Source: a virus (taxonomy: Duplodnaviria > Caudoviricetes). Taken from it: DNA of 41,066 nucleotides. A program made the translations under genes and the position numbers. Of this stretch, positions 1-41,066 are shown piece by piece (the stretch's first letter is position 1; every line of letters starts with the position of its first letter). Location of the stretch: positions 1-41,066 of IMG/VR virus record IMGVR_UViG_3300014201_000006. One strand, 5' to 3'. The notes beneath the pieces were generated by a model, which did not search any database, had not been told where the DNA came from, and was given only the letters and a program-made list of their open reading frames with translations.

Positions 1-123
1 ACAGGATGGCCTTTCGCTTTAGAAATACCATGCTCTTGCTGAGATTTAATAGCTTCGGTTGTGTCTTCGTAAGTTCCTACAGCTCCAGCACCTTCGGCTG
101 AACTTTCAGCTTTATGCTTTACA
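1..123. repeat. 123-bp direct repeat identical to 40944-41066 (circular assembly overlap)
   Basis: Bases 1-123 match 40944-41066; the junction lies inside an ORF that reads through it. Confidence 0.97.
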
Positions 124-197
124 CCTTCTGGAAATACGGAACCTTTAGAGCGACCGCCAATCCAGCTAGAATGATCGTTAATTTTACGTCCTGACAT
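1..197 (-). CDS. small protein downstream of portal (72 aa, spans the circular junction, stop at 40922-40924)
   Basis: ATG at 197 with AGGAG RBS; MSGRKINDHSSWIGG...KGHPVKNNYRN* once the ends are joined. Confidence 0.75.
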   Translation of the reverse strand, partial: MSGRKINDHSSWIGGRSKGSVFPEGVKHKAESSAEGAGAVGTYEDTTEAIKSQQEHGISKAKGHP

Positions 198-277
198 ATA
201 TTTCTCCTGAGCCATTAGGCTCGTTTTAGTGTCATTACTTCTCTGTAGCATTATAAACGAATTCTATCAAGAATTCA

Positions 278-2410
278 TTACATATTTTGCGCTTGCTGCT
301 CTTGATCGCCTTCTTGTCCTTGTCCACCCATACCCGCAAGCATTTGAGCTACAAAGTCATTGGACAAGCTTGTTCTCTTAGCATCCTCTTTGGCTAGATC
401 TTCCTTTGTTTGTTCTTGATTATCTAAAGAATCAATATCATTCATCTTAAGGTGTGCCTCCAATTCCCCATAACGATGCGCCACCTCGACCAGCTTCTCT
501 AAAGCTTCTGTTTTGGCTTTTGTAGAAAGCGCGTTATTTTTCCCTATCATACTTAAACGCTCTTCAAAGAGGCCAATATTACTTTCAGCCCTTCCATGCC
601 GCTCACGTGCATTGGCTATATTTAACGCAGCTTTAGAATAGAGTTCTTTAAGTTTGCCCTCTTCAACAGCATGTTCAAGATGCATACTATGCTCTTGAGC
701 AGCAGCTTCTTTTTGTTGTTGTTGTTCGAGAATCTTAATGACTTCGGCTTTTCCGGTGATATTGAGTTTAGGTATGATCATTGCAGGACTGAATATCTCT
801 TTTCCAAAGCGCTCGTTCATCTCAATCATTTGCTGTGCTTGAAGGTTCTGTTGTGTCGGAGTCAAATCGCTTTCCTCTACAATCGAATTGTACTTTGCAA
901 AGACCTTAGAATAGAAATAGGGAGAAGGTTCTTCACCGATTAACATGCCGACTTTCTCGGCACTCCAGTTATTTAGAACCACCTGTAATAACCTGTCTCC
1001 CAGAGTCTTTAACGATTGGTCCCACTGATCGAAATACTTCTGGAATACCATCAGGTTAGCGGCTTGCTTCAGCATCACGGTTAGGCTTGAAGTCTGTTTA
1101 TCTTCTTGGGCGGACCAGTTCTCTAGGTTAATACCTGAAGTCTTATACATCAGATCTTCCATCTGTTGCGCTAGGGCGAGATCAGATTCAGGGACCGCAG
1201 TTGGTATGATCTTCTCGCAGTCAGTCATCTCGAAGCCGTCATTGATAATGACATCCCATCCTTGTCCGGACTTCTTGAGGTTATCTTCATTGGCTACAGC
1301 ACCAACTTTGCGCTTCCATCCATTGTTGATGGTCGCTACGGCTATATCGTTGTTATTTATTACCTTGCTGTTGAACAAGAACTGAGAGGACCGCATGGTT
1401 CGGATAAGGCCGCGCACGCGTAAATCATAGTAGTTAATATGAGGTTCATAATTCCATAATACTGGAACAAAAGGGCAGCCGTCAAAGCCGAGTGGGTTCT
1501 CGCCTTGGAACATCAATTGATCGTTCAAAACAGTGCATAATTTCCATGTAGGAACTTCAACTGTGACCTCTTCAAGATCGGGAATGTTCTGTATTAAAGC
1601 ATCCATATTCCCATCGCCGCCAGCGAAGTCGAAGAATTGATTTCTGGATCTGCTATAAAGGCGTTTCTTCTTGCGTTTCCATTTATACCAAACGTATGAA
1701 AGGACCATCAAGTCATTGCGTGCCATATTGTAGTTTTCTGGCAGGAAGTAGAAATTACCATATCTTTGTGGTGTTCCAGACATCGGCATAATTGAAACTT
1801 TTTTGTCAGGAAATCGTGCTTCTGCCTCACGCTTTGTTATATATTCTTGGCACCAGACAAACTGGCTGTCTTCGAACGTTAATGACCTAGCGTATGGATC
1901 ACAGAGGAAAGAGTTGTATTCCCACAATTTGACTTTCAGCTCTCCCTGAGCCTGATCATCTCCAGTATAATCAAGATAGGGCTGTAATAGAACCATACCC
2001 GTAATGGCCGATTGTTCGCACGCCCTTGAGAACTGTTCGTGGATATGATTAGTATTAGCTACGTGTGTAATTAGCTTCGTGTATTGATCAGTCGTCTGAG
2101 CGTCCGAGCCTTCCGATGGAACATAACTAAAATTCTTGCGATGCTGTCTTTGATAACCAGTCAGCATGTTTATAGGTTGCTGACATATATTAAAGTAAAA
2201 ATTACTGTTGCTTGTGGTGTTTTGGCCAGTATTAAAGTAGCGATTTAAAAACTGCTGCTCGCCTGCATAGAAAAGTGTGTCGATGTTCCCTTGATTCCAT
2301 CTCGACTGTTCCACGGGCATGAACTTCGAGCTAAGATTGTCGAGCCATTGCCTTACATTGCCTTGATTGGGCTCAATATCGTTATTCCAAGGCGGATAAT
2401 AAAAGGTCAC
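278..2410 (-). CDS. portal protein, P22/podovirus-like
   Basis: 710 aa, downstream of terL; motifs 'FNICQQPINMLTGYQRQ', 'PFVPV...RGLIRTMRSSQ..FN'; Gln-rich coiled-coil C-terminus. Confidence 0.9.
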   Translation of the reverse strand: MTFYYPPWNNDIEPNQGNVRQWLDNLSSKFMPVEQSRWNQGNIDTLFYAGEQQFLNRYFNTGQNTTSNSNFYFNICQQPINMLTGYQRQHRKNFSYVPSEGSDAQTTDQYTKLITHVANTNHIHEQFSRACEQSAITGMVLLQPYLDYTGDDQAQGELKVKLWEYNSFLCDPYARSLTFEDSQFVWCQEYITKREAEARFPDKKVSIMPMSGTPQRYGNFYFLPENYNMARNDLMVLSYVWYKWKRKKKRLYSRSRNQFFDFAGGDGNMDALIQNIPDLEEVTVEVPTWKLCTVLNDQLMFQGENPLGFDGCPFVPVLWNYEPHINYYDLRVRGLIRTMRSSQFLFNSKVINNNDIAVATINNGWKRKVGAVANEDNLKKSGQGWDVIINDGFEMTDCEKIIPTAVPESDLALAQQMEDLMYKTSGINLENWSAQEDKQTSSLTVMLKQAANLMVFQKYFDQWDQSLKTLGDRLLQVVLNNWSAEKVGMLIGEEPSPYFYSKVFAKYNSIVEESDLTPTQQNLQAQQMIEMNERFGKEIFSPAMIIPKLNITGKAEVIKILEQQQQKEAAAQEHSMHLEHAVEEGKLKELYSKAALNIANARERHGRAESNIGLFEERLSMIGKNNALSTKAKTEALEKLVEVAHRYGELEAHLKMNDIDSLDNQEQTKEDLAKEDAKRTSLSNDFVAQMLAGMGGQGQEGDQEQQAQNM

Positions 2411-2412
2411 CG

Positions 2413-2474
2413 AGCCCCCTTAATGACATGAAGGTTTAAAATTTCACCTTACATTAAGGGCTTAAAAGGGTCAA
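2413..2474 (-). promoter_or_regulatory. sigma70-type promoter (TTGACC-17-TAAGGT) overlapping a hairpin that sequesters the portal RBS
   Basis: -35 at 2469-2474, -10 at 2446-2451; spacer CCCTTAATG pairs with CATTAAGGG, which covers the RBS. Confidence 0.7.
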
Positions 2475-2480
2475 TAGTGG

Positions 2481-2786
2481 TTAAATTGCCAATAACAATT
2501 GATTAGGATTGTGTTTTCTTACACGCCAATGAAACTTTAAATGCTGAGATGGAGTTAGCATCAAAAGATTAGAAATCTCGTTGTTTGAGGGATCATCGTC
2601 TCTGTGATGGATGTCCATACCCGGAAGAACCTCTCCAAAGTATATCATCCATACCCAACGGTGAGCATATAAACCGCTGTCGGTTGTACAAACCCAGTAA
2701 CCGTCTTTTCTTTCAAAGAACTTTTTGCCGAAATAGACTTGATAAGCTTTCATATCAAACAACTTTGCCATTATTTGATATAACAT
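2481..2786 (-). CDS. HNH endonuclease (HNH_3-like)
   Basis: 'YAHRWVW...DIHHRDDDPSNNEISNL.....SQHLKFH' HNH signature. Confidence 0.85.
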   Translation of the reverse strand: MLYQIMAKLFDMKAYQVYFGKKFFERKDGYWVCTTDSGLYAHRWVWMIYFGEVLPGMDIHHRDDDPSNNEISNLLMLTPSQHLKFHWRVRKHNPNQLLLAI

Positions 2787-3032
2787 TCAACCAGATTTGT
2801 ATTTCATCCTATCTCGTTCTATTTCTAAAAAAGCCAAAAGACTTGGCAATGAAGTTTGTAAAGTAAATTGAAGATCTCTGGGATTTAGCTTCATTTCTTG
2901 AACCTTAAAAAGAATAGTCTTAATCGTAGCTATTGTAAAATTAATATCATATTTTCTACCATCTATCTGGCTCTGAATGTGGTCCGGGTTGTTTTTGTTT
3001 ATTTCAACAAGAAATTTGTCTTCTTTAATCAT
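2787..3032 (-). CDS. hypothetical protein
   Basis: 81 aa, translationally coupled to terL (TAATG). Confidence 0.6.
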   Translation of the reverse strand: MIKEDKFLVEINKNNPDHIQSQIDGRKYDINFTIATIKTILFKVQEMKLNPRDLQFTLQTSLPSLLAFLEIERDRMKYKSG

Positions 3033-4315
3033 TAAAAATTACTCCTAAATCTATCTCTCATATATTGATTCGGATCATGTTTGTAAGGCTGATACTTGCT
3101 TACCTTATGGGTTAAGGCATATCGAAGTGCGTCAAGCGCGTGGTCATTTTGCTTCAGCGGCGCATCCTCGCCCTTCTCAGCCTTCTTCTTATCCCAAACA
3201 TACTGTTCGATCTCGTCGATCAACACATCGCATTCCTGACAGACAAACAAGTTTCCCTGCGCCATTTCAGAGGTCATATGAGTAATACCACTCAACACCT
3301 CATTATCAGCGTCAATTGTGGCTATGCCTCGTTTCCGAAGTTCCACTTTAAAAGAAGCAGCACTAGGGTCGATATACACGCCGCGTAAAGTATAAGGGGC
3401 TAAAAACTCCTCGATGTCTTTAGCATACTCCGCATTTGTTTTCTGTCTTCCCTTTTTACCAGAATCCCAGACGTACTCTTTTTCTACCCAGCGGCACACC
3501 CCTTGTTGAGTAGCATGACCAGTATTAACACCGACCAGCACACACGCAAAGTTGTTAGTAACGCCATAATCTATACCCGCAATCCAGTATTCTGCAGCAC
3601 GAGGGGGGCGTTTTACAACATGAATCTTTCTATCAAAGAAGTCGAAGATGGCACCTTCTGCAAGACACCATAGACCTAGATAATTCCTCTTATAGAATAG
3701 GCCGGATAAGCTCTCACGGACCATCCTTTTATACTCTTCATCGACGTATGGATTATGTTCTAGTGTAAATTTTAATTCGTAATATAATGGGTCGTTTGCG
3801 ATGGCTTTATCTATCCACTGCTTTATCTTGTGAGTCGGATGCGAGGGGTTGCAAGAACAGAACAATTGAGAATGGGGATTAGATAGCCGCGTATGAATCA
3901 TATCAATAATAGACTCAGGGTAAAGCGTAATCTCGTCGCAGTAAGCAAGCGAAAACGTCTTACCTTGTATAGCGCCGATAGCGCCTTCGTCCTTTGCGCC
4001 GACTGTCGAAATAGTCTTGTTACGAAACTTAAGCTCAGCCTTACCCGGGTGCCACGTGAGAAATGGTTGAAAGATGGCAAGAGGATTGTTCGGTGTATTG
4101 GACTCCATAAGTAAGCGGACCGCATTGTGGTAGATCGTAGAGGAAGAGTGGCCTATCATCCATATTTGGGAATCAGGACATGCGTCTACCGCTTGCATGA
4201 ATCTAAATAGTGTGCTAACAGTTTTACCAGAACGGACAGAGCCGTGGGCTATGTTGATTTTCTTAGTGGAGTCTAAGATGAACTCCATCTGCCTGGGGGC
4301 TAAAAGATTTTGCAT
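3032..4315 (-). CDS. terL: terminase large subunit (PBSX-like)
   Basis: Walker A 'GSVRSGKT', Walker B 'AYCDE', 'SCNP', RNase H-like 'AGIDYG' and 'NDHALDALRY'. Confidence 0.96.
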   Translation of the reverse strand: MQNLLAPRQMEFILDSTKKINIAHGSVRSGKTVSTLFRFMQAVDACPDSQIWMIGHSSSTIYHNAVRLLMESNTPNNPLAIFQPFLTWHPGKAELKFRNKTISTVGAKDEGAIGAIQGKTFSLAYCDEITLYPESIIDMIHTRLSNPHSQLFCSCNPSHPTHKIKQWIDKAIANDPLYYELKFTLEHNPYVDEEYKRMVRESLSGLFYKRNYLGLWCLAEGAIFDFFDRKIHVVKRPPRAAEYWIAGIDYGVTNNFACVLVGVNTGHATQQGVCRWVEKEYVWDSGKKGRQKTNAEYAKDIEEFLAPYTLRGVYIDPSAASFKVELRKRGIATIDADNEVLSGITHMTSEMAQGNLFVCQECDVLIDEIEQYVWDKKKAEKGEDAPLKQNDHALDALRYALTHKVSKYQPYKHDPNQYMRDRFRSNF

Positions 4316-4330
4316 ATATAAGGAGAAAGT

Positions 4331-4687
4331 ATGGAAACAGGTTTTTTATTGCCACCACAAATAATTCAAAGGTTCAGCTCTTTGCTTTTATCAATGCCCG
4401 TTCCAAAAATGAGAGATGATTCTGAAACTTTATGGAATATGTATTCTTATATCAAAGACAAACTTGTGAAAAAAACTGCAAAACATCCTGAATGGGAAAA
4501 TAAATGTAAAAAATTAGAAAAATTATTTTTGGAGTTATATGAGCGGACATTGGCTAAAGAAAAAGACCTCAAAGAAAAGAAGACACACCATACTCAGCAA
4601 CCCTTCTATAGGTTTAGAGATCCTGATCAAAATAAGCGAAGATTATTTACAGGACTTAAATGCCGATCACGAGGTTTTAAATTATAA
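4331..4687 (+). CDS. hypothetical protein
   Basis: AAGGAG RBS, 118 aa. Confidence 0.55.
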   Translation: METGFLLPPQIIQRFSSLLLSMPVPKMRDDSETLWNMYSYIKDKLVKKTAKHPEWENKCKKLEKLFLELYERTLAKEKDLKEKKTHHTQQPFYRFRDPDQNKRRLFTGLKCRSRGFKL

Positions 4688-4723
4688 TTTAGGAAAAACT
4701 ATAAAATTCGAAAGGTATAAAGC

Positions 4724-4876
4724 ATGAAAAACAAAAGAAAAGGTAAAGAGATTAAGTCTAAATATCGAACTCCTATGCCGGGAATGAGCCCACATGAATA
4801 TCTTTTATGGATATACCAGCAGCTCAACAATCAGGCGGGCGTGAAATCTTTAATGAGGAGCTTGGCTGAGAAATGA
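4724..4876 (+). CDS. small basic hypothetical protein (50 aa)
   Basis: ATG 4724; stop overlaps the next ATG (ATGA). Confidence 0.45.
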   Translation: MKNKRKGKEIKSKYRTPMPGMSPHEYLLWIYQQLNNQAGVKSLMRSLAEK

Positions 4877-5265
4877 AAAACCGCGCGAAGTGCAAACTCT
4901 GCAACAGCATCCTTGAAAGCTTTCACACTTACGACTACGTAACCTGCAAGTGCGGCGAGATCAGCATTTCTGGCGGCAATGATCGGCTAGAGTGTTCTGC
5001 GAAGAATTGGTCGAACTTTTTAAGAATTGACGACAATGGTAACGAAATCATCGTAAAGGTCAAAGGTGAATCTGAAACAATCGAAACAACTGCACAAGAA
5101 GTACCACCAATGAGTAGAGATGATAAGATCGAAATGCTCGAAGCAATGATATTAAACATCGAACATTTGCCAGAAAGGGCTAAGTTTGAGCCTATTACTC
5201 ACATGGATATGTATTCTTATATGGCCGTTGTTTTATCTATTTTAAAGGAGGAAAAAAAACCTTAA
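4873..5265 (+). CDS. Zn-ribbon phage protein
   Basis: 'NRAKCKLCNSILES...VTCKCGEISISGG' CxxC...CxC motif common in phages. Confidence 0.7.
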   Translation: MKNRAKCKLCNSILESFHTYDYVTCKCGEISISGGNDRLECSAKNWSNFLRIDDNGNEIIVKVKGESETIETTAQEVPPMSRDDKIEMLEAMILNIEHLPERAKFEPITHMDMYSYMAVVLSILKEEKKP

Positions 5266-5280
5266 TTAATTTGCTTTAAA

Positions 5281-5325
5281 AAAATCTCCATTAGTTGTAA
5301 GTGTGGGCTATATATAGGAGATTTT
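5281..5325 (+). promoter_or_regulatory. RBS-sequestering hairpin before the tail fibre cluster
   Basis: AAAATCTCC (5281-5289) is the perfect reverse complement of GGAGATTTT (5317-5325), which abuts ATG 5326. Confidence 0.7.
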
Positions 5326-6078
5326 ATGACAGCACCTTCAGCAATTCCAGTTTACACACAAGGATTCGGAACTTCATCCACTAACCCAACAATTATTGCA
5401 CAAGTAGCCCCCGGCAATTATTTGCCAGTTGGTATTAAACTTGGACAACATTGGATCAACGAAGCTGCTAATAACGTTTATGTTCTTACTTCAGTTTCAA
5501 CGTCTGCCGGAGTAACAACTCCTACTTGGACCTTATTAGAATCAGGGGCTTCATCTTTCCTATCATTAACTGGCGACACAGGAACTGCAACACCATCTTC
5601 TGGTAACGTGAAAATTGCTGGTACAGCAAACCAAATTACAACTGCTGCATCAGGATCTACAGTTACACTATCTATTCCATCTTCACCATCATTGCCGGGG
5701 ACTGTTACGGCCGCGACGGGGTTTACTGCAACAACAGGCAACTTTACCGCATCAGCTGCTGGAGCAGGTATAGTTTTAAACTCAGGAACTGCTTCAGGAA
5801 CAACAACAGCAACTTTGAATGGTAGATCTGGCCAAGTAACAATTACAACTCCAACTATAAATGCAGGAGCAACATTTTCATTTGCACTGACCAATAGTTC
5901 AATTACAGCGTCTACAACCCAAGTTCTTTATGGTCTGACTGGCGGAACAACTGGTTCAGCTATCACAATCCAAAGTGTGACCAATAGTGCGTCAACATCA
6001 ACCATTGTAATACAGAATGCTTCTGCTGTAACCAATAGTACTGGATCGCTGGTTCTCACATTTTTAGTCCTTAACTAA
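5326..6078 (+). CDS. tail fibre/spike-associated structural protein
   Basis: Thr/Ser/Gly-rich; 'SLTGDTGTATPSSGNVKIAG' module shared with 7180 and 10594. Confidence 0.7.
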   Translation: MTAPSAIPVYTQGFGTSSTNPTIIAQVAPGNYLPVGIKLGQHWINEAANNVYVLTSVSTSAGVTTPTWTLLESGASSFLSLTGDTGTATPSSGNVKIAGTANQITTAASGSTVTLSIPSSPSLPGTVTAATGFTATTGNFTASAAGAGIVLNSGTASGTTTATLNGRSGQVTITTPTINAGATFSFALTNSSITASTTQVLYGLTGGTTGSAITIQSVTNSASTSTIVIQNASAVTNSTGSLVLTFLVLN

Positions 6079-6087
6079 GGATGCTCA

Positions 6088-6423
6088 ATGGCCAATGTTC
6101 AAACGGTATCAATAGATCCTATTAGAGTATTAGCCGAAGCAAGCATCGGTGCAACTTACGTTGCATTTGGTACGCCATTTACAAACCCGGTCCGCCTTAT
6201 TGTCGTCGCAAACAATACTGACGGCGACATGTACATTTCTGATGATGGCGTTAACAATAAAATGTTTGTAGGTGCTGGCGTTACTAGAGTATTGGACTTA
6301 AATACCAACAGACTAGCAAATGACAAATATTGGGCATTCCCAAACAACACACAATTCTACATCAAGTACATCACAATGCCAACAAAAGGAGCTGTCTACC
6401 TTGAAGCTTATTGGGGGCAGTGA
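6088..6423 (+). CDS. small virion-associated hypothetical protein
   Basis: 111 aa, beta-rich, within the tail cluster. Confidence 0.6.
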   Translation: MANVQTVSIDPIRVLAEASIGATYVAFGTPFTNPVRLIVVANNTDGDMYISDDGVNNKMFVGAGVTRVLDLNTNRLANDKYWAFPNNTQFYIKYITMPTKGAVYLEAYWGQ

Positions 6424-7064
6424 TGCAAGATGTACGAGTAACAGCTACTATTCATGCAATAGAATCCCGAGTAGATTCTTTTAGGCGCGAAGTAGACGCA
6501 ATAAATCATTATATTAACGTATTCAAAACACAGATTGAAGAACTGTACAGCAAGCCAAATGTACCAGTTGAGTTTGCAGAATTCAAAAGAACTGCAGAAT
6601 CTTTTTTCAAAGAAGTCGGCGACAAATTTTCTACTAATAAGTTACTAGTAGACGGTATTAGAGGTGTATTAGAAATGCTTAAAAGTGCCGTGTCACATCA
6701 CGACATTTTGATCAATCAAGTACGCGACACAATACCATTTATTGAACAGCGTATCACAGACACAAGCGACACACTATCACAGAAAATTGTATCCATTACG
6801 ACAGCATTTTCTAATAAGTACGATGCACATGCAGACAGGCAAAAGAAGCAACTTGAAGATTTTAGTATGCACGCTTTAGCGGCTCCTAAATCTGTCATCG
6901 AAACCAACAAATCTATATCAGACAAAATTGATATTGCACTACTCGAATCATCAAACGCCATAGCTAAAATGTGCAATCTGGAACAGACACTAAAGATGCT
7001 CGATAGAAAGTTAGATGGCCTTGCAATACAGGTAAAAAAAGTAGAACTAGCACAACAGGGATAG
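6423..7064 (+). CDS. coiled-coil hypothetical protein
   Basis: ATG 6423 overlaps the previous TGA; heptad-like helical sequence. Confidence 0.65.
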   Translation: MQDVRVTATIHAIESRVDSFRREVDAINHYINVFKTQIEELYSKPNVPVEFAEFKRTAESFFKEVGDKFSTNKLLVDGIRGVLEMLKSAVSHHDILINQVRDTIPFIEQRITDTSDTLSQKIVSITTAFSNKYDAHADRQKKQLEDFSMHALAAPKSVIETNKSISDKIDIALLESSNAIAKMCNLEQTLKMLDRKLDGLAIQVKKVELAQQG

Positions 7065-7068
7065 GTGC

Positions 7069-8922
7069 ATTATTTCTCATATTGAAGTTACAGACCTTGT
7101 AAACAATACACCTTCAATTCCTACAGAGTTCATAACGAATAGCGGTACTGCCGTACCTATTGCAAATACACTTTATATATTGGGTGAATCAGTTGCAGCA
7201 GATGGTATTCCTGTACAAACAACAGGCGCAACAGACGTTGTTACAATAAAAGTACAACAAGCATCTGCACAAGCATCATCCAGCGCAACAAATGCAGGAC
7301 TTGCATCATTTAATAGTGCAGATTTTAGTGTCGATGCAAATGGGTATGTAACATTTACTGGCAGTGGTGCAACAGAGACTTTGACAGGCAATAGCGGTGG
7401 TGCAGTAGGACCTGCGGCTGGTAACATTAATACAGTTGGTACAGGTTCAATAACCGTTGTAGGAAATCCCGGTACTAATACAACCACAGTACAGCTAACA
7501 GGACTTACTAACCATGATGTATTAGTAGGGGCTGGCACAGCAACTATAACCAGCGTTAGTCCATCAACTGCTGGCTTTGTACTTACATCAAACGGTGTTG
7601 CGGCTGATCCATCGTTTCAAGCAGTAACTGCATCAGGTGCAGTAACAACCGTTACAGGAAATTCCGGTGGTGCTGAAGTGCCACTTGCAGGAAACTTTAA
7701 CATACTTGGCACAGGAAGTATCACAGTTGCTGGTAGTGCTAATACAGAGACGGTACAACTTACTGGACTTACTAACCATGCATTACAGGTCGGAGCTGGT
7801 ACAGCGACACTTACTCAACTTGGTGCTGGCACAACTGGTCAAGTGCTACAAACTAATACCGGAGCTGATCCTACTTGGAGCAGTGCAACCTATCCATCTA
7901 CAACGACTATCAATGACGTTCTTTATAGTTCTGCAAACAACGTCGTAGGTCAAGTCACAGCTGCAAATAACGGCGTCTTCATATCAGGAACTACAGGGGT
8001 TCCATCATGGCTTGCTGCTGGCACTACGGGGCAAGTCTTAACTGCTACAACAGGCTCACCTGCAACTTGGGCAAGTCCGGCAACATCCGGAACTGTAACA
8101 TCTGTATCCGTAGTAAGCGCAAATGGTTTTGCAGGAACTGTTGCAACTGCTACTACTACTCCAGCAATTACTCTGACAACCACGCAAACAGGACTCTTAT
8201 CAGGTAACGGTACTGCTGTTACTGGCACAGCAATTACACAGTACAATGTACTCACAGCAGGAGCATCTAATGCACCAAATAGCGTAGCACCAAGCGCTAC
8301 AAGCGGCGTGCCACTTATTAGCCAAGGTGCTGCATCGCAACCTGTATTTGGTACATCGGTAGTAGCGGGTGGTGGTACAGCAGCGACAAGTTTTAATACA
8401 ACAGGCGTTGTCATATCCGGTGCAACATCTACAACAGCATTAAGTGCTATCACACTAACTGATGGTCAGCTTGCAATAGGAAGCAGTGCGGGCAATCCAG
8501 CCGCAGCAACACTTACTGCGGGCACTGGAGTAACCATCACGAACGGGCATAATTCGATTACGATTTCATCGAGCAGCGCGGGTTTTACTTGGAATGATGT
8601 AACAACCACTCCTACGACAATGGCCGCTGAAAACGGGTACATTGCCGATAGCTCTTCTTTTTTACAATTTGTTTTACCAACTAACAATAGTCTTGGCGAT
8701 ACGATTAAGGTCGTTGGAAAAGGGACTGGTCTTTGGACTGTCATAACAAATGGAGCAAGCAGTTCATATATAAACTTCGGATCACTTTCATCTACCCCTA
8801 GTGTTGGATTTTTAACATCAACTAACGCCAATGACTGTATTGAGCTTGTTTGCACAACAGCTAGTGCATCTTCTCCTATTTGGACAGTTGTTAGCTCAAT
8901 CGGGAATATACAGGTGGGTTAA
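7069..8922 (+). CDS. tail fibre protein (start uncertain; frame open from 7051, ORF track starts at TTG 7180)
   Basis: Repeated 'LTGNSGGA..P.AGN.N..GTGSITV.G' and 'LTGLTNH..VGAGTAT' modules; the upstream in-frame segment 'PSIPTEFITNSGTAVPIANTLYILG' resembles the same module family. Confidence 0.8.
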   Translation: MISHIEVTDLVNNTPSIPTEFITNSGTAVPIANTLYILGESVAADGIPVQTTGATDVVTIKVQQASAQASSSATNAGLASFNSADFSVDANGYVTFTGSGATETLTGNSGGAVGPAAGNINTVGTGSITVVGNPGTNTTTVQLTGLTNHDVLVGAGTATITSVSPSTAGFVLTSNGVAADPSFQAVTASGAVTTVTGNSGGAEVPLAGNFNILGTGSITVAGSANTETVQLTGLTNHALQVGAGTATLTQLGAGTTGQVLQTNTGADPTWSSATYPSTTTINDVLYSSANNVVGQVTAANNGVFISGTTGVPSWLAAGTTGQVLTATTGSPATWASPATSGTVTSVSVVSANGFAGTVATATTTPAITLTTTQTGLLSGNGTAVTGTAITQYNVLTAGASNAPNSVAPSATSGVPLISQGAASQPVFGTSVVAGGGTAATSFNTTGVVISGATSTTALSAITLTDGQLAIGSSAGNPAAATLTAGTGVTITNGHNSITISSSSAGFTWNDVTTTPTTMAAENGYIADSSSFLQFVLPTNNSLGDTIKVVGKGTGLWTVITNGASSSYINFGSLSSTPSVGFLTSTNANDCIELVCTTASASSPIWTVVSSIGNIQVG

Positions 8923-8923
8923 T

Positions 8924-9553
8924 ATGGCAAACTATAACAACGCAGCAGATCTTCAGTTAACACGTTATAATGTAATAACAGGCGGCGCAAGTAACGTAAT
9001 TAATAACGTTGCACCGAGCGCAACATCTGGCATTCCCTTAGTTAGCAATGGAAGCTCATCCCAACCAAGTTTTACAACTGCGGTAGTTGCTGGCGGTGGA
9101 ACTGGCAATACAACCTTTACAGCTTATTCAGTTATCTGTGCTGGCACAACTGCAACAGGAGCTTTTCAAAACGTATCAGGAGTTGGATCGTCAGGACAAG
9201 TCCTCACTTCGAATGGCGCATCGGCACTTCCGACTTGGCAAGCTGCATCGATGCCTGCATTAACAATCACCACCGTCGCTCATGCAGCATCACCCTATAC
9301 AGTTCTAGCAGCCGATCAATTTCTAGCCGTCAACGTCTCAGGTGGCGCGGTCACTATCAAGCTTCCAAACGCTCCGACAACTGGCCGTGTCATCTACGTC
9401 AAAGACTCAACAGGAGCTGCTGCAACTAGCAATATAAGCGTAACAACGGTCGGTGGCACTGTCACGATTGACGGCCAAACGACTTACACGATGGCGACAA
9501 ATTATCAATCATTAAGCCTTATCTTCGACGGCTCAAATTATGAGGTGTTCTAA
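8924..9553 (+). CDS. tail fibre/spike protein
   Basis: Probable start MANYNN at 8924; shares 'APSATSG.PL.S.G..SQP.F.T.VVAGGGT' with 7180; C-terminal 'TIKLPNAPTTGRVIYVKD...LIFDGSNY' spike-type beta domain. Confidence 0.75.
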   Translation: MANYNNAADLQLTRYNVITGGASNVINNVAPSATSGIPLVSNGSSSQPSFTTAVVAGGGTGNTTFTAYSVICAGTTATGAFQNVSGVGSSGQVLTSNGASALPTWQAASMPALTITTVAHAASPYTVLAADQFLAVNVSGGAVTIKLPNAPTTGRVIYVKDSTGAAATSNISVTTVGGTVTIDGQTTYTMATNYQSLSLIFDGSNYEVF

Positions 9554-10587
9554 TGTCATACAATGGCCCATTACCACAAGTAGTTAATGCAGGAGGAACT
9601 GGAAGAGCAACCCTTACAAATCATGGGGTTCTTGTCGGCGCTGGCACTTCTAATATTACTCAGCTCGCAGCAGGAAGCGCAAATCAAGTTTTACAATCTG
9701 GGGGTGCTTCTGCAGACCCAGCTTATTCGACAGCAACCTATCCAGCAACAGCTACAAGCACAGGCGTAATTCTCCGAGCTGACGGCACGAATTGGAGCGC
9801 GACAACCGCGACTTATCCAACTACGACGACATCTCAACAGATTCTATATTCTACAGCCAATAGCGTGATTGGGGAATTAACTACAGCTAACAGCAAATTT
9901 CCTGCAACAAATAGTTCTGGAACGCTTGCTATGAGGGCTTTTTCTGTAGTTCGTCAGGTCTTTACTTCAACAGGAACTTATACACCCACAGCCGGAATGC
10001 TTTATTGTGATATTGAGGCAGTTGGAGGCGGAGGAGGTGGTGGTGGTGCAGCCAGTGCGGGTAGCAATTCAGCACAAGGCGGAGGAGGTGGTGGTGGTGG
10101 TGGCTATGCACGTGGAATTTTTTCATCAGCCACAATTGGAGCGTCTCAATCCGTTACCATAGGAGCTGCAGGTTCAGCAGGATCAAATTCAGGCGGAACA
10201 GGAGGAACTGGCGGCACTACGTCAGTTGGATCAACTTTAATTTCTGCAACGGGTGGAGTAGGAGGGGTTAACTTAGGAAATGCCGTTCCATCACCAGGAG
10301 GAGCTGGAGGGGCAGGATCAAGCGGTGATTTTCAGACCAACGGAAGTCCAGGATGTGATTCAGTTGAATATGCTGTTGCCACTTCTTATCAAGGAACTTC
10401 CGGAAGTGGAGGTTCTAGTTTTTTTGGTGGAGGTGCCAAAGGTGTCAATGGAACGGCAGCGGGATTAAATGCTCTTTCTTATGGTGGGGGAGGAAGTGGA
10501 GCAAATAGTCTTAATGCGGGCGGAGCAAATATTGGTGGAACGGGTGCTAAAGGCGTCGTAATTATAACAGAGTACATCATCAACTGA
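9553..10587 (+). CDS. tail fibre protein with Gly-rich C-terminal domain
   Basis: 'QVFTSTGTYTPTAGMLYCDIEAVGGGGGGGG...GVVIITEY'. Confidence 0.8.
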   Translation: MSYNGPLPQVVNAGGTGRATLTNHGVLVGAGTSNITQLAAGSANQVLQSGGASADPAYSTATYPATATSTGVILRADGTNWSATTATYPTTTTSQQILYSTANSVIGELTTANSKFPATNSSGTLAMRAFSVVRQVFTSTGTYTPTAGMLYCDIEAVGGGGGGGGAASAGSNSAQGGGGGGGGGYARGIFSSATIGASQSVTIGAAGSAGSNSGGTGGTGGTTSVGSTLISATGGVGGVNLGNAVPSPGGAGGAGSSGDFQTNGSPGCDSVEYAVATSYQGTSGSGGSSFFGGGAKGVNGTAAGLNALSYGGGGSGANSLNAGGANIGGTGAKGVVIITEYIIN

Positions 10588-10593
10588 GGACAC

Positions 10594-11919
10594 ATGACAG
10601 CAAATAACAACCCAACAACTCCAGTTTCATTCGACGCCCTTGCAGTAGGCCGTAGCAGCACAATAGCTTTTATAACGGTCTTCAACACACGTAATCCTAA
10701 CTCTGGGGACGTAAACTATCCTCTTCAACAGCGCTGGTACAATACAGAGGCGGAAAGCGAATGGATTCTTACTGGATATAGCATTCAATCTGAAGTCAAA
10801 ACAGCAGTTTGGCAGCCTATTAGTGTATCGGCTATTGCAGTAACTGAGACATTGACCGGAAATTCCGGCGGTCCTGTCGGAGTTGACTCAAACAATAATA
10901 TTAACGTTGTCGGCGACGGCACTACAATAAATATCGTTGGCAATCCTTCAACACATACATTAACAGCCAGCATCGCAACCGACGTTCTTACAACACTGGC
11001 CGCTAATACTGGCAGCGCGACGGGATCAAGTAATACTATAACAATTGCAGGCGGAACTGGCATTACAACCAGCGCAACGGGATCAACTGTCACTGTTTCA
11101 ACAGCGGGTGATGTAGCAACGCTTTACACAGAAGATAGTGGAACAGCTACTCCATCTGGTGGAAACATTATATTTCATGGAATAAATGGAATAACAACCT
11201 CTGGATCTGGAAATACCGTTACCATTTCGGTAACAAATGGCCCTCCAATTCTTAAAGTCAACATTCAAACTTTTTCTACATCAGGAACCTATACGCCCAG
11301 CGCAGGACTTTATAATGCTATCATAGAAACTTTAGGGGGCGGAGGCGGAGGCGGGGGAACTCCAGCCGCACCATCTGGTCAAGCATTAGCAGCGGGTGGT
11401 GGCGCGGGCGGGGGATATGCACGCGGCTCATTTACTGCTGGAACCATTGGATCATCTCAAACTGTAACCATTGGAGCTGGAGGCAGTGGAGCATCAGCCG
11501 GAAACAACGCAGGGTCCGCAGGCGGAACGACTTCTGTGGGCTCATTGATTTCTGCTACAGGCGGTGGCGCTGGAGCTGCCAGCGGAGCAAACAACATGAG
11601 CGCAACTGGCGGCGTTGGAACTGGAGGAACTGGTGGTGCTGGAACTGGCGGCCAAGTAAACACAACTGGAGCTCCTGGCGGAACAGGATTTATATATTTT
11701 AGCACATCGACTGGCAACTTTGGCGCTTCAGGCGGAATCGGCGGGTCTACTTATCTAGGCGGAGGCGGTGCGGCTGGTATAGCATCTGGCGCAAATGGTG
11801 GAAATGCTACATCGGCTGGCGGCGGAGGAAGTGGAGGCGGAGATGTCAACGCTACATCTGCAAGAAGCGGCGGAAATGGTTTTGCAGGATTAGTTATAAT
11901 TACGGAGTACATCACATGA
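10594..11919 (+). CDS. tail fibre protein with Gly-rich C-terminal domain (paralogous to 9553)
   Basis: ETLTGNSGG module plus 'QTFSTSGTYTPSAG...GGGGGGGG...GLVIITEY'. Confidence 0.8.
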   Translation: MTANNNPTTPVSFDALAVGRSSTIAFITVFNTRNPNSGDVNYPLQQRWYNTEAESEWILTGYSIQSEVKTAVWQPISVSAIAVTETLTGNSGGPVGVDSNNNINVVGDGTTINIVGNPSTHTLTASIATDVLTTLAANTGSATGSSNTITIAGGTGITTSATGSTVTVSTAGDVATLYTEDSGTATPSGGNIIFHGINGITTSGSGNTVTISVTNGPPILKVNIQTFSTSGTYTPSAGLYNAIIETLGGGGGGGGTPAAPSGQALAAGGGAGGGYARGSFTAGTIGSSQTVTIGAGGSGASAGNNAGSAGGTTSVGSLISATGGGAGAASGANNMSATGGVGTGGTGGAGTGGQVNTTGAPGGTGFIYFSTSTGNFGASGGIGGSTYLGGGGAAGIASGANGGNATSAGGGGSGGGDVNATSARSGGNGFAGLVIITEYIT

Positions 11920-12044
11920 AAAAACACTGGTATCTGCTCTACATTTTTTTCATTCTTGGAGCTATAACTGGATGCGCTCTTACGATCACGATCAATGAAT
12001 CATTGAAGCATGATCATGCTAACCATTATTGGCTGCAAGACTAA
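11916..12044 (+). CDS. small putative lipoprotein (42 aa)
   Basis: MKKHWYLLYIFFILGAITG-C: basic N-terminus, hydrophobic core, lipobox-like ITGC; ATGA-coupled to the tail fibre gene. Confidence 0.55.
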   Translation: MKKHWYLLYIFFILGAITGCALTITINESLKHDHANHYWLQD

Positions 12045-12343
12045 TCGAGCCATATCAGGCATTCGACAAAGCTATCTATTTCCTTAAAGGCATTTTTAAT
12101 GGCATCAGGGTTTTTATTGCCGGACTTCATTTCTATTCTATAAATCAGATAGGTTTTCATAAAAAGATTCATGGCTTGATCAGGCAAAAGATAGTCATCT
12201 CTTTCTTTAATATAAATATTGCTTAATTCTTCATTGCCTTCATAGATAGCCTGCCAGACGAACCTATCTTCCCATGCGACAAGTGGTATTGGAATAGACG
12301 AGGTCGCTAATAGAGTTGCAAGAATCATGATCATATGGTGCAT
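12041..12343 (-). CDS. hypothetical protein with signal-peptide-like N-terminus
   Basis: Hydrophobic N-terminal stretch, 100 aa. Confidence 0.5.
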   Translation of the reverse strand: MHHMIMILATLLATSSIPIPLVAWEDRFVWQAIYEGNEELSNIYIKERDDYLLPDQAMNLFMKTYLIYRIEMKSGNKNPDAIKNAFKEIDSFVECLIWLD

Positions 12344-12354
12344 AAGTGCAAACT

Positions 12355-12624
12355 TTAATTCAAGTCATCCGGCTCATGAAACTTCATCTGTATCCCGCCA
12401 TCCTTTGTCTCACGAATAACGATCAAGCTATGAGCTCTTTCGATCTCGTAGTTGATGAACCTCTTCAGCTCATCTTTAGCCAGCTTCCAGTGAACGGGAT
12501 CAGCAAACATCTTATTATATAAGGTGTAGCGCTTGATCTGCGCTGAGAGCTTTTCTTTGATGTCTTCGACGTAGTCTTCTTGATCTTCGAAAATGGTATA
12601 GGGTTCTTTTTTGGTAGGTCGCAT
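12355..12624 (-). CDS. hypothetical protein
   Basis: 89 aa; TTGACT promoter-like element just upstream. Confidence 0.6.
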   Translation of the reverse strand: MRPTKKEPYTIFEDQEDYVEDIKEKLSAQIKRYTLYNKMFADPVHWKLAKDELKRFINYEIERAHSLIVIRETKDGGIQMKFHEPDDLN

Positions 12625-12800
12625 AGATCATGCTATTGCACTCACAAAGGAAATAAGTCAAACGGAAAGAAAAGAGTTGCCGTTGTGCGAGGCTTTTTGT
12701 GAAGAGCTTGTTAAGATCGACCCCTGCTCAAACCAAATTTATATGTTTTAGAATAAAGACTTTGGTTTCAAAAACCCCTTACGATAAATAAAGTTTTTTG

Positions 12801-12828
12801 GGCTAACGTAATAGCTATTATCAGACGA
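12801..12828 (-). other. dif-like XerC/XerD recombination site
   Basis: Minus strand TCGTCTGATAA-TAGCTA-TTACGTTAGCC: 11-6-11 layout with inner ATAA/TTA and a XerD-like arm (E. coli dif GGTGCGCATAA-TGTATA-TTATGTTAAAT); intergenic. Confidence 0.7.
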
Positions 12829-12943
12829 TAAGCGATTTCTTTACGGTTGACAAGAATCAATCTTCATCGTCCGCAGGCTCTTCTGCGTTTGTGATAAAAC
12901 CTCTTGTCGCAAAGCTTGCAGTGGTAGGTCAGAAGGGTGGGCA

Positions 12944-13177
12944 TTAAGAGTCTTTGTCCTTTTTCGCCTTTTTCCAAGCATCATCCAAAAATTCAGAAAG
13001 TTTGTCTTCTAGTTCCTGTCTTCTTTTAGAGGGAAAGGCTTCGGCTTCTTCTTTTCTGGAGAACTTCATTTCCGTCGCTTCTGCCGTCATTAGAGCTCCG
13101 TAAGCTGCTGACAATAACATCAGCGCTCTTATGTGCATGTAGGAAAAAGGCCGCTTTTCTTCTAATTCTTCGCTCAT
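12944..13177 (-). CDS. hypothetical protein
   Basis: 77 aa, in the recombination operon. Confidence 0.6.
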   Translation of the reverse strand: MSEELEEKRPFSYMHIRALMLLSAAYGALMTAEATEMKFSRKEEAEAFPSKRRQELEDKLSEFLDDAWKKAKKDKDS

Positions 13178-13189
13178 ATCAATAAACCC

Positions 13190-13987
13190 CTACTTTAAGT
13201 TAATCATATCAATCTGCTCAGCCTTAACATCGACAGGCTTAGCTTCCATAGCAATCTTTTCTTCGACCCATTTTAGATAGGACTTAGAGAATTTGTCAGT
13301 ATGTTTTATCGCCTGCTTGATCGTGTCGTCGGCGGATTTACCGCTTTTCTCGGAGATGAACTTCACGAAGTCGTCTAGATCGTAGTCCATATTCTCTATC
13401 TCTTTGAACTTGTCTTTGAAAGCGGTTTTGCTTTCTTCGTTTACTGGAGAAACTTCAGCTATTTCAACGACTTCAACCGTTTCTTTATCATCTTCTACTT
13501 CGCCCTCAACATAGGCTTTCGTTGCTATATCTGGAGCAAGACGACGTCTCAGTCTAGAAATACATCTAGCAAAAAGCATATCAGAAGTGTTTTTTTCCCA
13601 CGCTCCACCGCTTTTAACCAAATTAGCTTTTCTCGCGTCTTCAATCGTATAAATAGACGTGTATTCGTCCCCAGTATCGCTTCGCTTCCCATAAATTTCG
13701 CAGCGGGTGTTGTCTGATTGGGTTATTTTTAGTCGAACTCCAGCCCCCCTTAATAAGGAATGCATCAATTCAGCGCTCATGGTTATTTTCCCTTGCACAT
13801 TTGAAAATCCGCCCATAATAGCCGTCATTGGACTTACGCCGATTTCTCTTGCATACATGGCTATGCACATAACGCCTGGCATTCCTCCAAGGGATTGAAA
13901 ATACTTGGAATCCACAGCATATTTGCAAATGGTTTCTAATGCCTGCATTTCGTGAGTTGTTGGAATTAGTGATATTTCTTTAGTCAT
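13190..13987 (-). CDS. single-strand annealing recombinase (RecT/Redbeta-like)
   Basis: 'AREIGVSPMTAI..FSNVQGKITMSAELM', 'YTIEDARKANL...WEKNTSDMLFARCISR'. Confidence 0.75.
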   Translation of the reverse strand: MTKEISLIPTTHEMQALETICKYAVDSKYFQSLGGMPGVMCIAMYAREIGVSPMTAIMGGFSNVQGKITMSAELMHSLLRGAGVRLKITQSDNTRCEIYGKRSDTGDEYTSIYTIEDARKANLVKSGGAWEKNTSDMLFARCISRLRRRLAPDIATKAYVEGEVEDDKETVEVVEIAEVSPVNEESKTAFKDKFKEIENMDYDLDDFVKFISEKSGKSADDTIKQAIKHTDKFSKSYLKWVEEKIAMEAKPVDVKAEQIDMINLK

Positions 13988-14522
13988 TTTTCCTATGTCT
14001 CCTTTGATGACATTTATTACAGAGCCAAATTACTTCCAGTGGTTTCGAATAATTCTCATGATGTCCATGAATTCTTTCTTTTGAACCACATTCCTGACAT
14101 GCGTCGAATTTGATTATATGTCCTTTCGACACATGGTAGTTCAATATCTTTCTGGCGTTAATTTTGTCTCTGTGTTTTTCTCTTTCTTTTCGGCTTTCTT
14201 CTCTGCTTCGATATAATCCGCGAAGCCTATTGTATTTCTCTGCATTTAATGCTTTATAATCGCGTGCTTTTTTTCTGTTTTCTGGCGACTTTCTTTTCGC
14301 ATTAACTTTTTCTTTATTTCTATCATACCAGAGTTTGTTAAGGCTGATAATCCGCTCTCTGTTTAACAGCCTTCGAGCGTTTCTGCATTTCTTACAGTCG
14401 CCTCTGAGACCACATTTAGTTTTGTTTGATTTCCCAAAGTCATCAAGAGCTTTCATTTCTTTACAGCGAGAGCAAAGTTTATGGCCATCGACAATCTTGG
14501 TTTCTTCAACCACGGCCCTCAT
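13980..14522 (-). CDS. HNH-type homing endonuclease-like protein
   Basis: N-terminal CxxC..CxxC; C-terminal 'CQECG...HGHHENYSKPLEVIWLCNKCH'. Confidence 0.8.
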   Translation of the reverse strand: MRAVVEETKIVDGHKLCSRCKEMKALDDFGKSNKTKCGLRGDCKKCRNARRLLNRERIISLNKLWYDRNKEKVNAKRKSPENRKKARDYKALNAEKYNRLRGLYRSREESRKEREKHRDKINARKILNYHVSKGHIIKFDACQECGSKERIHGHHENYSKPLEVIWLCNKCHQRRHRKND

Positions 14523-14689
14523 CCCTCTCCCTGTTTTATAACTTGATCTCTCAGCATAAACATCTCATCCATGAGCGCTTTTTTGCTTTTCTCTAGCTCT
14601 AATATCTGCTCGTCGAGCTCGTCTATTTTATCATAGACGCACTCTAAAAGCCTCTCTTCTTTAGTCATTGCCCATTTAGAGGAGTCCAT
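14519..14689 (-). CDS. small coiled-coil protein (56 aa)
   Basis: Overlapping start/stop codons with both neighbours. Confidence 0.5.
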   Translation of the reverse strand: MDSSKWAMTKEERLLECVYDKIDELDEQILELEKSKKALMDEMFMLRDQVIKQGEG

Positions 14690-14868
14690 TATTCTTCCCC
14701 CTCAACTTCATATAATAGGTCATAGCAAAGAGTCATCGCTCTACTACAAAGCTCGAATGTTTTTCTTAACTCGGCGGCCGTTGAAGTGTCCTGATGCCTT
14801 AAAGTTCCCTCGAGAAGAGACTGAACTTTGTAAATATAATCTTTCATTCTTTCGTCTAAGGCTTGCAT
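14689..14868 (-). CDS. hypothetical protein (59 aa)
   Basis: TAATG coupling at both ends. Confidence 0.5.
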   Translation of the reverse strand: MQALDERMKDYIYKVQSLLEGTLRHQDTSTAAELRKTFELCSRAMTLCYDLLYEVEGEE

Positions 14869-15512
14869 TACTTCCTCCTCACTACGAACTTCTTATCCTT
14901 AACAATTCTCACCCCCGGAATGTCCTGCATCCCAAGATCAATATGTCTTTGAATCAACTTCTCGTCTACAACCCAATAAATATCGGGAATAAGCTTCACG
15001 TCCACAATCTCGAACGTGGTCACTTCCTTGTAGTAGCTCGAAGCCTTAGAGCTCTGCATCAGCCTAGCTTCGTCTGGGATTAAGATATCAATGCCCAGCT
15101 TCTCGGACAGCTCCTTAACGGACTCTTGTGCCGCGGCCATCTTTGCCTCTTCAGCCTTCTGGAAAATCGCAATCTTAATCTTGATCTCATTCTCAGCGAT
15201 ATTCAGGATCTCTTGCAGCCCCTTAGACGCGTCATTAATCATCTGTACCGATTTACGGTACGGCTCAATCGCTTTCTTGCGGAGGTCTTCGAGGGTCTTG
15301 TTTAGAGTTCTAACATCCGATGTAACATCGAGAGCAACGCTGCATTCTTCCTGTGTCTCAACGGACATGTTTTTAGCTATGAGAGATAGCTTGCTAATTG
15401 TGGGGAGATGTTGCTCCATTTCTGATATTGCAGGATGCCGATTTACTTGCATCACTTCAAAATCATCTTTTAAGAAATCCAGGAAGTCTGTATCTTGTTT
15501 AGTATCATTCAT
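14868..15512 (-). CDS. Gp157/Gam-like coiled-coil protein of phage recombination modules
   Basis: Long coiled coil followed by 'FEIVDVKLIPDIYWVVDEKLI......IPGVRI'. Confidence 0.7.
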   Translation of the reverse strand: MNDTKQDTDFLDFLKDDFEVMQVNRHPAISEMEQHLPTISKLSLIAKNMSVETQEECSVALDVTSDVRTLNKTLEDLRKKAIEPYRKSVQMINDASKGLQEILNIAENEIKIKIAIFQKAEEAKMAAAQESVKELSEKLGIDILIPDEARLMQSSKASSYYKEVTTFEIVDVKLIPDIYWVVDEKLIQRHIDLGMQDIPGVRIVKDKKFVVRRK

Positions 15513-15562
15513 AAGGCTCCTACCTTGGTTTGATTCTTCTTATTCAGGTTATGCTTATTACT

Positions 15563-15591
15563 AGCCCGGCGCTCATCTGCCGGGCTTTTTT
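15563..15591 (+). terminator. intrinsic terminator-like hairpin (U-tract on + strand)
   Basis: AGCCCGGC-8 nt-GCCGGGCT followed by a T run. Confidence 0.65.
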
Positions 15592-15818
15592 CATTTCCAC
15601 TCGTCTTCCGCATATGCTTTTGAAAGCAGTCCGAACATTAAAACGACCTCTTCTGGGGTCATTTTCATTCGCTTTAGCATGCTCATCAAGAAAGTAATAG
15701 TCGTCTCAACAGCTTCTTTTGGGGAGATTTCATTCAGCTCGAAAAACTCCATCAGCGTGTTGAATTGCGAGTCTCTTCGCTCCTGGCTTTTGTCTGTGGG
15801 CTTTCCTATTTTTTCCAT
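15591..15818 (-). CDS. hypothetical protein
   Basis: 75 aa, in operon. Confidence 0.55.
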   Translation of the reverse strand: MEKIGKPTDKSQERRDSQFNTLMEFFELNEISPKEAVETTITFLMSMLKRMKMTPEEVVLMFGLLSKAYAEDEWK

Positions 15819-15844
15819 TTATACCATGTATTGTAAAAGAGCAT

Positions 15845-16429
15845 TCATTTAGCCGTCAAGTAGCAATACGCATTATACCATGAAATTGCGGTAGAAATAA
15901 GTTTTTTATCAACTTCATATTTGTGTACTTTGGGCATATCGCCATTGGAATCAAGCTGCACAAAAAGAGCTGTATTGTCAACTTTAATATTGTTAAGGTC
16001 GGCGAGCAGCTTGTATAGCGCAGCTTGAATCGGCCACTTTGTTGAGTCTGCAGCTACAGTACATTTAAAATCGGTTATGAATAAGCTGGCCGATCCCTTA
16101 AAATTTGCAAGCATATCAATACAGCCAGTGAGGTTCATGTGCTGGTCATAAAGTCTTTTCTCGGGGTCTACGGGCTGAAGACACGTTGCCTTTTCCCATT
16201 TAAGATATGACTCAAAATATTTTTCTTCCTTGTCCGTAATTGGTATAAATTCGTTCATAACATGCGCCTTAATCGCCTTATGAACCGATGTTCCCAGATC
16301 GGCCTTGCGCTGAAGCACGCCTTCGTTAATGTTGTACATGGGGTAGCCCCACTTCCCGTCGGGCGACTGAGAGGGGATCATGGCTAGAATATGGCTTACG
16401 CGTATCCATTTGGGGTCGATGTCAGTCAT
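15845..16429 (-). CDS. PD-(D/E)XK exonuclease-like protein
   Basis: 'IRVSHIL', 'DLGTSVHKAI', 'TGCIDM', 'ITDFKC', 'IQAALY'. Confidence 0.85.
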   Translation of the reverse strand: MTDIDPKWIRVSHILAMIPSQSPDGKWGYPMYNINEGVLQRKADLGTSVHKAIKAHVMNEFIPITDKEEKYFESYLKWEKATCLQPVDPEKRLYDQHMNLTGCIDMLANFKGSASLFITDFKCTVAADSTKWPIQAALYKLLADLNNIKVDNTALFVQLDSNGDMPKVHKYEVDKKLISTAISWYNAYCYLTAK

Positions 16430-16592
16430 TGAACGCCACAATTAAGTTGCCAACAGTCAGCCAAGTGGAGACAATCAAAGTAAAACAGCCGCTCGTTTGG
16501 GCCCATGTTAAGTCAAAAACACTCCACAGGCCAAGGCACATTAAAAGGCTTGTTGTTAGAGGGTCTTTTAAAACACTTCGTATAATCCTCAT
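16422..16592 (-). CDS. small two-TM membrane protein (56 aa)
   Basis: AAGGAG RBS; MRIIRSVLKDPLTTSLLMCLGLWSVF...; first gene of the leftward operon. Confidence 0.55.
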   Translation of the reverse strand: MRIIRSVLKDPLTTSLLMCLGLWSVFDLTWAQTSGCFTLIVSTWLTVGNLIVAFND

Positions 16593-16609
16593 TCGGGCTC
16601 CTTTTCCTA

Positions 16610-16641
16610 TTGATTATATATCTCGCTATACATATAATCAA
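16610..16641. promoter_or_regulatory. symmetric bidirectional sigma70-type promoter
   Basis: TTGATT-17-TATAAT on both strands (+: 16610-15/16633-38; -: 16641-36/16618-13). Confidence 0.8.
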
Positions 16642-16666
16642 GGCCAAAGTGAATATAGGAAAGGTT

Positions 16667-16822
16667 ATGTTTGATGATAGAGAATTGATTTGGCTTTTGG
16701 CGTTTATAACGGAAGAGCTTAGGGTTGCAGAAGAAACCCCAGCTCCGGCAGTAGTCGTACAAAGGCTGAGAGGAATAAAGAAAAAACTTGAAAAGATGTA
16801 TATAGAGGCCACCACCACATGA
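16667..16822 (+). CDS. hypothetical protein
   Basis: ATG 16667 after GGAAAGG RBS. Confidence 0.55.
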   Translation: MFDDRELIWLLAFITEELRVAEETPAPAVVVQRLRGIKKKLEKMYIEATTT

Positions 16823-17073
16823 CATTTAAAGACTGGCTTGCCCTTCACGGCCTCAGTTTAAACGCCTTTGCTAGGCTTACAGGCTTTTCTGTCGGCGCAA
16901 TACACAATTTAACTTTAGGCACGCCTCCCTTACGAAAAACCGTCATAAAACTTGTAAGAGTCACCAAGGGCTTTAAGCAGCCCATTACCTACGACATGTT
17001 CCCTCAAGTCTATTGCAGGGGATCACATACGCTCATTTCCTCGGAAGAAGCGTTTGGGACAAAATCTGCATGA
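16819..17073 (+). CDS. Cro-like HTH transcriptional regulator
   Basis: 'FKDWLALHGLSLNAFARLTGFSVGAIHNL..G..P' XRE-type HTH. Confidence 0.75.
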   Translation: MTFKDWLALHGLSLNAFARLTGFSVGAIHNLTLGTPPLRKTVIKLVRVTKGFKQPITYDMFPQVYCRGSHTLISSEEAFGTKSA

Positions 17074-17234
17074 AGTCTATCGAGAAATATTTAGAATGGA
17101 GACTTAAAAACAATCATAAAGTCTGGATAACTTCGGACAGCGTCGTCTGTTGGATCGTTGGTTTTCTAGATGGCGTCTTGTTTGTGGTTCTTTGTATGAT
17201 TGTCTCTACCATTCTCTGGCTTTTCTTAAAATAA
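17070..17234 (+). CDS. small membrane protein
   Basis: ATGA coupling; hydrophobic C-terminus. Confidence 0.5.
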   Translation: MKSIEKYLEWRLKNNHKVWITSDSVVCWIVGFLDGVLFVVLCMIVSTILWLFLK

Positions 17235-17258
17235 AACAGGCGGCGGTGTAGCCGCCTG
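17228..17258 (-). terminator. intrinsic terminator of a putative antisense RNA
   Basis: Perfect 8-bp stem CAGGCGGC/GCCGCCTG with TTTTATTT on the minus strand. Confidence 0.65.
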
Positions 17259-17283
17259 AAAACAAAGAAAGGAGCACTCTTAC

Positions 17284-17515
17284 GTGCAATTCTCACCGTA
17301 TAGGATTGGGGAGATTTAGGTCAACGAAAAGGTTTAAGTGGATTTTTTAACAAGATCTTGTTTAGCATTAGGGCTATAAATGAGAAGGGAGCCCGCCAAG
17401 ACCCCCTCGAGAACATAGTACGCTTTGATCTGCCTACTATATTAGTTCGAGGGTTTATTTTCCAACAACGAAAATAAAAACTTGCCTCCCTTCTCCAACT
17501 TCAAAGGAGAAGTTT
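17284..17515 (+). promoter_or_regulatory. structured leader of the replication initiator (mini-ORF, attenuator-like hairpin, RBS hairpin)
   Basis: AAGGAG + GTG 11-aa ORF 17284-17319; hairpin 17404-17453 plus T tract; CTTCTCC/GGAGAAG (17490-96/17506-12) covers the RBS. Confidence 0.55.
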
Positions 17516-18325
17516 GTGTCACAATCACTACCTAGAGACTTTAAGGGCATTTGGATTCCAAAAGAACTTTGGCTGGATAAAAGGCTTTCACTCTTAGAAA
17601 AGGCTTTATTGGCTGAAATAGACAGCTTAGATGGCCCAGATCATTGTTATGCAGACAACTTATATTTTCAAAACATGTTTAATGTTAAGGAGCGCACAAT
17701 TTCAGAAACCATCTCAAGGCTGAAAAAATTAGGCTTGTTGGAGCAAGTCAGCTTTGATGGCCGAAGACGTCAAATAAAGTCAAACCTCAGAACTGTATAT
17801 GCAAAATTTTACGGGTCTGCGTCGCAGCAGAATGTAGTATCAAACCAAAATTTTACGGGTCTCCCCCCTCAAATTTTGCCTTGTCAGCCCATAGAGGAGC
17901 CTATAGAGCGGGAGAGAATAGATGAGATAATAAAGGATAAAGAAGAGGAGTCAACAGTCTCCGCTGACGCTTCAACCCTTACTTCTGAATTTATTTCTTT
18001 ACTTCAAAAGGTTCACGGAAAAGAGGCTGTCAACCCGAACATACAAAGCTGGAAAAAGGAGTTTGACCGTCTTCTCAGGATCGACAAGAAAGACAAAGAC
18101 CTTGTCCGAAAAGTCATGAACTGGGCTGTACAAGATCCCTTTTGGCAAACTAATATCATTTCACCCAAAAAACTGCGCCTGAAATTTTTAACACTTAAAT
18201 TGCAAATGGAGTCCCAATGGAAAAAGCCGACACGCCGTCCGAAGCAAGACTTAATGAAATCAGATCCCTCAAGTACTGCCAACCTTACGGAAATAGATAT
18301 GCTGAAGCTTCTCTATCAAGAGTGA
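17516..18325 (+). CDS. phage replication initiator (winged-HTH, lambda O-like role)
   Basis: 'FKGIWIPKELWLDKRLSLLEKALLAEIDSL...CYADN.YF'; C-terminal 'WAVQDPFWQTNIISPKKLR'; followed by a loader ATPase. Confidence 0.85.
   Translation: MSQSLPRDFKGIWIPKELWLDKRLSLLEKALLAEIDSLDGPDHCYADNLYFQNMFNVKERTISETISRLKKLGLLEQVSFDGRRRQIKSNLRTVYAKFYGSASQQNVVSNQNFTGLPPQILPCQPIEEPIERERIDEIIKDKEEESTVSADASTLTSEFISLLQKVHGKEAVNPNIQSWKKEFDRLLRIDKKDKDLVRKVMNWAVQDPFWQTNIISPKKLRLKFLTLKLQMESQWKKPTRRPKQDLMKSDPSSTANLTEIDMLKLLYQE
17802..17862 (+). repeat. 17-bp direct repeats (putative iterons/origin)
   Basis: CAAAATTTTACGGGTCT at 17802-17818 and 17846-17862. Confidence 0.65.
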
Positions 18326-18807
18326 TGATGGGAAGCGAAGATGCCAAAAAAATGAATGATTGGATTAAGAAGCGTAAGAATTTTCTTGTTTACATCGGGA
18401 ATCCGGGATGTGGAAAAACCTACTTCGCCGCCGGGCTTATGAATCTACATTTAGACAAGCCTATTTACAACTCAGCCCGCTTTTTTAACGAAAGACAGCT
18501 GCTATCAAAAATAAGAGAGGAAATGGAATTTGGATCATACCAAGAGATTTTGAGATATGCGACGGACGATGAGCTTTTAATTTTAGATGACCTTGGTTCT
18601 GGAGGGTTTGGAGAGTGGGGGCGAAATGTTCTTTTTGATCTAATTGATTCTAGATATTCTTCTATGCTTCCAACATTAATCACAACAAACTTGACTGAAT
18701 CATCTATTAAAGAGGAGTATGGGGAAAGGATGTCCAGCAGAGTCTTTGATAAAGGCAGCGTTGTAATACAAATCAACGGAAAAGACCTTCGCGCAAGAGA
18801 GAATTAA
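18217..18807 (+). CDS. DnaC/IstB-like AAA+ helicase loader
   Basis: Walker A GNPGCGKT, Walker B LLILDDLG, 'TLITTN', 'ERMSSRV'. Confidence 0.9.
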   Translation: MEKADTPSEARLNEIRSLKYCQPYGNRYAEASLSRVMMGSEDAKKMNDWIKKRKNFLVYIGNPGCGKTYFAAGLMNLHLDKPIYNSARFFNERQLLSKIREEMEFGSYQEILRYATDDELLILDDLGSGGFGEWGRNVLFDLIDSRYSSMLPTLITTNLTESSIKEEYGERMSSRVFDKGSVVIQINGKDLRAREN

Positions 18808-18831
18808 TAGGATGTTCAAAAGGAGTATACC

Positions 18832-18993
18832 ATCGACAAGAAAATGAGAAAGCAAGTGGGAAAGCCTCTCAAGAAAGCAGAGAAGCTTGTACACAAGGCC
18901 GAGAAAGCCAATGCGAAGTTAGCTAACTACGACGAGAAGGTTAGAGATCCGATGATTGATAAATATAAGAAGATGAAGAAGAAATGCAAATGA
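18832..18993 (+). CDS. small Lys-rich protein (start ATC 18832 or ATG 18844)
   Basis: AAGGAG RBS 6 nt before ATC; stop coupled to the next gene. Confidence 0.55.
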   Translation: MDKKMRKQVGKPLKKAEKLVHKAEKANAKLANYDEKVRDPMIDKYKKMKKKCK

Positions 18994-19169
18994 CCGACGA
19001 CAGCCTTTACGGAACAGAGATTATACTTAATGAAGGCGTGAAATTTGTTGGAACTTTCGATACACCCGAAGAAAAAGAACGCTTTAATGCGCATATTGAA
19101 AGCTGTCAGTGGCTATTTAAGCTTTGGGCTGAAGCAATAGAGAAAGATTCTAAGAAGAAGTGCAAATGA
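18984..19169 (+). CDS. hypothetical protein
   Basis: 61 aa, coupled at both ends. Confidence 0.5.
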   Translation: MQMTDDSLYGTEIILNEGVKFVGTFDTPEEKERFNAHIESCQWLFKLWAEAIEKDSKKKCK

Positions 19170-19321
19170 AGAAAAGGCTTATGAGGTTGTTTCATTCTAT
19201 TTTCGGGCACAAATGGAAAGAAATCCCAGCACCCGAACTATTGCCTGAATATTTTGGAAAAAAAGACCCGAATAGATGTTTTTGTAAATGCGCATGTGGG
19301 AAATATAAAGGATTTGAGTAA
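19166..19321 (+). CDS. small Cys-containing protein (51 aa)
   Basis: 'IFGHKW...CKCACG'. Confidence 0.45.
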   Translation: MKKRLMRLFHSIFGHKWKEIPAPELLPEYFGKKDPNRCFCKCACGKYKGFE

Positions 19322-19397
19322 AAACGAAGAACCGTTGTAACTAATTAATTGACCTGTTATGGGGTAGAAATAGCCTTAACCAAACAGGAGATTACTT

Positions 19398-20213
19398 ATG
19401 AGACTTCCTTTAATTAGCACACTGATAGCCTTAACTTCCATCGCATCAGCCTATGAATCCTTTCAGCAAGTAAGCGCCGGAGTTAAGTCCTACGACTGGG
19501 AATCATCCTACATTAAGCTAGATCATCAATCACATTTCAATCCTTCGGATGTCGACTCAACCATATTCCAACTGACTCATACGATGGCATATAAATATCT
19601 TCAAAATGACTTCGGCCTTGGCTTTCGCCACAATCTTGGCGACTTCACAATTGGCACGAACTTTTACTATACGATGACATCACAGCCCGCGATTTTGCTG
19701 CATCAACTTAGCCCCGGCATTGAAGTTCTGTATGGCAAAGCCCAGATCTTCTACAACGTCTATCTGCCGACTGCAGACCAGATAACGAACCCTGTATCTG
19801 AGCTTGGGATTAATATTCATCCGATTGATGAAGTAAAGCTCGGGCTCTATCCATTCTATGAGCATAACGCTAAGGCTTGGGGATTAAACATCGCAGCTGC
19901 CTATACACACAACAAGCGCTTCGAGTTCACCATAGCGCCCTTCATTAAAGGCGCCGACAAAGGTTGCGCCTTTTCAGTCGGCATGAGCTTTGGGGATACA
20001 ACTAAAAAGCAAGATGCTGCACATAAGAGCAATAATATCTCATATCACACAGAAAAGGCCGTACCTCCGATCTATCTTAATCAAGTTGATTTTGTCGAGC
20101 AGCCAGTTCAGCCTGTACAACAGCCTGCAGAATCAAAGTCACAAAAGCCGCCTCAAGAAGTGCCTAAAAGCTGGTGGGGAAGCTATTTTACCACTATGTC
20201 TAAAGCAAGCTGA
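19398..20213 (+). CDS. outer-membrane beta-barrel, inverse-autotransporter (intimin/invasin) barrel-like
   Basis: Signal peptide; 'NDFGLGFRH', 'IGTNFYY', 'HQLSPGIE', 'YNVYLP' match the motif order of intimin-type barrels; own promoter TTGACC at 19349. Confidence 0.7.
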   Translation: MRLPLISTLIALTSIASAYESFQQVSAGVKSYDWESSYIKLDHQSHFNPSDVDSTIFQLTHTMAYKYLQNDFGLGFRHNLGDFTIGTNFYYTMTSQPAILLHQLSPGIEVLYGKAQIFYNVYLPTADQITNPVSELGINIHPIDEVKLGLYPFYEHNAKAWGLNIAAAYTHNKRFEFTIAPFIKGADKGCAFSVGMSFGDTTKKQDAAHKSNNISYHTEKAVPPIYLNQVDFVEQPVQPVQQPAESKSQKPPQEVPKSWWGSYFTTMSKAS

Positions 20214-20368
20214 GAATCTTTTTGTTGTGCTTTTTGTAGCGTACTTCGTATCTCGTATACTAAGAGATTCAGGTCGTTTACCTTGATCCACAAGTCTAGA
20301 TAGACGAGGAAGGACATGAGGAAGGCTATCATTATGATTGTAAATCTGACGTTTATTTTGATAAGCAT
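20183..20368 (-). CDS. small TM + coiled-coil protein
   Basis: N-terminal hydrophobic helix. Confidence 0.4.
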   Translation of the reverse strand: MLIKINVRFTIIMIAFLMSFLVYLDLWIKVNDLNLLVYEIRSTLQKAQQKDSQLALDIVVK

Positions 20369-20441
20369 TTTGGTTTTTAGATCTTAAGGATCAGGATATT
20401 ATTTGACAAATTTTATCGATAAGAGCATTTCGTAGGGTAAT

Positions 20442-20831
20442 ATGGCTCCTCCAAAAAAAGAATTGAACGAAGAAGTTATTCACGAGCTGGCTTCAATTCA
20501 TTGCACTATGAAAGAAATAGCTTCAATAATGAAATGTAGCGTCGATACTCTCGAGCGTCGATACGCGGACATCATTAAAAAGGGGCAAGACGAAGGCAGA
20601 TCATCGCTTAGGAGGGCTCAATATAAGTCTGCTATGGGAGGCAATGCTACGATGTTGGTATGGCTCGGCAAGCAGCTATTAGGCCAGAAGGATTCAACCA
20701 CGGAATCAGTCCCGCAAGAGACAGTTAAAAACTTTACTTGTATCATGTCTCAACTTGCGGATTTCCAGAAATTAAGGCATAATCCTCAGCAGGAAAAACA
20801 AACGACTGAGGGTGATGGAAATGAACTATGA
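20442..20831 (+). CDS. terS: terminase small subunit-like HTH protein
   Basis: 'LASIHCTMKEIASIMKCSVDTLERRY...SLRRAQYKSAMGGNATMLVWLGKQLLGQKD'. Confidence 0.75.
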   Translation: MAPPKKELNEEVIHELASIHCTMKEIASIMKCSVDTLERRYADIIKKGQDEGRSSLRRAQYKSAMGGNATMLVWLGKQLLGQKDSTTESVPQETVKNFTCIMSQLADFQKLRHNPQQEKQTTEGDGNEL

Positions 20832-21138
20832 ATTCTACGGCGTTGCTGTTGCGGGGCTAGTGATCATTTGGATTATGTTTTGGAGTCTGAAAAGAGAGAC
20901 AAAGAAGCAATTCGATCACCAAACGCGCGTCAATGAAGTTTATTATGATGGGATTAGGTCAGAGTTAAATATCCTCGTCCTTTGTATGAGAGACATCAAT
21001 GAACGCATGGCCTTTCTCGAAGCTGCTAATATCTATACGATGCCCGCAGAGCCATCACAGCCTAACCCAAGAAGCATGGCAGCTAGAAAGATGCATGAGC
21101 GAAGAAGACAGAGGAAGCTGGAGAAGAAGAGCGAATGA
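20821..21138 (+). CDS. TM-anchored coiled-coil protein
   Basis: N-terminal TM, basic C-terminus. Confidence 0.55.
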   Translation: MNYEFYGVAVAGLVIIWIMFWSLKRETKKQFDHQTRVNEVYYDGIRSELNILVLCMRDINERMAFLEAANIYTMPAEPSQPNPRSMAARKMHERRRQRKLEKKSE

Positions 21139-21371
21139 GTCAACCTCCATTTAATCCTTATGATTTAAGCCCTGGTAGAGAGCTTAAACCTAAATGTGGG
21201 TTAATATGGCATCAAACCCAATTCGTTTGCTCTGATAAGAACTGCGATGTTATATCATCGGATTGCAAGGGGTGGCGAGTGATCGAGCGATATAAGCTCT
21301 ATTTCTGCCCCGATTGCGTTAAGAAGCATAAGGGACGGATCAAGGAAGGGAGGATAGTGAAAAATGGGTAG
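21135..21371 (+). CDS. small Zn-finger-like protein
   Basis: CxxxxC...GW...FCPDC. Confidence 0.55.
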   Translation: MSQPPFNPYDLSPGRELKPKCGLIWHQTQFVCSDKNCDVISSDCKGWRVIERYKLYFCPDCVKKHKGRIKEGRIVKNG

Positions 21372-21632
21372 TTTAATCGGAATTTTCATAATTGCGTTGA
21401 TTGGCAATCTAATAGGAAACTTATTGTATCATTTTTGGTCTAAAAGGAAAGCTAAATAATGGATAAACTTGAAATAGGAATCAGCAACTTCGAAGAATAC
21501 TATCTTAAGTGCCCCAAATGTCTTCCACAAGACCACACAGGTCAATTCTGTCGGTGCGAGAATCGAAACATGATAATAGCGAAAGAAGCGCGAAAGAGGG
21601 GCAAAAGCTCTTGGGTAGAGAATGAAGGTTAA

Positions 21633-21845
21633 GTGATGGATGAAAAACCTACAGAAATTACGCGTGACGATGTCGATCGATTCGTCGAGACTTTAATGAA
21701 ACAAGAAATACCTAAATATCAATGTCGTAAATGTTCGCAAACATATTTTCAGAGCTATGGAAGCCACATTGAATTCTGCGATGAGTGCTGGTTTGCTCAA
21801 TTTCCAAAAGAAGAAGTTGAGGCTTTTTATAGGAGTTTTTTTTGA
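21633..21845 (+). CDS. small Zn-finger-like protein
   Basis: CRKC...FCDEC. Confidence 0.55.
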   Translation: MMDEKPTEITRDDVDRFVETLMKQEIPKYQCRKCSQTYFQSYGSHIEFCDECWFAQFPKEEVEAFYRSFF

Positions 21846-22064
21846 ATGATTAACCCTGAAAGCCCTAGAATGCGTTGGATTCTCCTAAAGTTCCTAAAGG
21901 ACTCGTTGGACTTCTTATCTGATGACTCCACAGCAAGGAAAACTCAAAGGAAGGCGTGGGCTAAAAGATGGCAGAAAGAGAATTTAAGCGCCGATAGACT
22001 GAGTAAATGGCTTCCTGATGAAGATCAATTTGAAGAGGATGAATGTCACAACACGGACCCATAG
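21846..22064 (+). CDS. hypothetical protein
   Basis: AGGAG RBS. Confidence 0.5.
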   Translation: MINPESPRMRWILLKFLKDSLDFLSDDSTARKTQRKAWAKRWQKENLSADRLSKWLPDEDQFEEDECHNTDP

Positions 22065-22354
22065 AAGAGGCAGCTTTAACCGCCGAGCTTTGCAAGACTA
22101 TCGTAATAGAAGACGAATTCCAAACTGTCACAGAAACTAAAGGCGGCAGGATCACGACGATGAAGCCTGACTTTATGGAAAAAATGAAAGCGAAACCATT
22201 ATGGCCTTCGATTTTTGATAGCATCCCATGTTATGGATCACATGGAGATGGTGATACTCCCGAAGGCAAGTGGAAACGGGAAGATTGCCTCGATTGTCAA
22301 GAAAGATTACGCAAGGCAGACGAAGAATCGAAGCAAGACACTCAGGTGTCCTAA
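22043..22354 (+). CDS. hypothetical protein
   Basis: AAGGA RBS. Confidence 0.5.
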   Translation: MSQHGPIEEAALTAELCKTIVIEDEFQTVTETKGGRITTMKPDFMEKMKAKPLWPSIFDSIPCYGSHGDGDTPEGKWKREDCLDCQERLRKADEESKQDTQVS

Positions 22355-22415
22355 GTTGGTGTAAGTCCAACGCCTTGCACCATATTGTCGACGCCGACAG
22401 AAAGGTAGGATATAT

Positions 22416-22673
22416 TTGAAAACACAAATAGAATGGATTGAGGCCACAAAGCCGAATCTTATAGGAATTGATGGAGTTAATATTCTTATTTGCTACGGGA
22501 AAGGCTATGTAACTGTAGGATATTGGAGCGAAATTGACGAATGTTTCTTTCAAACTGCAGATCTCTTAACTGATGTTCCCGACGTGAAATATATCGCTGC
22601 ACTTCCTGATACGCCTTTTACTAAATATATGAAACCATCCCCGGCGGTTCCTGATGGGCGTGAAAATGTTTAG
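22416..22673 (+). CDS. DUF551-like small phage protein
   Basis: 'EWIEA.KP...VNILI...VKYIAALPD.P'. Confidence 0.5.
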   Translation: MKTQIEWIEATKPNLIGIDGVNILICYGKGYVTVGYWSEIDECFFQTADLLTDVPDVKYIAALPDTPFTKYMKPSPAVPDGRENV

Positions 22674-22708
22674 GCATTTTCAGTAGGGTTTGATTCCCTT
22701 GCTGGGGC
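22639..22708 (+). ncRNA. tRNA-like cloverleaf without a canonical anticodon loop
   Basis: 7-bp acceptor CCCCGGC/GCTGGGG, weak D arm, 8-bp stem TGAAAATG/CATTTTCA, T arm AGGG-TTTGATT-CCCT. Confidence 0.5.
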
Positions 22709-22897
22709 TTTATTTTTTAACCGTCTTTTAACAATAAAATCGCTATATTTCAGCCAGTTTTCGTCATTTTCTTCTGAGGGATAGAATTGTTGCATAAGTT
22801 TCAGAGACGCTAATATTTGCTCTTCCGCTCGCATTATTACCGTTTCTGCAAAATTTCTATTTATATATTCCTTCAAGTCTTCATCTTCTATTGTCAT
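22670..22897 (-). CDS. hypothetical protein
   Basis: AAGGA RBS; divergent from the capsid promoter. Confidence 0.5.
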   Translation of the reverse strand: MTIEDEDLKEYINRNFAETVIMRAEEQILASLKLMQQFYPSEENDENWLKYSDFIVKRRLKNKAPARESNPTENA

Positions 22898-23133
22898 TAA
22901 ATTTATCCTTATGTATATCCCAAATTAACTAGCCCAGTTAACACCGCATGGCCTAAAAACCATGTGGGGGCCAGTCACTCGTTTGCCACGTTACAGCTTA
23001 TCGCAGGTATGCGTTAAATCCAATATTCGCTGAGATTGCGTTACATCTCAACCGATATGTCTGAGAACGGACCGTAATACGTCGTCGTCCACGGATCAGC
23101 CAATCACAAACATTCAACCTAAATAGGTTTGAA
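22891..23133 (+). promoter_or_regulatory. capsid promoter (TTGTCA-17-TATATC) and ~210-nt structured 5' leader
   Basis: Hairpins 22925-41, 22944-67 and 23031-50, plus TTCAACCT/AGGTTTGAA over the RBS. Confidence 0.6.
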
Positions 23134-24105
23134 ATGTCTACGATTACAAATACGTCGAACCTTGGTCCATTGATCCTCCAGTCGCTTGCGCCTGCGATGC
23201 TCTACGTTCCAACTCCGACGATGAACTATATCACCATCTGCGATAAGGTTTCCATGCCTTCCAATGGTGGAACGACTTGTAGGTTTATGCGGCCAAGAAG
23301 CTTGCAGCCACCTACAATCCAACTTGGCAACTCGGGGATTGATCCCCCAGCCCAAGTACCACAACGAGATATCATCGACGCTCCAATGGCGTTCTTTGGT
23401 ACTGGTTGCATCATCAACGAACAAGTTATTCTCCAAGATCAAGAGGGCGTGCTCGCTTGGGTATCTGAGAGATTAGCTGTTGCCATGAGACAAGCTGAAG
23501 ATCTTATCCTCAGAGATTACATCATTTCTGCCGCTTCGGAGCTAAATGCCGGAGGGGGTACAAATAACGATAATCCTACGAATTTGGGACTGTCAGATTT
23601 TTCTCTCGTTGCTACTACATTAGACACAAATAATGCGTACAAATTCATGTCCGGAATCGAGGGCATGGACCGCTTTGGAACGGGCCCAATTCGTTCTGCC
23701 TATTTCATGCTGAGCTCTACAGAGCTTCAGTCTGACTTTGACGGACTTGTTGGACAAGGGGTTGTAAATAACTGGAATTATCCAAATAACAGTTCTGCAC
23801 TTCCGTCTGAGTGGGGCAGCGTATATAATTTACGCATCCTTACTTCTTCTGAAGCACCCGTTGCTCGTGGCGCATCTGCCATGAACAACGACGTTTACTA
23901 CAATACGATTTGTGGAAAACAAGCGGTAACTCACATCAATCAAGATGGATATTCCATGAACTTGATTTATCGTGATCCTTACTATTCTGGAATGTTAGCC
24001 CAAAATGCGACCTTGGCCGTTAAATTCGCCCAAGCGCAGGCTGTCACCCAAGATACGGCCATCCGTAACTTGCTCTGTACACGTCTAACCAACTTAGGAG
24101 TGTAA
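23134..24105 (+). CDS. major capsid protein (N4-gp56-like, HK97 fold)
   Basis: 'KVSMPSNGGTTCRFMR', 'LAVAMRQAEDLILRD', 'YP....ALPSEWGSVYNLRILTSS'. Confidence 0.9.
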   Translation: MSTITNTSNLGPLILQSLAPAMLYVPTPTMNYITICDKVSMPSNGGTTCRFMRPRSLQPPTIQLGNSGIDPPAQVPQRDIIDAPMAFFGTGCIINEQVILQDQEGVLAWVSERLAVAMRQAEDLILRDYIISAASELNAGGGTNNDNPTNLGLSDFSLVATTLDTNNAYKFMSGIEGMDRFGTGPIRSAYFMLSSTELQSDFDGLVGQGVVNNWNYPNNSSALPSEWGSVYNLRILTSSEAPVARGASAMNNDVYYNTICGKQAVTHINQDGYSMNLIYRDPYYSGMLAQNATLAVKFAQAQAVTQDTAIRNLLCTRLTNLGV

Positions 24106-24106
24106 T

Positions 24107-25234
24107 ATGGCAGAATATTCAAGAATCGCAAGAGGAAGCTTTACTCAAGCCGCAACTGGTAACAACGTGCCGATTTATCTGCCGTTCCAACCAACACGCG
24201 TAGACTTAGTAAACTACACAGCATACGCTAACTTTGCCGCATCTGACATTCCCGATGCACATTGGGATGTCTCTATGGGACAAGGCACTGCCGCTGTCAC
24301 CTATGTAGGGTCCGGACCTGTGTTTTCAACTGCTGTTGTTACCGCTAACGGTATCAGCACATTTGGAGCAGGACTGTCGCTACAATTCGGTGCTAAACAA
24401 CAAATTGCGTCTATTGCGAAAGCAAGCCCAACTGTTGTTACAACTGCATCTGCTCACGGCTATAACGTGGGTGATGTTGTGATGTTAGAGGGATTATACC
24501 AATCTTCAACGACTGGTATGCCTCAGATGTCAGGAATGGCATTCCAAATTACTGCCGTTGGTAGCACAACTACCTTCACAGTGACTTGGAACTCTAACCA
24601 GTCTAACTATACCGCTCTTTCAGGATCACCAACTGGCGCATATGTAATGAAGGTTTTAAACCCTTTCTTGTATCTGCCTGGAGTGAACTTCATCGAGGCG
24701 ATCAATACAAGCACTGGTTTGATCACAACAACAACAAACCACAATTATGTCGTCGGACAGCAAGTGGCGTTTAGAATCCCAACAGCTTGGGGTACTACAC
24801 AGCTCAACTCGCTACCTGATAACGTAATTCCTGGACAACCAATTTACTATTATGTGTCTGCGGTGAACTCTAATACCACATTCACAGTTGCAGGATTCCC
24901 AACAGGGGCTTCTGCATACACATCAAACATTGCAGTAGCTTCTGTGCCGGGCTTAACGCCTCCACAAGTTGTCGCAGTAGGCGATGTGAATAGTGGTGGA
25001 TGGCCATATACAGGTGGAAATCTGTATCCAAGCCCATCGTTCCCAACATTCTCTGGCGGAGTGTCTACGATCAATGGTCCTGCTATTCAGGGCTCATTCG
25101 TAAATAACACACGTCAAGGGTTCATAATTGGATCTGGAAATGCGTCATATCAAGGCACACCTGATACATCATCTCACTTGTCTGGAGAGACTAGCGATGT
25201 GATCTATTGGATTGCGATGTTGACTGACATGTAA
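24107..25234 (+). CDS. capsid decoration/minor head protein with E1-FCCH-like beta domains
   Basis: Follows MCP; 'IASIAKASPTVVTTASAHGYNVGDVV...GMPQMSG' and a second similar unit. Confidence 0.7.
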   Translation: MAEYSRIARGSFTQAATGNNVPIYLPFQPTRVDLVNYTAYANFAASDIPDAHWDVSMGQGTAAVTYVGSGPVFSTAVVTANGISTFGAGLSLQFGAKQQIASIAKASPTVVTTASAHGYNVGDVVMLEGLYQSSTTGMPQMSGMAFQITAVGSTTTFTVTWNSNQSNYTALSGSPTGAYVMKVLNPFLYLPGVNFIEAINTSTGLITTTTNHNYVVGQQVAFRIPTAWGTTQLNSLPDNVIPGQPIYYYVSAVNSNTTFTVAGFPTGASAYTSNIAVASVPGLTPPQVVAVGDVNSGGWPYTGGNLYPSPSFPTFSGGVSTINGPAIQGSFVNNTRQGFIIGSGNASYQGTPDTSSHLSGETSDVIYWIAMLTDM

Positions 25235-25268
25235 TCAGCTTGTAAATAAAAGTTGATATATGCATTTT

Positions 25269-25305
25269 GAGGACGAGGGCTAAAAGACTCGTCCTCTTTT
25301 ATTTT
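25269..25305 (+). terminator. intrinsic terminator after the capsid genes
   Basis: GAGGACGAG/CTCGTCCTC 9-bp stem + TTTTATTTT. Confidence 0.85.
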
Positions 25306-25313
25306 AGGCAGGC

Positions 25314-25733
25314 ATGGCGATAGTAGGTCCGGTAGCTTTATACAACAATGTTCCGATTGAACCACAGTATTATGCACCGTGGCGATTCGTGATATCGGCT
25401 ATCACACTAGGGGTGACGACCACTGTCACTATGGTCATTCCGGCAATCACGACTCTAAACTACGTTGTAGGCCAGCTGGTCAGACTAATCATTCCACCAA
25501 CATTCGGATGTAGACAACTTAATGAGAAAACAGGCTATGTCATCGCGGTAAATCTCCCTGATCAGGTCACTTTAAGCATTGATTCAACGAATGCTGACGC
25601 TTACATCGCATCTTCCGCTACGACTCCAGCTCAGATTCTCGCTGTTGGCGACATTAACAGCGGCGCAATAAACATGAGTCAAGCAACGACTACGTTTATC
25701 CCCGGCAGCTTTATAAACATCTCACCAAACTGA
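25314..25733 (+). CDS. structural protein, FCCH-like beta domain
   Basis: 'ISAITLGVTTTVT...NYVVGQLVRLIIP..FG.RQLN', similar to the second unit of 24107. Confidence 0.7.
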   Translation: MAIVGPVALYNNVPIEPQYYAPWRFVISAITLGVTTTVTMVIPAITTLNYVVGQLVRLIIPPTFGCRQLNEKTGYVIAVNLPDQVTLSIDSTNADAYIASSATTPAQILAVGDINSGAINMSQATTTFIPGSFINISPN

Positions 25734-25740
25734 GGAAATT

Positions 25741-26346
25741 ATGACAGACAACAAACCAAAAGTAAAGAATATGAATTCAGCTTCCGAAAGAGAGCTGGAC
25801 AAAGTGAAAGAGCAGTTCGATAACTTCGACGCTCAAGTTAAAGAAATGACAATGGACAGAATGAGCGAAGCTCCGAAGCTGGAGGCTGAGCCACAGACTA
25901 AGATGTCGCAAAATGAGCTTGCTAAGTCGAAGGATATCTATCTTAAGCCTGACAAGGTTATTAGCTGCAGAGAGAAGTTTAACGAGAAATACCGAGAGGA
26001 TTTCAACTTTGGTAAGGAATACGTCCAGTTCGTTGGCGAACACAAAGAGCTTATCGGTGAGAACATTGAGATCTGGACAAAGCCTTTCGCTGGCGTTCCT
26101 GCAGAATACTGGATCGTTCCTACAAATAAGCCTGTGTGGGGTCCACGCTATCTTGCCGAGCAGATTAAGCGTAAATCCTACCACAGATTAACCATGAAAG
26201 AATCAGCCGATCCTAGCAACTATGTCGGATCTAATGGTGCTGGAGCTATGTACGGCAAAATCGTTGCTGATACGACTATCCAAAGAATTGACGCTACGCC
26301 TGTGTCGAAACGCAAGTCCGTATTCATGGGCGGTAACGAGTTTTAA
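25741..26346 (+). CDS. head-region hypothetical protein
   Basis: GAGG RBS, 201 aa. Confidence 0.7.
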   Translation: MTDNKPKVKNMNSASERELDKVKEQFDNFDAQVKEMTMDRMSEAPKLEAEPQTKMSQNELAKSKDIYLKPDKVISCREKFNEKYREDFNFGKEYVQFVGEHKELIGENIEIWTKPFAGVPAEYWIVPTNKPVWGPRYLAEQIKRKSYHRLTMKESADPSNYVGSNGAGAMYGKIVADTTIQRIDATPVSKRKSVFMGGNEF

Positions 26347-26366
26347 CCATACAAAAGGAGATTAAT

Positions 26367-26471
26367 ATGGCTAAGAAAATGTGTGAAAAAAAAGGAATGA
26401 AGCATGAGAAAGGTTCTAAGAAGATGGATAAACATGCTGAAATTCCTATGCACAAGAAGAAAAAGAAGTAA
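26367..26471 (+). CDS. very basic microprotein (34 aa)
   Basis: AAGGAG RBS; MAKKMCEKKGMKHEKGSKKMDKHAEIPMHKKKKK. Confidence 0.65.
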   Translation: MAKKMCEKKGMKHEKGSKKMDKHAEIPMHKKKKK

Positions 26472-26522
26472 GGCTAAAAAGCCCAAATGATGATATGATA
26501 TCCTCCTAATTTTGGAGGATAT

Positions 26523-27035
26523 ATGAAAGAATGCAGATGTTGTAAGCAAACGAAAACTGATAATGAGTTTTATAAAAGAGCTAGGAATTTAGACGGGCTA
26601 TACTCGTATTGCAAGGAATGCACTCTTAAGAAAGATTATTACGATAAAAGAGAACATGTTTTAAAAATAGCTGCGGTTTATAGAGACAAAAATAAACAGA
26701 ACATCTCTCGCAGAGAAGCCGAAAGAAGGCTAAAAGACCCTGAGAGGTTTGAAAAGGATAAGTTAAAACACCTCAAGTGGTCACAAAAAAACAGATATAG
26801 GTTAAATGAATGGCAAAGAAATTGGTATCAGAATAATAAAGAAAAAAGACGGGCACATGTTGTGCTCAGTAGAGCAATAGGAAGCGGAAAAATAATGAGA
26901 CCTAATGAATGTTCGGAATGCAAAAAACAATGTAAGCCCGATGGACATCATTTAGATTACAACAAGCCTCTTGAAGTTGTTTGGATTTGTAGAGCATGCC
27001 ATTCAAGAAAGTCTCCAAGGACGGTAATTAGATGA
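26523..27035 (+). CDS. HNH-type homing endonuclease-like protein (paralogue of 13980)
   Basis: CxxC..CxxC and 'CSEC....DGHHLDYNKPLEVVWICRACH'; RBS sits in the hairpin ATATCCTCC/GGAGGATAT. Confidence 0.8.
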   Translation: MKECRCCKQTKTDNEFYKRARNLDGLYSYCKECTLKKDYYDKREHVLKIAAVYRDKNKQNISRREAERRLKDPERFEKDKLKHLKWSQKNRYRLNEWQRNWYQNNKEKRRAHVVLSRAIGSGKIMRPNECSECKKQCKPDGHHLDYNKPLEVVWICRACHSRKSPRTVIR

Positions 27036-28255
27036 ATTTGTTGTCCGATATTCTGACTTACATACGTAGAATAATTAAAAGTCCATCGGATGCAACTATA
27101 ACAGACAACTTGTTGATAGATTATGTCAACCGTTTCTGGTTGGCCGACGTTGATGCTCGTCTTCAGCTTTTCGATCTAAAGACAACCTATCAGTTCCAGA
27201 CTTCCCCAGGTGTTGATCAATATAACATGCCGCTGTATAGCCTACAAACCGAAGGGACTGGCACAGGATCGTCCTCCATTAGCTTCTACCCCGTGTATCA
27301 GGGATTCATGCCCTATTGCCGCATTGGTGGTGTGTCGGTCGGATTCTACACGCAAAGAAGCCAATTCTTTCAATATTGGGACAACTACATCCAACCTTAC
27401 GAGACGGTAGGAATAGGCAACGGTGGCGCAACTTATACACTTCAGATCCCATTTGCTCCGGCCTCACAGACTGCGGTTAATCAGATTCCCTCGGGCATTC
27501 TTAGAGGTCACGTTGATATTACGGGGATTGTCGCAACGAATCAGAACGTAGACCCACCGATTACAGCAGCCGGACCATCATCTAACTTCCAACAAATACC
27601 CGTTACAAGCGCCATTCCTGCGGTTTACTTTACGACAACCGATGCCACGGGCGCTAACGTCATTGTGGCGGACTCAGGTCAGTTCCTAGAGGGGAATGTA
27701 AACTATGGCCTTATGATGAGGCCCGGTCCAGCTCCGTTCGGTAATGTGGCTTTGAATGGTGGTTATTCGACTACATCAAACACTTTCAATTACAACACAG
27801 GGACCGCAACGATTACCTTCACAGATGCGTCGGGCGCAGCATTAAATATTCCACAAGGCCAGCAGATCAATGCTCAGTGCTATTACTTCAATCCGGGCAT
27901 CCCTAGAGCGATTCTATTCTACAACAACGTGCTAACGCTGCGGACCGTACCTGATACTCAATATTTAGTTGAACTTGAGGGTTATCTATCCCCGGCAGCG
28001 TTCTTAACCAGTGGGCAAGCGATACAGTTCGCTTATATGTGCGAGTACATAGCTAGAGGCGCTGCAAGAAAGATTCTATCCGATACGGGCGATACCGAGC
28101 AGTTTAACTTTTATGAACCGCTGTTTAGAGAGCAGGAGATGCTTGTCTGGAAAAGAAGCCAGAGACAGTTCACAAGTACGAGAACACAGACCCTTTATAG
28201 CCAAGGTAATGACCGAGGCACTATGGGCAATAACTACGGAGTGGGGACACCTTAA
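27032..28255 (+). CDS. head-tail adaptor / tail tubular protein A-like
   Basis: Position; 'LSDILTYIRRII...LIDYVN', 'TLRTVPDTQYLVEL', 'EYIARGAARKI'. Confidence 0.7.
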   Translation: MNLLSDILTYIRRIIKSPSDATITDNLLIDYVNRFWLADVDARLQLFDLKTTYQFQTSPGVDQYNMPLYSLQTEGTGTGSSSISFYPVYQGFMPYCRIGGVSVGFYTQRSQFFQYWDNYIQPYETVGIGNGGATYTLQIPFAPASQTAVNQIPSGILRGHVDITGIVATNQNVDPPITAAGPSSNFQQIPVTSAIPAVYFTTTDATGANVIVADSGQFLEGNVNYGLMMRPGPAPFGNVALNGGYSTTSNTFNYNTGTATITFTDASGAALNIPQGQQINAQCYYFNPGIPRAILFYNNVLTLRTVPDTQYLVELEGYLSPAAFLTSGQAIQFAYMCEYIARGAARKILSDTGDTEQFNFYEPLFREQEMLVWKRSQRQFTSTRTQTLYSQGNDRGTMGNNYGVGTP

Positions 28256-28821
28256 TGGGAATATCATACGATCCAACTAAGCCAGCGGCCAATGATAAGC
28301 CATCTAATGATCAAGCTCCGATGCAAACAAACTTCGCGTCCATTAAAACTTTGATTGATGTGGACCATGTGGACTTTAGCAATGGAAACTATGGAATGCA
28401 CCAATGGGTTCAATTGCCAGTTCCCTATGCCGCTGGAACAACTGTTCCAGTTCCAAGATTGTTTACAAATACTGTGGATGGATTGGGAAATGCTTTACCC
28501 GGATCACTAGCTCAATTCTTTGCGTATAATGCAGGTGTTGCAGGCCAAAGTTCATCTAATTATATCTCTAAAGCCCAAGGCAGCGTACTGTTGTTTGGGG
28601 GTATTATACTTAAGTGGGGAACGTCTGCGGCTGCAACAGATGCAAGCACACAGAACTTCGTTAATGCTTTTCCAAACAATTGCTTCAATGTGCAGGTTAC
28701 AATAAATAAATCGAGCACATTGGCAACAGTTGGAACTAATGGATTTACCACTACAGGATTTACATTCAGAACTTCCGCCTCTGGCGGCGTACCCATCACC
28801 TATATCGCTATAGGCAACTAA
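28255..28821 (+). CDS. tail protein with gp53-like C-terminal domain
   Basis: 'GGIILKWG...FVNAFPNNCFNVQVT...YIAIGN'. Confidence 0.7.
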   Translation: MGISYDPTKPAANDKPSNDQAPMQTNFASIKTLIDVDHVDFSNGNYGMHQWVQLPVPYAAGTTVPVPRLFTNTVDGLGNALPGSLAQFFAYNAGVAGQSSSNYISKAQGSVLLFGGIILKWGTSAAATDASTQNFVNAFPNNCFNVQVTINKSSTLATVGTNGFTTTGFTFRTSASGGVPITYIAIGN

Positions 28822-28822
28822 T

Positions 28823-31732
28823 ATGCCAGAGCAAATCTACATTGGTAACTTTCCCAAAGGGCAGTTAACCGATAGACTGCCATTCAATATTGATAACAGT
28901 TCATTCCCGAACCTATTCAACATGTATTGCTGGCGCGGGAGATTAAAGCGCAAGAGGGGCACGCGCCTGCTAGGCCAGATGCAGATTCAAGCAGTTATGT
29001 CGGCATCTCCTACAGCGTGGCAGCTTTTGGGATTTAGTCTGGTTTCAGGAGCAGGCAATCTCATTACAACCTATGGATTCGGGGATACTGCAACCATTGT
29101 GCCGGGATCTGTTTCTTTAGTTGTTAATTCAGATCAAACTTATATAGACGCTAGAGATGGCACTCTCTCAGGTTCAAGCGGTGGAACAGGAACAATAAAC
29201 TACGCTACAGGTGCATTTACAACGTCTGCTGGAGCAAATAATACAGTAACCGGATCGTTCTCATATTTCCCCGGTAATGTATCTGAAGGGCAGCGCGACT
29301 TTATTAATCAATCAGAAAGCCTATTTCCGCTGATGCTGTCATTCGATACGACGAATGCCTATCAAGTCAATCAAACGAGTACGCCTTTCTTCTATAACGT
29401 AACCTTTTATAAAGGATCACAAGTTCCCTTTGAATGGTCGGGGCAAGACTATCAGCAATTCTTTACAACGAACTATCAAGGCGCATTATGGGCGACAAAT
29501 GGAAAGGCAGGCTTTAATTTTCTTTCTGGAACTTATGATAATTCTGGTGGTCATGGCGGAAGCGGATCAATGAATATATGGTTTGTTTTTAAGAACGGAG
29601 TGGCTGATTTTACTACGCTTGTCATTGGAGACAAACTATTCTTTAATGAATGGGCGGCTGGCGGAGTAACACTTAACGGTATTGTAGGAACTGTTAGCGA
29701 TGTAACAAATGCAGCATCGGGAAATTATAAAGTTACTTTTGCTGCAAATCAAACAGTTTCTAGCACTGGCATTGTGCAGCTTCTCACCAACTCAATAGGC
29801 TCTCAAGATGGAATCAAATGGTATGATGGCGATCCTACTAACGGCTCTGGCGTTCCTAATAGTACTGGACTTGGATGGGTAAATTTTGCTCCCCCACTGA
29901 CTGCAGCGACAGTAGCCATTGATGGAAGCTCGACTCAAAAGTGGTATTTAATCGGAGCCGTCGCAATTGCAGCATTCAAGGATAGACTTGTATTCTTTAA
30001 CCCTACAATTGGAACAAGCTCTGGTATGGTGCTGCCGCTTCAAGACACGGCCTTATGGTCATGGAACGGAACGCCTTATTATGCCCTCCCTGTACCATCC
30101 AATCAAACTGCCGATGTTAGGGCTTATTACGTTGACCAGACGGGTTTAGGCGGCTATTTGCCAGCGGGAATCTCTGCGCCTATTGTGACCGTCTCCAACA
30201 ATGAAGACGTATTGCTAGTCGGCTTTGGTGGAGGCAGAGGAAGAAAGGCAAGGTTTGTCTACACTGGTAACGATCTCCAGCCATTCTTATGGTATAGCAT
30301 TAACTCTGAACTGCCCTCAGATTCTACATTCTCGTCTATCACGCTCGATAAAGGTGCGCTTGACATTGGAACGTATGGCATATCAATGACGGATCAGCAA
30401 TCAAGTCAGAGAATTGATCTTGATATACCTGATTCAGTATTTCAGATATCGAGCATTAATAATGGTCTGCAGAGGGTTAATTCTGTACGGGACTTCTTTA
30501 GGGAATGGGTTTACTTTAACTATCCCATCAATAACAGCCAGTGGAAATACCCTACGCAAAGCTTTCTGTTTAACTATCGAGATAACACATGGGCCGTTCT
30601 CTATGAAAACTTTACTAGCCAAGGGACATTCCGATATACGACAGGCGAGACGTGGGCTACCCTTCTATATGATAACTGGGATCAATGGGTTGATCCGTGG
30701 AACTCTGGAACCGCATCGGCTCAATTCCCGAACATAGTAGGCGGCACTCCACAAGGCTATGTGATGATCAAAGGCGAGGGGACGGGCGAAGGTCCATGTT
30801 GCACAATTTACGCGATTGCTACGGCCAATGCAGGGACTGCAACGCAGATTACATCGTATAATCACTGTTTAACTGACGCAAATCCGAATACATATGCGGG
30901 AGACTTCATCTACATTACGGGTGCATTATTGAACTCAAACATTACGGGGATAACCCAAGCAAATCCCTGCGTTATAACAACGAACAATAATTTTACTGTA
31001 GGTGAGACGGTAACAATTAGTAGTGTTCAAGGCATGACACAGCTAAATGGAAACTCTTACATCATCTCAGCGGCGTCGGCAACAAGCATTACGATTAATG
31101 TAGACTCAACAGGATTTAGCGCCTACACAACTGGAGGAATTGTCAATCTAGTTGGTCAATTCAATGGGCTGATAGGTAAAGTAATTCAGGTGGTAGATGC
31201 GAATAACTTCGTTGTGGATATCGCCTTCCCATCGGGAACATATTCGGGGTTGGGAGTATTCGCTAAGCTGTCGCAGCCATTCATGCAAACTAAACAGTTT
31301 AACCCATATTGGGATCAGGGAAGACAGGTCCGTCTTTCAACTCAGAAATATCTCATGGACTATACTTTTAATGCTCAAGTAACAGTGAACGTAAATTTGA
31401 GCCAAGACCCCGATACAGTGTGGAATACGAACCAAAATGACGCGCTAGTATATTCTCAGATCATGTACACTTGCCCAGAGAGCACAAACTTGGGGCTTAC
31501 GCCAGCGAATACGAATCTTCAGATGCCGACGGCACAGAGTCAGTATCAGATCTGGCATAGGTTTAATACAAGCTTGATAGGGGATAGCGTGCAGATAGGA
31601 TTAACTTTGAGCACACAGGAAAGTGCGCCGGGGCTAAGAGATGCTCAGATGTATAATCTTGATTATGCAACGAGTGAAGTCACGCTGCATGGGATAAACC
31701 TCGTAGTAGAGAAAGGACCGCATTTAGCATGA
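28823..31732 (+). CDS. tail nozzle / DNA stabilisation protein (P22 gp10, T7 gp12-like role) with an inserted FCCH-like domain
   Basis: 969 aa, beta-propeller-like; N-terminal 'NMYCWRGRLKRKRG'; position after the adaptor. Confidence 0.7.
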   Translation: MPEQIYIGNFPKGQLTDRLPFNIDNSSFPNLFNMYCWRGRLKRKRGTRLLGQMQIQAVMSASPTAWQLLGFSLVSGAGNLITTYGFGDTATIVPGSVSLVVNSDQTYIDARDGTLSGSSGGTGTINYATGAFTTSAGANNTVTGSFSYFPGNVSEGQRDFINQSESLFPLMLSFDTTNAYQVNQTSTPFFYNVTFYKGSQVPFEWSGQDYQQFFTTNYQGALWATNGKAGFNFLSGTYDNSGGHGGSGSMNIWFVFKNGVADFTTLVIGDKLFFNEWAAGGVTLNGIVGTVSDVTNAASGNYKVTFAANQTVSSTGIVQLLTNSIGSQDGIKWYDGDPTNGSGVPNSTGLGWVNFAPPLTAATVAIDGSSTQKWYLIGAVAIAAFKDRLVFFNPTIGTSSGMVLPLQDTALWSWNGTPYYALPVPSNQTADVRAYYVDQTGLGGYLPAGISAPIVTVSNNEDVLLVGFGGGRGRKARFVYTGNDLQPFLWYSINSELPSDSTFSSITLDKGALDIGTYGISMTDQQSSQRIDLDIPDSVFQISSINNGLQRVNSVRDFFREWVYFNYPINNSQWKYPTQSFLFNYRDNTWAVLYENFTSQGTFRYTTGETWATLLYDNWDQWVDPWNSGTASAQFPNIVGGTPQGYVMIKGEGTGEGPCCTIYAIATANAGTATQITSYNHCLTDANPNTYAGDFIYITGALLNSNITGITQANPCVITTNNNFTVGETVTISSVQGMTQLNGNSYIISAASATSITINVDSTGFSAYTTGGIVNLVGQFNGLIGKVIQVVDANNFVVDIAFPSGTYSGLGVFAKLSQPFMQTKQFNPYWDQGRQVRLSTQKYLMDYTFNAQVTVNVNLSQDPDTVWNTNQNDALVYSQIMYTCPESTNLGLTPANTNLQMPTAQSQYQIWHRFNTSLIGDSVQIGLTLSTQESAPGLRDAQMYNLDYATSEVTLHGINLVVEKGPHLA

Positions 31733-31911
31733 TTGATTTTTTAGAAGTTAGAAAAATCTCACTAACCCCAGAAGAAGCCGAACAAATATCAAGATTAAAT
31801 ATTGGAGATCATTTTACATTTCGCTGTACAGAATATGTTTTAACCGAAATTAAAGATAAAGAACCGGTCTGGGCACTTTTACCTGAGATTAAGAATGACC
31901 ACAACAACTGA
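31729..31911 (+). CDS. hypothetical protein
   Basis: ATGA coupling. Confidence 0.45.
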   Translation: MIDFLEVRKISLTPEEAEQISRLNIGDHFTFRCTEYVLTEIKDKEPVWALLPEIKNDHNN

Positions 31912-32107
31912 ACTCCCCCTATGGACTTCATTTGACATTGCTAATCCTAAGCGAGGCGTAAATCTCATTATTAGGCTTAAAGATGGACGCGAATTAAAAG
32001 GTCAAAGTTGGCACACAGAGCTCATATTTGATGATGTTTTTTCCGATAAAATTGAAGGCGGACATTATGATCTTCAGATTCAGTCTACCCATTGGAAGTA
32101 CGCATGA
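31895..32107 (+). CDS. hypothetical protein
   Basis: Coupled to the next gene. Confidence 0.5.
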   Translation: MTTTTELPLWTSFDIANPKRGVNLIIRLKDGRELKGQSWHTELIFDDVFSDKIEGGHYDLQIQSTHWKYA

Positions 32108-32586
32108 CCACAACAACTAACCTCCAATTCTCACCCTATCTAAAGACCCAGTGGCAGTTTCCTAACGAGGATGTACGCGGTCTAGCTACCCAAATTGACA
32201 TCTCATACATCGACATCTCATCTAAGGTTAACGCCCGAACCATCGGAACATTTGCCACTAACTTTCCTCTAGTAACAGGAGAGCGCTGGTATCTCTCAGG
32301 ATCGTCCACAGGACAACAGACTTTGCGTCAGGTCTATCCTTTTACTGCTGCGGGTAATATAGCGCATGGGTTAAACTTCGCTGCCATAACCACGTTTACG
32401 AGGATCTATGGCGTATTTACAGATGGGAGTATCTATTATCCGCTGCCATATGTTGATGTTGTGGCTGCGAACAATCAGGTCAATGTGGTCGTTAATAGCG
32501 CGAATATTGTCGTGACTGCGGGAGGAGGAACTCCTCCAAGCATAACGAGTGGGTATGTTGTGCTGGAGTGGTTAAGCCAATTCTAA
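32104..32586 (+). CDS. tail accessory structural protein
   Basis: 'LRQVYPF...IAHGL...FTRIYG...YVVLEW'. Confidence 0.65.
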   Translation: MTTTTNLQFSPYLKTQWQFPNEDVRGLATQIDISYIDISSKVNARTIGTFATNFPLVTGERWYLSGSSTGQQTLRQVYPFTAAGNIAHGLNFAAITTFTRIYGVFTDGSIYYPLPYVDVVAANNQVNVVVNSANIVVTAGGGTPPSITSGYVVLEWLSQF

Positions 32587-32595
32587 AGGAGTTTT

Positions 32596-32841
32596 ATGCC
32601 TTGTATCTGTTATGGAGCCATGTCTGGCCAAGATGAATATGACGAATTTCTAAAAAGTGAAGAAGGAAAACAGGTCATGTTTCATATAACATCAGCTGCT
32701 GCTTTAATAAAATCACATCGAATTTCAGAAGAAGCAAAGCATAATATAAACAATATTGAATTTAGGCAGATGTTTGTGAAATGTCTGCTTCACATGCTTG
32801 TTGGGTGCGATGAAAACCAGAGGCCTAAAGCAACTGAGTAA
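32596..32841 (+). CDS. hypothetical protein
   Basis: AAGGAG RBS. Confidence 0.55.
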   Translation: MPCICYGAMSGQDEYDEFLKSEEGKQVMFHITSAAALIKSHRISEEAKHNINNIEFRQMFVKCLLHMLVGCDENQRPKATE

Positions 32842-32901
32842 TGCACAGAAAATCGACATATCCTGAAAACATGCACAAAAAATACGGAAATATCGACATA
32901 T

Positions 32902-32973
32902 CGCTCAATGAAGGAATCGAACCTTCGACACCCAAATTAACAGTTTGATGCTCTACCGCTGAGCTAATTGAGC
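32902..32973 (-). tRNA. trnN: tRNA-Asn(GTT), CCA not encoded
   Basis: GCTCAAT/ATTGAGC acceptor, TAGCTCAGCGGTAGAGC D arm, loop CTGTTAA, GGTTCGATTCC T arm. Confidence 0.93.
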
Positions 32974-32980
32974 AAAAAAA

Positions 32981-33104
32981 GAGCGAGGTCTATCCAGTTG
33001 CCTTTGTCTACAGGTCAGTAACATTTAGGGTTTTTAAGCCCAGTGCGCCTGCACGCTTGAGGGCCAACCTCACGGCTCCCTTCCTGGTTTACCAGACCTC
33101 ACTC
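32981..33104 (-). ncRNA. unassigned multi-stem structured RNA between two tRNAs
   Basis: 11-bp closing stem GAGTGAGGTCT/AGACCTCGCTC, several internal hairpins, followed by T7. Confidence 0.65.
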
Positions 33105-33107
33105 AAA

Positions 33108-33180
33108 TGCCGTCGCTAGGATTCGAACCCAGGACCTTCAAGTTACAAACATGTTGCTCTGCCAACTGAGCTACGACGGC
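33108..33180 (-). tRNA. trnT: tRNA-Thr(TGT) with mismatched anticodon stem
   Basis: GCCGTCG/CGACGGC acceptor, canonical D and T arms, loop TTTGTAA. Confidence 0.88.
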
Positions 33181-33287
33181 TTTCTATTAAGTTAATATTT
33201 GCCAGAAAAAAACACAAATGGCATACATAGAACTGTCCTATGTTGGTCTATTGTAAGTGCCCCCTGAACCGTAAGTAAGGGGGATTT

Positions 33288-33710
33288 TTATTTGTACTCC
33301 TTAAGATACTGCTCATAATCAATATGATTATATAGCATCCATTCTCTTATGTTCCTATAGCCAGTTACTTTTTCGAACAACTTTTCATTTCTAATGAATG
33401 GATATAGATACTGTCTCCTCGTCGCACGTAAAAATCTTAACCCACGTGCTTCCATGCAACGAATTCTTTCTTTGCAAATTCCCACCATTAGCGCTGCCTC
33501 ATGAAGCGTCTTTCTTTTTTCATTAAAAAGCCCAAATCGATGAATGATAGCAAATTTTGCTCCTGGTTCATTTGGTCCAAAACTTTCAATTAGATCCCAA
33601 TCATCTAAGTTCTCAGGAATTTGGAGATCAATAATGTCGATTGTGGGAAGTAATTCTCTATATTTTTCTCGTTGCTGCTCAAGATAATACGGTATTTTCT
33701 TTTCAAGCAT
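33288..33710 (-). CDS. stand-alone sigma70 region-4 HTH protein
   Basis: 'RFGLFNEKRKTLHEAALMVGICKERIRCMEARGLRFLR' aligns with RpoD region 4.2 (TLEEVG..F.VTRERIRQIEAKALRKLR). Confidence 0.8.
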   Translation of the reverse strand: MLEKKIPYYLEQQREKYRELLPTIDIIDLQIPENLDDWDLIESFGPNEPGAKFAIIHRFGLFNEKRKTLHEAALMVGICKERIRCMEARGLRFLRATRRQYLYPFIRNEKLFEKVTGYRNIREWMLYNHIDYEQYLKEYK

Positions 33711-33792
33711 AAGTTTAGAATATAATTATCGACCTCGATTTACCCTACAAGAAAATACTTGCCAGTGCTAATGTGAAAAAAAGAGGTTTGCC

Positions 33793-34377
33793 ATGTCTGT
33801 ACCAGCTCTATCTAGAAACCAAGGCTCTACAGGAAACAAGATCCCAAAAGGCTATTCTTCAGGGCGGCTTCAACAATTTACTCCAGAACAAGTCGATGTT
33901 TTCAAAAATCAGATGTCTTTCGTGTCACCCGGGAGTCAGTTATCTCAAATGGCCCAAGGGAATGACTTAGGCTTTGCGCCCCATGAGGATTACGCTAGAC
34001 GGCAGTTTCAAGAAGCCACAAGCGGATTAGCTTCACAGTTCAGCGGTCTTGGTATGGGAGCTAGGCGTGGTAGCGGATTCCAGAATCAGGCTACACAAGG
34101 GGCTCAGGACTTCGCTAGTATGTTAGCTAGGCAGCGTCAGGGACTACAAAGACAGGCTTTAGGAGATTTGATGGGCCTGAGCAATTCAATTCTTGGTCAA
34201 AGACCTTATGAACAATTCCTTACTAAACAAGAACAGCCATTCTGGAAACAGCTATTGCTAGGAGCGACAAGTGGAGTATCTAATGCGGCTGGTTCGTTGT
34301 TTGGGGGTCTAATGCCTTGGAATAAACAACAGCAGCCACAACAGCAATCGGGCGGATTTCAGCCTGCCAGTTATTAG
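33793..34377 (+). CDS. DNA ejection/pilot protein
   Basis: Gln/Gly/Ala-rich, hydrophobic Gly-rich C-terminus; position after the nozzle. Confidence 0.65.
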   Translation: MSVPALSRNQGSTGNKIPKGYSSGRLQQFTPEQVDVFKNQMSFVSPGSQLSQMAQGNDLGFAPHEDYARRQFQEATSGLASQFSGLGMGARRGSGFQNQATQGAQDFASMLARQRQGLQRQALGDLMGLSNSILGQRPYEQFLTKQEQPFWKQLLLGATSGVSNAAGSLFGGLMPWNKQQQPQQQSGGFQPASY

Positions 34378-34386
34378 GAGATTAAT

Positions 34387-35673
34387 ATGGTTCAAATATT
34401 AGAGAACAATCCTACATTTAGCCAACAACTTGGAAGAGCTTTAGGCGAGCAAACTGGCAAGTTCGCATCGAACTTCGCTGAGGATATGGCACTAAAGAAA
34501 AGAGGTGTCGATGTTGCTGGACTTACTGGATATGCGCGGGATGTTGCAATTAAGGAAGGCATCAAACGTGCGGCGTTGATAGAACAGGGCAGACGCACAC
34601 TTGGACCGCAAGGCGGCACAGCTCAAACTCAAGGTTCCAAGGCCATTCAACCCACACAGGCCGCACAACCTGCCGCTGGTGCAATGCCTACCTCAAGACA
34701 GCCATCTTCACAGCGTCCTCAAGGCGGAACATCTAAGATTATAATCCCTCCTGAACAGATCGAAGCAGAGGCCGCACGCAGAGGAACTGAAAAGCTTAAT
34801 AGAGGCGTACCAACAGATCTACAAAGCGAAATTGCGCTTATCCAACAAGAGAATGCCAATGTCTCCCAATATCAAGGATATCAAAAAACCATTGGCGATC
34901 AGGCTGAAGCAGAATTGGGGAAAGTCTATAAAAGAGCAACCCCCGAAGAATCGGCCTATTTCCGAAGAAAAGGCGAAGGACTTGCAACACAGGGACTATC
35001 TCAAGCTCAAATTGATAGAGAGCTGGCACGCGATGCGCGTAATTTCACTAATCAGCTTAAAAAACTAGATGAGACTCCCGGCGCTAGAGCTCGCCATAAA
35101 GTAGGACAAGCTTTTAAAGGAACAGGAAGAACAGACGAACAGCGTCGCAGAGAGATTCAAGCGGCTGCAAAACCTCTTTTAGATGAAGGTCTTTACGAAT
35201 CTGTTCGCAATCGCTTGCATAGCAATGGTTATGGACCAGAAGAAACCGAGTCTTTGATCTCAGATTTGAGTGAGCAAGCTAAAAAAAGCTTGAGCGATTT
35301 TAATGCACCTGCTGCACCGAAAGACAAAAACTTCAAATATAAATACAAAGAAGGTAAGAAAGAGGCTTTACAAGCCACACAAGATCCTACCTATAGAACA
35401 TATGCCAACAATCCACAGGGCCAGCAAGAATTTGCTCAAAATCTACAAAAGACCTTGCAGAGCGATCCTAACACTAATCTGCTTCTCTTGCGCAAGGCAT
35501 ACGAAGACAAGGGCGTAGATTGGAATACATTTAAGCAGGAATTCGATAGTCTTTTAGAGAGTGGACAAATCCAATTGAACGACGACCAAATGAATATGAG
35601 CGAATATCTGCAAGAGCCTCCTTTGGATAGATTGGACAAGCTTTTAGCCGACTTTAACTTCATAGGTAGATAA
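34387..35673 (+). CDS. internal virion/ejection protein
   Basis: Helical, Gln/Ala-rich; second of three coupled genes. Confidence 0.6.
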   Translation: MVQILENNPTFSQQLGRALGEQTGKFASNFAEDMALKKRGVDVAGLTGYARDVAIKEGIKRAALIEQGRRTLGPQGGTAQTQGSKAIQPTQAAQPAAGAMPTSRQPSSQRPQGGTSKIIIPPEQIEAEAARRGTEKLNRGVPTDLQSEIALIQQENANVSQYQGYQKTIGDQAEAELGKVYKRATPEESAYFRRKGEGLATQGLSQAQIDRELARDARNFTNQLKKLDETPGARARHKVGQAFKGTGRTDEQRRREIQAAAKPLLDEGLYESVRNRLHSNGYGPEETESLISDLSEQAKKSLSDFNAPAAPKDKNFKYKYKEGKKEALQATQDPTYRTYANNPQGQQEFAQNLQKTLQSDPNTNLLLLRKAYEDKGVDWNTFKQEFDSLLESGQIQLNDDQMNMSEYLQEPPLDRLDKLLADFNFIGR

Positions 35674-36908
35674 TGGCTATCGGCGCATTAGTTGGAAGCT
35701 GGACAGCAAAGACAATTGTAAAACAGATTGCTAAGAAGTTTCCCAAATTCGCTCCATATATTGACAAGGCTGAAAAAGCCGGATTCTTGGCTCCTTCGAT
35801 ATTGAAATCATTAATGGGTAAAGAAGCCCAATATCAAACAGAACAGGCCACTAGATCTGAAGATAGGAAGAAAACTAAGCGGAACTATGCTCTAGCGGCT
35901 TTAGGGCTAGTTGGAGGCGCAGGACTAGGCGCAGCCAAGCTCGCAGGCCGAGGGGCCGCAGCAGCCACACAAGCAGGTCAGCAGCCTATTCTTGGAACGA
36001 CTGGACCTACAGCGCCTAATGTTCCACCGGCCGGAGGTGGCGGGGGCGGTCCGTCCGGTGGAGGATCGCCACTTCCTGTCGCTCCAAATGTTCAAAGAAC
36101 TAACCTTCAAACTGGGGTGACAGAAAACTTACCGAAAGATGTCACAGGTCATCAAAACTATCCTGCTTTTAGAAACTTTGTCCAGAAACACGCTCAAGCT
36201 GGCCATAGCCCTGAAGAAATCGAATCAATAGCTAAACAGTCTAATGCCTTCTCCAATGTGGTTCAAGATATTGAAAAAAATACAGGCAAGCCCTTAGTTG
36301 AGGGTATTAGAATGATTACGGGTGGTTCTAAACCAGCAGCGACTCAAGGAGTCCCAACACAGGCGACTTCTCAACCAAAAGTTGTAGAAAAGGGAATAAT
36401 CGTTAATACTCCGATGGGTCCGGGCGAAGTTCATAAAACACATGGCGACAATGCCTATGTTGAAATTAACGGAAAGCTCAAAAAAGTTCCGTTGTCTGAA
36501 GCAGAACCTCCATCTCAAGATATGGTAAATGTTGTAAACGACCTTCTTAAAATACCTGAAGTTGACCGTTCTTCTAATGTAGCTGCTTTCGGATATAATC
36601 CAGAAAGACAATTGCTTATTATGCAATTCCATGATGGGAAATTTTACACATATCACAATGTTACACCTGATATTATCGAAAGTCTAAAAAACAAAGATGC
36701 TACTCCAGTAACGTCTGGAGAGAATCAATTCGGCGCATGGAACCCAGACGATCCACATGGATCTCTTGGGGCTGCTTTGGATCAGTTTATTAAAAAAGAT
36801 CCTAGATGGAAAAAAGCAGGTAAGGGACAGCCTCCAAATCCTAATTACTTTAATTATGAAACTGGTTATGATTACTGGCATCAATTAAGACGAAAGAGAA
36901 AGAAATGA
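35673..36908 (+). CDS. putative ejection protein with KOW/SH3-like and KTSC domains
   Basis: 'SSNVAAFGYNPERQLLIMQFHDGKFYTYHNVTPDIIESL' KTSC signature. Confidence 0.7.
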   Translation: MAIGALVGSWTAKTIVKQIAKKFPKFAPYIDKAEKAGFLAPSILKSLMGKEAQYQTEQATRSEDRKKTKRNYALAALGLVGGAGLGAAKLAGRGAAAATQAGQQPILGTTGPTAPNVPPAGGGGGGPSGGGSPLPVAPNVQRTNLQTGVTENLPKDVTGHQNYPAFRNFVQKHAQAGHSPEEIESIAKQSNAFSNVVQDIEKNTGKPLVEGIRMITGGSKPAATQGVPTQATSQPKVVEKGIIVNTPMGPGEVHKTHGDNAYVEINGKLKKVPLSEAEPPSQDMVNVVNDLLKIPEVDRSSNVAAFGYNPERQLLIMQFHDGKFYTYHNVTPDIIESLKNKDATPVTSGENQFGAWNPDDPHGSLGAALDQFIKKDPRWKKAGKGQPPNPNYFNYETGYDYWHQLRRKRKK

Positions 36909-37015
36909 AACATTCTGATGAAATAGAAGTACAGCTTGCAAAAGATGTCCAATATCTAATGGCTTCAATAAAAGCAGCTAAGAAAAAGAAGAAGAAAAAA
37001 GGGAAGAAGAAATAA
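36905..37015 (+). CDS. poly-Lys microprotein (36 aa)
   Basis: ATGA/TAATG coupling; ends AAKKKKKKKGKKK. Confidence 0.5.
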   Translation: MKHSDEIEVQLAKDVQYLMASIKAAKKKKKKKGKKK

Positions 37016-37188
37016 TGGCACGACATAAATATCATGAAAAAAGATTAGAGAAGAATGCGCATGGCGTATTAATGCGCGAGCCAAGATCAAGCACAAAGCC
37101 TATTTCAAGACCTACGCATACGCCAAAGGGTGAGAGAAAGGCGAGAAAGACGTATATATTGGCACAGAAAGCCAAGATCGGCAAGTAA
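37015..37188 (+). CDS. Arg/Lys-rich microprotein (57 aa)
   Basis: TAATG coupling. Confidence 0.5.
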   Translation: MARHKYHEKRLEKNAHGVLMREPRSSTKPISRPTHTPKGERKARKTYILAQKAKIGK

Positions 37189-37422
37189 TCAATTGCCTAT
37201 CGATCTCTGATATTCTGCTTCGATCTCTTCATAAGTTGTCGTCGGTTGCGATTCGATCATCTTCTGCGCCTCCATCTGGGCAATATAGTTTCTCAGCATC
37301 ATGTTCTCATTCTGAAGGTGTGCAGCAATAGTTTGTTCATTTTTAAGAGCTATATTGGCATCAATTAAATTAGATGCTTTCATGCCGAGCCAAAGTGCTC
37401 CAAGTTCTAGTAATGTGCTCAT
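37189..37422 (-). CDS. hypothetical protein
   Basis: GAGGAG RBS before MSTLLELG. Confidence 0.55.
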   Translation of the reverse strand: MSTLLELGALWLGMKASNLIDANIALKNEQTIAAHLQNENMMLRNYIAQMEAQKMIESQPTTTYEEIEAEYQRSIGN

Positions 37423-37423
37423 G

Positions 37424-37729
37424 TTATTTCTCCTCTTTGTTTTCATTAACTTTCACTGTTTTATAATTATCATTCATATATTGCTTAGGAATCATTTTTA
37501 TCTTTATAATATTGTGTATGTTTACACATGTTCCAATAAAAAGCAAAGGAACTACTATACACGATACAAACCAAACAACTTGATGAAAAGCTGGCCTATC
37601 ATAAGATCTTTCATATTGAATATTTAAAAGCTTGACCGACCAAAACACTAGACCGCCTATCAAAATAATGCTGCCTATTACACTGAGATAAGCGATCAGG
37701 TTGTCAAACTTAAGAATATCTTCATCCAT
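37424..37729 (-). CDS. two-TM membrane protein
   Basis: Two hydrophobic helices. Confidence 0.6.
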   Translation of the reverse strand: MDEDILKFDNLIAYLSVIGSIILIGGLVFWSVKLLNIQYERSYDRPAFHQVVWFVSCIVVPLLFIGTCVNIHNIIKIKMIPKQYMNDNYKTVKVNENKEEK

Positions 37730-37940
37730 TTTGAGTTTTCTCCTCTGTAGTTTGTATTTTAGCCAATTCTTTTGGCAAATGGCCTTGCGCCATTAAAACA
37801 GCCTTTACTACAGCAAGGTCTTTTTCGATGGCAGCAAAACGATTGCTTACATCGCTGAATTTATGATTCATCCATAAAATTGAAGTAACAATACCTCCGA
37901 TAACAATAACTGTGTCTACATGTTTTTTAACAAAGTTCAT
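37722..37940 (-). CDS. single-TM + coiled-coil small protein
   Basis: 'KKHVDTVIVIGGIVTSILWMN...IEKDLAVVKAVL'. Confidence 0.65.
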   Translation of the reverse strand: MNFVKKHVDTVIVIGGIVTSILWMNHKFSDVSNRFAAIEKDLAVVKAVLMAQGHLPKELAKIQTTEEKTQNG

Positions 37941-38141
37941 TTTTTACCTTTTTGTCTTGTTTATCGGCTATATCATAGAGTTTTTCTAGAGCTTCTTCAA
38001 GGTCTGTAAATTCTTCAAGTTCTATTTCTTCGTCCATAATATATCCGTTTCCGTCTATTATAACTGAAAGCAGAATTAAAGCAAGAAAAAAGAGGGGCTA
38101 AAGTGAAAGAAAATTAGACTAACCAACACCCGCCCCAAGCT

Positions 38142-38822
38142 CTAAAGACGTAATCTTCCCTTTAATTCCTGCATCTTTTCGTAAGCATTTTTTTGACCAG
38201 ACGCACTAAAATCCCCAGCAGCGGCATAAGGCGCAGCCCCTACCCCTGAAGGCTGGTAGTAAGGACTTCTTTTATTAGCGTCAATTTTTTCCTGTATAGA
38301 AGCTTGCTTCTGCTCGGGCTTATCAACGCCAAGGGCCTTTATGTTCTCATAGACGAGCTTATTCCTTTCAAAGCCCTCTGGCATCCTTAAGATGTTTTCA
38401 GCAAGCCTTGGGTGCTTCTGCGCAAACCGCTCAATCGTATCAGCACTCATCACAGTCTCAAAATCAGCATTCTCTCTAAGATAGCTATGCTTTCTCTCAA
38501 TCTCAATCATAGCAGCGGCCTTAGCCTCTGCTTTCTGATCAATCGTTTGCTCTATTTTGCTTTGAAACTTGTGCAGTTCTTTATTAAGTTTTCGACGATC
38601 GACATAAGGCTCATCGTCTTCCTTATCGTCTTCATCATCGGGATCGGCTCGCCGCGCTCGTTCTTGAGCAGCTCTTTCAGCTGCAATAGCTCTCTCTTCG
38701 GCTTGCTGTCTTGCGAGGCGTTCTTGTTCAAGTTGTCGTTCGTACATCTTACGTTGCTTTGAAAGATTGCTTTCAATGGTATCATTCTTAGCTTCCTGTG
38801 TTTGTGTTTGATCTTCTGACAT
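38142..38822 (-). CDS. capsid scaffolding protein (probable)
   Basis: Highly charged coiled coil with an acidic patch; same strand as and downstream of portal; AAGGA RBS before ATG 38822. Confidence 0.7.
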   Translation of the reverse strand: MSEDQTQTQEAKNDTIESNLSKQRKMYERQLEQERLARQQAEERAIAAERAAQERARRADPDDEDDKEDDEPYVDRRKLNKELHKFQSKIEQTIDQKAEAKAAAMIEIERKHSYLRENADFETVMSADTIERFAQKHPRLAENILRMPEGFERNKLVYENIKALGVDKPEQKQASIQEKIDANKRSPYYQPSGVGAAPYAAAGDFSASGQKNAYEKMQELKGRLRL

Positions 38823-38900
38823 GGTTATCCTTTTTGCTCTTGACGCTGAGCCGCGGTTGGATATATTGTCATGTAACATAATAAAATATTGAGGGCAAGT

Positions 38901-39167
38901 ATGGATCTGGAAGAGTTTTTAAAGCAGATTGCCGAACTTAACGTTCGAGTGAAAGATTTTCAGAATCTTGATCGAATGATCTGTGCTGAAATAGGCATCT
39001 GGAGAAGACGTTATTTAGACTCATTGCCAAAAGATTCAATAGAAGAAAAAGATATTTTTGTTAGAACAGTTTTTGGTGCGGCTCCTGTAGCCGAAATTGT
39101 TAAAAAGTCGCCAGAGAAACTTATAGAAGAAATTCGTAAGGGCTATGATGAGCATCATCAAGATTGA
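38901..39167 (+). CDS. hypothetical protein
   Basis: GAGGG RBS. Confidence 0.5.
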   Translation: MDLEEFLKQIAELNVRVKDFQNLDRMICAEIGIWRRRYLDSLPKDSIEEKDIFVRTVFGAAPVAEIVKKSPEKLIEEIRKGYDEHHQD

Positions 39168-39197
39168 GGATGCCTACCGTGAAGAAAGTGAATTCGA

Positions 39198-39416
39198 ATG
39201 AATGCAAAAAGGAGTGTAAAAATGACTAGTTTAGAAGAAGTAAAAAAACAGATTGAATGTGGTTTGGTTCCTATTGAGTATGGAAAGATCACAAAATATA
39301 TAAAAATGTCTCCGGAGCTTCAAAAGTCAATGATGGAAAGAATGACCGAATATGAAAAAGCTTCAAACGATATTTTAAAAGCAATTCTGGGGTCTGATGG
39401 ACATTCAAGAGCTTGA
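39198..39416 (+). CDS. hypothetical protein
   Basis: AAGGAG RBS before the internal ATG. Confidence 0.5.
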   Translation: MNAKRSVKMTSLEEVKKQIECGLVPIEYGKITKYIKMSPELQKSMMERMTEYEKASNDILKAILGSDGHSRA

Positions 39417-39529
39417 GAAATTTTGTAACTATGCGAAGGTGGCAAATCCTCCATTCAATCCTTCTGAGGCTATTCTATGCTTAATAGATAAAATTCATTG
39501 GCTAGAGAGAAGAATTTCTTCTATGGAGC

Positions 39530-39763
39530 TTGAAAAAGAACCTTATGAAGACTAAGAGAAAATTGAATTGCGTCGATTGTAAAAAGGAAATCGATTACTT
39601 AGATGCTGCGCCTCACTGGGATTTAGAAAATCCGGATGCTCCAAAGGTTTACTCCTGTAAAGAATGTTTAGAGAAAGTTCCTATAGCAACTGAGAATCAG
39701 TTAATGAAGATGTTTTTGAGCGGATTTAAGAAAAGGATGGCGGATGAAAGTAACCAGAAGTGA
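39530..39763 (+). CDS. small Zn-finger-like protein
   Basis: CVDC...CKEC. Confidence 0.5.
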   Translation: MKKNLMKTKRKLNCVDCKKEIDYLDAAPHWDLENPDAPKVYSCKECLEKVPIATENQLMKMFLSGFKKRMADESNQK

Positions 39764-40259
39764 CGCTCACGACCGTTATTCCTACTACAAGAATCAAGAT
39801 TTTGACATTGGCATCTGCTGCCAGAATCTTATCGACCAGCGTCCATTTGGAGATCATGCGTTCTATATCTTCGCTCACGCACGCACATTGGGACTTGATG
39901 AAAAGATCAAGCTCTATTCTTCTGGAAAATACGAAACGCTCGACAAAGTTCCTGAGAAAACTCTAATATGGCAGCCTAGACTTACAAAGCCCAAGGCTCA
40001 GACTAACTCGATGCTATTCAAGGCTTATCCCGGAACAGACAACATCAAGATCATTTGGATCATTCCTCCTAGAGAGATGTGGGATCAATACAAGAAAGGC
40101 AATATGACGGAGAATGAGACGATCTGCATTAGCATCCATGACTTTGAGCATAATAGGGATCAATTGGAAGCTAAAGAGCCAGATGACCTATCCGATGGGG
40201 CAATAGACAAGATTTACGAAGAAATAAGCAGAGAAGCAAGGAAGGGTAAGAATGTTTGA
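39744..40259 (+). CDS. hypothetical protein
   Basis: 171 aa, globular composition. Confidence 0.7.
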   Translation: MKVTRSDAHDRYSYYKNQDFDIGICCQNLIDQRPFGDHAFYIFAHARTLGLDEKIKLYSSGKYETLDKVPEKTLIWQPRLTKPKAQTNSMLFKAYPGTDNIKIIWIIPPREMWDQYKKGNMTENETICISIHDFEHNRDQLEAKEPDDLSDGAIDKIYEEISREARKGKNV

Positions 40260-40318
40260 AGAAACTGAGGAAATCTTAAAGAGGATTTTCAAGTTTATAG
40301 AGTTTCACTTGGGAAAAC

Positions 40319-40492
40319 CTATGCCAAGCTCTTAGGGGGCTTTTGGAGCTTCTTCGGAGCCACAGGATTCTCCCCCGGCGAATAAACCTGACGAATCTTG
40401 CCCATCTTAGCTGGGATAGCACGACCATAAAAGTCACCCATGCCGTGCTTAGTGTTAGCAGTATGGGCTTGTTTAACTCTCGATTTCTTCAT
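40319..40492 (-). CDS. small basic protein (57 aa) of the portal operon
   Basis: MKKSRVKQAHTANTKHGMGDFYG...KPPKSLA*. Confidence 0.6.
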   Translation of the reverse strand: MKKSRVKQAHTANTKHGMGDFYGRAIPAKMGKIRQVYSPGENPVAPKKLQKPPKSLA

Positions 40493-40624
40493 GGTCAACC
40501 TTTTTGATTTCTATTTTTTTTAGACAATGAGGGCATTGTTTAACCAATGGAAGATCTCCGTCAATAAATCTAAATACTTCATCACATTCTGGGCAAATGG
40601 TTGTGATGACCTTGAGTGCTGTCA

Positions 40625-40867
40625 TTATACTTCGTCAATTCTCATTGTATTGACGCGACCCATAGGCAGGCTTGGAGATGAAGTTTTAGGATTGCCTTCA
40701 TGGCCAACAGGTTGTTTATGGCCTACACCATGAATAGTACCAGCATTCATAAAACAGCTCGATCTTTCATCATAAACTGGAGCATTAAAGTTCCAGAAAT
40801 TTTTAATCGTTGAGTGCTTTTCTTCTTTGACTGGATCTTTAAAGCTAGTTTTCATGGTTTTTTTCAT
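40625..40867 (-). CDS. small protein of the portal operon
   Basis: TAGG RBS, 80 aa. Confidence 0.65.
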   Translation of the reverse strand: MKKTMKTSFKDPVKEEKHSTIKNFWNFNAPVYDERSSCFMNAGTIHGVGHKQPVGHEGNPKTSSPSLPMGRVNTMRIDEV

Positions 40868-40943
40868 AGTTATACCTACTTATGATGGGTTATACTCAAT
40901 TTCAGGCATAACCCAGTTAACTTAGTTTCTGTAGTTGTTCTTA

Positions 40944-41066
40944 ACAGGATGGCCTTTCGCTTTAGAAATACCATGCTCTTGCTGAGATTTAATAGCTTCG
41001 GTTGTGTCTTCGTAAGTTCCTACAGCTCCAGCACCTTCGGCTGAACTTTCAGCTTTATGCTTTACA
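40944..41066. repeat. second copy of the terminal 123-bp overlap
   Basis: Identical to 1-123. Confidence 0.97.

What the first reader, a model, noticed from the sequence alone, without database searches (positions are those of the whole stretch)
1..41066. Complete podovirus-like genome whose likely host is an environmental Chlamydiota bacterium
Seen: a circular genome with a full tailed-phage gene set, an inverse-autotransporter-type barrel, several TM+coiled-coil microproteins (e.g. 37722 'KKHVDTVIVIGGI..SILWMN') and no recognisable peptidoglycan hydrolase. Recollection, not searched: I associate such barrels and this microprotein type with Parachlamydiales/Rhabdochlamydia-like genomes. Known: the characterised chlamydial phages are ssDNA Microviridae, so a tailed dsDNA phage reaching an obligate intracellular host would be notable.
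Basis: inference. Interest (0 to 1): 0.75.

Follow-up and report, generated by a model that had tools for sequence, protein, structure and literature searches.

The report
Lysin-less tailed phage of environmental chlamydiae
This complete 41-kb tailed-phage genome has no recognisable integrase or cell-wall-cutting enzyme but carries a copy of the chromosome-unlinking site (dif) of the type chlamydiae use, so it likely infects environmental chlamydiae (less likely Babelota), bacteria that live inside other cells and whose characterised phages are tiny single-stranded ones.

Summary
In detail: a closed 40,943-bp podovirus-type genome with no integrase and no recognisable peptidoglycan hydrolase.

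The best host evidence is an intergenic dif-like site at 12801-12828. Its motif occurs in 141 of 151 Chlamydiota genomes and 31 of 50 close phage relatives. Exact matches: 0 of 151 Pseudomonadota, 0 of 81 Bacteroidota. A distant, syntenic, integrase-less relative sits between a dif and a degenerate dif in a chlamydial chromosome.

A rival remains. A small-genome phylum, probably Babelota, shares the motif (23 of 71). The window's own site scores closer to it, though 21 of 31 clade sites score chlamydial. No prophage of the close clade was found, no spacer was tested, and k-mer tests were indecisive.

Odds: Chlamydiota about 0.65, Babelota about 0.22. Host XerCD acting on the site is inferred; Legionella phage LME-1 is a precedent. 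Ten paper searches found no described tailed chlamydial phage. This scan reached the same idea earlier on other DNA (e1-10428789, e1-10053963).

The parts
12801..12828 (-). dif-like site (11-6-11), intergenic; candidate attP or dimer-resolution site for host XerC/XerD
   Evidence: Single match of GTCTGATAA-N6-TTAYGTT in the window; no ORF over it; motif in 141 of 151 Chlamydiota genomes and 31 of 50 relatives
278..2410 (-). Portal, P22-like
   Evidence: PF16510 E 1e-51; phrog_156
3032..4315 (-). Large terminase
   Evidence: Terminase_6N; phrog_2 E 4e-47
20442..20831 (+). Probable small terminase
   Evidence: phrog_309 E 1e-5
23134..24105 (+). Major capsid protein, N4-gp56 family
   Evidence: TIGR04387 over its cut-off; 1048 homologs
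24107..32586 (+). Conserved virion block: FCCH-domain proteins, adaptor (27032-28255), fibre-like protein (28255-28821), probable nozzle (28823-31732), with an endonuclease and a few small non-conserved ORFs inside
   Evidence: Core genes present in 14-18 of 18 whole relatives; weak SU10_adaptor and Gp53-like hits; nozzle assigned by size and position only
33793..36908 (+). Three probable ejection (core) proteins
   Evidence: Position after the nozzle; first one in 18 of 18 relatives; function inferred
38142..38879 (-). Probable scaffold protein
   Evidence: 18 of 18 relatives; lies before the capsid gene in relatives; function inferred
5326..11919 (+). Fibre cluster: seven genes, four of them Gly/Thr-rich fibres
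   Evidence: PHROG tail-fibre hits; the fibre read from 8921-9553 is 72% identical over 104 aa to a fibre on phage contig G264:C19, which lies in a Chlamydiota bin
13190..18807 (.). Recombination and replication module: RecT-like, exonuclease, HTH regulator, replication initiator, DnaC-like loader
19398..20213 (+). Predicted outer-membrane beta-barrel resembling the inverse-autotransporter barrel, without a passenger
   Evidence: Atlas 0.96 to PF11924 clusters; 3 of 18 relatives; weak hits in 21 of 401 Chlamydiota genomes
32901..33180 (-). tRNA-Asn(GTT) and tRNA-Thr(TGT)
   Evidence: ARAGORN; not compared with host tRNAs
37189..37940 (-). Three small membrane or coiled-coil proteins including 37722; possible hydrolase-free lysis cassette
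   Evidence: Weak Rz-like spanin hits for 37189 and 37722; 37722 homolog, 43% over 62 aa, on G264:C19; role inferred
1..123 (.). Terminal overlap identical to 40944-41066; closes the circle

Best explanation
The window is the complete genome of a podovirus-type phage that has no recognisable integrase or lysin and carries a dif-like site, and it likely infects an environmental Chlamydiota bacterium and likely uses that host's XerC/XerD enzymes at the site to integrate at the chromosomal dif. Shown: closed genome, virion genes, the site, its conservation across the clade, its match to the chlamydial dif, and a distant integrase-less relative lying between a dif and a degenerate dif in a chlamydial chromosome. 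Inferred: the host of this exact genome; Xer action on the site; entry into the eukaryotic cell while bound to or inside the bacterium; and release by membrane-acting proteins without a hydrolase, which would fit an envelope with little peptidoglycan (chlamydial envelope facts recalled, not from a call).
For: (1) The motif is in 141 of 151 Chlamydiota genomes, mostly once (<=1 mismatch; reversed control in 15 by my count). Kono 2011 (PMC3025954, supplement rows) lists GTCTGATAA in 14 of 14 Chlamydiae and in 5 other rows. (2) It is in 31 of 50 clade records at <=2 mismatches, 27 at <=1 and 11 exact; reversed control 8 of 50. (3) An unbiased IMG/VR scan for the motif returned 23 of 80 flanked loci from this lineage. 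(4) Positions outside the search pattern look chlamydial at clade level. AC at 1-2: phage 14/31, Chlamydiota 14/15, rival 2/15. AA at 25-26: 4/31, 0/15, 13/15. Profile calls: 21 Chlamydiota, 5 rival, 5 Nitrospirota of 31. (5) G297:C1 holds a 35.7-kb prophage between the genome's only exact motif match and a degenerate copy with the same spacer. No PF00589 hit on that contig, while two strong ones (presumably XerC/XerD) lie elsewhere. A flanking gene matched 3 of 3 Chlamydiota handles and 0 of 2 others. Eight profiles of window virion genes hit it, and 25 of its ORFs hit clade proteins, several non-structural ones at 36-56%. (6) Phage contig G264:C19 (Chlamydiota bin, exact motif) shares a 72%-identical fibre stretch and the 37722 family with the window. 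(7) A relative's DnaB scores 219/218 bits on two Chlamydiota genomes against 186/184/178 on three rival genomes. (8) No hydrolase family among 144 cluster representatives from 18 relatives.
Against: The window's own site scores better on the rival profile (-19.6 against -26.7), its two nearest host sites are rival ones, and its spacer equals that of rival genome G910. The sites of G430 and G415, among its closest relatives, also score rival-leaning or tied. The rival-phylum bin G004 holds two lineage contigs, and one shares about as many genes with the clade as the G297 prophage does (11 against 10 regions at >=40%). No integrated copy of the close clade was found among the 12 GTDB contigs. 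The portal tree does not resolve the G297 prophage with the window's clade. GC skew does not change sign across the G297 site in the pieces held. K-mer tests are split: 13 of 19 lean Chlamydiota with one metric and 7 of 19 with two others, and the unrelated control phage also leaned Chlamydiota in the first. 19 of 50 relatives lack the motif. The pattern was built from the G297 and window sites, so the window's own chance figure (0.01) is post hoc.
Confidence: 0.62

Rival explanations
1. The same kind of phage, but this genome infects a member of the small-genome intracellular phylum of G004, probably Babelota (Dependentiae); the label is my inference from genome sizes of 0.8-1.9 Mb and divergent nucleotide-transporter genes.
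For: Motif in 23 of 71 genomes at <=1 mismatch; transporter hits in G004; the window's site scores best on this profile and shares its spacer with G910; G004's bin holds a close-clade and a sister-clade contig, the latter with rival-like k-mers.
Against: Only 5 of 31 clade sites are called rival; 13 of 15 rival sites end in AA against 4 of 31 phage sites (Fisher p 2e-6); no motif in either G004 phage contig as held; the window, G413, G415 and G430 lean Chlamydiota in all three k-mer metrics, slightly; no prophage was sought in this phylum.
Confidence: 0.22
2. The host is chlamydial, but the site serves only to resolve dimers of a circular, non-integrated phage replicon through host XerCD, not to integrate.
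For: No close-clade prophage among the 12 GTDB contigs; many clade sites are near-perfect dif copies; 2 of 6 dif-poor relatives and 0 of 12 dif-bearing ones carry a small serine resolvase (Fisher p 0.10).
Against: The distant relative in G297 is integrated at the site; no partition genes in the window; many clade sites carry one degenerate arm position, as integrative dif mimics do (PMC9765430 passages).
Confidence: 0.3
3. The host is a free-living bacterium of an untested phylum with a similar dif arm (some Nitrospirota, Desulfobacterota, Acidobacteriota or PVC relatives), and its lysin is simply unrecognised.
For: Exact motif in 8 of 81 Nitrospirota genomes and in 5 non-chlamydial rows of Kono 2011; GC-rich viral contigs also carry it; only six phyla were tested.
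Against: All 8 Nitrospirota sites end in canonical AA; lineage loci with the motif are 34-44% GC; the one integrated relative found is chlamydial (where alone it was sought); no hydrolase family in 19 genomes.
Confidence: 0.12

Closest known systems
Legionella phage LME-1 (PMC12407071, PMC9765430; passages read)
   Same: Short-tailed temperate phage of an intracellular bacterium; carries a dif mimic and integrates at the host dif, leaving one intact and one modified site, as seen in G297.
   Different: Uses the single recombinase XerL and a different site. Sequences were not compared. Host and Xer use are shown for LME-1 and only inferred here.
Chlamydia-infecting Microviridae (Gokushovirinae; PMC4589997, abstract start only)
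   Same: Same predicted host phylum.
   Different: ssDNA of 4.5-5 kb without a tail; this is 41-kb dsDNA with portal, terminase and fibres.
IMEX such as CTXphi and TLCphi (PMC3025954 passages; PMC6744903 listing only)
   Same: No own integrase; a dif-like site.
   Different: Filamentous or satellite elements. No FtsK-gamma-like activator was found in the window; XafT itself was not searched.
P22-like podoviruses; Pseudoalteromonas phage vB_Pun_Y3; Ralstonia phages Gerry and Cimandef
   Same: Portal family PF16510; N4-gp56 capsid.
   Different: Only 24% identity. Y3 has an annotated lysozyme, holin and spanin-type gene; the window has no recognisable lysozyme or integrase.

Membership tests
Caudoviricetes, podovirus morphotype | Portal, large terminase and tailed-phage major capsid protein | tested here: met
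Caudoviricetes, podovirus morphotype | Short tail: adaptor and nozzle, no tape measure or sheath | tested here: inconclusive
   No tape-measure or sheath hit; adaptor hit weak (E 1e-3); nozzle by position only; no particle seen
Schitoviridae (N4-like) | Giant virion RNA polymerase and a genome of about 60-90 kb (feature recalled) | tested here: not met
   Longest ORF 969 aa, genome 41 kb
P22-like lambdoid phages | Tyrosine integrase and lysozyme-holin-spanin cassette (feature recalled) | tested here: not met
Chlamydia-infecting Microviridae | ssDNA genome of 4.5-5 kb | tested here: not met
   41-kb genome with terminase and portal
IMEX (integrative mobile element exploiting Xer) | dif mimic on the element | tested here: met
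IMEX (integrative mobile element exploiting Xer) | No recombinase of its own | tested here: met
   PF00589 absent; no resolvase hit
IMEX (integrative mobile element exploiting Xer) | Found integrated at the host dif | tested here: inconclusive
   True for the distant relative in G297; none for the close clade; no joint at the site in four runs held as contigs
IMEX (integrative mobile element exploiting Xer) | Integration depends on host XerC/XerD | not testable with these tools
   Needs a recombination assay
Inverse autotransporter (type Ve) | N-terminal beta-barrel | tested here: inconclusive
   Atlas 0.96; no Pfam hit; model unusable
Inverse autotransporter (type Ve) | C-terminal passenger domains | tested here: not met
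   271 aa in all, ending in a short Pro/Gln-rich tail

The most novel reading that the evidence does not exclude
A large, widespread, undescribed lineage of lysin-less tailed dsDNA phages (at least 206 close IMG/VR loci plus sister clades) infects Chlamydiota, perhaps also Babelota, inside their eukaryotic hosts. It integrates by borrowing host XerCD at dif, so each phage's 28-bp site names its host group and offers a natural route for DNA delivery into environmental chlamydiae.
Probability: 0.5. Interest if true: 0.85.

Novelty: new variant of a known kind. Interest (0 to 1): 0.7.

Why it matters
The chlamydial phages found in the papers searched are small ssDNA Microviridae; ten searches showed no described tailed phage of the phylum. 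The nearest statement is unclassified viruses predicted by iPHoP to infect Chlamydiales (PMC12644861, passage). A common temperate dsDNA phage would give these intracellular bacteria a route for gene exchange. It also raises two testable questions: how a tailed phage reaches a bacterium inside a eukaryotic cell, and how it exits without a hydrolase. The dif site is a host-prediction signal that works where CRISPR spacers are scarce. A tailed phage using dif in an intracellular bacterium is not a first: LME-1 does so.

Tried and rejected
- An E. coli-type dif consensus found nothing in the window; a candidate near 38871 has a poor left arm and was dropped.
- Microprotein 37722 as a chlamydial chromosomal family: 0 of 251 genomes; 6 other homologs, none with an informative name; nearest Atlas clusters are viral.
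- Barrel fold: the single-sequence model was unusable, so no fold search was run; no plasmid hit; 5 other homologs, uninformative names.
- The 113-kb contig L309 as a close prophage: it matches record G431 in permuted order, so it is probably a concatemer; its flanks could not be read.
- TAG recoding in G010:C2: the three stops lie in a short insertion in the portal and coding density barely changes.
- G073:C1 200-220 kb as a prophage remnant: it is ordinary chromosome (dnaB, gidA-like, sdh-like genes by my reading).
- FtsK-gamma miniprotein: none in the window; 2 sub-threshold hits in 50 relatives.
- Portal tree: quick search only, base unresolved.
- PDB searches: nothing for the capsid, weak portal hits, only an E1 FCCH-like domain for the nozzle.
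- Portal in plasmids: none. Replication initiator: only generic HTH hits.
- Cluster look-up of 10 capsid homologs gave no names.
- Runs with a word share under 0.2 were not used.
- Not done: CRISPR spacer search, tRNA-to-host comparison, barrel search in a control phylum, prophage search in the rival phylum.
Full report
Observation. The window is one circular phage genome. Its first and last 123 bases are identical, IMG/VR lists it as complete, and a frame reads across the join, giving 40,943 bp. Of 74 ORFs scanned, families were found for a P22-like portal, a large terminase, an N4-gp56 capsid, fibres, RecT, an exonuclease, a replication initiator, a DnaC-like loader and endonucleases. There are two tRNAs. 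No integrase and no peptidoglycan hydrolase family was found. The four runs that hold half or more of its words are wetland metagenomes, two of them possibly its source.

The clade. The capsid protein has 1048 homologs and 206 IMG/VR loci, of which the 80 kept are 81-93% identical. The only cultured hit is 24% identical. I read 18 relatives whole or nearly so. The virion core is shared by 14-18 of 18 and the replication module is not. Pfam on 144 cluster representatives that lack a window homolog gave no hydrolase and no tyrosine integrase, but two serine resolvases. A GTDB scan gave 12 contigs, all apparently free phage DNA, in bins named Bacteroidota, two archaea, Nitrospiraceae, Patescibacteria (2), Pseudomonadota, Flavobacteriaceae, two unnamed bacteria and two Chlamydiota. 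Binning alone therefore says little.

A chlamydial prophage relative. The portal matched 9 of 401 Chlamydiota genomes, 5 of them strongly but at only 24-33% identity. In G297 the match lies on a 137-kb contig among host genes (ribH, ribBA, an ABC transporter, htpX). A flanking gene matches 3 of 3 Chlamydiota handles and neither of two others, and the genome has strong nucleotide-transporter hits. Profiles of eight window virion genes hit this element. It is bounded by two 28-bp repeats 35.7 kb apart with the same 6-base centre. The left one is the genome's only exact motif match. The contig has no tyrosine recombinase, while two strong ones lie elsewhere. Twenty-five of its ORFs hit clade proteins, including regulators, YqaJ, a phosphoesterase and the terminase type used by three relatives. 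Against this: the portal tree leaves its position open, and GC skew shows no switch across the site.

The dif site. The left repeat of G297 shares 10 of 11 left-arm bases with an intergenic site in the window at 12801-12828. A pattern built from the two matched 141 of 151 Chlamydiota genomes, mostly once, and agrees with the published chlamydial dif (Kono 2011, PMC3025954, passages and supplement rows). It matched 31 of 50 clade records, against 8 of 50 for the reversed control, and most sites lie outside long ORFs. Controls: 0 of 151 Pseudomonadota, 0 of 81 Bacteroidota and 8 of 81 Nitrospirota exact; 5 of 81 Patescibacteria, all with one mismatch.

The rival. The phylum of G004 matched in 23 of 71 genomes, 3 of them exactly. 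Its small genomes and divergent transporters suggest Babelota; no call gave the name. I built profiles from 15 chlamydial, 15 rival and 8 Nitrospirota sites (leave-one-out 14/15, 11/15, 7/8). They of 31 clade sites chlamydial but call the window's own site rival. Loss of the terminal AA could be mere degeneration of a phage site; the shared AC at positions 1-2 (14 of 31) is a positive chlamydial signal. A relative's DnaB is closer to chlamydial DnaB. In about 400 kb per phylum, four clade proteins hit one chlamydial stretch and one hit a rival stretch. K-mer tests were indecisive and, for the likelihood test, tracked GC. The window shares a 72%-identical fibre stretch and 37722 with G264:C19, a 40.7-kb phage contig in a chlamydial bin, but it also shares fibre segments with G004:C5. 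The wider lineage may well span both phyla.

Mechanism. Most likely the phage binds a chlamydial cell, circularises its DNA, replicates with its initiator and loader, and lets host XerC/XerD act on the dif mimic. Integration is shown only for the distant relative; dimer resolution is the alternative use. Release without a hydrolase, through small membrane proteins, is inferred. The barrel could be a lysogen surface or exclusion protein; this is untested.

Comparison. It works like LME-1, a short-tailed Legionella phage that integrates at dif (PMC12407071, PMC9765430; passages). It is not an N4-like or P22-like family member by the recalled features tested, and not a Microvirus. Ten paper searches, seen as listings, showed no tailed Chlamydiota phage; PMC12644861 (passages) mentions unclassified viruses predicted for Chlamydiales, and its supplements, which I did not open, could hold relatives. 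PMC6561590 (passages) was read for Babelota background only. Subscription papers are outside the library. Earlier notes of this scan reached similar ideas on other DNA; they are not independent evidence.

Verdict. The host is probably Chlamydiota (about 0.65), otherwise Babelota (about 0.22); an intracellular host of either kind is about 0.87. New variant of a known kind; interest 0.7.

Noticed in passing
L085, L087-L093 (capsid genes): The capsid gene of many relatives is split at recurring positions, probably by introns; the window's is intact. Earlier scan notes describe group I introns here.
   Followed up: no
L403:17193-17882 (G416) and L421:15959-16525 (G420): Two relatives without a good dif site carry serine resolvases, a hint that the two systems replace each other (2 of 6 against 0 of 12, p 0.10).
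   Followed up: partly
L405:10357-11370 (G418): A relative encodes a U-box domain protein, a eukaryote-type domain that would fit a host living inside eukaryotic cells.
   Followed up: no
L404:863-1453 (G416); L397:9980-10801 (G431): Relatives carry another outer-membrane barrel and a GT92 glycosyltransferase that has a homolog in a chlamydial chromosome.
   Followed up: partly
window 24107-25733 and 28823-31732: A ubiquitin-E1 FCCH-like domain recurs in the virion proteins.
   Followed up: no
G297:C1 36000-42000 and 75700-78850: Accessory genes (Bro-N, RHS/CAP, paralogous pairs, a duplicated SocA/Panacea antitoxin) cluster on both sides of the prophage at dif.
   Followed up: no
L440 (G086:C52) and L456 (G910:C17): Host dif spacers nearest the window's: one base off in a chlamydial genome, identical in a rival-phylum genome; both whole sites differ from the window's at 7 of 28 positions.
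   Followed up: partly
G084, G060, G145, G154, G100, G026: Several Chlamydiota genomes have two exact motif matches on different contigs; these may be further dif-using elements.
   Followed up: no
window 33288-33710: ORF with a sigma-70 region-4-like domain beside the tRNAs.
   Followed up: no
L114 (G010:C2, portal): A short insertion with three stops near the start of a relative's portal gene; possibly an intron remnant, not recoding.
   Followed up: partly

What the first reader, a model, noticed from the sequence alone, without database searches (positions are those of the whole stretch)
32974..33107. Unnamed ~125-nt multi-branched RNA sandwiched between two tRNAs
On the minus strand the spacer between tRNA-Thr and tRNA-Asn is almost entirely one fold. 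An 11-bp closing stem (one G-U) encloses CTGG-TAAA-CCAG (or the alternative CCAG/CTGG long-range pair), GAGG/CCTC, GTGC/GCAC, GGG/CCC and TAC/GTA hairpins, followed by U7. A promoter TTGTGT-17-TAACTT precedes tRNA-Thr, so normal tRNA processing would release it with defined ends, as for Y RNAs and other tRNA-linked phage ncRNAs. I cannot match it to SRP, 6S, tmRNA or RNase P. It lies directly downstream of the sigma region-4 gene on the same strand, so the two may form a protein-RNA module.
Basis: partly seen in the sequence, partly recalled or inferred. Interest (0 to 1): 0.8.

Follow-up and report, generated by a model that had tools for sequence, protein, structure and literature searches.

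The report
Removable folded RNA between phage tRNAs
The gap between two tRNA genes of an uncultured phage holds a 124-base unit with complementary ends that other carriers of the same tRNA pair lack cleanly; it is likely cut out as a small stable RNA, possibly a decoy for host proteins, but it has no known relatives and its inner fold is unsupported.

Summary
Between tRNA-Thr and tRNA-Asn of a complete 41-kb P22-like phage lies a 124-nt, GC-rich unit (32981-33104, minus strand) closed by an 11-12-bp stem and followed by T7. Such an end stem occurs in 15 of 100,000 shuffles. New evidence: contigs from three other studies carry the same two tRNAs joined by only 2 nt, skipping exactly this unit. 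It is therefore a discrete in/out cassette whose edges match the fold. No Rfam family and no homologue were found, so covariation could not be tested. Y RNA, retron, HDV-like ribozyme, SRP, 6S, RNase P and tmRNA tests were not met. Nothing beyond adjacency links it to the sigma region-4 gene. Best reading (0.45): a T4 RNAC/RNAD-like small RNA released by tRNA processing; a decoy role is a weak inference. Rivals are a MITE-like insertion (0.2) and a long-loop terminator (0.15). It is a real but orphan example of a common, uncharacterised kind.

The parts
33108..33180 (-). tRNA-Thr(TGT), no encoded CCA; anticodon stem has 2 of 5 mismatches
   Evidence: ARAGORN; Rfam RF00005 64.2 bits with alignment
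33105..33107 (-). TTT linker between tRNA-Thr and the unit
   Evidence: sequence
32981..33104 (-). 124-nt GC-rich closed-stem unit (candidate small RNA)
33093..33104 (-). closing stem P1, 5' strand
   Evidence: pair probabilities 0.96-1.0, last pair 0.71
32981..32992 (-). closing stem P1, 3' strand
   Evidence: shuffle test
33084..33087 (-). P2 5' strand CCAG, predicted to pair with CTGG at 32994-32997
   Evidence: p about 0.93; no covariation available
32974..32980 (-). T7 tract after P1 (possible terminator tail, or leader of pre-tRNA-Asn)
   Evidence: sequence
32974..33105 (.). 132-nt segment absent in other carriers of the same tRNA pair (placement ambiguous by 2 nt)
   Evidence: joint 32973/33106 in contigs of runs X7, X8, X9
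32902..32973 (-). tRNA-Asn(GTT)
   Evidence: Rfam RF00005 70.4 bits; ARAGORN
33189..33217 (-). weak promoter-like site, 6 of 12 consensus matches
   Evidence: sequence
33288..33710 (-). 140-aa protein with a weak sigma-70 region-4 helix-turn-helix match; neighbour only, no link shown
   Evidence: Pfam PF04545 E 0.0012, 18.8 bits, under the 24.1 cut-off; ESM Atlas 0.93; phmmer

Best explanation
The spacer is a discrete 124-base unit with complementary ends that other carriers of this tRNA pair lack, and it is likely co-transcribed with the tRNAs and cut out by tRNA-processing enzymes as a small stable RNA that possibly acts as a decoy for a host RNA-binding or tRNA-cleaving protein. Shown: the two tRNAs, the complementary ends and the T7 tract, the clean presence/absence of the unit, and the lack of any catalogued family. 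Inferred from established tRNA biology (own knowledge): 3' processing after the CCA-less tRNA-Thr frees the 5' end; RNase P at tRNA-Asn, or termination in U7, makes the 3' end; the closing stem would then shield both ends from exonucleases. Weakly inferred: the decoy role (about 0.15 even if the RNA is real), by analogy with phage tRNA cassettes as counter-defence cargo. It would work like T4 RNAC/RNAD: an accessory RNA riding in a tRNA slot.
For: End stem of 12 bp at the exact spacer ends in 15 of 100,000 shuffles; a closed stem of 11 bp or more plus U tract over 85-180 nt was found only here and at one other place in 1.67 Mb of this phage and its relatives. 3 of 8 runs laid (X7, X8, X9; three studies; 62-74 nt on the shorter side) carry both tRNAs joined by 2 nt. 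The removed segment coincides with the fold plus its T linkers. Relatives link tandem tRNAs by 2-3 nt in 6 of 7 pairs; the seventh (L116) has a 147-nt spacer. Near-identical copies of the spacer occur in runs X5 and X6 of another study (0 and 2 differences over the pieces laid), so it is no assembly error. Both mismatches in the stem are G-U on the tRNA strand. GC 54% against 36% in the flanks. [quoted passage not shown]
Against: No homologue was found, so there is no covariation and no sign of selection. The interior is no more stable than shuffles. The plus strand folds as well. It is missing from 90 related phage records and from three carriers of the same tRNA pair, so it is dispensable. 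The promoter is weak. Nothing tests the decoy role. The L116 spacer does not fold better than shuffles (z -0.23) and is not homologous.
Confidence: 0.45

Rival explanations
1. A MITE-like palindromic DNA insertion. The stem is its terminal inverted repeat; it landed between two tRNAs, where tRNA processing would excise it harmlessly, and it has no function as RNA.
For: Size and an 11-12-bp inverted repeat fit the MITE definition (50-800 bp, repeats of 10-15 bp or more, 2-10-bp duplications; MITEs occur in phages: PMC11602168, passages). Empty alleles exist and TT stands at both ends. The interior is unstructured and both strands fold. A second, 51-nt palindromic insertion in this phage shares a 12-base loop motif.
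Against: Relative to the TT duplication the inverted repeat is not terminal: 1 extra T on the left and 5 on the right. One copy in the phage. No copy in 401 genomes of the phylum of a Chlamydiia bin or 41 genomes of another order, though the host is unknown. The edges coincide with a tRNA-sized slot.
Confidence: 0.2
2. The closing stem plus U7 acts mainly as an intrinsic terminator with a 100-nt folded loop, ending or damping transcription after tRNA-Thr and lowering tRNA-Asn output.
For: A GC-rich helix abuts U7 directly. The stem forms in folds of the precursor up to the U tract without disturbing tRNA-Thr. A short-loop hairpin of similar look, followed by T's, lies at window 25267-25299.
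Against: The loop is far longer than in canonical terminators, and the scan found no terminator here. Before the 3' arm is complete, alternative folds compete. Empty alleles keep Thr and Asn together without it. It is not exclusive with the best explanation: termination could define the RNA's 3' end.
Confidence: 0.15
3. A neutral or decaying fragment captured from another genome (for example part of a larger structured RNA), with no present function.
For: Orphan status; interior at shuffle level; it sits in a variable slot where relatives carry anything from under 120 nt to 2.5 kb.
Against: An intact 11-12-bp end stem at the exact edges is unlikely for a random fragment; no parent sequence was found.
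Confidence: 0.1
4. The RNA and the upstream sigma region-4 protein form a protein-RNA module, for instance a 6S-like promoter mimic.
For: Same strand, 107 nt from gene end to tRNA-Thr, with no minus-strand terminator found between them. The region-4 assignment has modest support. Both are absent from 16 related loci.
Against: A tRNA lies between them. The protein has no region-2 match and no close relatives (1 hit, itself; 35 distant hits without context), so co-occurrence rests on one case. The RNA lacks the long duplex with a central bubble of 6S (shape recalled) and has no 6S hit in Rfam.
Confidence: 0.05
5. A highly diverged member of a known family (ribozyme, Y RNA, SRP, 6S) below detection.
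For: Position next to tRNAs is shared with theta ribozymes and Y RNAs.
Against: No Rfam match; key motifs absent; no TROVE or reverse-transcriptase gene in the phage.
Confidence: 0.05

Closest known systems
Phage T4 RNAC and RNAD
   Same: Small non-tRNA RNAs from a phage tRNA region with unknown role (PMC3014915; PMC9697503); similar size (recalled, 120-140 nt).
   Different: No sequence match to any GenBank phage over the unit; here expression is not shown, the unit is an in/out cassette in a two-tRNA cluster, and it has no T-loop motif.
GOLLD and ROOL RNAs
   Same: Phage and prophage RNAs often near tRNA islands, function unknown (PMC12286853, passages).
   Different: They are several hundred nucleotides long and supported by covariation; this unit is 124 nt, orphan, with no Rfam match.
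Bacterial Y RNAs (YrlA, Yrn1/Yrn2)
   Same: 5' and 3' ends pair into a long stem; Yrn2 is made in a precursor with a tRNA (PMC4201824, passages).
   Different: No GNCGAAN0-1G motif or T loop; no Ro60/TROVE gene in the phage.
Theta (minimal HDV-like) ribozymes
   Same: A G lies within 5 nt of a phage tRNA 3' end, as at their cleavage site (PMC10879173, passages).
   Different: No nested double-pseudoknot or J4/2 match with my descriptor (not validated on a positive control); no Rfam ribozyme hit.
Prokaryotic and phage MITEs
   Same: Size, inverted ends, empty allele.
   Different: The inverted repeat is not flush with the duplicated TT; single copy; no family found.

Membership tests
Any Rfam 15 family (incl. 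SRP, 6S, RNase P, tmRNA, riboswitches, small ribozymes) | Covariance-model match at the family's gathering score | tested here: not met
   only the two tRNAs; nothing credible over the spacer at E <= 10
T4 RNAC/RNAD-like tRNA-cluster small RNA (functional kind) | Lies within a phage tRNA cluster, same strand, non-coding | tested here: met
   stops in all six frames
T4 RNAC/RNAD-like tRNA-cluster small RNA (functional kind) | Accumulates as a discrete stable RNA | not testable with these tools
   Needs infected-cell RNA; only DNA contigs were available
T4 RNAC/RNAD (as homologues) | Sequence homology | tested here: not met
   blastn against 50,697 phage records: one 25-nt hit at E 5
Y RNA (YrlA/Yrn) | GNCGAAN0-1G motif near the 5' end | tested here: not met
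   motif as given in PMC4201824
Y RNA (YrlA/Yrn) | tRNA-like D/T module | tested here: not met
   No T-loop motif; no YrlA hit
Y RNA (YrlA/Yrn) | Ro60 (TROVE) gene within 4 kb | tested here: not met
   0 of 1 genome; control rang in 2 of 14 genomes
Theta / HDV-like ribozyme | G1 within 5 nt of the tRNA 3' end | tested here: met
   G at 33104, 3 nt after the tRNA-Thr discriminator; uninformative alone
Theta / HDV-like ribozyme | Nested double pseudoknot with catalytic C in J4/2 | tested here: inconclusive
   0 hits on either strand with my own descriptor, which had no positive control; no Rfam HDV-type hit
Retron msr-msd | Linked reverse transcriptase gene | tested here: not met
   0 of 1 genome for PF00078; control rang in 3 of 14
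Retron msr-msd | Long msd hairpin inside terminal inverted repeats (recalled) | tested here: not met
   No perfectly paired inner stem over 9 bp among stems listed; none long in the predicted fold
MITE | Terminal inverted repeats of 10-15 bp or more, size 50-800 bp | tested here: met
   11-12 bp, imperfect; 124 bp
MITE | Target-site duplication flush with the repeats | tested here: inconclusive
   TT is on both sides, but 1 and 5 extra T's separate it from the repeats; homopolymers can slip
MITE | Family of copies in a host genome | tested here: inconclusive
   None in the genomes searched; host unknown
Intrinsic terminator | Short GC-rich hairpin (loop 3-8) followed by a U tract | tested here: not met
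   Loop is 100 nt; scan found none; long-loop termination untested

The most novel reading that the evidence does not exclude
The unit belongs to an undescribed class of small mobile RNA cassettes that enter tRNA-tRNA junctions as safe havens, where tRNA processing releases them as free RNA. It shares a hairpin-loop signature (GGCYUAAAAACC) with a second lineage-specific palindromic insertion in this phage's capsid leader, which would mark a common mobilising or binding protein.
Probability: 0.08. Interest if true: 0.75.

Novelty: new member of a known kind. Interest (0 to 1): 0.37.

Why it matters
Small non-tRNA RNAs in phage tRNA clusters have been known since T4 and still have no assigned role. 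This case is minimal, one unit between two tRNAs, and has natural 'with' and 'without' alleles of the same tRNA pair. That makes processing, termination and effects on tRNA output directly testable with a 280-nt construct. Its value is capped by the lack of homologues, expression data and a known host, and by how common such spacers already are in this scan (136 earlier findings share these search words).

Tried and rejected
Homologue searches, all negative apart from copies of this same phage. IMG/VR patterns: 4 hits, 1 self, 3 unrelated; 1 self; 15 hits, 1 self; the other 14 scored at most 13.1 bits and had no tRNA. tRNA-end patterns found only self. Genome and metagenome two-part patterns gave 0 and 2 self hits. 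blastn in phages, plasmids and E. coli. DNA search of 16 related phage records (one 14-nt junction hit), 401 genomes of the phylum of G017 (7 short hits at E 0.02-0.04, chance level), 41 genomes of the order of G019, and the whole cassette in 140 of 141 genomes of the order of G018 (one not scored). A one-sequence covariance model (low sensitivity) gave 0 of 50 and 1 of 40 phage records (the hit lies inside a 419-aa ORF) and 1 of 150 cell genomes (E 0.045). Two of the 80 capsid loci (L130, L131, near-duplicates of L128/L129) were left out of the model search. An incidental 11.6-bit hit in L162 lies inside an ORF. Sequencing runs: no RNA holder listed, which says nothing about expression. Run X13 shows the pair with 85 other letters between, but only 27 nt lie on the shorter side, under the tool's 31-nt bar, and the letters were not shown: a hint only. 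X10 and X12 gave no bridging contig. Recalled short motifs for hammerhead, SRP, RNase P, group II D5, SAM, kink-turn, C/D box and c-di-GMP were absent; recalled likenesses to twister, pistol, cobalamin and ZTP RNAs were dropped for lack of any Rfam hit. No 11-mer of the unit matches elsewhere in the phage, so no antisense target. Host: unresolved. Capsid relatives lie in 11 bins of mixed taxa, 2 chlamydial, and in 4 of 301 genomes of that phylum; a relative's tRNA-Thr is 87% identical to one there (2 of 5 genomes matched, no broad control). Literature searches for a description of this RNA found none; the library lacks most subscription papers.

Full report
Setting. The window is a complete 41,066-bp virus record with direct terminal repeats. 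It has a P22-like portal, a terminase and a weak capsid match. The host is unresolved; chlamydiae are plausible but not shown. The finding lies in a variable slot between two conserved plus-strand genes (32092-32586 and 33793-34377). In 16 related loci this slot ranges from under 120 nt to about 2.5 kb; 4 of the 16 carry tRNAs there and none has a match to the sigma region-4 gene. Of 107 related loci, 26 carry tRNAs, mostly Asn and Thr.

What is in the sequence. On the minus strand: tRNA-Thr(TGT) 33180-33108, TTT, a 124-nt unit 33104-32981, T7, and tRNA-Asn(GTT) 32973-32902. The unit's ends pair in an 11-bp stem with one G-U, extendable by a 12th G-U pair. Such an end stem occurs in 15 of 100,000 dinucleotide shuffles and in 3 of 13,644 other sampled genome windows at 11 bp or more. 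A closed stem plus U tract of this size was found at only one other place in 1.67 Mb of related sequence. A second helix, CCAG/CUGG, is predicted at p about 0.93. The unit is GC-rich (54% against 36% in the flanks) and all six frames contain stops.

What does not hold. The interior is at shuffle level: z -0.14, 214 of 500; with the stem fixed, 277 of 500. The significance of the whole (z -2.3) thus comes from the end stem. The plus strand folds as well (z -3.1). The promoter matches 6 of 12 consensus bases, and 109 sites of that loose form exist in the genome. Many real RNAs also have unremarkable folding energy (own knowledge), so this weakens the drawn structure more than the existence of an RNA.

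The new evidence. I laid 8 of 13 listed public runs on the region. Contigs of X7, X8 and X9, from three studies, carry the same two tRNAs joined by only 2 nt and skip 132 nt. tRNA-Thr is identical in all three; tRNA-Asn differs by 0, 1 and 9 letters; the shorter sides are 74, 62 and 72 nt; depths are low (6.9, 3.1, 2). Where flanks are shown (X7, X9) they differ from the window, so these are other genomes. X13 hints at a third allele with 85 other letters, the size of a long-arm tRNA, but its shorter side is only 27 nt. X5 and X6 (one study) hold near-identical pieces of the filled allele. In relatives, tandem tRNAs are linked by 2-3 nt in 6 of 7 pairs. The unit is therefore a clean in/out cassette whose edges match the fold plus T linkers. 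Gain is more parsimonious than loss, but the direction is not shown.

No family, no relatives. Rfam gives nothing over the unit. All homologue searches failed. The covariance model was built from a single sequence and is weak, so absence is not shown. Covariation could not be tested. Y RNA fails on the Ro-binding motif, the T loop and the Ro60 gene. Retron fails on the reverse transcriptase. An HDV-like fold was not found with an unvalidated descriptor.

The sigma region-4 neighbour. The 140-aa protein has a sub-threshold Pfam region-4 match, supported by the Atlas and by 35 distant phmmer hits. Word-based searches found only itself. A tRNA lies between it and the unit. Only adjacency supports a module.

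Mechanism. Most likely (0.45) the unit is transcribed with the tRNAs. 3' processing of the CCA-less tRNA-Thr and RNase P cleavage at tRNA-Asn, or termination at U7, would release it, and the stem would clamp its ends (inferred from established tRNA processing; own knowledge). It would then work like T4 RNAC/RNAD, which come from the T4 tRNA region and have no known role (PMC3014915, one passage; PMC9697503, passages). For what it does, I commit to a decoy for a host RNA-binding or tRNA-cleaving protein, at about 0.15 if the RNA is real. The basis is only that it is dispensable cargo in a mobile tRNA cassette and that phage tRNAs are proposed counter-defence factors (PMC10264068 and PMC11555353, search listing and start of abstract). 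Rivals: MITE-like insertion 0.2 (PMC11602168, passages; the repeat is not flush with the TT duplication); long-loop terminator 0.15; neutral fragment 0.1; sigma-RNA module 0.05; diverged known family 0.05.

Comparison. It works like a phage tRNA-cluster small RNA. It is not a member of any catalogued family tested. GOLLD and ROOL share the tRNA-island context (PMC12286853, passages) but are far larger. Theta ribozymes share the position (PMC10879173, passages) but not, as far as tested, the fold. No supplementary files were read. Earlier notes of this scan describe many structured spacers between phage tRNAs (AI notes, not checked here); none matched this sequence.

A side lead. A 51-nt palindromic insertion in the capsid-gene leader (22928-22978), absent from three close relatives, shares the 12-mer GGCYTAAAAACC with the unit (33040-33029). 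The 12-mer occurs 0 times in 1.63 Mb of related loci; the local alignment score was reached by 33 of 2000 shuffles, found after the fact. This is the basis of the novel case (0.08).

Verdict. A real, discrete, closed-stem cassette in a tRNA slot with natural empty alleles; interior structure, expression and function unproven. New member of a known kind; interest 0.37.

Noticed in passing
window 22928-22978: 51-nt palindromic insertion in the conserved capsid-gene leader, absent in L059, L060 and L081; L057 has a different insert of similar size at the same site. Shares a 12-base loop motif with the tRNA-spacer unit. No Rfam hit; no copy in 201 cell genomes beyond one chance hit.
   Followed up: partly
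window 22979-23133: Capsid-gene 5' leader conserved in 4 close relatives, with variable hairpin inserts and a predicted shared fold; possible cis-regulatory RNA.
   Followed up: partly
L116:6873-7019 (-): Another related phage has a 147-nt spacer between tRNA-Asn and tRNA-Ile; no Rfam hit, z -0.23, not homologous to this unit.
   Followed up: partly
L121:1711-1872 (+), with similar stretches at L116:4185-4301 and 4431-4519: tRNA-like gene with D and T arms and a long insert in place of the anticodon arm, behind a degenerate tRNA-Thr; two related stretches in L116 (E about 1e-5). The weak YrlA hit there is likely the known tandem-tRNA artefact.
   Followed up: partly
window 33108-33180: tRNA-Thr(TGT) has 2 of 5 mismatches in its anticodon stem, yet is identical in contigs of several other studies; ACA is the commonest Thr codon in 15 phage genes (248 of 620).
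   Followed up: partly
window 33258-33288 (+): 6-bp GC hairpin with a 12-nt loop followed by T's on the plus strand, a likely terminator facing the sigma region-4 gene; a 31-nt near-identical copy occurs in another contig of run X10.
   Followed up: no
L089, L103, L114, L115 next to tRNA-Asn: tRNA-Asn genes directly follow ORF ends that look by eye like HNH-type or other endonuclease genes; possible homing-endonuclease transfer of tRNA cassettes (not scanned).
   Followed up: no
L035:7968-8043: tRNA with a TTA (ochre suppressor-type) anticodon called by ARAGORN in a contig with a related capsid gene.
   Followed up: no
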